NCBI GenBank assembly: GCA_965178125.1
Contig: OZ237737.1
Coordinates: forward strand, 372,001-436,000
Direction: 5' to 3'
From: Bilabrum cf. latius
Lineage: Eukaryota
DNA: 64,000 bases
Translations under genes and position numbers: made by a program
Notes under the pieces: model-generated
Database searches by the model: none
Seen by the model: only the letters and a program-made list of their open reading frames with translations
Told to the model about the DNA's origin: nothing
Shown: one piece after another, positions 1-64,000 of the stretch
Layout: every line of letters starts with the position of its first letter
Numbering within the stretch: position 1 is the first letter of the stretch

Positions 1-1487
1 TGAAGACGCCATCCAGCGCGAGGGGCATGGTCGGGGCCCAGACCTCTTTTTCCTCCAGGCACGGTGGTCAAACCGGCCCCTATGGCGGCGTTTCCTCTGC
101 ATCGGGTGCGGGTCTGCAGCAGCAGCAACAGGGCTTGGAGCACACGGCCTCGCGCGCACGCCCCGACTACAAGACCATGGAGGAGCGTGAGCTGGAGCAG
201 TGCACCTTCCAACCGCAGACCAACCCGAAGCTAAGCAGGCGATCGGCGCACCCTGTTCGGTCCAGGTTCCGCCAAGCCGCCAAGGCGAGGTCGCTGGGCG
301 TGCAGCTGGGCAAGCCCAAGTACACCGGCGCGGAGGAATGCACCTTCGCGCCCCGGGTGAACCCCGTGTCCAAGGCGATGGCGAATGCGCGCAAGTACGT
401 GGAGAAGCCGGTGTTCGAGCGGATGAGCGAGCGCGCGAGGGCGGGCGCAGGGAACAGTAACGGGCGGTCGCAGTCCGCGCCCAGGGCGCGGCGCGGCCCC
501 GCTGCCGAGGCCCGCGCCATGGGGGGTGCGGGAGGGGGTGGCGCGTCGACGCTGGGCGGGTACGACGAAGGTGCGGGTGGCGCGTCAGGTCAGCTGGACG
601 ACTCGCGGTTCGGCTCCGTTGGCGGGTCAACGATGGGGGCCGGCGGGAGCATGCGGCGGGGGCGTCGCAGCGAGGGCGGAGACCAGAGCCGCGTGATGGA
701 CCTGAGCAGCTTCCGCCGGGCCATGGACGGGGGCGGGGTCGGCGACCTGGAGGGCAAAGAGGAGGACGGGGGAAGGGAAGGCAAAGCCAGCCCGCGCACT
801 GCCGCCGAGCGCAAGAAGAGGTTTAAGCAGTTCTTGCAGCGGCAGAACCACACATTGGCGAGGAAGGCGAAAAGCGTGCAGCTGCTCAAGGAGCAGACCG
901 CCGCGCCGCACCAGCCCAGGCTGTGCCGACGGTCCGTCGAGATGGTGTCCGCCGAAACCCACGGAACGTTCCTCGAGAGGATGGCCAAGAAGGCCGTCCT
1001 CAGGGAACACGCCAACCAGCAGGAGCGGGCCAGGGTGGCCAAATCGGCGGACTGCACCTTCGAGCCAAAGATCAACCGGCACTCCAAGCAGATGCCCCGA
1101 CGCTCCTACGCAGAGATGTCCCGGGGAGACGCCCTCAAGCGGGAGACGGCGCAGCGCCTGATGAAACTCAAGTTGGAGCAGGACGAAATCGGGCAGTTCG
1201 AGTTCGCCCCCAAGATCAACGACAAGAGCAGGCAGGCCCAAGGCAAGCTGCGCGTACTGGACGACCCGGAGACGTACGTGGAGAGGGTCCACAGGGAACA
1301 AGCCATACAGGCGGAGAGGGCCAGGCAGCAGGCTCTGCAGGCCGAGTCCACCGAGTATGACGAGTGCACGTTCAAACCGGAAGTGCACGACGCCCCGGAG
1401 TACATCAAGCGCATCGCCAAGACAATGGCTCTCACGCGGGCCGCGAGGCCGCCCAGCCCCTCCGAGCAGAACCCGCGCTGGAGATGA
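1..1487 (+). CDS. Hypothetical protein with repeated (E/D)CTFxPx(I/V)N motifs; probably 5'-truncated by the window edge
   Basis: Long ORF with strong GC3 bias ending in TGA at 1485-1487. Motifs EQCTFQPQTN, EECTFAPRVN, DCTFEPKIN, FEFAPKIN, ECTFKPEV. Confidence 0.8.
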   Translation, partial: KTPSSARGMVGAQTSFSSRHGGQTGPYGGVSSASGAGLQQQQQGLEHTASRARPDYKTMEERELEQCTFQPQTNPKLSRRSAHPVRSRFRQAAKARSLGVQLGKPKYTGAEECTFAPRVNPVSKAMANARKYVEKPVFERMSERARAGAGNSNGRSQSAPRARRGPAAEARAMGGAGGGGASTLGGYDEGAGGASGQLDDSRFGSVGGSTMGAGGSMRRGRRSEGGDQSRVMDLSSFRRAMDGGGVGDLEGKEEDGGREGKASPRTAAERKKRFKQFLQRQNHTLARKAKSVQLLKEQTAAPHQPRLCRRSVEMVSAETHGTFLERMAKKAVLREHANQQERARVAKSADCTFEPKINRHSKQMPRRSYAEMSRGDALKRETAQRLMKLKLEQDEIGQFEFAPKINDKSRQAQGKLRVLDDPETYVERVHREQAIQAERARQQALQAESTEYDECTFKPEVHDAPEYIKRIAKTMALTRAARPPSPSEQNPRWR

Positions 1488-1756
1488 GACGATAGGAAGT
1501 ACGGTTACCTAGATCGGCGAGATCTACGCGCGGGAGTCACCAGTGGTTGCAATGGCCGTCAGAGGGGTTTCAGTACCTGGCGGGTGTGCGCCTCGGTTAG
1601 CATGTGTTCTGGAGCGCTGTGTTGCTTTGTGAGTGCTTGCATTTATGTTTTTTTTCAATCTCGCGATGTCTGGCAATGTATTTTGGTGCACTACATGAGA
1701 ATCATCTTGCAGACCGGTTGGTTTGCCTGGCTGGCTGGAGAGAGGGGGCTGGGTCA

Positions 1757-3187
1757 TCATCGGCCGAACCCCCCTCCGGCCGCCCCGGCGCCTCCTCCCA
1801 GCGCCCTCCCCCCGATCGCACTCACCCGCTTCTTGCCCGCACCAGCCCCCGCCCCGATGCCTTTCCCCTTGCCCCCCTTCATGGAGCCCCCCATGAGCGC
1901 GTCGAGCGGGTCACCACCCCTCTTCTTCCTCAGCTCGTCGATGGCGCTCCGCTTGGGCGTCCAGGACTTGAGTGAGCGAATAATCTCGGAGAAATCCGGA
2001 CGGTCGGACGGCTTGCTAGCCCAGCATCGCGGGATTAGTTCCCTGACGGCATCCGGCGTGTCGCCCCGAAGCACGTGCATGTCCGGCCGCAGACCAGCGG
2101 GCACCTTCTCCCGGATCGTGTCCACTGGGGTGCCAGCCAGGGGAACGCGCTGGGCGAACAGCTCCCACAGCATCATACCGAAGGCGTACACGTCCACTTT
2201 TCGGCTGAATGGTTTGTCCTGCAACAGCTCCGGGGCCATGTACGGGGGCGTGCCGGCTGTGGTAGTCTTGGTCTGCACCAAGCCGAAATCGCAGAGCTTG
2301 GCGGTTCCGTCGCGGGCGACGAGCACATTGTGGGACTTGAGGTCCCTGTGGATGATCCCAGGGGAGCGCCCGTGCAGGTACTCGATGGCCAGCGCGGTCT
2401 GTGTGGCCCATCGGACGAGCTCGGCAGGGTCCCTAGGCTTGGGGCGGCGGCTCGGGCCGCCGCCGCTCCCATGCAGGAGAGAGAAAATGGAGCTGCCGCA
2501 GCGCTCCATGACGAAGAAAAGCTTGGGTGGCTTGGTGCATGCCCCGATCAGCTTTATTATGTTTGGGTGCTCTACTTGCCTGCGTGTGCATTTGAGCCAG
2601 CGGAGGGCATTTGCTTGTCGGTTTGGCGCCCTCGTCACGTCTGGAGCCCTACTTCGAGCTAACGATAGGTAAACTTACGACATAACCTAAAGCTCATCCA
2701 TAAATTCTTTCTTGAGCGCCTCGTCAACTTTGGGATCTACCTGCGCGCAACGTTCAAACGTCTTGGAGAGGGTGCTCAACACTTGACCGAGGTGCAGCGC
2801 GGGAACTAGCGCAGAACTTGCACTGAAGGTCCAACTTACTATTAATTTGATTGCCACTCCCTACCCCTGATATAGCCCGGAGTGCACCACGGCAAAGCCG
2901 CCACCGCCTAGCCTGTCATGTACGGTGATGTCGTCAGACCCAATGATCTTCCAGCCAGTGCTAGCACTAGCACGCCTGATACCCGAGGTTGCAGATGAGA
3001 CTTCACCCGCAGCAGCGGACTTCGAACCTGCGCCACTAGCGGCTGCTTCGGTTGTAGCTGGGGCAGCGCGCGATTCCGCTGCTCTACTTGATCCCTTCCC
3101 AGCGGGTGAGGGCTCGCCATCCTCCTCAAAATCGTCTTCGTATTCGTCCTCGCTCTCTTCTCGCGCAAATACGCCAGAGGATGCCAT
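1757..3187 (-). CDS. Tyrosine-kinase-like (TKL/MAP3K-like) Ser/Thr protein kinase, 3 exons (3187-2840, 2740-2679, 2579-1757)
   Basis: GGGGFAVV glycine loop, G*GVAIK, EFMDEL*VMS, HPNII, HRDLKSHN, DFG, GTPPYMAPE, DVYAFG. Two 99-nt GTAAGT..CAG introns. In-frame TAG at 2861 and 2687 must be read through. Ends TGA TGA. Confidence 0.92.
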
Positions 3188-3283
3188 GTTTGATTCACTC
3201 TTGCTTCGGCCGAGCGCTTGGGGACTTTAAATTCCGAGTCAAATATGCATTGCACTGTAATGCGCTACATCGGGAACCAGGAG

Positions 3284-3663
3284 TGATGGTTGGTAATGTG
3301 GATCTGTCGATCAACCGCTCAATGCTTCGCTCCCCCAGCACTCTCCCTCTCCCGCCACGCGCCACTCGTGCGCCGCTACCCACCGTCGCCCACTCGTCTG
3401 TCGCTAGCACGGCCGTCTCCGTGCCGCCTAGGCCCGGCTGGCCGCTTTGTCCTGCCCTCAGCTTCCACTCTCGTACCTAGTACCTGCTCCTCGTAATCTC
3501 CTCCTTCCGTGGCGCTTTGGTTTTGGCTGGTGCTTCCCCGGGCACTGGGCAGGCGGCACGGACCTTTCAAGCCGCTATGGGGACTACCTGCCACTGGCCA
3601 CGGGATCTACACTGGGCCCCCCTTTTGGCTGTTCGCCCATCGAACGCCGCAAGGAACACCCAC
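3284..3663. repeat. Split direct repeat B2 (380 bp), copy of 5103-5482
   Basis: tgatggttggtaatgtgg...aaggaacacccac occurs twice with offset 1819; no mismatch noticed. Confidence 0.95.
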
Positions 3664-4947
3664 GCCGCCCCGACCTAGGGGACGCCACCACGCAAAAAGA
3701 AGAAAAAATCTTGAACTCGATCGAGTTAGGGCATCACCGCTCGCACATCCCGCCCAGCCCACCACGCTCGACACGGTCCTGTATGCTCACCGCAGCCCCA
3801 GCACAGTCGTCACCCGGTCCGCTCCTATTCAGGCTCCCATTGCCTTACCCTCTGTGAGGATACGGGGTCCGGCTGCTGTCCGCACGTTGCCGTGCCTCTT
3901 GCAGCACCACAGTGGTCCTCCACTGCAGCGTACGCTGTGCAGGATCTCGCCTCGCTCTCTCGGTGGGTGTCGCCGGTGCGACTGTCCCAGGGTCGATCCG
4001 AGATTCAGGCTCTCCTCTCGGCTGTGCAGGTCACTCTGACCCCCTTCGGCCACGGAGCCATCCAAAGGACAGAAGTTTCCTGGGCCCGCAACGCGGTTCT
4101 TTGTGCTTCCAGAAAAACAGAGGTGCTCCACATGGGGGATTTTACGGCACGGACCACACCTCTGCTCCCAGTCTCATGACCACCTCACGCGTGGCCACCT
4201 CACACCCGTCCCCACTGTTGCAACCGGGAGGGTGGGTTGCTTCCGACCTATAGCCGGATTTACAGCGATCAACATGAGGCACGGACCTCATACTGACCGC
4301 ACCCACCCCTACTCCCACGCCTACTTGACTCAGCCAAGTCCCTGGCCCCCCAAGCCACCCACCAACGGTCCTGCTAACAGTGGCCATCGGCACCAGATGC
4401 GACCACGGAGCCTCATCTGGTTGGTGAAATGGGATGGTGGCAAAGGCCACCACCAGTTCATCCACGTGTTCTAGATGGCTAGACGCACGCAGCTTCCCTG
4501 GCCCCGTTCCGTTGCCCTCCGCAACGCTTAAATGTTGGTAGCTAGGTATGAGTGTTGGTACCCTCCGAATCTGCGTCGCCATCCTGCGTGGGTGCCACGT
4601 GGTCCCCCCGTTGTCAGGGGGTCCACATGAACAGAAAAGAGGGCTGGTTCATGCTGGTACTGAGTGCGGAGGGAGGAGGAGCGGTCTGCCTCCGCCCCCC
4701 TCCCAAGAGAATATTACACACACTACCTGGCAGCAGTGACACACACACACTTACCCGCCCCTAAGACGCCCTGTCTCGCTGAGTAAACCTTATCCGCCTG
4801 GCACCCCTCCCTTCAGCTGTAGGCCCCTCTGTTGTCCGCCAACTACTGGTCCCCCCTCACCTCCCGGCCTCCGCCGCGATGCCGCCCCATCCATATCCGA
4901 AGGAAATGGGGCCAACAAGACAAGAAACAATTCCATAAAAAGTAAAA

Positions 4948-5102
4948 ATTATTTCCTTTATCTTCTTCTGAATTCCCCTAAGTGAGAGCGCTGGTCTCGC
5001 TCAGCTCGTACTCGGAATTGATCCGATCAGTATACCACTATCGGCCCAAACATCACTGTACATGGATGCTCTGTATTCGTCAGTAGGGGTGCCATTGAAT
5101 CA
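4948..5102. repeat. Split direct repeat A2 (155 bp), copy of 11466-11620
   Basis: attatttcctttatcttc...gccattgaatca occurs twice with offset 6518. It directly abuts B1. Confidence 0.95.
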
Positions 5103-5482
5103 TGATGGTTGGTAATGTGGATCTGTCGATCAACCGCTCAATGCTTCGCTCCCCCAGCACTCTCCCTCTCCCGCCACGCGCCACTCGTGCGCCGCTACCC
5201 ACCGTCGCCCACTCGTCTGTCGCTAGCACGGCCGTCTCCGTGCCGCCTAGGCCCGGCTGGCCGCTTTGTCCTGCCCTCAGCTTCCACTCTCGTACCTAGT
5301 ACCTGCTCCTCGTAATCTCCTCCTTCCGTGGCGCTTTGGTTTTGGCTGGTGCTTCCCCGGGCACTGGGCAGGCGGCACGGACCTTTCAAGCCGCTATGGG
5401 GACTACCTGCCACTGGCCACGGGATCTACACTGGGCCCCCCTTTTGGCTGTTCGCCCATCGAACGCCGCAAGGAACACCCAC
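5103..5482. repeat. Split direct repeat B1 (380 bp)
   Basis: Matches 3284-3663 and starts 8 nt after the YR stop codon. Confidence 0.95.
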
Positions 5483-5490
5483 TGGCCCAG

Positions 5491-6729
5491 TTAGAGCCCT
5501 GAATCCCGTTCACCCCCACCACTGCTCACTGGGCTCCGGTGAAGCTCCCTGCGTTGGGATTCCCAAATCTTCAGAAGTTCTGGGATGGAGCCAGCTCCCA
5601 CCATAGCCCGAAGAATCCCACTCCTCGTAACCCTTGCCGCTTCCATCAATGAGTAACGATCATACACCGCTGGCATGTTGGGCAGAGACCACCCAGCCTG
5701 GCCGTGCACGTACTTCTCGTCCTTGGTTGGGTCCGTCTGGCGCAATGCTGACACTCCCGCACTCTTGAAGGCGTACACACCCTCCCCCTTGCGGTGCACA
5801 GGAATCCCTTGCGCTGTTATCCACTGCAGCGTGGCACTGTGCGCAGCCCGTGTTCGAGAGGCGAATACTTCCCCGCGCTGCCCTTGTGTTGGCTACCGAA
5901 CTGATACCCACCACTTCAGCCACCGATACGGGCACAACTCCTCGAATCCATCCGGCAAGCATGGAATGACCGCTGGCGGGCGCTGCTCGGGGTTGCCGCC
6001 GAGCACCCGCGACTTGTACCGCTGCCACCCAATCAGTGCCACGGGAACAACCTCGTTGTCATCAGACGCTGCAGTCCACTCTATCTCCCCTATTGCCAGA
6101 TGCACCAGATCTGGCCACCGGGCCAAGCCACAGAATGTCCCCACATAGCAGCACATAAATGTATCGAGAACCGCTGGTGTTGAGTTGTAGTCCGCACGGG
6201 CCAGCGCAGCTGGGCCTTGCCACATCGAATCCCACTCTGCCTGCAGCTACCAGGCCATCATCACTAGTGCTCGCAACGTTACAGGGTTGTCCACCAGGAC
6301 ACGTAGGGCACGTACCGCGTCCGGATCCGTCGCCCCGGCACATCTACGCTTGTAGCCGAGCAGGGCCAGTTTGACCTGCCTGTACTCCACGTCTGCGAGT
6401 GGGGTACGCGGGAACTCCGCTGACCTGAACCACGCCGTTTGCGCTTGGAACAATCGCAACACTGTGGCATACTTCAACCCGGCGGCGCACTACTCCGTCA
6501 GCAAAGCCCACATGGCCTCCACCGGATCCCCGACCTCAAGTTCCGCCTGCATGGTCAGATTCCGCCTGCGCGCGTCCAGAGCTCCCTTGCCGAGCTGCTG
6601 ACTCTCCTACAGCATCAGGGTCCTAGTCGCCGCCACCGCTGCTCGCCGTTGTGCCGCAGCACTTGAGCCTGCTCGTCCAGTCACTGGGATCAGCTCCCCA
6701 AATGGTCCTGCGAAGATGAAATGGTGCAT
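5491..6729 (-). CDS. Retroelement tyrosine recombinase (ORF3), overlapping the end of ORF2
   Basis: Four same-frame fragments joined by TAG at 6607, 6490, 6247 and 5893. GLARWPDL (catalytic Arg box), YAFKSAG, GW..MPAVY (catalytic Tyr). Ends in TAA. Start codon is uncertain. Confidence 0.82.
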
Positions 6730-8926
6730 GAAAAGTTGAGTCAGATGTCGCCCTTGCCGCCGAGACAAACCCCGTTTTGCCCACGCGCTGCCCCGCCGTC
6801 TACACCAGTTGACCAGCACCGTCCTCCACCCTGCTCAATCTATCGCATGCCACCATGATCGGTGTACTTCGCCTCTACCACACGGGGAAGATAACGTATC
6901 CCAAGTTCTCAGCCAGCCTTCCAATCTCTCGCAGCTCATCTCGCTACCCAGCCTTCATCGAGCCGCCCTTCCGCAGCAAATTTGGCAGGGCTTGATTGTC
7001 TGACAGCACGAAGAGCGCCTCTGGGCAAGTCTGGCTCCTCGCCAACTAGCCTGGTCCTGACAAAAAAGCTCGTAGTGATGCTAGTTCGCGTGCCGTACTG
7101 GATAGTAACTGCATGTCCTCGTGGAAACCCATTTGCATCAAGCCAGAATCACCATTGCCTCGGCGCCACATTGCACCCAGCCCATGGGCTGACGCGTCAG
7201 CACAAAACACGGATGCTCTCCCCTCCGGCAACGGGTATATCGGTGCAGCTGCTGCCGCTGTCAAGATACCGCGGTCCCTACATGTCAGCCACCACTCAAA
7301 TTCCTCGTTGAACTCTGCCGTCCAGATGTGCCTACCACCTTTGCGAGCCTTTGCAGCCGCCTAGTATATCGCAAACACGTGCTGCGAAGCGTGGGGGATT
7401 ACTGCCGCAGCCGCGCCCAACTGTCCTGCCAGTTTCTCCACAGCCTTGACCGCCAGCGCACTCGTTGCTAGCATGTTGAAAGCTCGCATTCGCTCAACGG
7501 TCCTCAGCACTGCGTGGATCCGTGGCCATCGATCCGAGCGCAGTGTCACCTTCAAGTGGGCTCCCAGGGTAATCTTTAGCCCAAGGAACTCAATCACCTA
7601 TGTTGGAAAGGTAAGTTTGCTAGGCTATATCCTCATGCCAATCCCCCGCGCTACAAGCACGGCACACCACAACAACTACATAGTGCGGGCCTCCGTACGT
7701 GCTGACAGAAAGCCATCATCAATGTACCCAAAAGCCCAATGTGCGGTGCGCAGTCGCACCCCCGCTAGACACTCTGCCAACACTACTGATGCGACAAAAC
7801 AGCCCATTCTGCAACCAAACGACAAGACCACAAACTAAAACATGCTGCCACCCACTCCGCGAACTGCCATCCATCGCTGCAGCCCCGGTGCCAGCGCTAT
7901 ACTATGATATGCCGCCTTGAAATCGAAGGCTGCCCCCCATTCGTGCCTGTCACGTCCCACGCGCTCTGCTAAATGCCGAGCAAAATCACCATACCGGAAA
8001 CGCAAGTCAAGAAATGCCTCGTTCGCGCCCGAGCGCTTCATATCCGTGACTAGGCGCTGCTTGCCAGTCGTGTCCTCCCGCTGCACCAAGCGTGGTGTCT
8101 GACCCTCCCGCTGCTGTACCTCGATTGCGGTCCTCTTGGCAACGAACATAGGCGTCACCTAGACCGCGGCGCCCTCCACCGGTCGAATCTTGCCTGCACT
8201 CGCTGCTGCTTCCACGAACGGGACTACATCCTCCTCGTCCGCCGGCAAGTCCTTCGGGTCAGCCCGTACCGGCTGCGCCCCCAACACCTTCAAGACTGCC
8301 TCCGCCCGAAGCCCATGTCGTGCCAGTCCAACAAACCCCCGGCCCGCTACACAATCGGGCTCCACTGCGCCCCGCGCCCCGCAGCGTCGACAACGAGCCA
8401 AATGTGCCTGCCATGCTCCACGAGGTGACAGCGTACACGGCTAGCGTGCTGCCCATCGCTCCCCCTGCTGCAGTTCGCCCCTACGCTCCCAGTGTGACAA
8501 CGTTCCATACCAGACGTCCAAAGCAGATGATGGTGCCTAGCCCGGTGGGAATGACCGCAAGTCAATCTTGTCCCGCTTTGCCAGGCATCGTGCCCAAGCC
8601 TACCACATCCCGTCCGCACCCAATGCTGACGGCGCATCACCAGTCATCCCCGCTCCCGCATCACCGTCATTGTCCACAGAATAGCCGGCTGCTTCCATCT
8701 GCACCTCGTGCCATCGTCTCGAGGGGCCTGCAGATGCAACCTAGTCCAACAATTCGTCCGCGTGTTCCATGATGTCCGTCACAATGCACCGCCCATCCAG
8801 TGTCCGCAGGCTCGGCTCACCACGCTGTAGGGTCGGAGTCTTCTGCTGAGCCAGGATTTTTGCGCTGCTTCCGAAGATAGTGCACATGCCTACACTACTG
8901 CAGCCCTTCCCCTGGCTCGGGCCGCG
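6536..8926 (-). CDS. Retroelement reverse transcriptase / RNase H (ORF2)
   Basis: TPMFVAK, KQRLVTD, FDFKAAYHSI, F*FVVLSFG, YIDD, PT*VIEFLG, EWW, ADAS, SDNQ, DRLSR. About 15 in-frame TAGs and no TAA/TGA until the TGA at 6536. First ATG is at 8887. Confidence 0.92.
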
Positions 8927-11467
8927 TCACCCATTCCCCGCTAGTCGGCCACTTCGTCTTGGGGAGGTACGGTGCTCCGCCTACGTTTTGGGCCCCGATG
9001 TCGTCCCTTTTTGGCGCTCTGACTCCTGCTGCGACTCTTGTCCACCCGCACTCGCGCTACTGCTGCTGCTGCTGCTGCTGCTGGCCTTCGCTGACTACCG
9101 TTTTGCCGCTGCCCCCGCTCCTCCAGCTGCGGCCCCATGCTCCTTTGCCACCCGCTTCGCTCGCTCCAATGCTGACTTGTCTATCGCGGCTGTCACATCC
9201 TCCCACGCCATAGCGCTATGGTTGCCTGCCGGATTCAGTCCCAGTAATTCCCACGTGGGCCCCACCTGAGTCTGCGTCATCCGCAGCGGGGTCTCGTTCT
9301 CGCTCCGCAACTACCACAGTCGAAGCACCGCAGGAGTATCCATTCTCCCCACTGGTGCCACCCTATGTATCAAAATCATGCGCAGAGCAGTTGCTAACAC
9401 GAAATGCTGACCCGTATTGGCTGTGTCCCCGTTGCCTCCACCTGCCGTGCGGACTGCTGCCGCATGAAGGACCATCCCTAAGCCCAAGAACATTCTTCGC
9501 ACTGCAATCTCCAACGCCTCGTGAAGCTTGCTCATTACTGCCCTGGCTTCCGCATGCTTATCCTGGTGCAGCAGTGTCGCAAGTGTGATAACCACCTTCA
9601 GCAACGACGTGCTCCCTGCCACGACCCACTCGAGCGCCCCACACACCGATCTGGTCAATATCGTGGGTAATCGAAAAATGTTGCCTTGTTCCAGTTCTGC
9701 CACTCCCGACAACACGTGCTACCCGCACTTACTCGCAAATTGCCTGATCCCGTCCGGCATGAGCAAATCACCCGCCTCCTCCAGCACCGGTGCCACATGA
9801 AAGCTGCGGCCAGATCCTGACTCCCGGCGAAAACCAGCCGCACTCGCCATAGAAGCGAACATTATCTGCGCGGGGCGTTCAATCCGAAGTAACGAAATCT
9901 TTGCCTTGTCCGCACTCGTCAGCGCCACTGAGGCCAAGTCCTTAGCTCTCTCGCCTTCCTCCCCGAGTTCGGCCAAATACCGTGCACTGTCCCTAAATTG
10001 AAGCACCTCCTAAGACCGTACGGTGTCGTAGAACAAAGAGTCAACTCCCTTCGCCGTGGGAATGGAATTATGCACTTCCTTGGCGCCGTCTCCATCGTCT
10101 GCTCCGACCTGGCCCTGGTATGGTGACTTCTTGCAGGCGCCGGCTGACGACTTAATCGCCTGGGTGGAGTGCTCGGGCCGGGCATTTAACTCAAGCGCAA
10201 GGGCACGGAGCAACTACAACGTACCATTGGGCTCACCCGATGCCATGGCCGCAACCGCCTGTTGAATTCGCTTGTCGATCGCGTCACTCGCGGTCGCCTC
10301 TCCTGCTCCCGCGGATGCTCCCTCGACCTCTTGCTCGCGCCTTGCCGCCTTGGTGCGACGTTCCGAATCCGCCACAATGGCCTCCCAGGGAGCTTGTGCT
10401 TCCCCCACCTCTTCCGCTCTCCCCCTTTTTCCCAGCGTTGCGCCCGAGATGGTGCCCATCGACGCCTGCGCCCCAAACACCGCGCTGGCACCGCGGCTTG
10501 CCGTTGGACCTCCCGCTGGTTTGCCACCCGCCCCAGCATCGGCCGCAGTCACTCCACCATGGCTGAATCCGCCCCCAAAATCAAAGAGGCCCAGCTCGCT
10601 CGGCGGATGGCCTGAGGTAGCAGTCGCCCCTGCACCGGCCCCCCCGCTTGGGGCAGGCAGTTTCCACCCAAACCCGCCACCGTCCATGATGCCCCGGCCC
10701 AGTGAGTGCGCTCCCATCGGCCCCCCGGCTACACGTTCAGGCCTTGACCCCGTGAATGGTGCTGTTGTTGATGCCCCGGATGGTACCGGGATCACCGGTG
10801 CTCCCCAGAGTGGGAGCACCCCATTGCTGCCCGTCGCATCTTGGTCTGAGTTTCCACCCGTCGCCGCGCTCGCCGACGAACTGCTGCATGTTGGCTTCGG
10901 CATCGCATGGATCAGCATGTTGGGCAACAGAGCATCGAACATTTCGTCGAGGAAGGGGATCGTCCACGGTGCCACCCGGGCATAGCCGAACAGGGCCGCA
11001 CGTGCTGCCCACGCTGCCTGCTGTGGCGTTACACCACTCTGTAGTGGTTGCTGCAGGCATTTCCAGAGCTCACCATGGTCCTCGGGCATCAGATCGTCCT
11101 TTGAGAACCCTGCTGCCACTTCCAGAGCGCCACGCAGGCCCGATTCCACGTCTGGCGTCGTGGTCGGTTTGAACACGCCCATAACGGCAGCCCCTGCGCC
11201 CAGGGAAGCGACCGGCGTGTGGCCGCGTACGCAGCTGCCCAACAGAGCCCGCTGCGCATCTGCCCCTTCTTTGTTTAGCATGTTCACAGCCTCGCGTACG
11301 ACAGGCTCCGAGAAGCTCGACATGTGTTCAACAGCCATACCTTGAAACACATCGAAAACACCACCCACAGCGTTCACCCTCCGCCTCACCGTTGGGGCCA
11401 TACGAGTGGTCATTCGCGCCACGATCGCCCGGCTTTGCTTCCATTGCGCACTCTGCTGGCTGAGCAT
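8927..11467 (-). CDS. Retroelement ORF1 (putative Gag-like), 846 aa
   Basis: ATG at the boundary of repeat A1. Fragments are joined by TAG at 10214, 10010, 9719, 9311, 9095 and 8981. Ends TGA. The Gag assignment is positional only. Confidence 0.75.
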
Positions 11468-11620
11468 TATTTCCTTTATCTTCTTCTGAATTCCCCTAAG
11501 TGAGAGCGCTGGTCTCGCTCAGCTCGTACTCGGAATTGATCCGATCAGTATACCACTATCGGCCCAAACATCACTGTACATGGATGCTCTGTATTCGTCA
11601 GTAGGGGTGCCATTGAATCA
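11466..11620. repeat. Split direct repeat A1 (155 bp), the 5' terminus of the element
   Basis: Matches 4948-5102. Confidence 0.95.
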
Positions 11621-11704
11621 AGTCGCCCGACTCATTCCTCCAGAGCAGCTAGGATACTCTTGCTGATTCGCGTGGTTGACTGTGTAGTTAAATTATTATC
11701 GAAT

Positions 11705-12525
11705 ATGACAAAGACGGGTAGGTCTGGATCAAGAGCGAGGTAGAGGAAAGGGGATTCAGTGCAGGATCTGGATGTGCCGGCTTAGCGCACTAATTTGGTA
11801 AGAATTCAGCCATGATTTCCCCCCATTGGCTGGCAATCTAATTATTTCGAAATGATTACTACTTTTTCAAAATTAGTGTGCAGGAAGATGATCCCGTTGT
11901 AGTCAGGACGACCGAGCAAAATCCAGTTGCGGCGACCCCTGCCTCGTCTGGGACGATCCAGCAAGTCCCTCTCGACAATGGCGAGAGGGCATCTCTGGAA
12001 TGTATCAGTATCATCGAGAATTTCGTCTTCCCTTGCTGTTGCCTCTGCAAGCTCTTCTCGACTTCGGTCTTGCTTTGTTGCAAACGCGACACAACTCTTC
12101 GAAGCGTTCATAGAGTTGCGGATGAGAATGGAAGCGTGCACGAACTGCCTGGTCAAGACAGCTGCTTCAGTGCCTGTTGCTCTCGGTTGATCACACAAAT
12201 AGTCATGAACATCATGGTAGGTGTGCTGGGCGGGAGCTCAGCCATGCTTGCCATTTCCATGGCTCTCGCATCGTGCACGCAGCTGGCGCAGTTCACTGAC
12301 TTTGGGCGCACGTTTACCCCCAACGCTTTCCTTCAGGCCCAGTTGGATTGCTTCGGTGCGGTCTATGGTGTGGTTCCTATGCTGCTGGCAGCATCTGCGG
12401 TACCAGTCTTGGCTCTCATGGTTTGGATCGCAATGACGGGAGGCACCCCAGGCGAGCAGATCATGGGCATCAAAGCCTTTCGCGGCGTATACAAGAGAAC
12501 TGGACCCAAGGCGAAGCAAGCTTGA
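11705..12525 (+). CDS. RDD-like membrane protein, 2 exons (11705-11797, 11884-12525)
   Basis: Hydrophobic helices and a GGTPGEQIMGIK motif resembling RDD GxTPGKxxxGI. Phase-0 intron GTAAGA..GTGCAG. Two TAGs in exon 1. Ends TGA. Confidence 0.65.
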
Positions 12526-12658
12526 GCGCTCCTTGCCGTGACGACACCGTCGATCAGATCAAGAGCATACCAGCCATGAGGCTACTGGCTAGATCTAGAG
12601 TGTTGTTGCATGCGACTTCGCGATGTATATGACAGCCACGCATCTGTTACGTTCCAGT

Positions 12659-13870
12659 TCACTTTCTGCCATCGGTGCCCCCGCCGTTTCCTCTCTGCTA
12701 GCTGCGACCGGAATCAGCTGCTCGCCCAGCCTTGGCCGCTGCCAGGCTGGGCACGAAGGCGTTCCTCAGCTGCTCGATCACGAGGAACAAAATGATGCTG
12801 TGCGGCATGATCCGACCAAAGTTAGGCCAGAACCCGCGCCACAGGATGCCCAGCCCATTCTCAGCCACGATGGTACGCAGGCAGTGCAGCGTGCTCCGGT
12901 ACTTGGTGCCTTTGCCGCTCTCGTCCAACGGCTGAGACATCAGGTGAGACTTGAGAACATCCGTGGGGCTGCTCGCCACCGTGGCCAGGAACCCGGCCAG
13001 GCCCGATGCTCCGAAATGCGTGACGATCGCGTCGGGAGCGAAGCCGAACCTTCTCACGAGCAGCTGCTTGGCCTCGTCGTATGTCGCAAGCTCAACGGAT
13101 GCTACCACGGCCGCCCTCTGCATGGTCGGCGACACTCCCGCGTACAATCCATTGATTCCTTCGCGCCTTGCGATGGAAGCAAGGGCGTGGAACACGTGTC
13201 TATACCTCGGCTTTGCCGCGGAGGCAGCCTGAGCTGTTGCGCCTGCTTGCGGAGCGCCGCTGCCTGCCCCGGGTGCCGTGGCCATTCCTTCAGCCTGCAT
13301 TCGGACCTTGACTACCTGCGACCCAGCGTGCGTGTGCGAGAAATTATTATAACAAGTGCATACTAATAGAGCTAGCATCGAGCTGACATGACTGTCTAGA
13401 CAAGGCACCGCCCTGCCAGCCTCAGTGCTGACGGGCGCGACGTTGCTGCTCCGAGGCAGCATTTCGATGCACTTTCTTACATCCGTAGGGTTGAACAATC
13501 CAGAAGCTAGGGCCCCACTCGTGACACCAGACAGCAGTTTCACGAGGATACCTGGATCTCGCTTTTTTCTGGAATCTTTTCCGTCCAGGATTCCTTGAAA
13601 GGTCTCTTTGATTGGCTCATACATTCCTATTCTAGCGCTTCCATACGTAGCTTGCCGCAACAGAGCTGGCTGCACGCCCTTCCATAGTGCAGGTACCCCT
13701 TCAGCCCGCACCGTGCGAACAAGCGCGTCCATAGAGGACTTGTAGACGCCAGCTCCAAGCTGGAGTCGAACTTTTACCACATCGATGGGAACAGTACAAA
13801 ATTCAGCGATACACGAAGCTATGCCAGAAAATAGGAACAATTGCACCGGCGAATCTGTTTTTAAAGACAT
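12659..13870 (-). CDS. Mitochondrial carrier family protein (UCP/oxoglutarate-carrier-like), intron 13480-13316
   Basis: Three PxDxxK signatures (PIDVVKVR, PTD|VVKVR, PTDVLKS), LRQATYGSARIGMYE, QRAAVV..ELATYD. Reading through the TAG at 12698 extends it to TGA at 12659. Confidence 0.92.
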
Positions 13871-14096
13871 GTCGTGGTCACCGGTCAGGAAGTGGATTTA
13901 GACTCAGATGCACGTCAATCCGAGCAGACTCCAGCGATAAATGCTTTCTCTATCCACCGATGCTTGTTGCCGCGTTTGAGTGGGAAGATTCGGTGTCTAC
14001 GCGCTGCTGCCCAAAGATCCATTGCCGAGGGCAAGATGACGAGCGAGCGGCAACAACATAACAAACTTGCAAGAAGTCCGAGTGCGCTCGGGTAGA

Positions 14097-17000
14097 ATGC
14101 GCACCAAGAAACGTAGTGCATGTATGCTCACTTCATCGTTTGGTAGGCCATATCAGCGCTCTCACCCGAGAACGACAGGGCTTGTTGCAGCAGTTGCATT
14201 TGCGTCCATGCTGCACGGGTCAACCACTAGCCTTACCATCTTTGACTAGAGGAAGGAAGGCAAGCTTTCTGAATCGTGGAAATCAACATGCTTGGCCCGC
14301 GTACTGCCTAGAGTCCATTCGACAGCCCTCCGAGCCATAGCGCACGACACGTTCAAATCAATCAGAACACAGGGCCTTAGCTTCAGCCAACAGATTGATT
14401 TTGAGAGTCTGCAACAATTCACTGAATCCTGGGCAAGTATTTCAGCAAACAGATCCGGTCAACCAGTTTCTGAATCGCCTGGGCTCGCAATGCTTGAGAA
14501 TTGCCTCGCGGCGCTTCCAGCTGCGGGAGGAGCGCAAGGCCCCAGGCTCTGGGACATCAATGGTGCAGGCCACCCGTCTGTGCAAGGCTTTTCAACACTT
14601 GCTAGTGCAGAGCCGGGGCACGAGATTGGCTTTAAAGTTCGCATTCGGCGCCAGCTGGACCCCGGGCTTTGGCACGGCGGCAGCGCCACGCCGACCCGAG
14701 GCGTGCCTGCTGCTAGCGGTGGCACCCGCAGCAGCATGAGCGCTGATTCCATGAGCGGCAGTGACAGCTCTAGCCTCTAGTCGCCGGGGTTGAGGATGGA
14801 CGTGTACAGGATGGGGTACTACGGCGGCAGGGGCGCAAGGCTCGTGGCCAGTGCGCGGGCGACTGCAAGTGCAGTGAAGCAGGCAGAATCTCAGCCGAAT
14901 TGCCGCAGGGAAGACAGCACGCTGCTCGTCGATTGCGGGAACTGGCACTAGACATTCACGTGGCGGGTGCCAGCGTATGCCGCGAGCGGTTTGTACGTCG
15001 CACGTTTTGTGAGGACCGTGCGACGCACACCTGTGCAGGATTCCCCAACCACGAGAGGCCCCAAGGCAGCAGGTTCCGCGGCCACTGGCGATTCCCTCGA
15101 TAGCCTGCGCACCTGGCGAGTGGATGCTGCGGCAGGCCCCTTGAACCCTCAATTCGCGAACCTGGACTGGGACTACAACCAGGCGCCGCCGTGCGGGTCG
15201 ACGCCCGCAGCGGAGTGCCTGCTGCGCGGCATGAGGAACGCGGGCGGGGCCAGGGACACAGCGCTCGGCAGGCATGCGGAGGAAAGCCAGGGAACTGTGC
15301 GGGGCGGTATGTCTGTGGAGCATCTCGTCGAACCCGTGGCATCCCACGCGTATTTCGTGGTGAGGGAGCCGCCTAGCTGGGCCGCCGCTCGAGCTAGACT
15401 GCAGGGGCTCGGTGCATCTGACGCTTCGTGGACTGCCGATGGTGGCAACCAGACCGAATGTGGCACTGATGGTAGAATCGATGAATCGTGTGGCAGTATC
15501 AACGACCCCAAGCGGGAGATGATGATCAGAGACGAGTTCCTACGAGCGACTGAGCCGTCGAACGTGCTGGCGCAGCTCAGCGATGTCACCTGGCGGGCCT
15601 ACAACTACTACGCCGGTCCGAATGCCTATGGCATGCGTCCACACGAGAGGCACAGGTGGTACAGTGTGCCAGGCAGTAGCGGTGCACCCGAGTGTGATGA
15701 AGTGCACGCCCAGAATGGCACCTCATCCGCTCGAATGAACGGTGCACCCGACCAATTTCCAGCGACGGATTGCCCCCCCGCCGCGTTCCAGGACGCTAGC
15801 AGGCGAGCTCACAAGATGTCGCTAAACACACCTCTTGTTGTCAGGGACCTACGCGGTATCAACGCCCCCTTTGGCGCAGACTATCCCGCTATACGCTGGC
15901 TCGAGAGATCGGGCTATTCAGTGGCATATTGGAGCGGTGTCGACACGCACTGCAGGGGCAGGCAGCTTGTCGGGGTGCAGAGACAATCAGCGCAGAGCGC
16001 TTACGGGAGTCATGTTACCGTGCAGCCGCCTCAATACTCTGTATTTCTCAGCCTTGGCCACGATGAGTACTGGAGCGAAAGACAGAGGCGCTGGGTGGAG
16101 CAGGCGCGTGATGGCGCAGGGATGGGCGTGCAAATGTGGTCCGGGAACGAGGTGTACTGGCGGGTGAGGTGGGAGGCAGGCACTGCGGGGCAGTACTCGT
16201 CGGCACAGGCAGGCTGCGACAGCTTGGACGTGAGGGATGGTCCGAGGTGGGCCTGTCCTTGCGAACCAACTGGATTGACAGGCAGCCGCCGCAGCCATGT
16301 TCGTGAAAGCACTGCAGAATCCAGCGACGCCCTCGCGTGCGGGATTCAGAGCATGCAGCCGCCCGCACCCGACGATCTGGGCGCTCACAGAGGCATGCCG
16401 CTCGACATCATGGCCAGTAGTACAAGTGCAGGCGCGCCCAACTCTGCGGGACGATGGTACCACACCAATGCTCTGTACGGCGCAAAGGAACGCCCTGCTT
16501 CGGCGAAAGGGGTGCTTTCAATGGAAGAGATGTGCAACCCGCGCACGTTGGTCGTGTTTAAGGAAACAGCTGCGCTGTCTAGGCTAGACGGAGCGGCACC
16601 TGCTTAGCCGCTGCTGAGCTCGTCAGCGTTGCCATCCGAAGCTGAGGCCGGTGCTGTGAATGTCCCACGTTCCGAGCAGCACTATGGTTGGACCGGTACT
16701 TTTCGGGACGACTCGTAGCACAGACACGAGGCACAGCACAATGATACAAAAGAACCTGCTGCTTTAGAACGTATTCCCGTGGATTCAAAGCCGGGTCAGA
16801 TTGGAGGGTCGGTCTGGATGGAAGGTGATCCGGCCCGCCCAGAGCAGTCGCTGACCGGGCAGAGCTGGAGAGTGAATGCCTACCGCAACGACCACCTGGA
16901 GCTAGGTGCAGCTGACGCAAAGCTAGCTTTCTGGAATGGGAGTGACGTTCAGCTTGGACTGAGGCGTGCCTGCTCTCGGCAAGAAGGCTCCCAAGAGGAC

Positions 17001-18557
17001 CACGGCAAGCAGAAGATGATCTGCCAGCTCGCTGGCGTTCTTAGCAAGGGACTGCTGGGCCACGAATGGGACGTGGACGAGGACCGCCCGGCGAGGCCAT
17101 CGGGCATCGTTAGGCTTTCTAGAACCACGGTGCACTCTGTCCTCGGGCTCACCGATAACGGGGCCACGTTTGACACGCAGAGTGCCACGCACCACCTTGT
17201 CATGTACAGGGCAAGGGGGCCTCCATGGATGTGCCAAGTGCTACTGGACTAGTTACAGCAGCAGGGGTAGACGCCCGAGACAGGGTCTGACAGAGGCACC
17301 CGTCGCCCCGGCTTGAACTACACTGGCGTGCTGGACGTCAGCGCGTGGACTGAGAGGTGCTCGCGCTTCATGCCAGCTCTAGCCCATGCAGCTGCGGCCA
17401 GCTCGGAGCCGGATCAAGGCGCCTTGGTGTTTGGAGCTGGCACGGTGCAGTACTCCTGGGGCCTTTCTGCAGTCCACGATCGACCTACGGGTGCTCCAAC
17501 ATTCGCTGAGTCTGATGTGAACGCCAGGATCGGGGTCGATCAGGACGGGGCGGATCCGTCGATCCAGGCACTGACGCAAAACACGCTGAGAATGCAGGGC
17601 GTGACTCCATGGGGAGCTCCTCCGGCGAGTCCGCTCAGCGCATACCAACCACTCGAAAGCGGTGGATCTATGAGGCCTTTTTCTCGCGTGATAGCAGTGG
17701 GAATCTACGCCAGCTTGGAGGGTAGATCTGGCGCCAGGCTGGCACCTGCTGCACTGGAGTATTCGTCTCGGAGCAGCATTCCTACAGCAGCCGAGCTGCT
17801 GCAGGTAGCGCGACGCAGCGAAGTGCGCGCTGTTGCCTTAGCATCAGCGAGAGCCGGCGGAGTCGCGCCGGATACCGAGCAAGATGCACCCCAGGTGGCT
17901 GGTCTAGACGTGTCACTGGACGGCGGCAGCCGCTGGCATGGCGCCGACCGACTGGACAATATGCTGAGCAGCACCATGTTTGGCATCGCAAGCAAGTGTG
18001 CCGTGCGCGAGCTCGCATCCTCGGCCACGTCCTTGCACCCTGCTACCGGTCAGCGGCGCCGCGATGTGCATGGTTCTGCCCATCATCTGGAACGCATGTG
18101 CCGGAACACGACGTGGCTCGCTCACTGGGCGCAAGCACAGTCCTTGCCTACAAATATTTCCGGGGAGGACAGTCTGTGGGTGGTGGAGCTGAGCGCTGCT
18201 GAGCTCGCCATGGATCTGCTCGAGATGGAGGACCTTGAGATGAGGTGGGCGGCTGCACGCGGAGAGCGGCGGGTCTAGAGCTCGAGCAATGCCAATAAGG
18301 GTATGCATTCTGGCAGCTACGAGCGATTCAACAGCGGTCGAGACATGTTGAGAACAGTCTTGCAGCGCACAATCCTACAGGACGGCCAGGTCGGCTAGCT
18401 CAAAGGTGATGCTGCGACAGGCACAGAAGAACGGATGCTTGAGACAGGGCGGCCCATTGTTGGTCCAGAGAGCGCATTCCGTAGCAACAGTGTCCTGCTT
18501 GCTGCGAGATCCAGGGCGGTGGACGACCGAATGACGGAGGAGTCGGTGACCCCATGA
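14097..18557 (+). CDS. Intronless ~1480-aa N,N-dimethylformamidase beta-subunit-like (DUF6605-type) protein
   Basis: One frame with 9 TAGs (14247, 14778, 14949, 16605, 16716, 17250, 17268, 18276, 18396). Motifs DVYRMGYYGGRGARLV, VDCGNW, TWRAYNYY, GHDEYWS, SGNEVYWRVR, WTGTFRD, LGHEWD, GALVFGAGTVQYSWGL, VSLDGG, RSRAVDD. Start is 14097 or 14124. Confidence 0.85.
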
Positions 18558-18814
18558 GTCGTGGATGGGTGGGCGGGCCAAGTGGTGTGTCCGGGCCTGG
18601 CCTACCACAGGTGCAGCCGCCTCCCACGGGGCACTTTTACGTAGACAGAGCGCCGTGCGAAGCAATGGTTCAGTTTGACCAGAGAAAGAAACATGACATG
18701 ATCCAGACTGTTCAAATGTGTGTGCAAGGCACTGACTGACAAAGCTTTTCAGGCCAACCCACCCGCCCTCATTCCGCTGACTGCAGCCCACGGCCCTTCC
18801 CTCGCCTGTGCGCC

Positions 18815-20231
18815 TCATTTGGACCGTTCCACCACCATCTGCGCCAGGGCGGCCAGTGCGCTCCTGTACGGCCCGGGCGCCAGCGGCCGGAGCGATTCCA
18901 GGGCGGCCTATGCGTGAGCCACGGCCAGCTGCTTTGCTCTGTCCAGGCCGTCCGACTGCTCTACCAAGCTCACCGCCAAAGCCAAATCACCATCGTTCGC
19001 AAACTTTCGCTCCATGAGCGGCATGATCCTGTGCGGGTACTTCCTGCAAGCGAACAGCAGCGGCGCGGTTGAGATGCCTTGCTTTGCATCGGCCATGGCT
19101 GGCTTGCCGAGCGATTCAGAGGTGCCTTCAAAGTCGAGACAGTCGTCAATTAGCTGAAATGCGAGGCCAACGTGCTTGCCATATGCATACGCCGCATCCA
19201 CGACGTGCGCGGGGCTGCCTGCAAGCAGCGCAGATGCCTTGCATGCGTTCGCGACAAGGCTGGCTGTCTTGTAGAATGACTTGCGGAGGTAGAGCTCGAA
19301 GGCCTCTTCGTGGGCCGAAGGGTCCTCCACGCTCTTGCCGGCGAATGCCGCCTGCATTTGCAGGACCTCCCCTTTCACCAGGTGCTCGATCACTGTGGAG
19401 AGCAGCTCCACGGCCGGGGCATGTCTCAATCGAGCCAGCGACACAGACGCCCTCGCCAGGATGAAGTCGCCTGCCAGCACGGCCAGCTTGTTCCCAAAGG
19501 CGGCATTGACTGACGGCGATCCTCGTCTTGTATCGGACGAGTCCACTACATCGTCGTGCAGCAGAGAAGCAGTGTGGATGAGCTCAGTGATCTCTGCAAG
19601 CCGTCGCTGTGTGGAGGCAACGTGGGCGGCGGCGCTATCGCCGCTTATTCTGATCGCGCTCTGCGTCTACTCTGCAGACCAAGCAGCTTCTTCCTACGAG
19701 CACTACTCGATGGCACCGACGTAATTCGACACCACGACCTGCTTGGCGCCGTACCCCTCTAGCGTGCCCTCTGGCGACACCCCCGTGTCTCGGATGGCCC
19801 CCGACATGAGCAGCACCATGGTGGGCCTGACCTTCTTGCCGCCGTCCCTCTGAAACAAATAGGATGACACGGTGTGCAGCACGGGGTGGTCCACGCCGAG
19901 CAGTTCCTGGATTGAGGTGCCCATGGAGCCGATGTCATCCGCGACTAGGGCGAAGGGGTCGGGCAGCTGACCGTCCGCGGCCTCCAAGAACATGTCCGTC
20001 TCAAGTCGCAGCCTGTAGAATTCAGGGTAGTTCAGGCGCAGATCATGCCAGTAAAGTAATTATTAAGGTACTTGGGCAACCGACGTGACGCAAACCTTGC
20101 CAAAAGGGGTACTTGTATACTCACGATGGCACCACTTCATCTGGCTTCGGCGACTGCTCGTCAAGTGCAATCCCGCCACCACGAAGCAAACTGTCAAGCT
20201 CTGGGTCATTTATCCGTAGAATAGGTTCATC
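18815..20231 (-). CDS. Trans-prenyltransferase (solanesyl/decaprenyl diphosphate synthase, COQ1/PDSS1-like); exons 20231-20125 and 20012-18815; first exon unresolved
   Basis: GGKKVRP, RLAEITELIHTASLLHDDVVD..RRG, GNKLAVLAGDF, KTASL, FQLIDD. TAG at 19703, 19694, 19667 and 18908. Read-through restores the typical C-terminal helix (SALAALAQMVVERSK, TGA). Confidence 0.92.
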
Positions 20232-20683
20232 CTGCGCGATATGTCGTGAATCGCCTTTTCGGCACGCCGATACACTCACATAGTACATTGGTCACCGAGG
20301 GGCAAAAGAGCATACTTCTTACGATGATGCTTCGCTAGCTGCTACTCGACTAGCTTGTACAGCTATAGAAAGAGGTTGTGTGGATATGCGAGCGAGTGGG
20401 GTTCTACACGCGATTGCTTCGCAAACGCCGCACGCACTACGGCAACTACCTTCGGACAACACGCATGACAGCTCTGTTCATTATCAAACAGACAGAGGGC
20501 GCGAACGGTTTCAACGCAATACTACTTCCATCAACTGTCAACTGGTTCGAAAACGATTTCGAGCAGAAATGTCCAATAAGGATTTCGTTGTTCGCGATCG
20601 GTTGTAACCATTCAATTTGAATGTAAGGTGTACATTTACGTCTGGATCTTGTTTCTTCTCACAGTTTTCCTACAAGCTGGAGT

Positions 20684-21121
20684 ATGGCGAGTGGTGTAGC
20701 GTTTTTCGGTGGAGTAAGCCCTTGCTACAAGTTTTGGGTAGGATTTTCCGAGTGCATGGTGAGAAAGAAGATATCATTAGGGTCGTAGGAAGGGCATGCT
20801 GATTGTGCTGCTCAATGCTTGCTTCTTTTTTGGTAACTTGCCGAAGCCATTTACCGCAGAGAAACTCAAAGACCCAGCAGTTCTGCAAATTGGAAAGATC
20901 GGATTATGTGGAGTGCGTCCGAAAGTCCGAGCTCGTGAGGGAATGTGTCCAAACTTGCCACGCACTTGTGTCTGCCCGATTGAGCCAAGGCGATTGTCAT
21001 TCGGTGAGCTCTCTTATCAACTCGCGCGCAGATGAAGAAGTATGCCAAGGTGTATGATGCCAGAATGAAGCAGTTGCAGAAGGAGAGTGGGGTTGCGGTC
21101 GATGAAGGCCACGGACACTGA
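20684..21121 (+). CDS. NDUFS5: NADH:ubiquinone oxidoreductase 15-kDa subunit, 3 exons (20684-20758, 20860-20934, 21032-21121)
   Basis: Spliced product MASGVAFFGGVSPCYKFWVGFSECM-RNSKTQQFCKLERSDYVECVRKSEL-MKKYAK... has the twin CX9C pattern and two phase-0 GT-AG introns. Confidence 0.85.
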
Positions 21122-21214
21122 GACTGGCATGCGGCATGCTTCGTAGTCATATGATTCATGAGATTCTTAGTCCACGCCAATAGATCTCTAAGTGTTTTAA
21201 ACTGTTGCTTATGC

Positions 21215-24200
21215 TCATTGCTGCGAGCCAGAGTCTCCTCGGGCTGTACCTTTAGCACCAGGCTGCAGCGACTGCAGCATACCACGGGCTGGCACAGGCC
21301 TCTGCACGCCGGCCGCCGACCGCGAAGAGGGAGCACCTGAAGCCCCCCTATACCCTCCAGTTCCACCTCGTGATGCCTGCATCGCATGGCTGTTCCCTGC
21401 GCTTGATCCTCGCATCAGCAGCATGGGGCTTCCCCCAATCCGCCCACGGGAACAGTGCCCCGTGATGCTGGCACTGCTTGCAACGCCCCCCGCTTGGCGC
21501 GAAGCGCCCCGTCCGTGAGCATGCCCCCGCCCTTGCCCCTGCTCCCGCCCTTGGCTATGCCCCTCCCACCCGTGCGGCGGTGTCTGGATGCTCATCTCCT
21601 GCAGCCCCCTCCATAGCGGCGACATGCTGCTGCCAGGCCGCGTCGATTGGGCCTCGATTGCATTAGACCCGCCCTGTCCATTCGTCCCGGGAGTCACATT
21701 CCTTTCACTGCCCCCTCGAAATCGACCACGAGCGTGGATAGGTGGTTTTCGCCCAATCGCTAAGAGCCCTCGGGGTCCCGCTCGGCCAGGTGCATTGGTG
21801 GCATAACTGGCATGCGCTGCTGGAGTCTTCCCCACCATCGCGGCCCTTGGAGCAGTGAGCCGCTGCAGCAGAGACACTGAGCCCCCCAGCTGCGACGTGC
21901 CATGCTCCCCGTACACATCAGAGGGGTCTTGTTCTCTGGAGACGTGCGAGTTGGAGCGGCCAGCACCCGTACCACTGCCACTGCCACTGCCACTGCCACT
22001 GCCACTGCCACTGCCACTGCCACTGCCACTGCCACTGCCACTGCCACTGCCAGCCCCCCCCCGCGAAAGACGCATCAGCACGCTGCCGCTGCAAGCCGTC
22101 GTGCCAGCACCGCCTGAGCTACTCACTGCTTCTGCGTGGTCCGTGCTGCCGCTAAATGACACCGAGCGGCTGCGCTGCCGGTGTCCGCTGCGCCGGCCGT
22201 GGTCGGTGGGCTGGGGCATGCATGCCGCCCCGCTGTCCAGCCGGATGGCATCGGGGAGTGGCAGCTCCCCCCGTGGACCCCCAAGAGCCGTCGGTGACTG
22301 CCTGGGGGAGCCCATGGTGAATGGGCCGATGCTGGGGGAGACGAGGCCCCTACTCGTGCTGCTTCCAGGCCGCCCCAGTCTCGAAGACCCTCGTGCCTGA
22401 GCCAGCACGCTCGCAGCAGCGGCCACTGGCCTCGTCTGGCCGGGCCTACCGGGAGACGTACTCAGCGTCCCGCTTGCTCCCTGCGTTTGCGCCTCGCCAT
22501 CCATCGCTGTGGATGGGGCGAGAAGGCCGGCCAGCACGCTTCCGGAGGTGGGTGTGGCGCTCCTCGATCCACCGCTTCGCGCCCTCCATTCGCCGTGTGA
22601 GCCAGAGGACGCGCTGCCGTTGCTGTTCCCCGGCCTCATGTCTTCTGCATGGGCGTGCCATCGTCCATGGTGGATGTCGTCTAGCTGCGAGTCTCCCAGC
22701 CTGCTCGGCTCTATCCTCACGCTGAATGCCTTGCCCTGGGCAGCTAGGCCGCCGCCACGCGAAATGCCTTGCAGGCCGCACACCTCGTCGTCCTCATCTT
22801 CGTCCTCGTCATCGTCCTCCTCCACTTCCTTGCCGCGGAAATCTCCACTACCACTGCTGACTTCATCTTCATCGTCAAACTCATCGTCGCCATCGTCCAC
22901 CATGTGGCCAGCATTACGTGCCTCCATCCCAGGCACTTTGCCAGCCTTGGCCGGCATAGCGACGATTCCAATCCGCTCCATGGACTCATGGCCAGACGTT
23001 ACCCCACTGCCGCCCCACCCTGCCAAGCCATCACCATGCATGCCGGTGGCAAACGATCTCCCCTCGTTGCTGTCGATCATCTCACCATCGGACCCAACGT
23101 CATCCACAGGACTTGCACGAGCAGCGTAGAATCGGTGTCCTCCGGCGGTTGAGTCCGCACAAGACTGCCTCCCGGCAGACAACCTGCCTTGGCCAGCCCC
23201 GGCCTGCATTTCGGATGGCGCTGAACCGTGGATGAAGTGTCCATGCGGCGGCTGCCACAGCGGTCTGCTCGAAGACTCGCTGCGGTGCTCATCCATGGGT
23301 GCCCTGGGCACTGGCACGTGCAGCCTGCCAAAGGACGCAGTACCTGCACCTGCACCTGCACCTGCATCACCATCGTCCATGCCCACCTGAGAGCCACTAC
23401 CCGCGTGCCAGTAGTTGCCTCGTCCATCAGGCCCCGGCTTGGATAGCCTATGCCTATGCCCTTGGTGTTCCTACCACCGCCGGAAACCTCGGGACCGACC
23501 GATCCCGTTCCCGTTCCCGCTCCCGCGCCCCGGCCCCGGCGCCCGACCGGTTTCAACTTGCTGCGACTGCTGCACCCGCACGGTCCACCCCTGCCTGTGG
23601 TTCAGGCCGCTTCCCGGACTGAACCACGCGGGTTCAGACGCGACACTCCCGTTGTCCGACATGGCCAAGCCTCCGTCAGATCCCCTCGAGCTGGATCCCC
23701 GAGACATGCCCTGAGACCCCACGGCTGCTGACGGCAAGGGACTCTAGGCGTTGCTCCCGGAATCAGCGAGGGAGAGCGGACCAGAGATCGGACCGGTTCC
23801 AATGGGACCCCCGTGTCCGCTCGATCCAGAGTCTGTTCGACGGAACGCCAGACGGGCATTCCGCCCATGATCTGATTGCACCCAAGCAGATCCTGCACTT
23901 CGCCATGCGCGGGCTGCTCGTTGGCCTATGGGTGTGCTGGCCTGCGCGGCGGGTGGCCGCACTCTGTCGTGACGAGTGAGCGTTCCCCCGAACCCATCTG
24001 CAGTTGACCAAGCTCCGGACACTGCGTCTGCAGCGAAGCGCGGCCGCAGGGCCCTGCCCTCGGATCCGCTTCCTCCACCCCCTTGCGGACTGGCCGTGTG
24101 TCCCGCTGGCAGGGCGGGAGACCCCCCCTCACGCCCATCGCCATGCCCAATTCCGTCTTCATGCCCAGGCTTACTTGTCGCCCTAGCGGGCCGAGGAGCC

Positions 24201-25381
24201 ACCAAGGCAGCTGAGCCGGCCTCGGCAGACCCGCCACGGACCTCGTCCATGCCGGTGCCTGTGCCGGGCCTCGCACCCTGTGGATCATCTCCGCCGTAAC
24301 CCATACCCCCTTGCCCTCGGCGACTCACGCCCAAGGGACCCTAACCCCTTGAGAGCTGTGGGCCGGCAAGGCGTCCTCGCGGGGGGGAATCCGGCGCTGT
24401 GCCGGCCACAAGGGGAGGAGAAGCCACCCCACCGCCGGTCTGCCTCAGTCGCGACGCCTGGGAGACGTGCCTTGCTCGCTGTCGGGAGGTCACACTCCTC
24501 CGGAAGCTCTGACGTGGCGCGCTGCCGCTGGAAATTCGGCTGAATGCCTTCGATTCGCCTGCTGCGGCAGCGGTCGTAGATGAGGGGGGGGCCTCCCGTT
24601 GGCTGCTTCGGCTGGGGATGCGAGCACCGCTGCGCGAGCGAGCGCCTGCACGTGAGTACAAGGAACAATCGCTGGCTGAACGTTGCAGCGGTGGGCGCAT
24701 CGCGGCGGTACTCCTGTGCTGGTGCTGTTGCTGGTGCTATTGCAAGCTCGGAGACATTGGCGGGCTGCTCTTGGGGATCGTTGAAACCCCCGCTGCTGCC
24801 CCTTGAGCATGGCGCAAGCGGTGGGGCTCTACCGAAGCAGGAAAATCGATCTGATGGCCAGATTTGCCTTGTCTATCTTCCGAACTATCAGCGCCAGTGG
24901 CTGCTAATGGAAACAGCGACGTGCTATCCACGCCACTTGCTGTGCTGGCTATCGCGTCATGCTTGAAAGCGGCCCCCACTCGTAGCCTCCTCTAGGCTTG
25001 CTATGGTCGTTGACATGCTGACAGCAGCGACCAGGCAGATGAACTCGATGGAGAAGCTCCTGCATGGTGCGGTACCGCCGCCGTGCTACCATTGTCCGGG
25101 AGTCCGTGTCCGTCCGACAAAGCGGCAGAGCGGGACATGTGGTGCCAATGAGACGTACTATGGTCTACGAAATCAGGAGCTCCTGCCACAAGGGCTCCAT
25201 CATCTATTTGCGGCCTGCCTGAACGCCCAACAGAATGAGACACGTCTCCAACTCTGCTTCGCTTGGCAGAGGTACCAGCTGACCCCACACTCTCTCTACC
25301 TCGCTTACCAGTCAGTACTGGCGAATCAACGCTTTCATATATGGCATCAGCGTGGGGATTTTCCGGCCGCTAGACCTCCAT
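21215..25381 (-). CDS. Large low-complexity (G/S/A/R-rich) hypothetical protein, about 1390 aa; 5' end uncertain
   Basis: Six ORF-track fragments share one frame and are separated only by TAG, one within a Q/H tract (CAA TAG CAC CAG CAA CAG). Ends TGA. Confidence 0.7.
21972..22049. repeat. (CCACTG)13 microsatellite encoding a Gly-Ser tract on the minus strand
   Basis: Perfect hexamer tandem repeat. Confidence 0.95.
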
Positions 25382-26047
25382 CCGTATGAATGACCCAGGA
25401 GACCCAGTTCGTTTCGCCTCTTGAGAAGATGCCAGGACGAAATCAATTGGCGGGAGATAGGCCTACTTCAAATGTTATTCGTTGCTATCAAAGCTTCGAG
25501 CTCACTACTAGGACTGAGGTGTGCAGTGGTCGCATGCAGTGCTGTGGTCGATAATGCGGAGCTAATATTCTGCTCTTCTACAGCTCTAGCAGATGATGTA
25601 CGAATGGTCAAATGCTAATTTGAACCAAACCATGAAGTAAGTGTGCTGGAATGGCCAGGGTGGAGGCCTTCAAAAGCGGCAAGCCAGTGCATGGAGCACG
25701 GCAGTTGCAGCTGGTAGGCGGATCGCAGCAGCCATGGTGAATAGACATTATCCGTTGCATCCCTTCCCAGTCTTCTGCGCACCCTTGATGTGCTATCTTG
25801 ATTCCTGGGACCACCGCTGGGAACGCAAGCCACGCACATCATCAGTGGAGATAACCACATGCCCGGCTGGCGTGGGGGCTGACGTGCCGTTTCAATAGCG
25901 GCAATCCGAAACAGTTGCGCCATGCCACCAATCCATGTTATCGGTGTTACCCCGATGGCTATCCATTAAGACGCTTCGGTTGGGACACAGAGCGGTGCAG
26001 GCCTGGTCCCACACCGAGCAGGTGCTCCTTCAAGTTGCTCCTTCAAC

Positions 26048-27583
26048 TTATCTCAGCCCGAGGCCCATGCATCCTTGCAAGAAGAAATCCAGGGCGCGAG
26101 CAAATGCTGCGGAGGCAAGAGAAATAGAAGTTAGCGAAAGTTACGGCTGGATTAGAACAGCTGGTACACAGAGGCAGCCCGAGCCGAGCACTGGCACAGT
26201 CAACCAATAAAGCCGCGCAATACTCACATACTGGCCGTTCTGAGATAGACAGAGACCCGCCCTGCAGGTGCATTGCTTCCGTCCTGCTGCAGGCCCTGTG
26301 CAGATGGTGAAACAGCGTCTCCCTCGGCTATCCCTGCATCCCAGCGATTCTCTGCAACGCCCCAACGCTCAGACGGAGCACTTCGCCGCCCGTGTCTGCG
26401 CAGTTGGCCACGAGAGTAGCGACGCACCGCTTAGCATTTTCCCTCACCTTTGCCATATCGACCGCGTCTCGCTGCAGCCAGGACTCGATCAGGCGACGAA
26501 CGTTCCCTTCGGGCACGTCGGCAAGCGCAGCCTCGGCCGCCCTGCGCACGTGCTCTGCCGACGACCCGCTGGACATCTACGAGGTCACAAGCGCGCTGCG
26601 GGTGCTGGCAGAGCACGGGCTGCCCCCCGAGGACATGGTCATGAGCCTGGGCTGCCACAGGAGCCACTCCCTTGTGCTCGCCTCATCGCCCGTGGCGCCC
26701 ACGAGCACTTGCCCGTGCAAGAAAAACTTTTTCTTTGCGATCATGCGGAGGGAAATGTTGGCCCCCAGCCCCAGTCCCATGCACAGGAGCACCGCCTTGG
26801 TGCCGAGCTGCTGCAGCACGTCGAGCACCCCGTCAGTAATCCGGTCAATGCTCGGGTATTTGCCCTGCTCCTTCTCGTTCCAGAGAGGAGCCCCTGCGTG
26901 CTAGCCTGGAAGATCAACCATGAGTACCCTGGCGTTCCGCAAGACGGGGTGGCCCCTCAGTGATCGAAGCATGGCACTGAAGGCCATCCTGCAAGGCGTG
27001 CCAATGTCTGGAAGCAGCACAATGGTAACTTTGCCGCCCTTCTCTCCGGCAGTTGTCACAAGGAGCGGTCCAGCAGCCTTTGTAATCATGATCTCAGAGC
27101 CCACAATGTTAGCTTCAACGACCTTTGCCTGCACTTTCGCAACCGCACGCTCTCCATCTGATTTCGGCGATGAAGCATCTCCCCTGGGATCATCGTCGCG
27201 GACCGCAGCCGTCTGCGGCTAACCTTTGCCTTCATTTGTGTCTTCTCCTGCAAACCCGGTCTCATCTGCAAACTCAACGGCATCCATGCGTTGCTGGGCT
27301 TCAATGGCCTTCTCGTGGCGACGTGTCATCTTTGAGACGACTGGTCCCTGAACAGGCTTCTGCGGGTTTATGAGATGGCTTCTACACAATATACTTATGA
27401 GTCGGCCAACCTTTGCAATCGCATCGCAGGCATCGCGGAGCCCGAGTTGAAACACGTGGACAAGCGACCTACCTCGAATGAAACAAACACCAACCAGGCT
27501 ATCACTGCAATGACGCACAACCCCGCAGCAGCAGTGATAGCAGGTAGTGATAATGCACTGCTAATGACTCGTCCGATCCCCAT
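26048..27583 (-). CDS. NDRG/Ndr-like alpha/beta-hydrolase-fold protein with N-terminal membrane anchor, 3 exons (27583-27473, 27359-26228, 26106-26048)
   Basis: LLPDIG, VDLPG*HAGAP (family DAPGQ), YPSID, GLGLGANI, and C-terminal ERPVSFARALDFFLQG. Ends in TAA. Confidence 0.8.
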
Positions 27584-27854
27584 GGCCTAGCAATGTGGTG
27601 ATCTCGTTTCGCTCGGCCCGCACAAGATGCAGCAGTCGTGACGAGTGCTTTTCCGTTGGGGACAAATTTCCGCTCTTGCGCAGAAGCAAAGAATCAACCC
27701 AAACAATGGGGCAGCGGGTTGGAAGACCCGTGTATATCCAGTCGTCTCGTCCGTTTTTGAACCGTGAGATTCACAAACTGGCCTTCTGTGTCGGGGTAAA
27801 AACTGCGTTGGCTCTGGCTACTGGATCCACATTATATTTGTTTCACGCACTCAT

Positions 27855-30800
27855 ATGGAGCTTGATTCTCCGCACGATTACATATATGCTGCAGTTGATG
27901 CATCAGTGTTAGAAACACTATGGTCTAGGTTCAATGATATTGCGGAGGGCTTCGCGGTGTCGCCAGCTGAGCTTCGAGCGATTTGCGATATCCCCTCAAT
28001 GTACGTAACAAAACTTGAGATCGATGCCCTGTTTCGAGCATTGGACACTGATAACAATGGCCTCGTTGACGGGCTTGAGGTGCTTGCCGTAGCTGCCATG
28101 GCCTCTGGTCTGAACGAAGGCGCGACGGCCCGCTACATCTTCCGCCTGTTCGATTTCGATGAATCGGGCGAGCTGAGTCTAGACGAAATGACGCTTGCAC
28201 TCAAGAGCGTACTTACAGGGTCGGCAAAGCTTACCGGAGAGCTGCCGCCAGAGGACCAGGAGCTGGAGCAGATCAGCCAGCTAGCATTCCTTCGCTGCGA
28301 CAAGGACGCCGACCACAGGATCACCGTTGGCGAATTCGTCGATTTCTGCCTCGAAAATCCAGAAGCTCGGTCCTGGCTAGAGTATTATGATGATCCAGAC
28401 CAGGAGGAGACGGGCGTCGCGGGGGCAGCAGCAGCCGGCGCTACTGCCGGCAGTGGCGCTGCTGGCAAGCTGCCATTGGGCGGCGGAGCGGCCGTCTCCG
28501 TCGACCCGGAATCGGAATAGGAGCTGTCCAAAGAGGCAAGGCACATGCAGGTGGCGAACGCCCGGGGGGCGGCCTTCGAGGCTGCCCGCAGGCCAGCGCT
28601 AAGAGCCACCGTTGCCGAGGCAGTGCGCCGGAGGGCCGCGGGAGCCGAGGCGCCCCCGCCCCCTGCAGACGGCCCATGGCGCGATTCCGTGCAGTCGCTC
28701 ATCCCGTCAAGCCCAGCCGAGGCCGACGAGGGTCTCCCTGACGCTGCCCTTCAGCTGGAGTACGTGCACGGGTACAGGGGCAACGACTGCAGAGACAACG
28801 TCAAGGTTGCCGGTGACGGTAGGATCGTGTTCCCTGCCGCGGGAGTGGTGGTCATTTAGGATGCGGAGACTCGGAGCTAGGAGTACTTTTTGGAGCACGA
28901 GGACGACGTGGTGTCGCTGGCGGCACACCCCAACGGAGACCTCTTCGCCTCCGGTGAGGTAGGCAAGGCTCCCAAGATCTTCGTGTGGGACGCGATGGGA
29001 AACAGCAAGAAGAAAATGGGCGGGAGGAGTGGTACAGGCGCTGGGGAATCGAAGGAGCCTGAAGCCGCCAGCGGCGCAGGGTCCTCCTCCGCACTTGGTG
29101 CCACTGGCGGCAGCGCCCGCGATGGAAGGGGAGGCCACTCCTCCGGGCCCGACGTGGAGGACGGCGAGATGCCAGACAATGACGTGGACGCGGTCGCCTG
29201 CCTCCACGGCTTCCACACCAGAGGCGTTTCATAGCTGGCGTTCTCTCCCTCTGGAAAACTGCTCGCCTCTGTCGGGCAGGACGACGACCATTCCGTGTGC
29301 GTGTACGACTGGGCGCGTGGGGAGGTGCACCACTCGGGCAAGGGCTCCGTACGGCCAGTCTACGCCGCCGCATTCCGCGACGAGAACACGCTCGTGACGG
29401 GTGGGAAGAATCACATATATTTCTGGGACATGGCTTCCAAGACGAAGAAGAAGGGCATCTTCGGGCGGGCACCCGGCGTGAGGATGCAGACAGTGGCTTC
29501 CATCCAGCCCTTTGGTGACCCGGCGGAGGGCCTCCTGGCCACGGGCATGGCCTCGGGGCACGTGTACGTGTGGAAGGACAGGAACTGCCTACGGGCCATC
29601 AGAGCCCACGACAGGGCCGTTGCCTGCCTTCATGGAATGCCGAGCGGGCTAGCGACAGGGGGCAGCGACGGCACGGTGCGGCTGTGGACGGCGGGCTTGG
29701 AGCCGAAAGCAACCCTTGACATCACCGCGTGCGGCGGCTACGACTGCGCCGTGCGCGCCGTGGAATGGCTACCTGACTCCGGCACCGTGGTGGTGGGAAC
29801 CAAGGGCTGCGAGATCTTCGAGGTCAGGGACACTGACGGGCGGGACGCGAGGGGCGGGCCAGTCATCCAGGGGCACTGCCAGAAGGAGGTCTGGGGCCTG
29901 GCCACGCATCCGGAGAGAGGCGAGTACGTGACTGTTGGTGACGATGGGACGATGCGCGTGTGGGACTCTGCCAGTCGGCAGCTTGTGAGGATCGCGAGGC
30001 TGGGGCACCCCTCGCGGGCCGTGTGCTATTCTCCGGAGGGCGACTTCATCGCGGTTGGACTGGGCAGCGGCAGGAAGCACAGCGATCCCACCAGCGAGGC
30101 CGGGCAGGCGCACGCACAGAAAGAAGGTTCCTTCCTAGTGGTTCGTTCGGCCGACCTCGCTGTAGTGCACGCGGCAAGGGACGCGACAGAATGGATCACG
30201 CAGTGCAAGTTCTCGCCGGATGGGCGCACGCTGGCTGTTGGCTCGCGAGACAGCAAGGTGTATCTCTATAACACCGAGGACTTTTCCTTAAGGGCGGTCT
30301 GCACCCGGAATTCCTCCTTTGTTACGCACATCGATTTCTCGTCGACCGGGGATTACATCCAGTGCACGGATGGTGCCCATGAGCTCCTCTTCTACCACGC
30401 CGAGGACGGCAAGCAGGAGGCATCGAGTGCCACCATGAAGGACGTCAAATGGGCCACGCAGACGTGCACGCTCGGCTGGGCCGTGCAGGGCGTGTGGCCT
30501 CCGTACGCGGACGGCACGGACGTGAATGCGCTGGATCGTGCAAGGGGCGGGGACGTGGTTGCGGCTGCAGACGATTTCGGCAGGGTGACGCTGCGGCGGT
30601 TCCCTGCGCTGCTGCCCTCTGCGATCGCCACGGAATCGTTGGGTCACTCGTCACACGTGACGAACGTTCGGTTCACGGCCGGAGACCGCCACCTGATCAG
30701 CGTGGGAGGGAATGACAAGTCCGTGTTCCAGTGGCGCGTGTACGGGGACACGGGCCCCGGCGTGGATGCTCCGCCGGAAGAGCACGCGGTGCCGTTTGAG

Positions 30801-33800
30801 CCTCCAGAGGAAAGCGCGGCCGCCGCCGGTGCTGGGGGTAGGAAGGGCCGCACGGCGACTCGTCGCGCCCTGGATGGCGAGGACATCGACTCAGAGGACG
30901 AGGAGGACCTCGTGGATGGAGAGGAGCTGGGCCAGAGCGATGAGGCCCGCGCTGCCAAGTCGGACGACGCAGAGGCGAGGATGAGGATCAAGGAGGCAGC
31001 CGAGGCCGCAGCGGCGGGCACGCCGGGAGGCATGGCTGCCCTGACGGTCGATCTGCGGCCGTGGATGGGCACCCTTGTGAAGCCATCGGCCCCGCCTGGA
31101 TCCGACCCGGAGCTGCCCGATTGCAACCCCAGGCTGGAGTGGGTCCACGGCTACGCGGGTAGGGGCTTCCGAGGTAACGTGCACTATACGTCGGAGAGGG
31201 AGGCCGTCTGGTTTGCGGCCGCCGTGGCCGTCGTGATGGACCCCCGCCGCTGGTCCCAGAGGTTCTTCACTGGTCACACGGACGACGTGTGCTCCATCGC
31301 GAGGCACCCAGACGGCATCCACTTCGCCACGGGACAGCTGGGTGCTGAGCCTTACGTGTGCGTTTGGAGAGCCGACACGTTGGAGGAGGTCTCCCGACTC
31401 AAAGGGGCCCACGAGAGGGGCGTGTGCCAGCTCGCGTTCAGCGGCGATGGGAAGAGGTTGGCGTCCGTTGGGCTTGATGATAACCACTCCTTTGTGGTGT
31501 GGGACTGGCGCGCTGGTTCGCCCGTGTACAGCGGGCCCGGGTCGAAGCGCAAGACGCTTGGCGTCGCGCTCTCTGAAGACGGGCGGAGGTTGCTCCAGGC
31601 AGGCGTGAAGACCATCGTGGTGCACGGGCAGCAGGGCAGGAACGCGGTCAGTAGGCGGGTGAGGCTGGGGCGGCTTGGTTCGCTGCAGACGTTCCTATGC
31701 GCACAGATTCACGCGCCTGACGGGCCCGATGGGGAGGAGGTCGGCCTCGTCGGGACCGCGGACGGGCACGTGTACGTTGTGGATCTGGGTCGAAGGGTGC
31801 TTGCAGGGGCCGTCAGCGCACACAGTGGCAGCGTGTGCTCGATTGCCACCGGTGGGCCCCGTGGCTGCGTGCTCACGGGTGGAAAGGACGGCGCGATCAA
31901 GAAATGGTCGGCGCGCATGGAGCCTGACGAGTTCCGAGGAGGTCCGGGCTCCGACGCCGGCAAGGGTGGCCATTCGGGCGGGGGCAGCACCGACGCCATC
32001 TCGCTAGAGGTACAAGGGTCGGCGGGCAAGTCGGCGCGTGCCGTAGCATGGTCCCAGTGCGGGACCAGGATCCTTGCGGGCTCGTCGGGATGCGAGGTGT
32101 TCGAGTTCACCGCAGAGTCGGGGGCCAACCCGCACGAGGCTCCGCTTGTGCACTCCCACTGCAAGCACGAGCTGTGGGGTCTCGCCACGCACCCGACCCA
32201 GGGCGAGTTCGTCACGTCAGGAGACGACGGGATGATCAGGATCTGGGACATCGCCGAGAAGGCTTGCAAAGCGGTGCTGTCCATCGGCGGCATGGCGAGA
32301 GCAGTGGCCATGTCTCCGGACGGCAACGCCATCGCGGTTGGCATGGGAGGGCGGGTGGGGGCTGGGCGCAGCCGTGACGACGGCACGGTGCAGCTGTTGG
32401 CACTGGACCGGCAGTCCGACGGAACCATCGGTGGCAAGGTCCTTGCGCGGCGCCGCGACTCCCGCGAGTGGATCCAGGACATCAAGTTCTCGCCCGACGG
32501 ACGGACCATTGCGGCCGCCTCGCACGACAACAAGGTGTACCTCTACTCTGCCTCAGAGCAGGGCATGCCCCTCCGTGCGGTATTTGACAGACACCACTCA
32601 TTCATCACCCACATCGACTTCAGCAAGGACTCGAGACGGATTCAGAGCACCTGCGGGGCGCACGAACTCCTCTTTAGCGACGCGCAGACCGGTGCTCACA
32701 TCCCATCCGCTGCGGCGGTCAAGGACATCGAGTGGGCCACACAGACGTGCACGCTCGGCTGGGCCGTGCAGGGCGTGTGGCCTCCGTACGCGGACGGCAC
32801 GGACGTGAATGCGCTGGATCGTGCAAGGGGCGGGGACGTGGTTGCGGCGGCAGACGATTTCGGCAGGGTGACGCTGCGGCGGTTCCCTGCGCTCGACCCG
32901 GAGGCGTCGTGCAAGCAGCTGCTGGGTCACTCATCACACGTGACGAACGTTCGATTCGCTGCGGGCGATTCGCACCTCATTAGCGTGGGAGGCGGTGACC
33001 GTTGCGTGTTCCAGTGGCGGCTCGAAGACGACAGAGAGGCGGCCAAGCAGCTTCGGGAATCTGTCTTTGCAGGCCAGGAAGCCGTGGACGAGGACGCGGA
33101 GCTCCCGATCGAGGTGTATCGCAAGGACATGACGCAGGCGATGCGGGGCCAGGCCCCGCTCCCGTCGGCCGCCGATGGGGAGGAGGTCACCGGTGAGCTA
33201 GGGGCTGCGCTCGATGGCGCGGCCCTCGCGCAGCTCACCTCTGGAGCCACCAGCGGCGCTGATGGGTCACTTGGCGGTGGAGCCCGCGGTGGGGGCACAG
33301 GTCGCGCCGTTGATGCGCCAGCAGCTCCGGTGACGACCTCCACTGAGGGAGTGAGGGTCAGAGCAGCCAGCGCCGTGGTGGCGCTGGGCGTGAAGGAGAA
33401 CGCATCCGTGCCAGCAGGAGCGATTGCCACGGCAACGATGGACCAGTCGAAGCGCACCGCCATGGGCGTGGTTGGAGGAGGTGGGCCCGGCGGCGGGTCC
33501 TTTGGATCTACTCCAGCGTTCCGTGGTGCTCTCGTTCCCCCCACGCACCCACCGACCGCCGTGGATGCCCCGCCGAAACCCGAGCTGCGACTAGAGTGGG
33601 CCTACGGGATTCGGGCCCGGGACGCGAGGGGTGCCTGCGGGTACAACAGCACGGGTGCTCTCGTGTACGCGACCGCCGCTCTGGGGGTCGTCTATGATCA
33701 TGCCAAGCACACGCAGGTCTTCTACACTGGCCACGACGACGACGTCGTGTCGCTTGCTGTGGACCCCAGCGGTCGATTCGCGGCGACGGGTCAGCTCGGG

Positions 33801-35579
33801 TACAGGCCACGGGTGCACGTGTGGGACGCGCACTCCGGCGCGGGCTTGTGCGTGCTCCCCGTCGTGCACGGGAGCGCCGTCACTCGGCTCAGCTTCTCGG
33901 CCGACGGGAAGTCCCTCTTCTCAGCGGACGATGGGGAACCCTACACCGTCGCCATGTATTCCACGGGCTCGGGCGCATGGACCGATGGCGCGTTGCGGGC
34001 GCAGGGAACGGGGGAGCGGAAGCGGTGCTTCTTCGTGCAGGCGCTGCCCGGTGCTGACTCTAGTGCTCCGAGCGCAGCAGGCAGCGACGAAGAGTTTGTC
34101 GCGGCTACGGGCGGCAAGAACCACGTGAGGTTCTGGAGAAGGGAGGGCCGCACGCTCGAGTGCGTGAGAGGTCTCTTCGGCTCCAAGGGACGGATCCAGA
34201 GCGTGCTGTCGGCCGCCGTGGTGCGCGGCAGCCTCGTCACTGGGACGGCCAGCGGGCACCTCTACCGGTGGAAAGGAAGGGTGGTCGAGAACGCGACGCC
34301 CACGAGCGACGGTGGCAACAAGCTGCGGTCGGTGTACTGGATCGATGCACGCGGCGCTGCCGTGGTGCTGGGCCTGCGAGACGGTACGGTGAGGGTCTTC
34401 GACGCCGACCTCAAGCCGCACGACACGATCAAGCTGGATGATGCCCAGGAGAAATCGATGGACAGTGCAGTGCACGCCGTGCAGCTGCGCAGCGACGGCG
34501 AGGTGCTGCTGGCGGTGACTCGCGGCAGCGAGATCTACGAGGTGGCGCTGGCCACTGGGACGGTCACTCTCAGGGCGGAAGGGCACAGCGCCGACGAGCT
34601 CTGGGGACTCGCCGCGCACCCCTCGGCCCCGGAGCTGGCTCTGACAGCCGGTGACGACGGCAGCGTGCGCCTGTGGGACCTGCGGACTCACCGCGCGGCT
34701 CGCAAGGCCGTGCTGGAGGGCATGGCGAGAACGGTGTCATGGTCACCGGACGGGACCGTGGTGGCCGTTGGGCTGGGTGGGAGGATCGGTGGCAGGAACA
34801 CGAGGTGGAAGACGCTCGCGCCGGCAACGACGGGAGGCGGCGCCGGCATGAGCCGGCAGGAAGCAGCCAGTGCGGCGGGTGCCTCTGGGTCGAGCGCAGG
34901 CCGCGACGGTGTGTTTTCGCTGCTGCGGGCCGACACTCTCGAGGCTGTACACGAGGCAAGGGACACGACCCGTCCGCTCACCGCGCTCAAGTTCAGCGCG
35001 TCGGGGCAGCTCCTGGTGGCGGGGTCTCGGGATGGCAAGGTGTACGTGTACGACGCCAGGGGAGGCAGGTTTGCGCTGAGCCGAACGCTGTCCCGCCACG
35101 TCAGCGCGGTGACACACGTTGACGTCAGCATCGACGGGTCGCTCGTAAGGTCCCAGTCCACTAGCTACGAGCTCCTGTTTGGCCGCACCGACCAGGAGGG
35201 TGAAGTGGGCCGCGCCGAGGAGGTGCGTGACACGGCCTGGCACACCGAGACGCTGCCTATTGGATGGGCCCAGATGGGGGTCTGGCCTCCAAGCGCGGAC
35301 GGGACGGACATCAATGCCGTGGACAGGTCCCGTTCGGGGCAGCTGCTCGCGTCGGCGGACGATTTCGGAGGCGTGAAGCTGTACCGGTATCCCGCCTGCC
35401 CGCCGGGCACCGAGGGAGGTAGGTGGCGGCAGGCCTACTTCAAGAGGTACCACGGCCATGCTTCGCACGTAACCTGCGCTCGCTTCACTGCGGGTGATAA
35501 GTACTTGCTCACGACGGGCGGCGCGGATCGCACCCTCCTGCAGTGGCGGGTGATCGGGAATGACAGCATGTTGTAGTGA
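27855..35579 (+). CDS. EF-hand + EML5/6-like (three HELP/WD40 TAPE modules) microtubule-associated protein, about 2574 aa
   Basis: EF loops DTDNNGLVD, DFDESGELS, DKDADHRIT. HELP motifs LEYVHGY, LEWVHGY, LEWAYG. Many WD40 repeats. One frame with TAG at 28518, 28857, 28878, 29232 and 35574; TGA at 35577. Confidence 0.92.
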
Positions 35580-35962
35580 CGGTGCTGTCAACCACAGGAT
35601 ACTAGTAGCCTACCTCAGCTGCACGTTCTCTTCGTAGAAAGCCGCCTAAGCAGTGGACCGCACACACTCCTCAAACACAGAAAAAATCCCCAGTGCACGA
35701 AGACTTGATTGGTCACGCCGTGACCGTGACCCCGTTCTGGTGTAAATTCATAATTGCTTGCAGTGCCAATGAATGTAGAAGGGCAAGTCATTTAAAACTA
35801 GCATTTTGTGAAAGCGCATTTTGTGTGGCACGTTGACCTGGTGTTCTGGTGGTGTCTGAGTCGCTGTGCATCTGACCTGGCAGCCGTGTCCTGCCAGCAG
35901 GCCTGCGCACAACTCAAGTAGACAGCACCACAGCAGGCAGCCTGCCGGTTAGACCTTGCCCA

Positions 35963-37777
35963 TCATTCAGTCTGGTACACCACGTCCTTGATCGGCTCGA
36001 TCGAAGGGCCCACCTCCTCGCTCCCGAGCTCAAAGGTGATGGAAGCGGCCTTGGAGTCGAAGCTGTCGGGCGTAGAGAGACGCACGGTGTGCTTGCCGTC
36101 TTGCCCCCTGCCCAGCGGAAAGCTAAAGTAGGCCACCTTGGTCCCGCGGCCGAGCCCGATCGCCGACATCATGCCCTGGGAGTACACCTCGAAGGTGAGG
36201 GTCGCCACCTCTGGCACGCGCAGTTCGAGCGTCTTGCTGTTGTCCTTGAAGGTGGCCACACCGTGCTTAACCGAGGCTTTCGGGGACTTCCACTTGGTCT
36301 TGTCCTTGGGGCACCCGTGCAGCCGTGCCTGCAGCTGGGTCTTCTTGACCTTGCTGCCGAGCGAGTCGAGGCCGTGCAGTGCCAGGATCCTGACCGTCCG
36401 CTTGCTCTTCACCGCGAGGTTCTCGCCCTTGAAGGAGAAGCCCTCCAGCATCTTGCTCGAGTCCAGCAGGTGCTTGGGCTTGAGCTGGTAGCCCCCCGTT
36501 CCTAGGAAGAAGCCTTGGTTGGTCTGCACGGCCTTGGCGTTGGCCGACCGACCAAGTCGATGGTTCTAGCCATTCACAGCGACGACTTGAACCCCCTGGT
36601 GCCACTGCGGGGCCGGATCATCGTTGCCCGACAGGATTGCCCATCCAGGCGGGTACGAGCGCAAGAAGGCGAAAGTGTCGTATTTGACCATCTCAACCGA
36701 GTCTTTCGCGGCCATCTTGACCATCTTGTTGCTGTTGAAGGAGTGCGACACCGGGCGGTCCGGTAGTTCCCAGCTATCCTTCTTCTTCTTTTGGTTGGGG
36801 ATGGCAACCAGAGCCTTCAATTCTTCCACCATGGGTGGCTTGTCCTTATGCTTGCCGCTGTCGGTACCCGCTGCTGACTTCGCAGAGATGGTCTCGCCTC
36901 CCCTGAGGGCCTCATCGGATTCCTCCGTCTGCAACAGAAGCTCAATTTCTGCGTCTGTTATCTCTTTCTTGTCTGCCCCATCCACCTCGTCGTCGTTTTC
37001 GTCCTCGTTCTGCTTGTCCTTGCCCAGCTTCTCGAGGCGCTTTATGTCCTCGGGCGTGAGCTCGGCAGTGTCCTCGGTCCGCGCCGCTGCCAGCTCCTTC
37101 TCTTCTTCCGTCGGCTGAACCAGGTTGCCATCTTCTCCTGCGACAGGCAGAGGGACGCCCGGCTTGTCGCGGATCACCACCTTGCCCCTCAGCTCATCGG
37201 GGCTCGGGAACTGGCGGGGCCGCGGGTTCGGCGGAACGTACAGCATGTCGCCGAGCTCCGTCTTCAGGATCTCGGCCAGAGTCTTCTGTCCATCAGGGGA
37301 GCAGTGGTCCTCCAGAGTCAAGATCAGAGGGAGGTCAGAGTACCGCTCGTTTTCAGGGTTGAATGCCCACTGCTTGATCGCCTTGATCCCATCGATAAAC
37401 AGGAACTTCCCGGTAGGAGCTGGCCCATGCTTGACCTCAGGCCCGTCTGGTCCATCGTACACGTCGTACTCGATCACCTTGAAGCCCAGCCGCAGCAGTC
37501 GCTCAATCGCCCCTGTGCTAGTGGTGCCAACTAGCTAGTCTCCGTCCAGGTAAGAATTGTGCGACGACGAGACAAAGTAGTGGGACAGCGGATGAGTCAG
37601 ATCTTGTTCTACATTCGATGAGAGAAGGGTATCCAGATTCGGCTCTGGTGGAGTGCCATGAGCCTGGGCTGCTCCGCGGACCCCGGCGGCACTGAGCACC
37701 TTCTGCTGGGCCTCCTCGTGACGCGCTGATACGCAGAGTGCCGCAGAAATGGCCATCATGTATAATGCTGAAATCAT
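35963..37777 (-). CDS. Phosphoinositide-specific phospholipase C (X, Y and C2 domains), copy A, 604 aa
   Basis: YFVSSSHNSYLDGD*L, IEYDV, VKHG, LTLEDHC, SPDELRGK, LRSYP, GVQVVAVNG*, GGYQLKP, then C2. TAG at 37535 and 36566. Ends TGA. Confidence 0.93.
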
Positions 37778-38052
37778 TGTGTCCAGTCTAAGTGCGGTTT
37801 TCGGTCGATGCCGGGCTTTCCCCGAGCACGCTGGCTATTTTCGATCGGTGGATGCACTTAGCGGAACAATGCTTTTGCGCGGCGCCATGTGGTTTATGTG
37901 TGCCTGTTGCGAGTACTTTCACTACAAAGTCGAGAGCGGTGTATGAGTCGCTGTGCATCTTTCTGGGTGGCAGCCGTGTCCTGCCAGCAGGCCTGCGCAC
38001 AACTCAAGTAGACAGCACCACAGCAGGCAGCCTGCCGGTTAGACCTTGCCCA

Positions 38053-41000
38053 TCATTCAGTCTGGTACACCACGTCCTAGATCGGCTCGATCGAAGGGCC
38101 CACCTCCTCGCTCCCGAGCTCAAAGGTGATGGAAGCGGCCTTGGAGTCGAAGCTGTCGGGCGTAGAGAGACGCACGGTGTGCTTGCCGTCTTGCCCCCTG
38201 CCCAGCGGAAAGCTAAAGTAGGCCACCTTGGTCCCGCGGCCGAGCCCGATCGCCGACATCATGCCCTGGGAGTACACCTCGAAGGTGAGGGTCGCCACCT
38301 CTGGCACGCGCAGTTCGAGCGTCTTGCTGTTGTCCTTGAAGGTGGCCACACCGTGCTTAACCGATGCTTTCGGGGACTTCCACTTGGTCTTGTCCTTGGG
38401 ACATCCGTGCAGCCATGCCTGCAGCTGGGTCTTCTTGACCTTGCTGCCGAGCGAGTCGAGGCCGTGCAGTGCCAGGATCCTAACGGTCCGCTTGCTCCTC
38501 ACCGCGAGGTTCTCGCCCTTGAAGGAGAAGCCCTCCAGCATCTTGCTCGAGTCCAGCAGGTGCTCGGGCTTGAGCTGGTAGCCCCCCGTTCCTAGGAAGA
38601 AGCCCTGGTTGGTCTGCACGCCCTAGGCGTTGGCCGGGTGGCCAGTCCGGTAGTTCTGCGCGTTCATGGCTACGATCTGGATGCCGAGCAGCCACAGCTC
38701 CGCAGGGTCATAGTTGGCCGACCTGATCGCCAGGGCGTGAGGGTACACGCGCAATAGGTGTTCCCTTGCATACGCGATGATATCCACGGGGTTCTTCTAG
38801 GCCATCCTGATGATCTTCTTGTTGTTGAAGGAGTGCGACACAGGGCGGTCGCCCAGCTCCCAGCTATCCTTCTTCTTCTTTTGGTTGGGGATGGCAACCA
38901 GAGCCTTCAAATCTTCCTCCATGGGCGGCTTGTTCTTGTGCTTGCGGCTGTCGGCCTGAGTGGCCGACTCCACCGAGGTGCCAGCGGTTGCACTGCCCCT
39001 GAGTGCTCGGCTCTGCATCAGCGCCATGCTCGGTGGCGCTTCACTCGGTGGCGCATCGACGCTCAGCATTGGGATCTACTCATTGATCTTGCCCTCCATC
39101 TCGTCCTTGATCTTGCCCTCCACCTCATCCTCCTCTTCGGCCTTGATCTTGCCCTCCATCTCGTCCTCCACCTCATCCTCCATCTCGTCCTCCTCTTCGG
39201 CCTCCACCTCATCCTCCTCTTCGGCCTCCACCTCATCCTCCTCTTCGGCCTCCATCTTGCCCTTCATCTCGTCCTCCACCTCATCCTCCTCTTCGGCCTC
39301 GATCTTGCCCTCCATCTCGTCCTCCACCTCATCCTCCTCTTCGGTCTCGATCTTGCCCTCCATCTCGTCCTCCACCTCATCCTCCTCTTCGGCCTCCACC
39401 TCATCCTCCTCTTCGGCCTCCACCTCATCCTCCTCTTCGGCCTCCACCTCATCCTCCTCTTCATCATCCTCCTCTTCGGCCTCGATCTTGCCCTCCATCC
39501 CATCCTTCACCTCATCCTCCTCTTCGGCCTCCACCTCATCCTCCTCTTCGGCCTCGATCTTGCCCTCCATCTCGTCCTCCACCTCATCCTCCTCTTCGGC
39601 CTCGATCTTGCCCTCCATCTCGTCCTCCACCTCATCCTCCTCTTCGGCCTTGATCTTGCCCTTCATCTCGTCCTCCACCTCATCCTCCTCTTCGGCCTCC
39701 ACCTCATCCTCCTCTTCGGCCTCCAGCTTGCCCTCCTCTTCGGCCTTGATCTTGCCCTCCATCTCGTCCTCCACCTCATCCTCCTCTTCGGCCTTGATCT
39801 TGCCCTCCATCTCATCCTCCACCTCATCCTCCTCTTCGGCCTCCACCTCATCCTCCTCTTCGGCCTCCAGCTTGCCCTCCTCTTCGGCCTTGATCTTGCC
39901 CTCCATCTCGTCCTCCACCTCATCCTCCTCTTCGGCCTTGATCTTGCCCTCCATCTCATCCTCCACCTCGTCCTCCTCTTCGGCCTCCACCTCATCCTCC
40001 TCTTCGGCCTTCACCTCGTCCTCCTCTTCGGCCTCCACCTCGTCCTCCTCTTCGGCCTTGATCTTGCCCTCCATCTCGTCCTCCTCTTCGGCCTCCACCT
40101 CATCCTCCTCTTCGGCCTCCACCTCATCCTCCTCTTCGGCCTCCATCTTGCCCTCCATCTCGTCCTCCACCTCATCCTCCTCTTCGGCCTCCACCTCATC
40201 CTCCTCTTCGGCCTCCACCTCATCCTCCTCTTCGGCCTCCATCTTGCCCTCCTCTTCGGCCTTGATCTTGCCCTCCATCTCGTCCTCCACCTCATCCTCC
40301 TCTTCGGCCTCCACCTCATCCTCCTCTTCGGCCTCCACCTCATCCTCCTCTTCGGCCTCCACCTCATCCTCCTCTTCGGCCTCCACCTCATCCTCCTCTT
40401 CGGCCTCCACCTCATCCTCCTCTTCGGCCTCCACCTCATCCTCCTCTTCGGCCTTGATCTTGCCCTCCATCTCGTCCTCCATCTCATCCTCCTCTTCGGC
40501 CTTGATCTTGCCCTCCATCTCGTCCTCCACCTCATCCTCCTCTTCGGCCTTGATCTTGCCCTCCATCTCATCCTCCACCTCATCCTCCTCTTCGGCCTCC
40601 ACCTCATCCTCCTCTTCGGCCTTCACCTCGTCCTCCTCTTCGGCCTCCACCTCGTCCTCCTCTTCTTCCGTCGGCTGAACCAGGTTGCCATCTTCTCCTG
40701 CGACGGGCAGAGGGACGCCCGGCTTGTCGCGGATCACCACCTTGCCCCTCAGCTCATCGGGGCTCGGGAACTGGCGGGGCCGCGGGTTCGGCGGAACGTA
40801 CAGCATGTCGCCGAGCTCCGTCTTCAGGATCTCGGCCAGAGTCTTCTGTCCTTCAGGGGAGCAGTGGTCCTCCAGAGTCAAGATCAGAGGGAGGTCAGAG
40901 TACCGCTCGTTTTCAGGGTTGAATGCCCACTGCTTGATCGTCTTGATCCCATCGATAAACAGAAATTTTCCGGTAGGAGCTAGCCCATGCTTGACCTCAG

Positions 41001-41337
41001 GCCCGTCTGGTCCATCGTACACGTCGTACTCGATCACCTTGAAGCCCAGCCGCAGCAACCTCTCGATCGCCCCTGTGCTGGTGGTGCCCTTGAGTTGGCC
41101 TCCGTCCAGGTAAGAATTGTGCGACGACGAGACAAAGTAGTGGGACAGCGGTTGAGACAAATCTTGTTCTACATTCGATGGGAGAAGGGTATCCAGATTC
41201 GGCTCTGGTGGAGTGCCATGAGCCTGGGCTGCTCCGCGGACCCCGGCGGCACTGAGCACCTTCTGCTGGGCCTCCTCGCGACGCGCTGATACGCAGAGTG
41301 CCGCAGAAATGGCCATCATGTATAATGCTGAAATCAT
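38053..41337 (-). CDS. Phosphoinositide-specific phospholipase C, tandem copy B, with ~530-aa acidic repeat in the X-Y linker (1094 aa)
   Basis: Near-identical to copy A outside the linker. TAG at 39076, 38797, 38623 and 38077. Same C-terminus (DVVYQTE, TGA). Confidence 0.9.
39079..40669. repeat. Coding minisatellite of 24-bp (EEEDEVEA) units mixed with EDEMEGKIKA variants
   Basis: About 1.6 kb of ctcatcctcctcttcggcctccac / gatcttgccctccatctcgtc units, frame-preserving. Confidence 0.95.
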
Positions 41338-41573
41338 TGTGTCCAGGTAGTCAAAGTGCGGTTTTCGGTCGATGCCGGGCTTCTCCCGAGCACGAATCGC
41401 ACGCTGGCTCTCTGCCGTCTGCTTCCGTCGCTTTATTAAAAAATTAGCGGAACAATGCTTTTGCGCGGCGCCATGTGGTTTACGTATGCCTGTTGCGAGT
41501 ACTTTCATCACAAAGTCGGGGCTATCCATACTGAATCTGCTGGCGGGGGATCCGCGGCAACTCTGCATTCACG

Positions 41574-44500
41574 ATGGAGGATCAGGACTTATTTGATGAT
41601 TTGGCAAAGATGGAGGAGGAAATGGGCATTGCCGCGCCCGAGCCTGCGGCTGCGTCACGCAAAAGGTCTCGTAAGGACCGCGATTCTAGCTCAGGCGGGG
41701 ATTCAAATGGCTCGGCGGCTCATGGAGGCAAGGCAGGTAGTGGAATAGGAGATATTGAAGCTACTGGGGGCGATGATGAAGACGATCGCGACGCGCGGTC
41801 GCCCAGCGGGAACGACACACAGCCCCGAAGAAAGAAGAGCAGGAAAGGCAGCATCGCCGATGCTGGGGACTCAGACAACGACGAAGACAACAGCGGCGAT
41901 GATTCAGACGATGACAATGAAGCAATTGCCGCCATGTTGGGTGGGAATCGCAAGAAAGCGAAGAAGAAGAAGAAAGGCAAAGCCCGAAAGCGCAAGTCCA
42001 TGGAGCAAATAGAGCGTGAGCGCCAGAGGATCCTGAGGAATTACGTCGATGATGCTGCTGTCGAAGAAGACGACAACGCAGTGCAGCGTACGACAGAAGA
42101 GGAGAAACGAGCCACGGAGGAGGCATACAGACGGGTGAGCTCTTCATCTATAAGAATTCGGCCGATGACCGCACACACGAGCAAGCAGCGAAATAGGCGA
42201 CCATATCACGTCGTTGCTTCTATTCATTCTAATTTCACTCTTCGCAGATTCGCGCCGAGAATGACGCCCGGCGAAAATCGGCGCTCGAGCAGCGTGACGT
42301 GCACGAGATCGTGGCCGACCTTCAGCGACGCGAGAAGGAATCGGGGTACATCGCCAACACGTACGACGATGACGTCATGGACGGCGCGCAGGCGGGCGGG
42401 CAGGTCGTGGAACTGAGGCAGGCCGAGCTGCCCACCACCCGGGACCCCAAGCTCTGGCACGTCAAGTGCAAGGACGGCGCCGAAGCGGAAGTGCTCGCGG
42501 CGATCGCCAACAAGTTTCAGCAAGCCATGGCTGCGGGCAGAGCCCCGGGCATCTTCTCGGCCCTCAGCTCCCGCAAGGGAGCTATTTTTGTGGAGGCGTA
42601 CCGAGAGGCCAACGTGAAGCAGGCTCTCGAGGGCGTGACCAATGTGTACGCGTGGCGACCGGGTGGGATCAAGCTGGTGCCCATGCCAGACATGCCCAAC
42701 GTGCTCAACGCCGCCATCAAGAAGCAAAAACTGAAGAAGGGTGTGTTTGTGAGGGTGGCGCGAGGCATGTACAAGGGCGACTTGGCGCAGGTCCTCGATC
42801 TGACAGATGGGGGCGCGCAGGCCACTGTCCGCATGGTGCCCCGGCTTGACATGCATGCTCTGTCCATGACTGATGAACAGAAGAAGATGATGACGAAAAG
42901 GCGGAGAGGAATCCGCGCCCCCCAGCGCTTCTTTGACCTGGAGGAAATCCGGGCCGCCTCGCAGGGGCCCGTGGAAGTGCAGGACAGGAGGATGCCTCGG
43001 CTGGGGATCGTGGCTGATCTCTTCAAGGGGGAGACCTACCACGGCGGATTCTTGATCAAGAGCGTTAAGGTGGACTACCTCACCCAACAGGGAGCGGACC
43101 CCACACTGGACGAGATGCAGCAATTCAAGCCAAGGGGCGAGGAAGAGTCGGGGGCCGCGGGAGGCGCAGGCAGCGGGCTAGCCTCGGCGACGGAGCGCCA
43201 GTGGAGGTCCCAGATCGGCAGGGGTTTAGGAGGATCTACCAAGCGAGCGGCTGCGGCAGCCGCGAAGATAGTCGCGGGCGACCAGATCGTGGTCGTCTCT
43301 GGCGACCTGCAGGGTCTGGAGGCCAAGGTCATCTCGGTGGAGGCCACGCGCGGCTCTCTGCTGGTCCGCCCCTCTCGAGAGATGAGGGCACAGGTGGGCT
43401 TTTCTGACGACGTGGAGGTCGCGATGGAGGAGGTCAGAAAGAACGTAAAGATGGGAGACCACGTCAAGGTGGTAGGCGGCACGTACGAGGGCGAGACTGG
43501 CACCGTGGCCATCGTCGGTCCCGAGGAGCGAGAGGACGGCTCCTTTGGCAGCGAGTGGCAGGCGGTTCTGATGCTGGACGGCAGCAGGCGCGAGGCCAAG
43601 GTGAACGTGAGGGACCTGCGCAAGACGGCAGAGGTGGCCAAGGGGCTCGAGTCTCTGGACGGGTTCAAGCTGGGTGACCTGGTGACGCTCCCCACGGGTG
43701 CCGCTGGGAGGCCGCAGGCGGGCGTGGTCGTGCAGGTGGGGCGCACGCACCTGCAGGTGCTGCTGTCCTCGGACAACGTGCAGAGCCTACCGCCCTCTCA
43801 GCTGCGTCCGCACCGCGCCTCCCGCGTCGGCAGCATGGACCAGAACATGCGCCACGTCTCTGTCAGGGACGTGGTTCGCGTCATCGAGGGGCCACACAAG
43901 GGCGAGGACGGCACGGTGAGGCACATCCTCAACGGCGTGCTCTTCCTGCACTCGCACAGGCGGACTGATCGGGGCGGGTACTTTGCGGTGCGTTCCCAGG
44001 GGACGGTGGTGGCAGGCGAGAGCCAGCACGCTGGTGCTGGCGGAGTGCTCATGGGCATGGTGGCCGATGCGTCGCGCACCAGCGGGCTGGGCGGGCTGCA
44101 GACTGGTATGCTCGGGGGCGGTGGGCGCGGGCGCGGCAGGGGGCGGGGGCGCGGGCGCGGCAGCGGGCTCATTGGCCAGACCGTGCGTATCTCCACGGGA
44201 ATGTACCGGCGCAAGATCGGCGTGGTCAAGACCGAAGCCGGCGACATCCTGTCGATCGAGCTGCACAGCGGGCAGAAGAAGGTCAGGGCGAAGAGGTCAC
44301 AGGTGCAGGTGGTCGGGGACCGGAACGGCAGGGTGGGAGGCGACATCCTTGCCAACGCGCAGTACGCCGGGGCGGGTGGGATGGGCGCCGGCTTCCCTGG
44401 GATGCCGAGCGCGACCGGTTTTGGAGCGCCTGGGATTGGTGGAGCCACACCCGCCATCGGAGGAGCCACACCTGCGATCGGAGGAGCTACCCCGGCGATC

Positions 44501-45220
44501 GGCGGCGCGACACCCATGGCAGGTGGCGCGACGCCCATGGCAGGCGGCGCCACTCCGGCGTATGGCGGCGCGACGCCGGCGTACGGGGGTGGTGGGGCCA
44601 CTCCTGCCTACGGCGGTGGAGCAACACCGGCCTATGGAGGAGCCACGCCCAAGTATGGCGGTGGCTCAGACACGCAGGCATGGCAGCCAACTGCATTCAG
44701 CAGTTCTGCTGCGAGTGGGGGTCTCGGCGGAGGTGATGGTGATGACGACGATGAGGATGAGTTTGCGAGCGCGCAGAGGGCCATGGACGACGCGGGCGGG
44801 GAGGGCGGGGAGGGCGGGCTTTCAGCCGCTGCTGCTGTTTCTTCCCAGGGCGTTGCGGGCGGCGGCGAGGCGTGGAGGCAGTGGTGCCGGGAGAACGTCG
44901 TAGTGCAGCTGGTCACGGACGCCGCCGAGCAGGCATACGTAGTCGCGCCGCCCCCGCCCGGCTTGACGGGGGATGCTGCTCGGGCCCGCGTGCGCTGGAT
45001 TAAGGGAAGCAAGGTGGGAACCGAAGAAGACGTCGCGATGCATCGATTAGACCGCAAGCGACCGGAGGATTAGGACGATGTGCTGAATTTGGAGAGCGGC
45101 AAGGAAGGCAAGGTGTTCGGCATCGACGAGGACGGTACGGTCGTGGTGCAGATGGGAGATAGCGAATTCGAGAACTCGCACATCGACTCCATGGTTGTGC
45201 TGCACGTTTCAGGTCCGTGA
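41574..45220 (+). CDS. SPT5: Transcription elongation factor SPT5, 2 exons (41574-42134, 42248-45220)
   Basis: Acidic N-terminus, LPTTRDPKLWHVKC, NGN (KGAIFVEA), multiple KOW motifs (GMYKGDLAQV, GDHVKVVGG), GGATP repeats. Reading through TAG 45071 adds the final KOW-like segment before TGA. Confidence 0.95.
44440..44660 (+). repeat. SPT5 C-terminal repeat region, about 10 GGATP(A/M/K)(I/A/Y) units
   Basis: Translated repeats GGATPAI/GGATPMA/GGATPAY. Confidence 0.9.
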
Positions 45221-45368
45221 GCAAGCACTTTGCAGCCTGTGTGCTTCTTGGTGGAAATGATTTGCTGGAATCGAGCGACACTTGGAATCCTGGATTGACG
45301 GGGATGTGAACCTAATTCCAAAACACACTTCAACGCAAATACAAGCCTGCGTCACAAAAACTACTGCA

Positions 45369-48300
45369 TCACTTGCTAGCTCTGCCGGTTTCACGGCTTC
45401 CCGCATCACTGTTGCCATCATCGCGTCCCGGCTCGGCGCTACTGGTGGTGATCGCGGCTCTCCGCACGCCGACCAAGCGCCCGTTCCGAATCTGCCACGA
45501 TACGTCCTGCTTCTGGGCTCGGCGGTCTGCGGCATCATGAAATGCAAGCAGAGGCGATGGTTGCGGCAGCATGTCGCCCCGGCCGGCCCTGCGTGGAGGC
45601 GGTGCTATCCCGTCGGCAGCCATCCTGGCCGTCTCGGCGGCCGCCCGGGATGCCTTGGCCCGGTGCCGAGCTTTCTGCTCGTCCGTCTCCGGTTCTGGGT
45701 CTTCGGCTGTGCGAAGTGGTGCGCCGTCAAGCCCGGGAGCGTTCGTCGCGCGGATGGACTGCAGCGTCTGCTCGAGAGCCGCCAGCCGCTGCTCTGCCTC
45801 ACCGGGTTCCCCCCCGGCTGAAGAGGGGGCACTTCCACCGCCCCGGCCACGGCTGCTCCCCCCACCCGCTGCAGCAGTCGCCAAGGTAGAACCCGTGTTG
45901 AGGATATGGTCGGGACGCAGCAGGTATGCCCCGGACACCGGTGCTCGCTTCCTGGAAGCAGGTGCTCCAACGCTCGCACGGCTTTGCCTTGCAACAGAGC
46001 TGCCAGCAGACGCCCTTGTCTTATCTAGACGTTGCGATCTAGCTAAAGCCTTGTTTGTTGCAGCAGCCGGGGTATGACTAGACTACCTGCCCAATGGTGG
46101 CCGCCCAGACTGAGCAGGCGAGGTAGGCTCCTCTGCAGTATCAGCGGGTGCCTTCATGCCAGCGGTCTTCTTTTTTCGTCCCCCTCGGGCCCGCGTCTTT
46201 CCTTTGGTCCGCTTCTTGGACTTGCGGAGGGCTGCATTGTCCGCGCGAAGCTGGGCCGCTCGAGACACCGTCTGCTTGATGCGTTTACCATCGGCGGCAG
46301 ACAGCGAACCCTCCTGCATGAGCCTTTCGGGCAGGGACCCGTCTTCAACTCTCATGCGATAGCTCTCCAGATCGATCCCCGCTTTCGCTTCCTCTGCAAG
46401 CTTCTTGGCCCTCGCCATGTCCTTAGACTTCCCTGCGGCAGTGGCAGCGCCAGCCCTTCCCGAGGCGGATGCTGACCCGTCGCGGCCGCCAGCGCCAGCA
46501 CCACCGGCACGTGAGCGGCGAGCGGCGGCCTCCCGCCGCTCCTTGCGTTTCTGCGCCTCCCTTCCATCCAACCCTCGCTCCACATCGCGAGCAAACTTGC
46601 TCACCCCACGCACCATCCCGCCCTAGATGTCTTTGCCCACCTGCTGCGCCGCGTTGGATATCGCCTCCTGCGCCTCGTCGGATATTTTCACCACGCGCCG
46701 AGCCAATTTGCGGATCACCTGTTGCCTGCTCAGCACTTGCTTGGACTTGCTAGCGTTATTCTTCGTCACGCGAAGCGTCTCAATGCCTCCGCTCACTTCC
46801 CACGGCAAAGGTATGTACCGCCGGACAGTCCGGCCCACGCCAGTACCGCTAGTTACCGTCTCTGTGGCCTCCTCCCCGCCCCTCTTGCCAGCCAGCTCGT
46901 GTCTCCTCGTCTCCTCCTCGAACTCACCGATCGTAGAGGAAGATCCCGCTCGAGTCAGCCGAACGGCGAGCTAGGACCCGATGGTGCTGTTGCGCGCGCG
47001 CCCGCCGCCACCGGCCCACGACCCCAGCTCGGAGGATATATCGGATTGCACGGTATCGCGCGCTACTGCAGATGCATGCCGATGCACGGAAGCGGCGTCC
47101 CTACCACGCTGCAGCGCATCCAAACCGAAACTCGGCGCGGACTCGGAGTGATGCAGTGTGTCTGCTCGCTTGTTGCCCTTGGTGGTCGCTCGAAGGAATT
47201 GCCCGGCCGCATGAGACGCGCTGTGCTGCTTCTTGCCAGCTAGCGCGCGCTCCACCAGACCAGACCGCTACCTGGTGTCGAAAGCAACCGTGAGCGGTTT
47301 GGTGCGCGTGCGAGTGACGAGCAGTGCCTGGGCCCGAGGCACTTTAGCGGCCGCACCTACCGCCTGATGCTTCTGCTGCTGCTGCTGCTACCCGTTGCCA
47401 GCGCTGATCCCAGCTCCTCCCTGGTCGTCAGACGGCTGCTGCGGCTACTAGCTGGCCAGAAGCTGCAGGGGCTTGTACGCTGGGTTGAGAAGGGCAGCAG
47501 CGGCCTTTGCTCTGCCATCCACCGCCTCAGCTTCAGGCTGCACGTTACCCGTGCCACCGGCCGCATGATTCCTATGCTGTTCCTTGGTCTTCTTCTTCTC
47601 CGCTGCTTGCTGTTCCTGCCTCGCCTCTCTCTGCGCGCTCTCCAGCAGGTTGGCCTTCACCGCTTGGGGGAGAATGTCGCCAAGCGGAAGTGTCCTCAGA
47701 ATCTCCACGTTACCAACCTCGATGTACCCCAGCAGTTTTTGCTCCTTTTTGGTCATGCTCGTGTCGAAATCCACGGCAGCTTTCATCGCCTCTTCCCGAA
47801 TGAACTTCCTCGTTTTGATCGCTGCCTTGGTGCGACGAAGCGTCGCATCCACAACCGATTCCTTCCGCGGCTTGCCGCTGGGGCCACCAGTGCCTTTGCG
47901 CGACGTCCGCATCTGGTCGTCTGCTCGCGGTCCAGGCGCGCCTGGTTCGTCCTGTAACACAGTCTCTGCCAGCCCACCGAGCGAGCTCCCTACCTAGTCG
48001 CCCGTCTGCCGCATCCTATCGTCCTGCTCCGTGCCCGCCCCCGGTAGCCCGGCAAACTGCTGGACGATCCGTTCTGTAACCTCCCTAGGCAGAGGAATCT
48101 CGTCGGGGAAATACTTGGAGTACAGCCGCAGCACCGCCACTGGCGTCATATCGGAACCAGTCACTAGCCGCACCACAACGAGGATCAGGCGTAGCTTTAG
48201 CTGCGGCGTGTACAGCTGCCGCGACCCGGGCAGGCAGTAAAAGTACGCGAGAAAGGCGGACGCTGCTGCCAGGAAGGGCAGGTGATCGAGCAGACGATCC

Positions 48301-49976
48301 CTGTTGACCTTTGTTCCCCGGACGATCGACACGTACAGCTTCGATATGCGCTGCAAGACCATCTCTTGCTGCAGCTAGGGTGCCAAGCCGCTCTCGGAAT
48401 CCCCACCGCCCTCCCCGCTCGCCGCCTTCTCGTCCAATCCTCCAAAGAGCTGAAGGTGAACGAACCAGAAGCACTCCTCGATCAGCTACAGGCACCGCGG
48501 GCGCACAGCCTACGCCAGCAGCTTCGATCGGGTGTACCTGCAATCCATCCTCTGGGCAGCATACACGACCAAGTCATACCAAGGGAGCTGAAGGGGCTTC
48601 CGATCCGTCGCTACAGGTCTCCTGAAGCGATTCGGGTTTGGCGCGCCTTCTCTTCGGAAGGAAGAGCTCCTGCGCCTCGAATGCTGGTCTCCTGGGAAAG
48701 GCCCCTTCTCACCACCTGCTGCCCCTTTGCTCTCGCTTGCCCTGCCGTCCAGCGTGCTGACGAGCTCGTGCGCCATCTGAAGCTTGCCGGGTCGGTCAGT
48801 CGAAGCGACCCCATCCCCCCGACTACTGCCGTCTTCCGGCTCCTCGGGGGGTCCAGGAATGTAATCCAAGTTCTCGGCAAACCGGCCCAGGGATGTGGTT
48901 GCAACCGCATGCAGCGCATCTCTCTTCATCAGGATTGCCTGCAGGTGGGCGGGACTCTCCAGGTGGGGCAGGGCGATGGCAGGCACGGTGCACACGCTCG
49001 ACCTCCTCGTTCTCTTGCGAGCAGGCGACCCTCCCTTGCTGCCGCTCTAGTCTCCTCGAAACAGATCGCTTCCTTCTCCATCTCCATTTAAATCGTCATG
49101 GCTATGTCCTCCTTCCTTTTTTCCCTCGCCCTATGCAGTCAAGCCGCCCAACGCGCCCTGCCCGTCAGGTCCGCTCCCGGCATTCCCACTGGATGGCTTG
49201 ACAGGCGCCATGCCGAGGGCTTTCACCTCGTCCTCCAATCTGCTCCTCCAGCTCTGCACTACGGACGCGGCTTTTCCTTCTTCCTCATGGTGTGATCCAC
49301 CGCCAGAGGGACTTGTAGATTTATCGGGCTGCTCCTCTGCTCGCTTGGCTGGGCTGGCGATGGCACTCCCACGCCGGGACTGCGCCGCCGCAGAGGTCGC
49401 GGACGAATCGGACCTCGGCTTGCCTGTGCCCCCAGAGGCCGCGCCCGCGGTCACTTGAAGAAGAAATTGGGTCCCAAATGCTCCTTTCTGGTCAACAATC
49501 TTGCTAGCCTTGTCTGTGGCGTGCTGGGATAGGCCGGGCAGAGTTAGCAGTCGCATTCCGTCCAGTAGCTGTTGCCTGTGCGAAGTACCAGGGTCACCCC
49601 GGCCCCGGTTTGTCTGCGTGGATTGAAGCGCTGATCTTCCTTTCCCTCTCCTGTACGCCTCAAACAAACCCGTCGCGTGCTTCACACTCGTGAGAGAATC
49701 GCTGGCTGTCGAGTCCTCTCGATTCACCATGATTAACCCAGTGCCGCCCGTTTCGTCCCCACGCTGAACGGCGTTCTCAAAATCTAATTCCCGTTTTCTC
49801 TCTAGATCAAAGTATCGCAGTTTAGTCGTTGTCTCCAAGTCGAATGGCACCGCCCTCCGTCTCGCGAGCGAGGAGAGCCACACCCGCCCAAACCTCTCGA
49901 GGAGTCGCACGGTGGTCTCCCTTGACACGGCTAAGCGCTACATAAGTGTCATCTTTTCATCCTTCCGGCGCTTCAT
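45369..49976 (-). CDS. Large protein (1535 aa) with FAM227/FWWh-like domain
   Basis: Eight ORF-track fragments lie in one frame separated only by TAG, including TAG TAG CCG CAG CAG and TAG (CAG)5. The segment EECFWFVHLQLF..QEMVLQRISKLYV..DHLPFLAAASAFLAYFYCLPGS resembles FAM227. Ends TGA. Confidence 0.75.
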
Positions 49977-50103
49977 GGCCGACTGCAGCTGGAGCAGACC
50001 GAGACAGGCAGTGTTTCCGTTCGCGGTGTTGTGAGGCACGTCGTTGTAGAGCGGAGCCTCACAAACGGATATGCCTTCTCCTGGACACCACATTAGAAGC
50101 ACG

Positions 50104-50589
50104 ATGGCTGCCGAGGGGAGATCGTCGAACAGAGTTGTTTCTGATATGGACGATCATTCCAAGATGAAAGTGAGAGGCGCAAGAAACCAACTGATGCTAA
50201 AGGAGCCCCCCAAGATTTTAAAGCAACTATTGCAAGGACTTTGACCATCTCTGCGTGATAATGCCGACGCGTGCCGCAGGAAAATGCTCATACTTGGATC
50301 AAAGAAGCGTTCGACTCCAGCGAGCACAAAACAGAGAAAGACTAGGCTGCACATATCAAGACGAGGTTCACCGAAACGTACGGTCCGACTTGGCACGTTA
50401 TTGTCGGCGAGGATTTCAAGGCTTAGTTTTCGCATGAATCGAAGACATTTTTCTTTGTGAACAGTGAGTAGGGCGCCTGTTTGCAGGGTTACGTTGCTTC
50501 AGATTCCATTCATATCACTCCAAATCCTGCTGAAACTACTCTCCTTCACCACAGTTGGCAAGACGAATGCGTTGATATGGAGAACATGA
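50104..50589 (+). CDS. Dynein light chain (LC8 family), 3 exons (50104-50169, 50280-50463, 50555-50589)
   Basis: SDM..., EKD*AAHIKTRFTETYGPTWHVIVGEDFKA*FSHESKTFFFVNIGKTNALIWRT. TAG at 50343 and 50424. Absent from the ORF track. Confidence 0.85.
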
Positions 50590-51059
50590 TTTGATTTGTT
50601 AGAATATATATCTACTGTCTGACCTTGCACAGCAGCTGCACTTAGTATCCCGGCAAGTAGGTCTGTGGTCAAGCAACTAATGGGATGGAGTGGAATATCT
50701 GCCGGCACAGTATAACAACGCACTGCGTCTGCAAAATCTTGGATCCATTGTAATCCTGCGGACGACGAAGCGATCCACGATCCACATCATCCCTTGGGGC
50801 GCGAGCCGGACGCCCGCTGCAGGCCCCACCTTGGCTGCATTATGCCTCCACTGGCATCGCCTGTTCCAGGTCAAGCGACCTGCCTATAGAGCACACCCAG
50901 CCCACACCACCACGCTCACGTACCCGTCAACAACACGCAACACAACACAAAGTGTGCACATGACAACACATCCGATGCACATTCACCGGTCCGGAATTGG
51001 AAAAATGATGAGTAGTCTAACGCGTTCCTCGTTCACTCTATTCGCCTAGCGATGCTAGC

Positions 51060-52553
51060 ATGCAGTGGTTCGGTCATTTAAACCCAATACTTGAATCTCG
51101 TGTGGCAGATAGTGTCCCGCGAGACAGCGTGCCGGCTTTGCCCTCTCTTGTGCCGTCATGGGTGGCTGGCTGCTTGGATATCGATGTGTTGCAGGTCTCA
51201 GAGACAAAGGATGTCGATTGCGAGTCCATCATCAGCAGCATCAAATCTAGTACCCGGAAGACATCGCTTCTTGTCGGTCCCGTGGTCCTGCAAATCGTGT
51301 TTGTGCGAGATGCAGAAATGCCACGGTTCAAGCCAGCTGGCGCTTCAGAAGATCAGTTGGATAGCGGCGCCGGCAGAACCCTTGCCATGGAGCTGACAGA
51401 TGGCATTCGGAATTGCAAGGCATTTGAAAGCGTCCGCTTGGAGTCAATTCAAGCATCGGCGTTGTACCCAGGGGTTAAGCTGCTGCTTCACGACTGCCCA
51501 ATAGTCGCCGGTATGCTCGCCCTGCGCCCATCCAATTGTGAACTGTTAGGTGGTCATGTTGACAGCTTGTTCTCGGCATGGAAGGCAAAGTCAGGCTTGT
51601 CTGGTCCAGCCGAGGTAGAGGCCAGGCGGGAAGCTGCGTTGCGAAGCAGGGCCGGGGGACCGCCCCCCTTCGTGGGGTTCGGAGGCACAGGCGGATGCGC
51701 AGGCCTGGCAGCACCACGTCCCGCTGCCAACTCCACAGCTGCATCCGCAGGCACAACGACCCCAAAACGCAGCTCGAAGGAGGAGAAGGGGCCGGCCCCG
51801 ATCCAGAGGACCGTGCCGGCCGCAGGGGTGGCTCTACCGGCATTCCAGCGACCATCTCACTCTCACCCCTCCTCCTCCATGACGGAGATGAGCGCGGCCG
51901 CTGCCTCGGGCAGTGCCGGGTCTACACGAGCTGTTGCTTCTGTAGCAAGCGCTTAGAGATCCGCGACTCCCGCGTATCCGTGCCGTCTGGTTGCTTCGTT
52001 CGCCGAGGCCCGCAGAGCGGCCGATGCTTCGAAGCGGGCCGCCGCAGCTGCCGGGGGCAGGTCCGTTCCCTCCGCCCGCAGGATCGTGCGGTGCACCGTA
52101 CTAGCCGTTGAGCTGGTGGCGGCCCCCAGACCAGACCTTGACCCGGAGCCCTGTCTCTGCGTCACGGCAACGGACGATGCAGGCAGGCAGGAGGCCCTGG
52201 CCGCGTCCGCCACTCTACGGGGCCAGCTGCTGGGGCTGAGCTCTTTTGCCGCTGCGTCTGGCGCCAGCCCGGGCTCAGGCAGTGCGGCAAGGAGCAGCGC
52301 TGCTGCCGCAGGCGCCGGCAAGGTTGTAGCGGGACAAGTTTGGAGTGGGAGAGGGAGTTCGCCGTCGTCGCCGCCCATGCCCCGCCTGTCAGACATCCTG
52401 AGACAGCCCGCTGGAGAGAGGGCCATAGCCGGCAGGATCGCAGCGCTGCAGAAGCGGTTTACGCTGAAGGGTGGGCTGCGCATGGGGGCGGAGGTGGACT
52501 TCAGGGTGTCTCCATTTGCGCTCCTGATTGGGATGCATGCACCGCCGGGCTGA
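51060..52553 (+). CDS. RMI1-like OB-fold protein (RecQ-mediated genome instability 1 / TDRD3 N-terminal fold)
   Basis: GPVVLQI, RTLAMELTDG, PGVKLLL, GMLALRPSNCELLGGHV. TAG 51954 joins a C-terminal domain. Ends TGA. Confidence 0.75.
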
Positions 52554-52687
52554 CGTGTACGAGCAAGTCTTCTCCATCAATTCGAAAACAAGAATGAGCT
52601 AACTTAAGCGTAGTTTAGCCAAGCACTTCCTGCAAACACGCAATAGCACGGGTCCGCCACTCGCTCTGGAACGAAGGAAGGAAGGGC

Positions 52688-55600
52688 TCACTCGGCCCTG
52701 CTACCGCCTTCCGAACGGATAGAGTTCGGGGAGACCGCACCCCCCCGGGGCAGCCCGGCAGAAGTCTCGCTCCCATCATGGGACGAACCCCCTGCAACAC
52801 CCTCGCTCGAGTTCTCGGGCAGGGGCAATCCAACGAAGCGTGTCAGTTGGCGTGATATTGACACCGATGATGATCTGCCAGAGTCTGAGCCCAATTGGGA
52901 CGAAGCCACAGCACCATCTGCCCCTGTGCCAAGCCCCCCAATCTAGTCCGCACCATTAGACGAAGTCCTCACTGCAGCAGGGGGGCCAACCTGAGCCGCC
53001 GAGCGCGGTGTTGTCTCTCCGTTCATCACAACACCGGAGAGTTCTACCATGCCGCCAGCAGCCTCAGGTACTGCCCCGCTCATTCCCTCATCGCCCACGA
53101 CCGGCAAGCCGCTGGTAGATCGGCCTTGTGAGCCGCTCGAAATATCTCGCCTTAATCCACTGGGGACTGACATTCCTAGACCATTGTGGCTGTTTCCACG
53201 GCTTCCTGTGGAGATGGGCGGCGGTCTGGTATCGAGCTAGTTGGTGATACGATATAGGCCAAAGTCACGAGGATCATTCTGGCTCGCTGGCGTTCGATTT
53301 CGATCGACATGGGAGGCGTCTGCCGCTTGGCCCAGCACCTCGGGCGCCTGATCCCCTGATTCCTCCGGTAGGCCAGACAGTAAGTCGAACTGGCCGTTAT
53401 CAAGGTCACCAGCAGATCTCAGCGACGGGACGAATGCCTCCAGCTGGGTCTGCTGTGGATGCATCGCTGCAACCTGGCCACCACCGTCCATGCCTGTCAG
53501 CCCATGTGCCATTGCACGTGACGAAGCGCTGCTCAAGTACTCTGCACTGCTGCGTTGGTACATGCTACCGTTGCTCGGGCTGATGGTGGGCTGCATCGAA
53601 CTTGCAGAATGGGCGGAGAAGAGCGGGTGGGGAAGGCTTGGAGGGTCGCCGTAGCTGGGAACGGCCAGATTGCCACCGACACCGTCCATGAGACTGCTGG
53701 CTTCAGACCGAGCATCGCTCAAAGACCCGTCGACCGACCCGGGTGTCTCCGAGCGAGCTTGGCTCGACAGGCCGACAAGCGCATCGGCAGCCTCCCTGTG
53801 ATCCTCTGGGGACGGCTGCGGCAGCTGCGCGGGTATCCGCCCTCCGCTAGCACTGGTCTGCTCTACGCGCCTGCGCTTGCTTGGACCACCCGAGGCGCCG
53901 TTCGATGGGATTTCACGTCGACTGGCACGCGGTGCGCCCGTACCATTGCCGACCGTGCCTTTAGGCTGGGCGTGGCGGTGTTGTGCCGGACGGGGGCGCT
54001 TTGCGCCAGGAGCACTCCCGTTGCCCGGAGCACCTCCCTGAGCAATTCTTTCACTCGTCCACCGAACGATGGGAGACGGCAGCTAGCTGTCATCTACATC
54101 GCTGACAATTCCGATCCTGTGGTCAGATTTCAGCACTTTGTTCGCCGCCCGGCCGGCCGTGGAGGCAGTACCTACTGAGCTCCCCGTCGACAGGCGCCTG
54201 CGAAGGCTCATAGCTGGGCTTCTCGCTGACCCGGGGTCCACTGCCCTAAAGCTCATCGTTTCTTCAGAACGAAGCGCCCGGAGTGTTCCGTTTCGTCTAT
54301 TGGTCCCACCTCCCCTAAATGCTGCGCGTCCTGATGTGCCACGGTTGCCAAGCCGCTGACTGCCTTGCTGTTCTAGGCGATCGAAACTGGAGCCAATCTG
54401 AAGTGAAGACACGCTGGAGGAGAGGCCCTGCCTGCTACCTCTGCTTTCATGCGGCTCGTGAGCGTCTGCCTCGCTTGTGACCAGCGGTTGCTGCGATTTC
54501 GTAACGCTATGCATACCAGTAGGCACCGACACGTTGATGAAAAAGCTCTGTTCCAAGCGCGTGCCTCGGCTCTGAGCCTGGCTACTAGCAGCCTCCCATT
54601 GCATCGACTCCTGCCCTCGTCGTCTAAACGCAGCCATGTGTGCTCCTTGCGCGGCGCCCAGTTCAGCTGCATCGCTCGCACGCAGCTCCCCCATGGGGAT
54701 TGCAATTGATAGTTGCCGCTGCTCCATGGACCCTCCGGATATATGTGACATGCCGCGGGAGCTCGATGCAGCCGAGGAGGAGCTCGATTGCTGGGTTGCA
54801 GCAGCCAGCAGAGGTCGCAGGTGACCGCTGACCTTCACGTGGTCACGAGGACGCAGCGAGTGGCGCGTGCCCCGCCCGCCGTTCAAGGTCCCAACTGCTG
54901 CAGCTCCTGCTCTTGCCCTTGACACTGCGGTAGCTGCCGCCGTGGTTTGTGCTGCCGCTGTTGTGCGCTATTTGATCGATACCGCAGCACTGCCGGGCAA
55001 CCTGACAGCAGCAGCGGCAGCAGTCGCAGCAGTCGCAGCAGTCGCAGCAGGGGCAGGCATGAGTGGTGGTGCATGCGCGCGGGAAGGGTCCAAGGCAGCC
55101 GCGAGTGCAGCTGGCAACGCTGGCTTTCTTGGGGGCGGATCCTTCTCTAGGACCGTGACTCGCCCCAGTTCATCGGGAGACAGCATCTCTCTGATTTTTG
55201 GGAAGGCGAGGAGTGGGTTGCGGTATGCCGCGTCCCTCGAGGTCAGCTCGCGCGGGGGCAAGGCGCTGATACACGCGCACCTCGGGTGGATCGTCTAGAA
55301 CTGCTCCCTCGGCAGCTTTGATCTGAGCAGCTGGAGAACTTTGCCGGGGATCGGCATGGGGTCCCACGGATCCATGCAACACATCATGATGCAAAGCATA
55401 GTGTTGTCAAAGTTAAACTTGACGACACTCTGCAGGCCCCGATAGCGCGCTTCCAGGTCTCGAGCGACGGCCGCCACCAGGAGAGATTTCTTGCCGCCGA
55501 TTTTGAGGTACCTTCCCTTCTTATCTTTGGAGTGGTCACCCCTCGGCACACTGGGGTCGTCCTTGACCCAAATTTGGGCGCGCCACAGCCACAGCGAGGC

Positions 55601-55921
55601 GCCCCGCACTTGGTCGACACCATAGAAGCCACCGCGCTTCTACTTTCTACTGCAAGGGTTGCGCTTGGCGAACCGCCTTGGATCCCGTCGTTCTGGACTG
55701 TTAAATTCGGGACATGTTGGGGGAGCTCCGTTCAGGCCGTGCCACTAGTAAAACGCTTCTCGGCCTAACTCCATATTTTGTCTGAGTCCGTGTACTTTAT
55801 GCTATATCCCGAGCCCTCCAAGGTCCAGATCGTCTGGCGTCTCGATCAAGACGTACAACTTTGTGCTCCATGCTTCTGAGTCCCGCCGACACAGCTCAAA
55901 TGAGCCAGCTCCAGCCAGCAT
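52688..55921 (-). CDS. AP2-domain putative transcription factor with long disordered tail (about 1077 aa)
   Basis: GFYGV..WRAQIWV..RYLKIG..AAVARDLEARYRG..KFNF (about 55400-55630). Single frame open except for TAGs. Ends TGA. Start is uncertain. Confidence 0.72.
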
Positions 55922-56100
55922 GAATAGTTGCTCGATCCGTTTACCACGCACTTGCTGTACTTTTAGGGCAATAAATGCGGTGCACTATACAAACTATTGT
56001 CAATATATGCGAATATTACACTAGTAAGCTGATATAAACAGCCGGTATGGCTTTGATGAAGGCAGACGACCTTCGAAACCCAAGTGCTATTCCTGTGGTT

Positions 56101-56132
56101 GAAATACAGAAATACAGAAATACAGAAATACA
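56101..56132. repeat. (GAAATACA)4 tandem repeat
   Basis: Four perfect octamers. Confidence 0.9.
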
Positions 56133-56340
56133 TTGTTGGGTAAAGATTCCACAAGCACCCAGATGCACCGTTGCCCCCGAAGGAGTTCGAGTGATCACCT
56201 GAATCCAGAGGAGTCCTCAAACAAGGACTACAAGACCCCCGACCCTTTCAGGCCAAAGGCCCCCCAATCTCAGCCTACACCGCCGAGTCCCCTTTATTCG
56301 CCATCAATGTGGTCCCCCACAAGCCCTCAGCCTGATGCCT

Positions 56341-57555
56341 TCACAGGGAGAAAGCATACAGGTGCGGAGCATGTGCCCGGCACAAAGCGCGGTCCAGTCC
56401 CACATCAGGGTCCCCTGCCGGGACCCACCATTTCCTCCTCCATGACCGTCTCTGCGTCTCACGATCCTTCAGAGAGGCTAGCATGCACGCGCTCATGCCT
56501 TTGGCCCATTGCCTCTCTATGTCCCTTAGCAAGCCGTGGGGCTTAAACATCCGTCGCTGTAGCCGAGCGTTCGCATTGGTTGCCGCTATCAGCTCTTGCG
56601 TGGCCGTGGCGGCAAGAGCAGCCGCCGCATCGCCTCGCATCCACTGCCTGCACGTCAGCTACTCCTGCTAGCGCAGCTGGTTCCTGATCACCTGCACCAC
56701 TCGGTTGGCCAGCTCCTTGACAGCTGTCCGTTCCGATGACCGCGCAATCGTACGCTCTATCCGAGTGAGTGCGTCTTCGACGATTGGCTTGGCCCTGCTG
56801 GTGCGCTCCAGCTTCTCGTCCCAAGGGTCCTGAGCGAGAGCTGTCTTCGCCCATGCTTTCCGGAGGGAGGCAGGGGACCTCCCTCTATTCTGATCCGCAT
56901 CATCGGGTTGCCACGGTCTCGTTCCGGCATGATGGTCATGCTCGGCCCGCTCCATCTGCTCTACCGCGGTGCCCATCACTTGAAGGTTGGGCGTGCCCTG
57001 TTGCGGGTATTGTCCAGCTCGGATGCGCAGAATTCGTCTTCCTTGGTGGCCGTATTCCTGCACCACCGCTGCTGTTGGCATGGCTCCTGGTCCGAAGGCA
57101 TACCGTCCCTTCGTTGCGTACCGGTTAAGCATGACCACTCCGAGCGCAGCTCTCTCCCGGTCCCAATCCGACAGTGCCGGATCGTGCGAGCATCCCAGGC
57201 TCAGGCTTGTGAACGATCGGTCAGCAGCTCCGGATTTGGATTTCCTCCACTTTGTGATTTTTTTTGCAGTCTCCTGGCATCCCAGCCAGTCCTTCGCGTC
57301 ATCGATCCGGTGGGTCCACCCTGCCATCTTGATCCTGAATCCCAGTGCCAGCGCGGCCCCGAGTGGGCCTGTCTGTACTGGTGGTCCCTGCAGGAATCGG
57401 CCCTGGTGGATGAACCTGGCCGCAACATCAAGGCCCTTCTTCGAGGGACACTCGATCAGGTTGCGGCGCGCGCAGTGTTGCGTGCAAAAACCGATATACA
57501 TCCACGAGAAACGCGGATGCCTCATCCGGGATCCAACAAGCCACAGTGCTCCCAT
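56341..57555 (-). CDS. Hypothetical protein (about 400 aa)
   Basis: Two same-frame fragments joined by CGC TAG CAG GAG TAG. Ends TGA. Start is uncertain. Confidence 0.55.
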
Positions 57556-57568
57556 TCAATGCAAAAAC

Positions 57569-58882
57569 TCAGCCTTCCAGAGCTTCCTCTCGCCTCCGAA
57601 TGACGCTCTCCATGCTCCCCGCCGCCGAAGCCGGGATCACCGAGACCTGGCTGCCTTCGGCCATCCCCGCCTTGGCCATGATCATCAGCGAGCCCCCCGA
57701 CCCTGGCCCGCTCGCATCCACACCGCCCCCGCTGGAGCTTGGGGTCTCGATCGACCCCGCCAGCGATGCGAGCACGCTGCCTCCTGTGTTCCCCGAAGTT
57801 GCGCTGGAGCTCGCGCTGGGGAAGTGGTTCCCATGCCGGCCTGCCCTCCCCAGGTGCACCCCGCCCGGCGCCATGATGCCCAGCCCGGGAGGTGCCCAGC
57901 CAGTACCGGCAGCATCCATAAAGGCACCATGGGCTACACTGGGATCCGCCATATGCCCACCAGGGCGTGTCTCCTCGTCCATGCTGTCGCTTTCCATGGC
58001 ATGGTTGACGATTTGGGCGATCGTGGCAGCCGGTGGGACGGCGCGCACGTGCCCCGAGCTGCTGCTCAGGTTGAAGTCGTGTGACTGTGTTTGCGTTGGG
58101 GATACTGTTTCCATGGGGCTGCTGGGGCTCAAGGCAGGGATGCCGGGTACTGCCATTTCTCGAAGACTGGCAACCGCCCGCCGTGTTTCTGGGGCGTTCA
58201 GCCTTTCAGTTTTGTCCTAGTCAGGTCCCACTTCCACATGTGTAATATCCACCACATTGGCCCCGGGGGGCAAATACTGCCGTAGCTCTGGCATTGCCAA
58301 AGGCAAGTCTGCCGTGGCTTTGGCTCTCGCTGACAGTTGGATCAGCTGGTAATCTCGCACACTGGCTGGAGCTTGCATGCTGCGCTTGCCGGCCTCTTGG
58401 TTGTGTGTCTCATTCCTTTTTATGTCCCAAGCAATCTTCCGTGGCGCATCAAGTTCAATCAGACCTGGCTTCTTGGAGGCTGTGGAAACGCTGCTGTGAT
58501 CCTCTTTCGTGTTCAACTTCGTTGGCCCTTCTTCTGCGTGCGAACAGAGGTAGCGCACGATTGAGCACTACATAATGGACTACACGAACACCAGAGAAGG
58601 CCCGGTCAATCATCACGGAGCAAACAGCTCAACAACACTTGGAAAAGAACTCAACAAGCCAAGTCGTCTAACCTGTCATACTACGACCTACATGCCCACT
58701 GCATTTGGCTTCCGTCGCCTTCTTGGTATACTGCGTAACATCGAGCAGTCGAAGAGAGGCAGGAACTGACAGTGCGAGCTCCGGTAACACGACAACGCGA
58801 CATCATGGTTGCGCCGAGCACTGACATATTTGCGTGGCGTGGATGCCGTACGAATTGACGTCGAGGAAGCCCCGCAACCCAT
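57569..58882 (-). CDS. Hypothetical protein with MGCGASS N-myristoylation/palmitoylation motif, copy 1 (exons 58882-58826, 58730-58673, 58533-57569)
   Basis: Phase-consistent GT-AG introns, TAG at 58217 read through, TGA stop. The structure is conserved in copy 2. Confidence 0.65.
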
Positions 58883-59066
58883 GGTAATTGAATGGATGAA
58901 ATGCTTTACACCGTGGCTACGAACTCGCTGCAGTAGTAGAGAGTTTGGCTTCAATCGATGGCGAAGTGTTGCCATCATCAGAACGCAGGCATCGAAGTCG
59001 CCCGAGGTGACGGTGGTCGCAAATGGAATGGCTGAACAGTTCGTAATTTACACACCGAGCTGAATA

Positions 59067-61018
59067 ATGAATCGAGCTGTCTCTGTAACATTTCTGTGTG
59101 TATTGGCACATGCAACGGGACAGACGGGTGGTGATAAGAGAGGCGCCATCAAACATGCGCACTTCGCTCCTGCAAGATCGAATGAAAGTCGATGGCTGGG
59201 GTCTGCTGTGCAGCGGACGACGAACTCTTCTCGCGTATTAATTGATTGGAATACTGTTGATGCAGTGTCGAACTCCTCTGCGACATGCTAGGTCGTTTCG
59301 AACGCTATACTTGTTCGGGAGTATCCTCCTTCAAGGCTCAGCTTCCAGCGGCTCCGAGAACTAACGGCAATCGGAATGCAGTACGTGCGGTACGTCCCGT
59401 GGTTTCCACTCCCATGGTTTGGGGTTCCCGAGCTGTCTCCTGGGAAATGGAACGCAACTCTTGCAGGACAGATGCTTGAGGACCTGTGGGACGCCACGGG
59501 TGGCAACAACAGCGAAGCGCGCACGATCATCAACTTCAGCACGCAGCCTGTATGGTTATACTCTGACGTGTCTGATTATTCGGTCCCGTCTGATCCTCTG
59601 CAAACCGATTTCAAGTACCCGAAAGGCACGCAGCTGGCAGATCCGACCGGCAGAGCCATGGCAAGCTACTTCGCTGACATCGTGGCGTGGATCAGGTACG
59701 GGAAGCACAACGGTCCCAAGTACCCCATGGACCACGATGAATTCCTAAACGAGCCGAACGCGTGCCGGGGCCAGACGATCGAGGACTACACGCTCTACTT
59801 CGACCGCTTCGTGCAGGCAGTGAGGGGCGGCCTGCCCAAGGGGGATAAGGACTCGCTGGCAACCGCCTGGACTGGCTGCTCCCCTTCTTGAACGAGTCAA
59901 CGCACCTTCCAGGCACCTTTGATGCCGTGCAGAAGGGCCTGGTCAGCTTCCACCACTACGCCAAACCCAGCAGCCGCATGGACCCCGTGGCCTTCGAGAG
60001 CATCTTCGATTCGGCGGACGACTGGATCGAGGATTTCGTGGTGCCGGCCGTGCGGGCCCGGGCTCTCCTCAGCCCCACAACTCGATTCGATGCCAACGAG
60101 CTCGGCGTGGTTCTGCCCGATGATGACAACCCAAACGCTCCCCAATTCCCGCTGGTCTACTGGAACGCCGCCGCTGCCCTATTCGCGTACGAATATGCAC
60201 GTCTGGCCAAGGCCGGCGTGGAGGTGGTGGGCATGTCACAGTGGGCGGGGAATCCGCCAATGACCATCGCGGGGATGAAGGCAAGCAACCAGCACCCCGG
60301 TGTCAGCATCATGAACTACACCACGGGAGAGGGCACGGCCAGGTACTGGACGCTCAAGCTGATGCTGGAGGCATTCCAGCCGGGGGACAAGCTGGTGAGC
60401 ACCACCGTTGCCACTTCACCCGTATGCGGTGTCATGGATCCAGAGCTGGACGCGGGCAACTACAGCAGCGTGGCTTTGCAATGCGCCGGGCAGGGCGCGA
60501 CCATCAGCAGCATCGACTTTGCCGCGTTCGGGACACCGTACGGGACCTGCGGCGACTACCACCACAACGCCAGCTGCGATGCTTCCAATGCCACGGAGGT
60601 CGCCGAGCACCTGTGCTTGGGCAAGACCAGCTGCTCAGTTCCGTCATACCCTCAACTGGGGGACCCTTGCTTTGGCTCGGTCAAGCGGCTGATCGTGCAG
60701 GCCCAGTGCAGCGACGGGCAGGGCGGGGTCGCGCACCCCGGACCGTCTCCCTACTTTGCCCAAGGATTTGCGCCGGCTTCAGGTGCGTCTGGACTCAAGG
60801 GGCAGAGGCGTCTCCTCGTCGTGAACACCAACGCGGGGCCGATCCAAGTTGACCTGAGCGGACTGTTCGGGTCCGAGCAGATGCCCGAGCGTGGAATGTC
60901 TGCTCTCGTGGTCGATGAGGCAACCGGGTTTGGGCCAGCAAGGAAGGCACCCATCGCCGGGAACGGATCCCTCCCACTGTCAGCGTTCGCTGTCGCGGTC
61001 GTGTTCGAGGAGACTTGA
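59067..61018 (+). CDS. Secreted clan GH-A (GH39-like) glycoside hydrolase with inserted SUEL/galactose-binding lectin domain; one apparent frameshift near 59845
   Basis: Signal-peptide-like start, TC*VVSN, YVRYVPWFP, INFSTQPVW, FLNEP (acid/base), SFHHYA, NELG (nucleophile), ARYWTLKL. Lectin motif C..ISSIDFAAFGTPYGTCG..CLGKTSC..GDPC..KRL. Confidence 0.78.
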
Positions 61019-61070
61019 AGCAGGCCTGACACCGGCAGCCCGCCGCCCTGCCAACAACGTCTGGTTCAAG

Positions 61071-62663
61071 CAGCCAGGATGGCTTCGATGAAGGCAGATG
61101 ATCTGTCAAAACCAAGTGCTATTCCTGTGGTTGCGGCGCGCGCAGTGTTGCGTGCAAAAACCGATTTACATCCTTACGGAACGCGGATGCCTCATCCGGG
61201 ATCCAACAAGTTGGTTTACTCCCATTCAATGCAAAAACTCAGCCTTCCAGAGCTTCCTCTCGCCTCCGAACGACGCTCTCCATGCTCCCCGCCGCCGAAG
61301 CCGGGATCACCGAGACCTGGCTGCCTTCGGCCATCCCCGCCTTGGCCATGATCATCAGCGAGCCCCCCGACCCTGGCCCGCTCGCATCCACACCGCCCCC
61401 GCTGGAGCTTGGGGTCTCGATCGACCCCGCCAGCGATGCGAGCACGCTGCCTCCTGTGTTCCCCGAAGTTGCGCTCGAACTCACGCTGGAGGAGTGGTTC
61501 CCATGCCGGCCTGCCCTCCCCAGGTGCACCCCGCCCGGCGCCATGATGCCCAGCCCGGGAGGTGCCCAGCCAGCACCGGCAGTATCCATCGAGGCACCGT
61601 GGGCCATACCGAGTTCCGCCATATGCCCACCAGGGCGTGTCTCCTCGTCCATGCTGTCGCTTTCCATGGCACGGTTGACGATTTGGGCGATCATGGCAGC
61701 CGGTGGGACGGCGCGCACGTGCCCCGAGCTGCTGCTCAGGTTGAAGTCGTGTGACTGTGATTGCGTTGGGGATATTGTTTCCATGGGGCTGCTGGGGCTC
61801 AAGGCAGGGATGCCAGGTACCGCCATTTCTCGAAGACTGGCAGATGCCACTCGTCGTTCAGGTGTGCTCAGCCTTTCAGTTTTGTCCTAGTCAGGTCCCA
61901 CTTCCACATGTGTAATATCCACCACATTGGCCCCGGGGGGCAAATACTGCCGTAGCTCTGGCATTGCCAAAGGCAAGTCTGCCGTGGCTTTCGCTCTCGC
62001 TGACAGTTGGATCAGCTGGTCATCTCGCAAGCCAGATTCTGCACTGGCTGGAGCTTGTATGCTGCGCTTGCCGGCCTCTTGGTTGTGTGTCTCATTCCCT
62101 TTTATGTCCCAAGCAATCTTCCGTGGCGCATCAAGTTCAATCAGACCTGGCTTCTTGGAGGCTGTGGAAACGCTGCTGTGATCCTCTTTCGTGTACAACT
62201 TCGTTGGCCCTTCTTCTGCGTGCGAACAGAGGAAGCACGCGATTGAGCACTACATATGGAATATTTGAGATCGCTACCAGAGAAGGCCCGGTCAATCATC
62301 ACGGAGCAAACAGCTCAACAACACTTGGAAAAGAACTCAACAAGCCAACTCGTCTAACCTGTCATACTACGACCTGCATGCCCACTGCATTTGGCTTCCG
62401 TCGCCTTCTTGGCATACTGCGAAGCATTGAGCAGTCGAAAAGAGGCAGGAACTGACAGTTCAGGCTCCGGTGACACGACAACGCGACATCATGGTTGCGA
62501 CGAGCACTGACATATTTGCGTGGCGTGGATGCCGTACGAATTGATATCGAGGAAGCCCCGCAACCCATGGTAATTGAATGGATGGAATACTTTACACCGG
62601 GCCTACGAACTCGCTGCAGTAGTAGAGAGTTTGGCTTCAATTGATGGCGAAGTGTTGCCATCA
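61071..62663. repeat. Segmental duplicate of about 56039-58977 with an internal 1362-bp deletion
   Basis: High identity to 57459-58977 and to 56039-56101, fused at GGTTG. Confidence 0.9.
61239..62568 (-). CDS. MGCGASS-motif hypothetical protein, copy 2
   Basis: Paralog of 57569-58882 with the same splice sites, the same TAG (61887), a frame-preserving 12-nt insertion, and TGA stop. Confidence 0.62.
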
Positions 62664-62796
62664 GCAAGCAGTCGCATGCCACCGGCTTGGTCGCAAAAAG
62701 AAGAGGGGGGGGAATCTGATATTTTGTGGACTCAACTCAAAAGCGCACGCTATCACGAAGAAACATCTGGAACGAGGGCCCGGGACCTACCAGACT

Positions 62797-63171
62797 TCAC
62801 GCTTCAGCTGCAATGGCCTAAACCACCTAAGCTCCACCCTGGGGACCCATTTCCCCCTGGGGAGCGTCAGCGTTCACGTTCCCTCCGGCGCCCGCTGCCG
62901 GCACCCCGTCCTGCTGCCCGTTCTGAGCCAACCCTGCCTTGACGTTGGCGATCGCCACGGCGAGGTTGTTGTTTTCGGCTGCCCCTACAGCCAGGCTGGC
63001 AAAGTCCTCCCGGACCGCCCTTGCGAGCGCCCGTTCGCAAAAAGAAGACTCTTCGGAATGTGGCGTGTACGTGTTAGGCACCGCCGGGCAGGCAGTTGCG
63101 CTGACGTAACTTGCCAAACACTAGAGCATCGAGCCGTATAGTGTCCCTAGCGCGACAGATTCCGGAATCAT
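62797..63171 (-). CDS. Hypothetical protein (last exon or short gene; possible upstream exon near 63459)
   Basis: Frame open through TAGs at 63121, 62827 and 62818 to TGA 62797. No recognisable motif. Confidence 0.35.
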
Positions 63172-63498
63172 GATGGGATTACGGTAGCAACTGGTGAATA
63201 ATCAGATTGCGACCGTGATTGAGCGGGAACGTCACGGTAGGGTTCGTGTAGCGTGTCTGATTGGAGGAGTCTGGAGCAAGTGAGCCCATGAGCCGAACAC
63301 GTGCCTGTTCCAGACACTCACGGAGAGCAGCACGTCATGCCCTGACTGGCTCGTTTTGGCCACGATGGGAACTTTGCCCAAGCCCAGGATAAACCTATCC
63401 GAAGAAAGGTCTGGAAACCGCAAGGGCTTGCTGGCCCCCGCCTGCGTTGACCACGACATGTTCTGTTTGTCCCAGACCTGAACACCGTAGCAACTTTG

Positions 63499-64000
63499 TC
63501 ACGCGACTCGCCGCCGCTTGCCTATGACCGGTTCATTTTCTGTGTTGGCGCTATCCATTGCTGGCTGGTCACGAGTGCAGCCAGCCGCAACGGATGCACT
63601 CCCAGTGGTGGAGCTTGCTTGTCTGCTAGCGTTCTCGTAGCGCCCTTCTTGCCCCGCCCCAGTACCTTGTATTGGTGAGCGAGAATAACCAGCTACACCC
63701 GCCGTGTCACCTTGTGAATGCTCGCTGAAGAACCTCGCTGCCCCGGCCAGCGCCCTCTTTGGCTCACTTGCGACCCTTAGTGGTGCTGTGCGTGCTTCCG
63801 CTGGTGCGGCTGGTGATGCCATGGAGGTCTGCGACCCCCCTGCCCCCAACACCTCGATCAGCGCGCTGCGATAGGTCAGCTGCCCAGGCAACCACGCTTT
63901 ATCTGTTTGCTGTGACTCCGGCCAGCGGCTGCTGCTCGAGCTCATTTCGCGGCTCGAGTCGGCATTACTCGGCTAGCTCTCCGCCCCACCCGCCGCTTGT
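63499..64000 (-). CDS. 3' end of a hypothetical gene entering from beyond the window
   Basis: Frame open from the window edge through one TAG to TGA 63499. Confidence 0.4.

What the first reader, a model, noticed from the sequence alone, without database searches (positions are those of the whole stretch)
1757..61890. Non-canonical nuclear genetic code: UAG reassigned to a sense codon (most likely Gln), with UGA and UAA still stops
Seen: in nearly every gene the ORF fragments share a frame and are separated only by TAG, never TAA/TGA, and reading through restores whole conserved domains, including in essential genes (SPT5 last KOW, prenyl synthase, kinase subdomains II-III, LC8). Gln identity: PI-PLC SHNSYLDGD*L and VAVNG*N; RT F*F and PT*VIEFLG; NDRG DLPG* (family DAPGQ); EML TRS*EYF and RGVS*LAFS (another repeat of the same gene reads RWSQRFF and RGVCQLAFS); GH TC*VV; TAG inside CAG runs (47388, 47445/47448, 24737, 17250). 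Established: UAA and UAG nearly always share a meaning in nuclear codes. UAG-only reassignment is known from few lineages (e.g. the fornicate Iotanema, a rhizarian, some ciliates). Inference: this GC-rich, intron-containing genome does not look like those, so it may be an independent, undescribed reassignment.
Basis: partly seen in the sequence, partly recalled or inferred. Interest (0 to 1): 0.97.

Follow-up and report, generated by a model that had tools for sequence, protein, structure and literature searches.

The report
Eukaryote that reads TAG as glutamine
This GC-rich, intron-containing eukaryotic genome uses the stop codon TAG as an ordinary glutamine codon while TGA (and apparently TAA) still end genes, a rare code variant known from only a few protists, here in an organism that could not be identified.

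Summary
About 20 genes in the window are open only if TAG is read through. In 14,606 in-frame codons there are 89 TAG and no TAA or TGA. Nine of 13 long TAG-read ORFs carry Pfam domains; 0 of 10 control TGA-read ORFs do.

Contigs from three runs carry GT..AG splice joints that the DNA run lacks. They still hold 18 in-frame TAGs in four genes, with no base differences. So the TAGs are neither intronic nor edited.

Where homologues are invariant the residue is Gln: PI-PLC 109/109 and 99/101, EML 19/19, RT 84/125. Over 16 columns Gln beats the next residue by 23 log units.

Nineteen of 21 ORF ends are TGA and two are TAA. Reading TAA as sense joins nothing.

This matches NCBI table 15, already known from Iotanema and a few ciliates. 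The GC content, the introns, a retroelement and the mitochondrial genes do not fit those lineages. A single-gene tree rejects a fungal or aphelid position.

The organism is unidentified. The tRNA and eRF1 could not be examined. It is probably a new lineage with a known code variant.

The parts
1757..3130 (-). TKL-type protein kinase gene. The C-terminal exon is 1757-2674. Predicted upstream exons carry TAG at 2861-2863 (G-x-G-V-A-I-K) and 2687-2689 (F-M-D-E-L-x-V-M-S). The in-frame TAA at 2675-2677 lies inside a GTAAGT splice donor.
   Evidence: Pfam PK_Tyr_Ser-Thr 5e-40. Translation and donor sequence. TAG coordinates. No RNA was laid here, so the exon bounds are predicted.
5491..11620 (-). 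DIRS/Ngaro-like retroelement with split direct repeats. It has three ORFs: 8927-11518 (6 TAG), 6536-8926 RT/RNase H (15 TAG) and 5491-6834 (4 TAG). No in-frame TAA or TGA.
   Evidence: RVT_1 7e-9. RT columns: position 443 is Q in 84/125, position 364 has Q commonest at 34/128. Repeats 3284-3583 = 5103-5402 and 4948-5102 = 11466-11620.
12659..13981 (-). Mitochondrial carrier gene with an in-frame 165-nt intron at 13313-13477. TAG at 12698-12700 lies 12 codons before the TGA at 12659-12661.
   Evidence: Mito_carr 8e-64. Spliced contig in run X5..
14040..18557 (+). 1,505-codon ORF with a DMFA2_C-like domain. 9 TAG; ends at TGA.
   Evidence: PF20254 3e-51. TAG coordinates.
18766..20560 (-). Polyprenyl (COQ1-type) diphosphate synthase mRNA. 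Three exons: 20322-20560, 20124-20230 and 18766-20011. 9 in-frame TAG (5 in the N-terminal presequence-like part, 3 in a loop, 1 near the C-terminus). Stop TGA at 18815-18817.
   Evidence: Spliced contigs in X5, X6 and X8 with no base differences.. polyprenyl_synt 1e-62. PDB 3aq0 1e-72.
20627..21300 (+). Small three-exon gene with introns at 20758-20858 and 20935-21031. No TAG; ends at TGA.
   Evidence: Joints in X6 and X8. Translation.
21215..25474 (-). 1,419-codon low-complexity ORF. 8 TAG, including 24737-24739 beside a His/Gln run. Ends at TGA.
   Evidence: No Pfam family.
25631..27600 (-). NDRG-family gene with introns at 26107-26227 and 27360-27472. 4 in-frame TAG (27219, 26901, 26577, 26328). 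Stop TAA at 26048-26050.
   Evidence: Ndr 1e-18. Spliced contigs in X5 and X6.. At 26901 the TAG aligns to Q in NDRG1 and M in NDRG2.
27600..35579 (+). EML (HELP + double propeller) gene with three tandem units and an intron at 27764-27894. TAG at 28518, 28857, 28878, 29232 and 35574. The last TAG is followed directly by TGA.
   Evidence: Beta-prop_EML_2 E = 0. EML1 4ci8 3e-88. Column 71 is Q in 19/19. RNA contigs cover the first four TAGs.
35963..37918 (-). PI-PLC paralogue 2. TAG at 37535-37537 (G-D-x-L) and 36566-36568 (N-G-x-N), plus 37835-37837 upstream. Ends at TGA.
   Evidence: PI-PLC-X 5e-41. Homologue columns are Q in 109/109 and 99/101. Paralogue 1 has CAA and CAG at these sites.
38053..41568 (-). 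PI-PLC paralogue 1, with a ~1.7-kb acidic repeat insert. 4 TAG (39076, 38797, 38623, 38077). Ends at TGA.
41535..45220 (+). SPT5 gene. One TAG at 45071-45073, 48 codons before the TGA.
   Evidence: NGN and KOW1, 2, 4, 5 plus CTD families. The column at the TAG is variable and the downstream KOW is not significant.
45369..50153 (-). 1,594-codon ORF with an FWWh domain. 14 TAG, three of them inside the domain. One lies at 47388-47390 in front of five Gln codons.
   Evidence: PF14922 1e-9..
50262..50468 (+). LC8-type dynein light chain exon with TAG at 50343-50345 and 50424-50426.
   Evidence: Dynein_light 2.3e-17 spans both TAGs. PDB LC8s have I/M and Y/D at these columns.
51021..52553 (+). RMI1-like gene. 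TAG at 51954-51956; ends at TGA.
   Evidence: RMI1_N_C 9e-18. No family detected after the TAG.
52688..55999 (-). 1,103-codon ORF with no known family. 10 TAG; ends at TGA.
57569..62291 (.). Glycosidase-like / SUEL-lectin gene at 59064-61018 (+), with TAG at 59289. It is flanked by two 92%-identical minus-strand ORFs (57569-58609 and 61239-62291) that share TAG at two aligned positions.
   Evidence: SUEL_Lectin 2e-14. Paralogue alignment.

Best explanation
The nuclear genome this window comes from uses a variant genetic code in which UAG is a regular sense codon for glutamine. UAG makes up about 14% of putative Gln codons here. UGA is the usual terminator and UAA most likely also terminates, which matches NCBI translation table 15.

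Shown: in-frame UAG is kept unedited in spliced mRNA, and it falls on invariant Gln positions of homologues.

Inferred from established knowledge of other reassignments (Panek et al. 2017, PMC5304391, passages read): decoding is by a tRNA-Gln with anticodon CUA. That anticodon pairs with UAG but not with UAA. It would act together with an eRF1 that no longer recognises UAG efficiently.
For: (1) Only TAG interrupts genes. There are 89 TAG, 0 TAA and 0 TGA in 14,606 in-frame codons. Nine of 13 long TAG=X ORFs have Pfam families, against 0 of 10 TGA=X control ORFs.

(2) RNA. Contigs of runs X5, X6 and X8 carry eight GT..AG joints that are absent from run X1. They cover 18 in-frame TAGs in four genes (prenyl synthase 9, NDRG 4, EML 4, mitochondrial carrier 1). 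No 'other letters' were reported.

(3) Residue identity:
- PI-PLC columns are Q in 109/109 and 99/101.
- The EML column is Q in 19/19 (17 external homologues plus 2 internal units).
- RT column 443 is Q in 84/125.
- Summed log-likelihood over 16 columns: Q -37.3, next best A -60.7.
- Window paralogues have CAA or CAG opposite TAG at 5 of 11 compared sites.

(4) Stops. Nineteen of 21 ORF ends are TGA and 2 are TAA. Making TAA sense lengthens no supported gene except through introns or UTR.

(5) Public standard-code gene calls of near-identical retroelement copies break exactly at the TAG positions (P0264 covers 445-521, P0294 77-108, P0274 214-255).
Against: - Several TAGs sit on columns where homologues are not Gln: EML-64 (Y in 11/19), LC8 (I/M and Y/D), RT-661 and RT-684 (I/L/V), and PLC1 sites (E commonest). 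Some are one base from TAG (TAY, GAG, AAG), and these columns or paralogues are less conserved.
- TAG is not enriched next to Gln codons.
- Two genes have TAG just before the TGA: EML has TAG-TGA, and the mitochondrial carrier has TAG 12 codons upstream. So a terminating role of some UAGs is not excluded.
- TAA evidence rests on one 64-kb window of a GC-rich genome.
- There is no tRNA gene in the window and no genome is held, so the decoding machinery is unseen.
- The RNA nature of X5, X6 and X8 is inferred from splice joints. The runs are only guessed to be RNA, and X5 is flagged 'probably DNA'.
Confidence: 0.87

Rival explanations
1. UAG has a context-dependent double meaning: Gln inside genes and stop near mRNA 3' ends. 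This is known for stop codons in Condylostoma, karyorelicts and Blastocrithidia.
For: EML ends ...TAG TGA. The mitochondrial carrier has TAG 12 codons before TGA, after the last conserved helix. With about 20 genes, the use of UAG at gene ends cannot be measured.
Against: No supported gene needs UAG as its stop. Every ORF with a family runs on to a TGA or TAA. UGA is abundant as a dedicated stop, so an ambiguous UAG is not required. In the table-15 ciliates no dual meaning was found (PMC11687900, passages read).
Confidence: 0.07
2. Both UAG and UAA encode Gln (table 6, as reported for Amoeboaphelidium, ulvophytes, hexamitids and many ciliates). UAA would be merely rare because the genome is GC-rich.
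For: After the two TAA ends, a TGA follows soon; it is 5 codons later in NDRG. So TAA read-through there cannot be excluded. GC bias does lower A-ending codons (CAA 131 against CAG 413).
Against: There are 0 in-frame TAA against 89 TAG in 14,606 codons, where about 28 are expected from the CAA:CAG ratio. Adding TAA to the sense set leaves 9 of the 11 longest same-strand gene ORFs unchanged. It lengthens the others only through validated or predicted introns or UTR.
Confidence: 0.04
3. UAG is sense but encodes another residue (Tyr, Glu, Lys, Leu, Ser or pyrrolysine).
For: Some TAG columns favour Y, E or hydrophobic residues. UAG=Leu, UAG=Ser and UAG=Glu are known in other eukaryotes (PMC5304391 and PMC11687900, passages read).
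Against: All three columns that are at least 90% conserved are Gln. Log-likelihoods: Q -37.3, E -62.3, K -65.7, L -76.7, Y -92.2.
Confidence: 0.01
4. There is no code change: the TAGs are in pseudogenes or introns, are assembly errors, or are edited away in mRNA.
For: None found. One retroelement could in principle be decayed.
Against: Only one of the three stop codons occurs, across about 20 unrelated genes. Eighteen TAGs persist in spliced contigs of up to three runs from two studies, with no base differences. Two paralogues keep TAG at the same two sites.
Confidence: 0.01

Closest known systems
NCBI translation table 15 users: the fornicate Iotanema spirale (PMC5304391) and the ciliates Hartmannula sinica, Trochilia petrani and Protocruzia tuzeti (PMC11687900). 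Passages of both papers were read.
   Same: UAG = Gln while UAA is kept as a stop. UAG is spread through ordinary genes. A CUA-anticodon tRNA-Gln is the predicted decoder.
   Different: This genome is about 60% GC. It has GT-AG introns of 91-165 nt and a retroelement inside a 64-kb contig. TGA is the main stop. It also encodes a mitochondrial carrier and a ubiquinone-type prenyl synthase. From recalled knowledge, ciliate macronuclear genomes are mostly AT-rich with tiny introns, and Iotanema is an anaerobe. Neither lineage was in my tree, so the difference is inferred, not tested.
Table 6 (UAA and UAG = Gln): Amoeboaphelidium protococcarum, ulvophyte green algae, hexamitid diplomonads, oxymonads and many ciliates
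   Same: Stop-to-Gln reassignment. Amoeboaphelidium is a non-ciliate aerobic protist.
   Different: No sense TAA was seen here. The window's SPT5 joined with four fungi is rejected (AU p 0.0001; single gene, long branch). The aphelid genome paper is not in the library, so its GC content and exact code could not be compared.
UAG-only reassignments to other residues: rhizarian exLh (Leu), Scotinosphaera (Ser), ciliate PL0344 (UAG=Glu, UAA=Lys)
   Same: The meanings of UAG and UAA are uncoupled.
   Different: The residue here is Gln.
TAG=Gln ('code 15') phages, and giant-virus bins best called with single-stop reassignments (PMC13524828, passages read; earlier scan notes e1-5483516 and e1-5483507)
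   Same: Same codon and same residue.
   Different: Those are viruses. This window is cellular, with spliceosomal introns and SPT5. No link to them was tested.

Membership tests
Table-15-type nuclear code (UAG=Gln; UAA, UGA stop) | In-frame UAG inside conserved coding sequence, present in mature mRNA | tested here: met
   Pfam domains span TAG. Eighteen TAGs lie in spliced contigs with no base differences.
Table-15-type nuclear code (UAG=Gln; UAA, UGA stop) | UAG columns correspond to Gln in homologues | tested here: met
   Q in 109/109, 99/101, 19/19 and 84/125. Q is best by 23 log units over 16 columns.
Table-15-type nuclear code (UAG=Gln; UAA, UGA stop) | UGA terminates | tested here: met
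   Nineteen of 21 ORF ends are TGA. Zero of 10 TGA-read ORFs have a family. The prenyl synthase mRNA ORF ends at TGA, 49 nt before the contig end.
Table-15-type nuclear code (UAG=Gln; UAA, UGA stop) | UAA terminates and is not sense | tested here: met
   There are 0 sense TAA in 14,606 codons against about 28 expected. No gene pieces are joined by TAA. The NDRG and retroelement ORFs end at TAA. The sample is small: one window.
Table-15-type nuclear code (UAG=Gln; UAA, UGA stop) | UAG is not used as a terminator | tested here: inconclusive
   No gene requires it. But EML has TAG-TGA and the mitochondrial carrier has TAG 12 codons before TGA.
Table-15-type nuclear code (UAG=Gln; UAA, UGA stop) | tRNA-Gln with CUA anticodon; altered eRF1 N-domain | not testable with these tools
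   No tRNA gene in the window, no Rfam match and no whole genome held.
Table 6 (UAR=Gln) | UAA also used as a Gln codon | tested here: not met
   The only in-frame TAAs next to gene pieces lie in validated introns or in a GTAAGT donor.
Ambiguous all-stop codes (Condylostoma, karyorelict, Blastocrithidia) | UGA and UAA also appear in frame in conserved genes | tested here: not met
Holomycota / aphelid origin (Amoeboaphelidium, the known non-ciliate aerobic stop-to-Gln case) | Housekeeping protein groups with Fungi | tested here: not met
   In the SPT5 quick tree the window is sister to a 7-row clade that includes a diatom (SH-aLRT 99). The AU test rejects window + 4 fungi (lnL lower by 51.6, p 0.0001). 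Caveats: one gene, window branch 1.51, the group was named after seeing the tree, and no aphelid sequence was in the set.

The most novel reading that the evidence does not exclude
This is an independent, so far unreported origin of the UAG=Gln / UAA=stop code in a GC-rich, aerobic, intron-bearing protist lineage outside ciliates, fornicates and Holomycota. On one gene tree it is nearest to stramenopile sequences. UAG already makes up about 14% of Gln codons. Such an organism would be a concrete example of the cellular host type needed to explain giant viruses that read TAG as Gln.
Probability: 0.45. Interest if true: 0.72.

Novelty: new member of a known kind. Interest (0 to 1): 0.62.

Why it matters
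Nuclear codes in which UAG and UAA have different meanings are very rare. According to the papers read, they are a handful of ciliates, one fornicate, one rhizarian and one green alga (PMC5304391, PMC11687900).

A further case in a GC-rich genome where UGA is the dominant stop would add an independent data point on how a stop codon is captured. It would give a non-ciliate genome in which to find the CUA tRNA and the eRF1 changes.

There is also a practical consequence. Standard-code gene calls of this organism's sequences in public protein collections are chopped at TAG. Its proteome and any phylogenomic placement will be wrong unless table 15 is used.

It may also bear on which hosts could support viruses that use TAG as Gln. 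That is a lead from earlier scan notes and PMC13524828 and was not tested here.

Tried and rejected
- Whole genome: not held. So no Codetta-like genome scan, no tRNA-Gln(CUA) search and no eRF1 inspection.
- tRNA and Rfam scans of the window: nothing found.
- Organism identity: not obtained.
  - Best SPT5, PI-PLC and EML homologues are only 35-48% identical and mostly unnamed.
  - Cluster look-ups gave no names.
  - Two Atlas searches gave no useful taxa.
  - The metagenome scan found one 28% relative, L001.
  - Run and organism names are coded.
- The look-up of sequencing runs listed no holder on record as RNA. RNA origin was inferred from the splice joints instead.
- The SPT5 C-terminal 136 aa across the TAG has no PDB hit at E up to 10, and only sub-threshold SH3-like Pfam hits at E 0.05-0.11. 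A local phmmer run against 152 homologues gave E of 0.3 or worse.
- RMI1 after its TAG, the unspliced kinase N-terminal piece and the third retroelement ORF have no Pfam family.
- A motif search for canonical LC8 strings found nothing. The gene was found by listing ORFs.
- 'TAG in polyQ' was tested as a statistic and rejected.
- In one search the two extra PLC 'C-half' comparisons used a wrong frame and are disregarded.
- Earlier scan notes hold nothing on this genome or on look-alike windows.
- Literature: nine searches found no report of a GC-rich non-ciliate UAG=Gln eukaryote. The library lacks most subscription papers, including the aphelid genome paper. Supplements were not opened.

Full report
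**What the window is.** The window is 64 kb with no N and 58-66% GC. It holds no tRNA gene and no Rfam family. No whole genome is held for it.

It is densely packed with eukaryotic genes on both strands:
- a TKL-type kinase
- a retroelement
- a mitochondrial carrier
- a DMFA2_C-domain protein
- a COQ1-type polyprenyl synthase
- an NDRG protein
- a three-unit EML protein
- two tandem PI-PLC paralogues
- SPT5
- an FWWh-domain protein
- an LC8-type light chain
- RMI1
- a glycosidase-like / SUEL-lectin protein

ORF length alone is not decisive. In this GC-rich DNA, reading TGA as sense gives even more long ORFs (27). I therefore used homology as the arbiter.
- Of the 13 longest TAG=X ORFs, 9 have Pfam families (3 of 6; 6 of 7).
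- Of the four without a family, one is the antisense of PI-PLC.
- Of the 10 longest ORFs that need 5 or more TGA read-throughs, none has a family at E up to 0.01.

Domain matches run across the TAG positions. Dynein_light, for example, scores E 2.3e-17 over a 69-aa stretch with two TAGs.

In 15 ORF or exon pieces totalling 14,606 codons there are 89 TAG, 0 TAA and 0 TGA. The pieces were picked as TAA/TGA-free, so this count is partly circular. Still, TAG occurs in frame about as often as the trinucleotide occurs overall (851 in six frames), while TGA (1,641) and TAA (380) are absent.

**Introns, editing and pseudogenes.** One sequencing-run search on window 26043-35579 listed 16 runs with coded names. 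I laid Logan contigs of X1, X5, X6 and X8 on window 12500-29400.

X1 covers the stretch collinearly. X5, X6 and X8 each hold contigs with joints that X1 lacks. All eight joints are GT..AG on the gene's strand. They skip 13313-13477, 20012-20123, 20231-20321, 20758-20858, 20935-21031, 26107-26227, 27360-27472 and 27764-27894. These contigs therefore derive from spliced RNA, although the tool only guesses 'RNA?' and flags X5 'probably DNA'.

No 'other letters' and no indels were reported in any run.

I rebuilt the spliced frames by coordinates. Eighteen in-frame TAGs are covered by such contigs:

| Gene | TAGs covered | Stop |
|---|---|---|
| Prenyl synthase (one 513-codon ORF) | 9 | TGA |
| NDRG | 4 | TAA |
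| EML, N-terminal part | 4 | not covered by the laid stretch |
| Mitochondrial carrier | 1 | TGA |

Seventeen of the 18 are covered in two or three runs. The TAGs are thus exonic and unedited. A pseudogene explanation would also need TGA and TAA, which never occur.

| Column | Result |
|---|---|
| PI-PLC paralogue 2, position 128 | Q in 109 of 109 |
| PI-PLC paralogue 2, position 451 | Q in 99 of 101 |
| EML unit 1, position 71 | Q in 19 of 19 (17 external + 2 internal units) |
| EML unit 1, position 64 | Y 11, L 5, other 3 |
| EML unit 1, position 189 | mixed (S 6, C 4, A 4, Q 3) |
| RT, position 443 | Q in 84 of 125 |
| RT, position 364 | Q commonest, 34 of 128 |
| Seven other RT columns | variable; two favour I/L/V |
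| PI-PLC paralogue 1, two sites | E commonest, Q second and third |

The PI-PLC result agrees with PDB alignments to PLC-gamma2 and PLC-delta1.

Solved structures add a few more points:
- NDRG aligns to Q in NDRG1 and M in NDRG2.
- The prenyl synthase C-terminal site aligns to N, D or A.
- The LC8 sites align to I/M and Y/D.

All three columns that are at least 90% conserved are Gln. Over 16 columns with a uniform pseudocount, the summed log-likelihoods are Q -37.3, A -60.7, E -62.3, K -65.7 and Y -92.2.

Within the window, paralogous codons opposite TAG are CAA, CAG, CAG, CAG, CAG, AAG, AAG, GCG, ATG, TAT and CGG. Two 92%-identical ORFs share TAG at two aligned sites.

The non-Gln columns are what one expects when Gln becomes reachable in one step from TAY, GAG or AAG. 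That reading is an inference.

TAG is not enriched beside Gln codons (5 of 89 against 7.3%).

**The other two stops.** Of 21 ORF ends examined, 19 are TGA. Some of these may be exon ends. The spliced NDRG ORF and the third retroelement ORF end at TAA.

Adding TAA to the sense set leaves the ORFs of EML, FWWh, DMFA2, PLC1, PLC2, NDRG, both large retroelement ORFs and the 52-kb ORF unchanged. It lengthens others only through validated introns (prenyl synthase), a predicted intron whose GTAAGT donor contains the TAA (kinase), or a few upstream codons.

If TAA tracked TAG as CAA tracks CAG (131:413), about 28 sense TAAs would be expected. None is seen. So UAA is most likely still a stop, but the sample is one window.

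Whether UAG ever terminates stays open. EML ends TAG-TGA, and the mitochondrial carrier has TAG 12 codons before TGA.

**How it most likely works.** The shown steps are that UAG is transcribed, kept in mRNA and falls on Gln positions.

The rest is inferred from what is established for other reassignments (PMC5304391, passages read). A tRNA-Gln with anticodon CUA reads UAG but not UAA, because of a C:A mismatch. The release factor eRF1 has presumably lost efficient UAG recognition. Neither gene could be looked for.

At about 14% of putative Gln codons (89 of 633), and with presence in housekeeping genes, the reassignment looks old and complete rather than leaky read-through.

**What it is closest to.** The code equals NCBI table 15. 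According to PMC11687900 (passages read), UAG=Gln with UAA kept as a stop is known from Iotanema spirale, Protocruzia tuzeti, Hartmannula sinica and Trochilia petrani. UAG=Leu occurs in a rhizarian and UAG=Ser in Scotinosphaera.

Amoeboaphelidium is described as reading both TAG and TAA as Gln (PMC6299283, PMC5304391; passages read).

This genome has several features that, from recalled knowledge, do not fit ciliate macronuclei or an anaerobic fornicate:
- about 60% GC
- canonical introns of 91-165 nt
- a retroelement with split direct repeats
- genes for a mitochondrial carrier and a ubiquinone-type prenyl synthase

**Placing the organism.** I tried to place it and mostly failed.

The best homologues are distant and mostly unnamed. 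Look-ups gave no names.

A 31-row SPT5 quick tree puts the window as sister to a 7-row clade containing the diatom Thalassionema (SH-aLRT 99). It lies outside animals, fungi, plants and green algae, and Pelomyxa. However, its branch is very long (1.51), and alveolates, rhizarians, excavates and aphelids are not sampled.

An AU test rejects the window plus four fungi as a clade (lnL lower by 51.6, p 0.0001; the group was named after seeing the tree). This counts against an aphelid on one gene only.

**Novelty.** Nine full-text searches found no report of such an organism. The library is incomplete, and the aphelid genome paper is not held.

My verdict is a new member of a known kind. It is a table-15 code, probably in a lineage where it has not been described. 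The chance that the organism is already published with this code is substantial.

**Side result.** Public standard-code gene calls for near-identical retroelement copies are fragments that start or stop at the TAG positions. Database proteins from this organism are therefore truncated.

Earlier scan notes describe giant viruses that read TAG as Gln and lack a known host. The giant-virus catalogue paper raises the same host question for single-stop reassignments (PMC13524828, passages read). No link to this organism was tested.

Noticed in passing
window 3284-11620: A retroelement on the minus strand with three ORFs (863, 796 and 447 codons) framed by split direct repeats. The repeats are 300 nt (3284-3583 = 5103-5402) and 155 nt (4948-5102 = 11466-11620), both 100% identical. 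This is a DIRS/Ngaro-like layout. The third ORF has no Pfam family. It carries 25 in-frame TAGs and no other stop, so it looks intact under the variant code.
   Followed up: partly
proteins P0264, P0274, P0294, P0267, P0270: Public protein collections hold short ORF fragments that are 78-100% identical to the retroelement RT. Their ends coincide with its TAG codons. These are standard-code gene calls chopped at TAG in other copies or assemblies.
   Followed up: partly
window 35963-41568: Two tandem PI-PLC paralogues, 83% identical over 607 aligned residues. The upstream one carries a ~1.7-kb insert of Glu/Asp-rich imperfect repeats between the X and Y domains. Both end with identical last codons and identical 45 nt downstream.
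   Followed up: partly
window 27768-35579: The EML gene encodes three tandem HELP + double-propeller units. Units 1 and 2 share a stretch of about 50 identical residues although they are only 48% identical overall. This suggests recent gene conversion.
   Followed up: no
window 57569-58609 and 61239-62291: Two 92%-identical minus-strand ORFs of unknown family flank the glycosidase-like/lectin gene. They keep TAG at two aligned positions.
   Followed up: partly
window 13313-13477: The mitochondrial carrier intron is 165 nt long (a multiple of three) and open in frame. The unspliced gene therefore reads as one ORF, and only the RNA contigs reveal the intron.
   Followed up: yes
runs X1-X8: Near-complete copies of the 9.5-kb query (62-99% of its words) occur in runs filed under four different coded organism labels in four studies. 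Small shares occur in a 'protist metagenome' and an 'algae metagenome'. The organism may travel with other cultures or be filed under several names. This was not pursued.
   Followed up: no
window 50343-50345 and 50424-50426: The LC8-type light chain has TAG at two positions where solved LC8s have I/M and Y/D. This is a divergent paralogue, and the clearest case where Gln does not match the family consensus.
   Followed up: partly
window 3-1487: A 494-codon open-ended ORF with five copies of a C-T-F-x-P-x-(I/V)-N-like motif and no Pfam family. It has no TAG.
   Followed up: no

Follow-up and report, generated by a model that had tools for sequence, protein, structure and literature searches.

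Genes and repeats of the locus

The window analysed here is a stretch of 64,000 nucleotides, about 60% GC, from an assembly (G000) of 48.6 Mb in 111 contigs. Its minus strand carries an NDRG-like gene whose frame closes with TAA (26048-26050, minus). The coding part of the last exon (26051-26106, minus), which ends FARALDFFLQGCMGLGLR directly before this TAA, is separated by a GT-AG intron of 121 nt (26107-26227, minus) from the main exon (26228-27359, minus). The main exon contains four in-frame TAG codons and matches both the Pfam family Ndr (E 1e-19) and human NDRG1. The intron is exactly absent from contigs of the public sequencing runs X1, X2, and X3, and the joint in a contig of X4 is nearly the same; these four runs come from three studies and presumably derive from RNA, and their contigs are spliced. 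The X1 contig shows no differing letter against 25631-26106 plus 26228-27359, and X2 likewise shows none over the main exon. Since the contigs skip the intron and match the exons, the TAA stands in frame with the Ndr exon, and the four TAG codons are unedited. One of them, in the context DLPG-TAG-HAG (26901-26903, minus), aligns with a Gln of the human NDRG1 segment DAPGQQ.

The first-pass annotation described this gene as ending FARALDFFLQGCMGLGLR-TAA close to the end of the family fold. The TAA is real and lies in the spliced frame; its nearness to the fold end is suggested by length, 96 residues following the aligned part compared with 82 in the NDRG1 construct, and a Pfam search with the last exon by itself gave no match. 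As proof that TAA terminates translation, however, the site is too weak, because an in-frame TGA follows after five sense codons (26030-26032, minus), and reading TAA as Gln would add just six residues. Run X4 carries indels 3' of the TAA, one of them over this backup TGA, in a single contig at depth 5, and they are given no weight here.

A retroelement spans 3284-11620, with split direct repeats A (11466-11620, identical to 4948-5102) and B (5103-5482, identical to 3284-3663) and about 1.3 kb between A2 and B2; we take this arrangement to be Ngaro-like. It has three overlapping ORFs in the host code with 25 TAG codons. The third (YR) ORF closes, as first annotated, with TAA (5491-5493, minus) 8 nt from the 380-nt repeat B1 (5103-5482), and the next in-frame TGA lies 34 codons on. 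A second copy, 99% identical and found elsewhere in the assembly (L130), has the same TAA; comparison among copies that are >99% identical gave no TAG exchanges. As the YR ORF matches no Pfam family, nothing fixes where it should end, and it too is weak evidence for a TAA stop. When 18 long frames of the window were translated, TGA closed 15 gene-like frames and TAA closed YR; the remaining two were a shadow frame on the antisense strand and NDRG read on without splicing. The annotated statement that some twenty further gene models end in TGA holds for these 15 among the 18 frames translated.

Two tandem PI-PLC paralogues (35963-41568, minus) are both terminated by TGA, and where one copy has TAG, its partner has CAG, CAA, AAG (at two positions), GCG, or an alignment gap. 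Neither shows an EF-hand or PH match in Pfam, and one has an acidic EEEDEVEA repeat of about 530 residues between the X and Y domains. An EML-like gene ends TAG-TGA (35574-35579, plus), which is ambiguous between Gln plus stop and a relic stop. A frame of 1,505 codons (14040-18557) contains a domain similar to the N,N-dimethylformamidase beta subunit (PF20254, E 4e-51), presumably a mainly bacterial family, and gene transfer is possible. The ORF at 56341-57555 recurs at >99% identity at two other loci (L132 and L147) and belongs to a multicopy element.

Placement of the organism

The best named match to the dynein gene chosen for placement is from Cafeteria roenbergensis, at 67%. A single-gene tree, computed in quick mode over the first 1,500 residues of 36 of 121 available rows, places the gene as sister to a group of Cafeteria and two environmental proteins with SH-aLRT support of 100, and on this tree we take the organism to be a bicosoecid stramenopile beside Cafeteria. 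A cox1 search was of little use for placement, as hardly any of its matches carried a name. The C. roenbergensis orthologue is present in NCBI as a full protein of 4,210 residues and has Gln at eight of 16 TAG positions; we assume that the Cafeteria nucleus uses the standard code. The assembly also contains a second 18S rRNA of 1,802 nt (L054, G000:C95:6099-7900), unlike the 1,700-nt array on contig C12. It looks, we presume, dinoflagellate-like, and probably comes from another eukaryote in the assembly. The mitochondrial genome (G000:C111, 38.4 kb, sampled as L050-L053) has TGA inside genes and a tRNA with a TCA anticodon (UGA=Trp), and ARAGORN calls only ten tRNA genes in it. For bicosoecids, C. 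roenbergensis included, PMC6723347 describes mitochondrial UGA=Trp together with a suppressor tRNA.

TAG at glutamine positions

Nineteen dynein frames, 56,518 codons in total, contain 2012 CAG, 360 CAA, 252 TAG, and no TAA, which bears out genome-wide the first observation that gene models required many in-frame TAGs and no TAA. Where 120 dynein homologues conserve a column to 80% or more, TAG falls on Gln in 21 of 39 cases, on Glu in seven, on Arg in four, on Leu in one, and on Tyr in none. Control codons at the same columns behave similarly: CAG meets Gln at 311 of 510 and CAA at 33 of 56, while GAG meets Glu at 502 of 708 and TAC meets Tyr at 380 of 520. The 18 of 39 conserved TAG columns that are not Gln therefore reflect a miss rate similar to that of CAG itself. 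In comparisons between paralogues, TAG stands opposite Gln in 15 of 23 dynein columns and opposite Tyr in none of the 23.

The pattern extends to other families. TAG occupies the invariant Gln of the DTAGQ motif in eight of 30 Ras-family loci, five of them inside one exon, and 65 Ras-family matches hold about 48 in-frame TAG codons. The eRF1 gene itself carries TAG at positions 44, which is Gln in most homologues, and 69; the GlnRS gene, which encodes an ordinary eukaryote-type enzyme, has none in 841 codons. Among the dyneins (L110-L128) TAG varies from 1 to 41 per roughly 3,000 codons and tracks the use of CAA, which is how a codon for Gln that is not preferred would behave. A public protein fragment of 96% identity stops exactly at a TAG position. 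Together, these alignments argue strongly that UAG encodes glutamine in nuclear genes, and glutamine would be the residue inserted into protein.

TAA and TGA as stops

Of the 19 dynein frames, 13 extend to the conserved C-terminus, where ten stop at TGA and three at TAA; five others run off the fetched piece, and the last meets a TGA in what is probably an intron. None is cut by a TAA. If TAA stood to TAG as CAA stands to CAG, about 45 internal TAA codons would be expected against the zero observed, and the two other frames of the same sequences contain 100 and 189. No TGA occurs inside the 13 complete frames, and the genes tested gave no sign of UGA read-through. The exchange of stops can be seen between paralogues, since dynein L114 ends LTQLDD-TAA where others end LSQLDD-TGA and LCQLND-TGA.

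A second set of exact ends comes from 30 Ras loci read by eye, 20 of which have a Cys prenylation motif directly before the stop (eight without a motif and two first exons were left out). The stop is TGA in 16 of these, TAA in four, after the motifs CVVS, CGC, GCC, and CMIL, and TAG in none. Over all 33 C-termini pinned by homology or by a prenylation motif, the counts are 26 TGA, seven TAA, and no TAG. The eRF1 gene also ends in TAA, and was kept outside this set because eRF1 C-termini vary. Readthrough past the eight TAA ends, eRF1 included, would add 177, 49, 47, 43, 37, 13, 5, and 0 residues. The claim that TAA still terminates thus holds at exact conserved ends, in three of 13 dyneins and four of 20 prenylated GTPases.

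Internal TAA at conserved Gln positions would speak against a TAA stop. None was found in the dyneins, and the sole TAA among the 65 Ras-family matches is intronic. For a wider sample we took 20 pieces of 20 kb spread over the genome (400 kb) and collected 104 TGA-bounded coding-like frames, which hold 647 TAG and 51 TAA codons; coding-like DNA lies on both sides of 260 of the TAGs and of just one TAA. This exception (L157:9444-9446), in a frame without a family match above the cut-off, counts against a TAA stop, though perhaps it belongs to a decayed element, possibly a transposon gene. A codon model trained only on the dyneins proved too strict for the same task, with one TAA scored. A rough count over 105 long frames translated under table 15, with some intronic ends included, gave 93 ending in TGA and 12 in TAA. 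TAA closes about 11-21% of genes, and UGA is the main stop, at about 80-90%.

TAG is not depleted toward the ends of dynein genes (3 of 1,300 codons near ends, 121 of 36,588 elsewhere). A search for an xDEL-stop pattern was uninformative, with 45 matches compared with 92 in the control and no TAA among them. Four of its ten TAG matches, of the form (K/H)DEL/F-TAG, were inspected; they lie in frames that do not look coding, and none is a gene end.

A candidate UAG-reading tRNA

A tRNA gene with the anticodon CTA lies at G000:C23:907607-907679. It scores 69.8 bits, second best of the 48 matches obtained with the Rfam tRNA model when 63 of 780 candidates were scored, and it is a single-copy gene with a normal cloverleaf fold and a T-run downstream. 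No tRNA with a UUA anticodon appeared among the 48 Rfam matches or in two pattern searches (24 and 53 matches), both of which recovered the CUA tRNA. The survey has gaps, as it found no nuclear tRNA-His, and an intron-bearing UUA tRNA could escape it. As set out in PMC5304391 and PMC11687900, a CUA anticodon pairs with UAG and not with UAA, and this restriction would explain the split between the two codons.

The acceptor, anticodon, and T stems of the CUA tRNA agree with those of the organism's own tRNA-Tyr at 26 of 34 positions, and with its two tRNA-Gln types at 18 and 12 of 34; the background across 37 other nuclear tRNA sequences has a mean of 13.5, an SD of 2.5, and a maximum of 18. Six of seven acceptor pairs are common to the CUA tRNA and tRNA-Tyr. 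The D stem (8/8) and G73, in turn, are as in the organism's own tRNA-Gln(UUG). Over positions 7-66 the best match among 50,697 records is a phage tRNA-Gln, at 81.7% identity (E 2e-7). By these comparisons, the CUA tRNA is a mosaic in which a Tyr-like acceptor stem is joined to a body of the Gln type. In our judgement of its ancestry, a remodelled tRNA-Tyr and a tRNA-Gln with a swapped or convergent acceptor stem deserve equal credence, each somewhat short of even, and some other origin is a good deal less likely.

Of the bacterial Gln identity set, as given in PMC9976931, the CUA tRNA has G73, G2-C71, G10, U35, and A37 and does not have U1-A72, G3-C70, G36, or U38. Judged by the eukaryotic Tyr set in the same source, it has lost A73 and G34 and kept C1-G72. 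The identity table of PMC9976931 lists no eukaryotic Gln set, the elements of which are not established. An amber variant of yeast tRNA-Tyr is recorded in PMC1483225 as accepting trace amounts of Gln from E. coli GlnRS. Given the identity elements held and lost, and this precedent, the CUA tRNA is likely to be charged with Gln.

The nuclear tRNA set has other peculiarities. Its two tRNA-Gln types (L013 and L041) are strongly unlike each other, and the acceptor stem of tRNA-Gln(CUG) has an A-A mismatch. The nuclear tRNA-Trp(CCA) (L252, G000:C40:415006-415057) has only four pairs in its anticodon stem, the base of which carries an A31-C39 mismatch.

The release factor eRF1

The eRF1 gene (G000:C35), with exons read by eye and residues numbered as in the human protein, retains GTS, E55, NIKS, S70, Y125, C127, F131, and T32. 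It differs from all of 116 homologues at S60V, L84Q, Y85F, E107Q, V110L, N111M, I112L, F114I, F117P, N129S, and K130H; the homologues are all at least 456 residues long, so that shorter typical eRF1 proteins and any from Cafeteria lie outside the set. Several of the changes adjoin the stop-reading motifs, namely S60V in TASNIKS and N129S/K130H in YxCxxxF, and a Gln encoded by TAG stands at position 69. From its sequence, the altered eRF1 would be expected to read UAG poorly while still reading UAA and UGA. The changes may instead be lineage drift, given that N129S is present in one metagenome eRF1. That instance was the only one in a metagenome scan of 79 loci with the eRF1 N domain, in which none exceeded 72%, none had S60V or K130H, and no recoded relative appeared. 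The first intron of the gene (L001:1166-1375), also read by eye, apparently starts with GC in place of GT.

The nuclear code and alternative readings

We consider it almost certain, from the combined gene comparisons, that the nuclear code is table 15, in which UAG is Gln, UGA the main stop, and UAA a minor stop; this is the pattern that the first-pass annotation favoured when it set table 6 aside, and the genome-wide data support it. In the mechanism that we propose, the CUA tRNA would pair with UAG only, C34 being unable to read A3, and would receive Gln from the ordinary GlnRS. The altered eRF1 (S60V, N129S/K130H, F114I/F117P, Gln at 69) would be weak on UAG and still active on UAA and UGA, and UAA would have remained a stop because no UUA tRNA arose.

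Were the code table 6, with UAR read as Gln, TAA would merely be rare in a GC-rich genome and TGA would be the sole stop. TAA is indeed rare overall, and a TGA lies within 0-5 codons of the TAA in NDRG and at two of the eight conserved TAA ends (L061 and L064). At five of those eight, however, the next TGA is 37-177 codons off, and translation onward would bury CC and CaaX motifs; with no TAA in 56,518 dynein codons where 45 are expected, and with no UUA tRNA found in Rfam or pattern searches (an incomplete survey), we give this reading only a very slight chance. A standard code, under which every TAG would be an error of assembly, part of a pseudogene or of a tiny intron, or an edited site, found nothing in its favour and is less credible again, to the point of being negligible. 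TAG-bearing exons agree letter by letter with spliced run contigs, TAGs occur in eRF1 and in all 19 dyneins with no frameshift, the public 96%-identical fragment ends at one of the TAG positions, and a cognate CUA tRNA is present.

UAG might also serve two ends, as Gln inside genes and as a stop at some termini, as in karyorelict ciliates. The TAG-TGA end of the EML-like gene fits such a scheme, as does the retention of GTS, E55, NIKS, and S70 in eRF1, and a TGA follows within 30 codons in about three of 28 cases for TAG as against two of 39 for CAA. Against it, TAG closes none of the 33 pinned C-termini, TAG is undepleted near dynein ends, albeit in a small sample, and the four (K/H)DEL/F-TAG matches lie in frames that look non-coding. 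The absence of TAG ends together with the absence of depletion makes dual use unlikely and limits any such share of gene ends to less than roughly 9%. In the context-dependent codes, tables 27, 28, and 31, the reassigned codon ends genes and is depleted near their ends, and neither is seen for TAG here. Distinctly improbable as well is a UAG that means another or a mixed amino acid, whether Tyr through the Tyr-like acceptor stem or Glu or Lys. Its appeal lies in the six of seven acceptor pairs that the CUA tRNA has in common with tRNA-Tyr, in the Glu at seven of 39 TAG columns, and in the two AAG codons opposite TAG in the PI-PLC paralogues. Tyr, though, is found at 0 of 39 and 0 of 23 TAG columns where TAC gives 380 of 520, TAG sits at the invariant Ras Gln, and G73 and C34 abolish two Tyr identity elements.

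Comparison with known codes

The codon table itself is already known; new here are the lineage that uses it, the predominance of UGA among the stops, and the mosaic make-up of the tRNA. The fornicate Iotanema spirale is described by Panek et al. (2017, PMC5304391) as using UAG=Gln with UAA and UGA as stops. It resembles our organism in its table and in the decoupling of UAA from UAG. According to the same account, UAA is its predominant stop, whereas here it is UGA; its CUA tRNA, to be derived from tRNA-Gln CUG, was no more than a prediction, whereas here the gene is present; and its eRF1 carries T32G, whereas here T32 is kept and other sites have changed.

UAG=Gln is likewise reported by McGowan et al. 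(2024, PMC11687900) for the phyllopharyngean ciliates Hartmannula sinica and Trochilia petrani and for Protocruzia tuzeti, where, as here, dual use of UAG is described as without evidence. By their figures these ciliates have 27-54% GC, in contrast to about 60% in this stramenopile, and UAA ends 86.9-98.3% of genes in five recoded phyllopharyngean genomes, against about 11-21% here. They report that a suppressor tRNA was not detected in the two phyllopharyngeans with UAG=Gln, whereas a CUA tRNA gene occurs here, and they attribute the retention of UAA as a stop to its being the predominant one. Other split codes covered there are UAG=Leu, UAG=Ser, and UAA=Lys with UAG=Glu, and users of table 6 include Tetrahymena, ulvophytes, hexamitids, Streblomastix, and Amoeboaphelidium (PMC11687900). 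Table 6 agrees with the present code in UAG=Gln and differs in that UAA, a stop here, is read as Gln there too, by a UUA tRNA.

The Discussion of PMC11687900 names no stramenopile, and our search of the open literature found no nuclear codon reassignment in stramenopiles. We lean modestly toward the view that the UAG=Gln code of this lineage is unreported. As a speculation that we think rather unlikely to hold in full, this would be the first non-standard nuclear code in stramenopiles, with a UAG reader derived from tRNA-Tyr(GUA) by G34C or from a Tyr/Gln recombinant and switched to Gln by A73G, by replacement of U2-A71 with G2-C71, and by a D arm of the Gln type; with UAA reduced to a minor stop, the lineage would then be a living halfway stage on the way from the standard code to UAR=Gln.

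Why UAA and UAG nearly always change together is an open question, and the split nuclear codes that bear on it are confined to a handful of protists, mostly hard to study. The present case adds an independent origin of a split code in another eukaryotic group, with a CUA tRNA that has no counterpart in the UAG=Gln cases as presented in PMC5304391 and PMC11687900. Annotation under the standard code truncates the proteins of this lineage, as in the one public fragment. The idea that UAA owes its retention to being the dominant stop is weakened, as no more than about one gene in every five to ten closes with it here. Since a near-complete genome and spliced contigs (three studies) are available alongside the candidate CUA tRNA and an eRF1 whose changes are defined, both the charging of the tRNA and the specificity of the release factor become directly testable.

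Follow-up and report, generated by a model that had tools for sequence, protein, structure and literature searches.

TAG read as glutamine in tandem phospholipase C genes and their neighbours in a GC-rich, intron-poor eukaryotic genome

The analysis of a 64-kb stretch of DNA (hereafter, the window) gave strong grounds for concluding that it comes from a GC-rich, intron-poor nuclear genome that uses TAG as a regular sense codon for glutamine, with TGA as the working terminator, and that a tandem pair of phospholipase C (PLC) genes in the window is functional and transcribed. The glutamine reading follows from 62 in-frame TAG codons taken together with their match to glutamine in homologs, purifying selection, and their presence in the RNA of sequencing runs with spliced reads. 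The window has a GC content of about 60% and appeared to be intron-poor nuclear DNA of a microbial eukaryote; spliceosomal introns were present, as were genes restricted to eukaryotes (EML, SPT5 and a mitochondrial carrier).

The tandem PLC genes, their in-frame TAG codons and the glutamine codons opposite them are located as follows.

38053..41337, minus strand: PLC copy B coding sequence (1094 codons plus TGA; open reading frame open upstream to 41568)
41095..41097, minus strand: CAA (Gln), the copy B codon facing the X-box TAG of copy A
38969..40750, minus strand: acidic linker of copy B, built of tandem repeats (EEEDEVEA-type units, 12-, 24- and 36-nt periods; repeat family D1)
39076..39078, minus strand: in-frame TAG of copy B at the linker end (edge of the acidic linker), without a copy A counterpart
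38797..38799, minus strand: TAG within the copy B Y domain, in frame (RMA-TAG-KNP); copy A has GCG (Ala) here
38656..38658, minus strand: CAG (Gln), the copy B codon facing the Y-box TAG of copy A
38623..38625, minus strand: TAG of copy B, in frame (ANA-TAG-GVQ); copy A has AAG here (36533-36535)
38077..38079, minus strand: TAG of copy B, in frame, 7 codons ahead of TGA; copy A has AAG here (35987-35989)
38053..38055, minus strand: TGA stop of copy B (codon alignment)
37835..37837, minus strand: TAG in the upstream extension of the copy A reading frame, beyond the RNA contig end (37823) and upstream of the A/B likeness
35963..37777, minus strand: PLC copy A coding sequence (604 codons plus TGA; reading frame, translation, Pfam, phmmer, RNA contig)
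37535..37537, minus strand: X-box TAG of copy A, in frame (LDGD-TAG-LVG), opposite CAA at 41095-41097 of copy B
36566..36568, minus strand: Y-box TAG of copy A, in frame (VAVNG-TAG-N), opposite CAG at 38656-38658 of copy B
35963..35965, minus strand: TGA stop of copy A (codon alignment)

Three of these TAGs (copy B 38797-38799 and 39076-39078, and the upstream 37835-37837) were additional to those listed in an earlier note on this DNA. The copy A reading frame is open upstream to 37888, and the likeness between the copies begins at MISALYMM; the extension is probably untranslated, and the TAG at 37835-37837 is probably 5' flank and non-coding.

Both proteins matched PI-PLC-X (PF00388; 144.1 bits for copy A and 140.6 for copy B, Pfam cut-off 23.1) and PI-PLC-Y (PF00387; 55.2 and 71.3 bits, cut-off 28.8). 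Copy A consists of a signal-peptide-like N-terminus, PI-PLC X, a short acidic linker, PI-PLC Y and a C2-like C-terminus, and copy B has the same architecture with an acidic repeat of roughly 540 residues in the X-Y linker. The copies resemble eukaryotic PI-PLCs of the delta/gamma/zeta type (X-Y-C2 core) in their X and Y halves, and the phmmer alignment with PLC gamma-2 and delta-1 continued through the C2 region of both. They differ in the hydrophobic, signal-peptide-like N-terminus, in the added linker of copy B and in lacking a detected PH or EF-hand domain; the Pfam search for C2, PH and EF-hand gave no match at E ≤ 0.001 in either copy.

Codon alignment of the two copies reproduced the juxtapositions described in the earlier note. 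Copy A has GAC TAG CTA (37535-37537) where copy B has GGC CAA CTC, and GGC TAG AAC (36566-36568) where copy B has GCG CAG AAC; conversely, the copy B TAGs at 38623 and 38077 lie opposite AAG, and the C-termini are identical after 38077. The pair had been put forward as an internal control sufficient in itself, and this was upheld only in part. The interchange of TAG with CAA and CAG is plainly seen; however, the change from CAG or CAA to TAG is the classic nonsense transition, so a fresh pseudogene would look the same as a paralog with TAG at glutamine sites. The sites opposite AAG show only that TAG is tolerated. What settled the matter lay outside the pair: the homologs, the RNA, an ortholog and the other genes.

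The alignment with PI-PLC relatives, which the earlier note had proposed as a check, supported glutamine at the two TAGs within the copy A coding sequence. In the domains aligned from the 150 best PI-PLC relatives, glutamine filled the X-box TAG column in 151/151 cases and the Y-box column in 139/139. Only 4 of the 236 well-covered columns were at least 95% glutamine, and the two TAGs occupy two of them, for which random placement has a probability of about 2e-4. Both PLC gamma-2 and delta-1 have Q at the X-box site (phmmer alignment) and at the Y-box site (ALNFQ). These relatives came from an exhaustive representative search; an earlier word-indexed search with copy A had returned only 2 matches. 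The columns of the copy B TAGs were variable, with K 34, E 14, A 11, R 10 and Q 10 of 124 residues at 38797 and A 16, K 12 and R 10 of 92 at 38623, glutamine being the commonest residue at neither. A stop at 38623 would delete the entire C2-like domain; in copy A, the coding TAGs precede the Y domain and the C2-like region.

The 62 in-frame TAGs were distributed over 11 Pfam-supported genes (11,055 codons) of the window. The same genes contained no in-frame TAA, and TGA only as their 11 terminal codons, while their other two frames held 81 and 69 TAG, 30 and 33 TAA, and 188 and 242 TGA. When TAG was freed, the codons in open reading frames of at least 300 codons rose from 11,212 with the standard stops to 29,727; freeing TGA likewise lengthened reading frames (94 vs. 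20), so their length alone is not decisive. TAA was rare (185 in 64 kb) and ended none of the Pfam-supported genes. Reading it as sense extended only the polyprenyl synthase among the supported genes, at the N-terminus and with sequence of non-coding appearance. In these 64 kb of DNA, with TAA counted as a stop when reading frames were defined and never in frame, the code looks like one in which TAG alone has passed to glutamine and TGA is the working stop. As in other UAG-to-Gln lineages, the codon would be decoded by a tRNA-Gln with the anticodon CUA, and the release factor would no longer recognise UAG. No tRNA gene of any kind was found in the 64-kb window, and eRF1 was not among its genes.

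Dual-use codes, in which one codon has both meanings, occur in Condylostoma, karyorelicts and Blastocrithidia-type organisms. A code of this kind, with TAG encoding glutamine inside genes and still ending some of them by context, is unlikely here. It would draw on the last sense codon of EML, which is TAG with TGA directly after it, and on a TAG in the mitochondrial carrier gene 12 codons before its TGA. Moreover, reading frames run on past an in-frame TAG to the next TGA, and termination at such a TAG is invisible to this analysis. Against it, none of the 20 long reading frames in the window needed TAG as a stop (TGA ended 19 and TAA one), the protein ends coincided with the C-termini of homologs where checked (polyprenyl synthase and both PLC copies), and the in-frame count of 62 TAGs is close to the off-frame 69-81, as for an unconstrained sense codon.

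The meaning of TAG was also addressed in the other genes. In a Codetta-like scoring of 8 TAG columns, each with at least 20 homolog residues, glutamine scored best (-17.3), ahead of glutamate (-28.2) by 10.9 log units and followed by aspartate (-34.6); the procedure recovered the standard meaning for 8/8 control codons. The mean glutamine frequency was 0.303 in TAG columns, 0.302 in CAA columns, 0.21 in CAG columns and 0.037 over all 1,942 columns. At single sites, Q was present opposite EML codon 342 in human EML1 and in each of the two internal repeats, opposite EML codon 460 in one internal repeat, and opposite Ndr codon 263 in NDRG1. The column of EML codon 335 is M/Y, and polyprenyl synthase codons 97, 100 and 109 fall in variable columns in which glutamine is not the commonest residue. 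The homolog search for SPT5 gave no aligned residues at its TAG (best matches ≤ 36% identity), a PDB search with the DMFA2-like protein gave no matches, and a Pfam search at E ≤ 0.5 returned no match to the flanking reading frames of a retroelement or to low-complexity genes.

A syntenic metagenome locus (L001) encodes a polyprenyl synthase with 77% identity and a DMFA2-like protein with 52%; TAG occurs in frame 15 times at this locus, and TGA terminates both genes. Of the 7 TAG sites compared in well-aligned context, 3 pair with CAA or CAG and the other 4 with GCG, GCC, TCA or GAG. Paralogs were tabulated across the window alone; in a further pair there (57459-58980 and 61129-62666), TAG is kept in both copies, which makes that pair uninformative on meaning. 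It is very unlikely that TAG is sense but encodes some residue other than glutamine, such as Glu, Lys, Leu or Tyr, or that its decoding is ambiguous. The columns that could suggest it are polyprenyl synthase codon 362, where 86 of 120 wider homologs have E, and copy B 38797, with its 34 K of 124. The four closest relatives, however, all have Q at codon 362, two columns are invariant for glutamine, glutamine leads in the scoring, and TAG pairs with CAA/CAG in both paralog and ortholog. The earlier proposal that TAG acts as a glutamine codon was borne out by the invariant columns, the scoring and the syntenic ortholog.

That the PLC pair includes a young pseudogene, or consists of two, with TAGs arising by nonsense mutation from CAG or CAA and from AAG, is extremely unlikely. 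Nonsense codons arise most often by C-to-T change at glutamine codons, and the TAG at 38077 must be recent, being the sole nucleotide difference between the copies in the last 112 codons. Nevertheless, copy A continues for 523 codons past its first TAG without TGA or TAA, which make up roughly 2% of codons in the other frames. The A/B comparison gave dN/dS values of 0.26 for the N-terminus and X (dS 0.083), 0.34 for the Y region (dS 0.72) and 0.25 for the C-terminus (dS 0.039); the earlier note had named a ratio near 1 as the mark of unexpressed pseudogenes. Copy A, with TAG read as Q, agrees with 33 of the 34 columns whose conservation in PI-PLC relatives is 95% or more, the single mismatch being Ala for Arg at query position 380. 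Conservation extends to the catalytic-site residues of the X/Y barrel, with the HN, ExD and H motifs lining up with PLC delta-1. A full-length RNA contig covers copy A, and TAGs occur also in the other 9 conserved genes and in the retroelement, which has 100% identical split direct repeats.

Four sequencing runs from four studies were compared with the window. Joints of GT..AG type were spliced in the Ndr gene in runs X3 and X7 (two studies), and the DNA run X2 reads through them; X3 and X7 thus contain RNA, a status taken from these joints, no run being on record as RNA. In X7, one contig of 2,023 nt (35801-37823) covered all of copy A with both coding TAGs, with 0 differences and 0 gaps, and X3 covered 35790-36514 and 37100-37802 of the region. 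The TAG at 37535 was unchanged in the RNA contigs of both runs (X7 record 21, X3 record 15), and the Ndr exon at 26228-27359, with 4 TAGs, also showed 0 differences in RNA. The earlier note had held that transcripts lacking the PLC TAGs would speak against its reading, and those of copy A kept them. The copy B TAG sites had RNA cover from X3 only (bin depth 7.19) and none from X7. Two stretches without cover, 32928-36391 in X2 and 38124-38960 (copy B) in X7, give no evidence either way, and the comparison left out the copy B acidic repeat linker, the TAG at 39076 and the SPT5 intron. The chance that the TAGs are absent from the message through assembly or sequencing error, RNA editing (U to C) or intron removal is negligible, as none of the four runs differed from the DNA at any TAG and the only joints were those of the Ndr gene and an odd one within EML. 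The latter, seen in run X8 (34377 to 34489, GA..GC, side 25), was set aside as likely foreign or repeat-derived.

Nuclear codes with UAG alone reassigned to glutamine (NCBI table 15 type) are exemplified in PMC11687900 by Iotanema spirale, Protocruzia tuzeti and two phyllopharyngean ciliate lineages. The present code is alike in TAG as sense for glutamine and in TAA unseen as sense (0 vs. 30-33 off frame); it differs in a probable stramenopile host and a GC-rich genome, and TGA ends 11/11 supported genes. Codes with UAR as glutamine (NCBI table 6) have been described, among the cases given in PMC11687900 and PMC2984419, in many ciliates, Hexamita, ulvophycean green algae, Streblomastix and Amoeboaphelidium. 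These share the capture of a stop codon for glutamine and TGA as the sole working stop, but TAA is also glutamine there, whereas here TAA as sense extends only the polyprenyl synthase N-terminus. The 'code 15' of crAss-like and other phages (low-GC, with suppressor tRNAs late in infection, according to PMC9523058) gives the same codon the same new meaning; here it occurs in a eukaryotic nuclear locus with spliceosomal introns.

On the evidence of one gene, the organism probably belongs to the stramenopiles, near Cafeteria. In the literature searched, no report of nuclear TAG reassignment in stramenopiles was found (PMC10120064 concerned Streblomastix only), and the finding is possibly a known kind of code variant in a new lineage. 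Only tentatively would we suggest the first nuclear stop-codon reassignment in stramenopiles: TAG alone to glutamine in a GC-rich bigyran near Cafeteria, common to at least two organisms (those of the window and of L001), with TGA practically the sole terminator. Should the stramenopile assignment stand, and the absence of an earlier description with it, the list of code variants would gain a major eukaryotic group. Every independent TAG-to-Gln lineage is a natural replicate for stop-codon capture. A GC-rich genome with TAG, and apparently not TAA, as sense offers a useful contrast to AT-rich ciliates and would test whether UAA and UAG must evolve together. Standard-code annotation would break nearly all genes of the organism, and database fragments of relatives (such as P0005, P0030 and P0155) may be cut likewise.

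Within the PLC pair, TAG would now be freely swapped with CAA and CAG under purifying selection. Both tandem genes would be functional, transcribed PI-PLC paralogs between which the three codons exchange as synonyms, and TAG may also arise at variable sites by single-base change from AAG or GCG. If this is indeed the first stramenopile case, the paralogs capture ongoing synonymous turnover of TAG, CAA and CAG after a code change. The divergence between the copies is mosaic (dS 0.08, 0.72 and 0.04 from the N-terminus to the C-terminus); the best account of this is that the duplication is older and that gene conversion has since made its ends alike again.

In the window, TAG is a translated sense codon, for which glutamine is the best-supported meaning, and TGA terminates. 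The 11 Pfam-supported genes (11,055 codons) contained 62 in-frame TAG codons and no TAA, with TGA present solely as the last codon; the other two frames of these genes held 81 and 69 TAG, 30 and 33 TAA, and 188 and 242 TGA. Nineteen of 20 long ORFs ended in TGA. When TAG was freed, ORFs of at least 300 codons rose from 20 (11,212 codons) under standard stops to 53 (29,727 codons). Freeing TGA gave 94, as expected for the commonest stop triplet, and since this too lengthens ORFs, ORF length was taken as supportive only.

Reading under table 6 (TAA and TAG both Gln) added one extension only, non-coding in appearance. Given this and the lack of in-frame TAA, the code resembles the TAG-only type (table 15 type); TAA is rare and never the stop of any supported gene. 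The EML gene ends with TAG as its last sense codon and TGA directly after, which could suggest a dual-use code with TAG as both sense codon and stop, a reading considered improbable. By analogy with other UAG-to-Gln lineages, TAG would be decoded by a tRNA-Gln(CUA), and eRF1 would have lost UAG recognition. No tRNA genes were present in the 64-kb window.

Two ORFs in tandem, 641 and 1171 codons long and each terminated by TGA, occupy the minus strand at 35963-41568 once TAG is read as sense; they encode the PI-PLC paralogs copy A and copy B. PI-PLC-X scored 144.1 bits in copy A and 140.6 bits in copy B, and PI-PLC-Y scored 55.2 and 71.3 bits, respectively (Pfam). The phmmer alignments of PLC gamma-2 and delta-1 to the copies extended into the C2 region. 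The extents listed below were chosen because the likeness between the copies begins only at MISALYMM... (37777 in copy A, 41337 in copy B) and the RNA contig of copy A stops at 37823; a TAG at 37835-37837, upstream of this copy A start, is thus probably untranslated. The four TAG interchanges described in the earlier note agreed, with their coordinates, with the codon alignment of both copies, which also yielded two copy B TAG codons that had been missed (38797-38799 and 39076-39078).

Features of the PLC pair (minus strand; sites from the codon alignment)
35963-37777: copy A coding sequence, most likely extent, 604 codons
38053-41337: copy B coding sequence, most likely extent, 1094 codons
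37535-37537 and 41095-41097: X-box site, TAG in copy A, CAA in copy B
36566-36568 and 38656-38658: Y-box site, TAG in copy A, CAG in copy B
36533-36535 and 38623-38625: variable site, AAG in copy A, TAG in copy B
35987-35989 and 38077-38079: variable site, AAG in copy A, TAG in copy B
38797-38799: TAG in copy B, GCG in copy A
39076-39078: TAG in copy B, no copy A partner
38969-40750: copy B X-Y linker repeats, 12/24/36-nt tandem units encoding EEEDEVEA/EDEMEGKIKA-type acidic segments

These repeats, about 1.7 kb in all, are the main difference of copy B; the copy A linker is short, acidic and non-repetitive. Both PLCs have a hydrophobic, signal-peptide-like start, MISALYMMAISAALCVSAR (37700-37777 and 41260-41337), and no PH or EF-hand domains were detectable in either copy. 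Such a combination is uncommon for a eukaryotic PI-PLC, a hint that the enzyme may be secreted, lumenal or anchored in a membrane.

Copy A, its TAG codons rendered as X, was aligned with the best 150 of 3,409 representative-library matches. In all 151 domains aligned there, the X-box TAG column held glutamine, as did the Y-box TAG column in 139 of 139. Only four of the 236 well-covered columns were at least 95% Gln, and the copy A codons there were TAG, CAG, CAA and TAG. The copy B TAG columns were variable (K in 34/124 at one, A in 16/92 at the other). The pair illustrates well how TAG, CAA and CAG are exchanged synonymously. It falls short of the sufficient internal control for which it had been taken: CAG or CAA to TAG is a standard nonsense transition, and a young pseudogene would therefore likewise place TAG at Gln sites. 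The reading of TAG as a Gln synonym is nonetheless supported by homolog, selection, RNA and ortholog evidence, together with other genes of the window.

The dN/dS near 1 that the earlier note had named as a sign of pseudogenes was not observed between the copies; the ratio was 0.25-0.34 in all three segments, with small counts in the two flanking ones.

Divergence between copy A and copy B (dN/dS of the first and last segments from small counts)
N-terminus and X segment: dS 0.083, dN/dS 0.26, 9 amino-acid differences in 226
Y region: dS 0.72, dN/dS 0.34
C-terminal 183 codons: dS 0.039, dN/dS 0.25

The mosaic dS suggests an older duplication, with both ends later gene-converted. The last 112 codons differ only by AAG/TAG at 38077, which is thus a recent mutation.

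Contigs of four sequencing runs were compared with window positions 26000-38960. Those of X3 and X7, from two studies, contained joints inside the Ndr gene (26106>26228 and 27359>27473) with CT..AC ends, equivalent to GT..AG on the gene's own strand, and those of X2 were unbroken across both; X3 and X7 therefore hold spliced RNA, and X2 is DNA.

Introns of the window
26107-26227, minus strand: Ndr-family intron, 121 nt, GT..AG, X3/X7 spliced contigs
27360-27472, minus strand: Ndr-family intron, 113 nt, GT..AG, X3/X7 spliced contigs
Near 42175-42255: probable SPT5 intron, from a frame change
Between NPTDV and VKVRMQ: probable in-frame intron of the mitochondrial carrier gene

A single X7 contig (35801-37823, 2,023 nt) spanned the entire copy A with no differences and no gaps, so that both TAGs stood unchanged in RNA, contrary to the possibility that transcripts lack these codons. 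X3 covered 35790-36514 and 37100-37802 of this region, and the Ndr exon at 26228-27359, with four TAGs, was covered with no differences. Coverage of copy B was confined to one X3 loose end fitting its acidic linker and to 38557-38960, where the bin depth was 7.19. No altered letter was seen at TAG sites in any of the four runs (26000-38960).

Of ten TAG columns, two lacked aligned residues and were dropped; the other eight had 20 or more homolog residues each, and a Codetta-like score over these was -17.3 for Gln, -28.2 for Glu and -34.6 for Asp; the same scoring recovered the standard residue for CAG, CAA, AAG, GAG, CTG, TAC, TGG and TCG. The mean Gln frequency was 0.303 in TAG columns, 0.302 in CAA columns and 0.21 in CAG columns, against 0.037 overall. 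Individual EML codons varied: TAG 342 corresponds to Q in human EML1 and both internal repeats, TAG 460 to C in EML1 and Q/R in the repeats, and TAG 335 to Y in EML1 and M/Y in the repeats. At Ndr TAG 263, NDRG1 has Q and NDRG2 has M. At polyprenyl synthase TAG 362, all four of the closest relatives have Q, although 86 of 120 wider homologs have E.

L001, a syntenic metagenome locus of a relative, carries a polyprenyl synthase (77% identity to that of the window) and, encoded on the other strand, a DMFA2-like gene (52% identity); both end in TGA, and 15 in-frame TAGs were counted. Three of the seven TAG sites in well-aligned context had a CAA/CAG partner, the others GCG, GCC, TCA and GAG. The TAGs and this pairing indicate a code common to both organisms that predates their split. 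P0005, P0030 and P0155, the closest database relatives of copy A (60% identity) and the polyprenyl synthase (85%), are fragments of just 248, 160 and 244 aa, as expected if cut at TAG by standard-code gene calling or at contig ends. L001 is nearly identical to P0155.

Eukaryote-only proteins of the window include a triple-TAPE EML, SPT5, a mitochondrial carrier, polyprenyl synthase, RMI1 and an FWWh protein. Of the top 120 polyprenyl-synthase matches, 15 carried an organism name, all from stramenopile genera; Cafeteria was the closest of these (56% identity). A tree of 21 sequences (window, L001, 12 named and seven unnamed matches, leaving out the other 101) grouped the window, L001 and P0155 (support 100/100) inside a clade with Cafeteria (95/98), apart from ochrophytes and oomycetes, under midpoint rooting only and with a long-branch warning. 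This one gene tentatively places the organism among stramenopiles near Cafeteria.

Genetic codes with TAG reassigned to Gln are already known. Passages of PMC11687900 list ciliates, ulvophytes, Hexamita, Streblomastix and Amoeboaphelidium for UAR-to-Gln, and Iotanema, Protocruzia and phyllopharyngeans for UAG only; stramenopiles are absent from both lists there. No description of nuclear TAG reassignment in stramenopiles was found in full-text searches that covered few subscription journals, and the lineage is possibly one without an earlier description of this code.

The EML-like gene (27855-35579), 2574 codons long and apparently free of introns, encodes three TAPE units (double beta-propellers) in tandem. 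The DMFA2-like gene (14067-18557, 1496 codons) has an N,N-dimethylformamidase beta-subunit-like C-terminal domain, PF20254, of a mostly bacterial family, and its counterpart in the relative (L001 1249-5016) likewise adjoins a polyprenyl synthase. A retroelement on the minus strand (3284-11620) comprises ORFs of 846, 783 and 442 aa, the middle one a reverse transcriptase (RVT_1, YIDD motif) with the 846-aa ORF upstream and the 442-aa ORF downstream. It has split direct repeats with 100% identity (4948-5102 = 11466-11620; 3284-3663 = 5103-5482), in a DIRS/Ngaro-like layout. The third ORF gave no match in a Pfam search and bears, by eye, a likeness to tyrosine recombinases. Across its three ORFs there are 25 in-frame TAGs; this apparently recent mobile element thus likewise uses TAG as sense. 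A 1.5-kb segment is duplicated at 57459-58980 and 61129-62666 (93.6% identical), with paralogous ORFs of 346 and 338 codons in which two TAG codons occupy matching positions.
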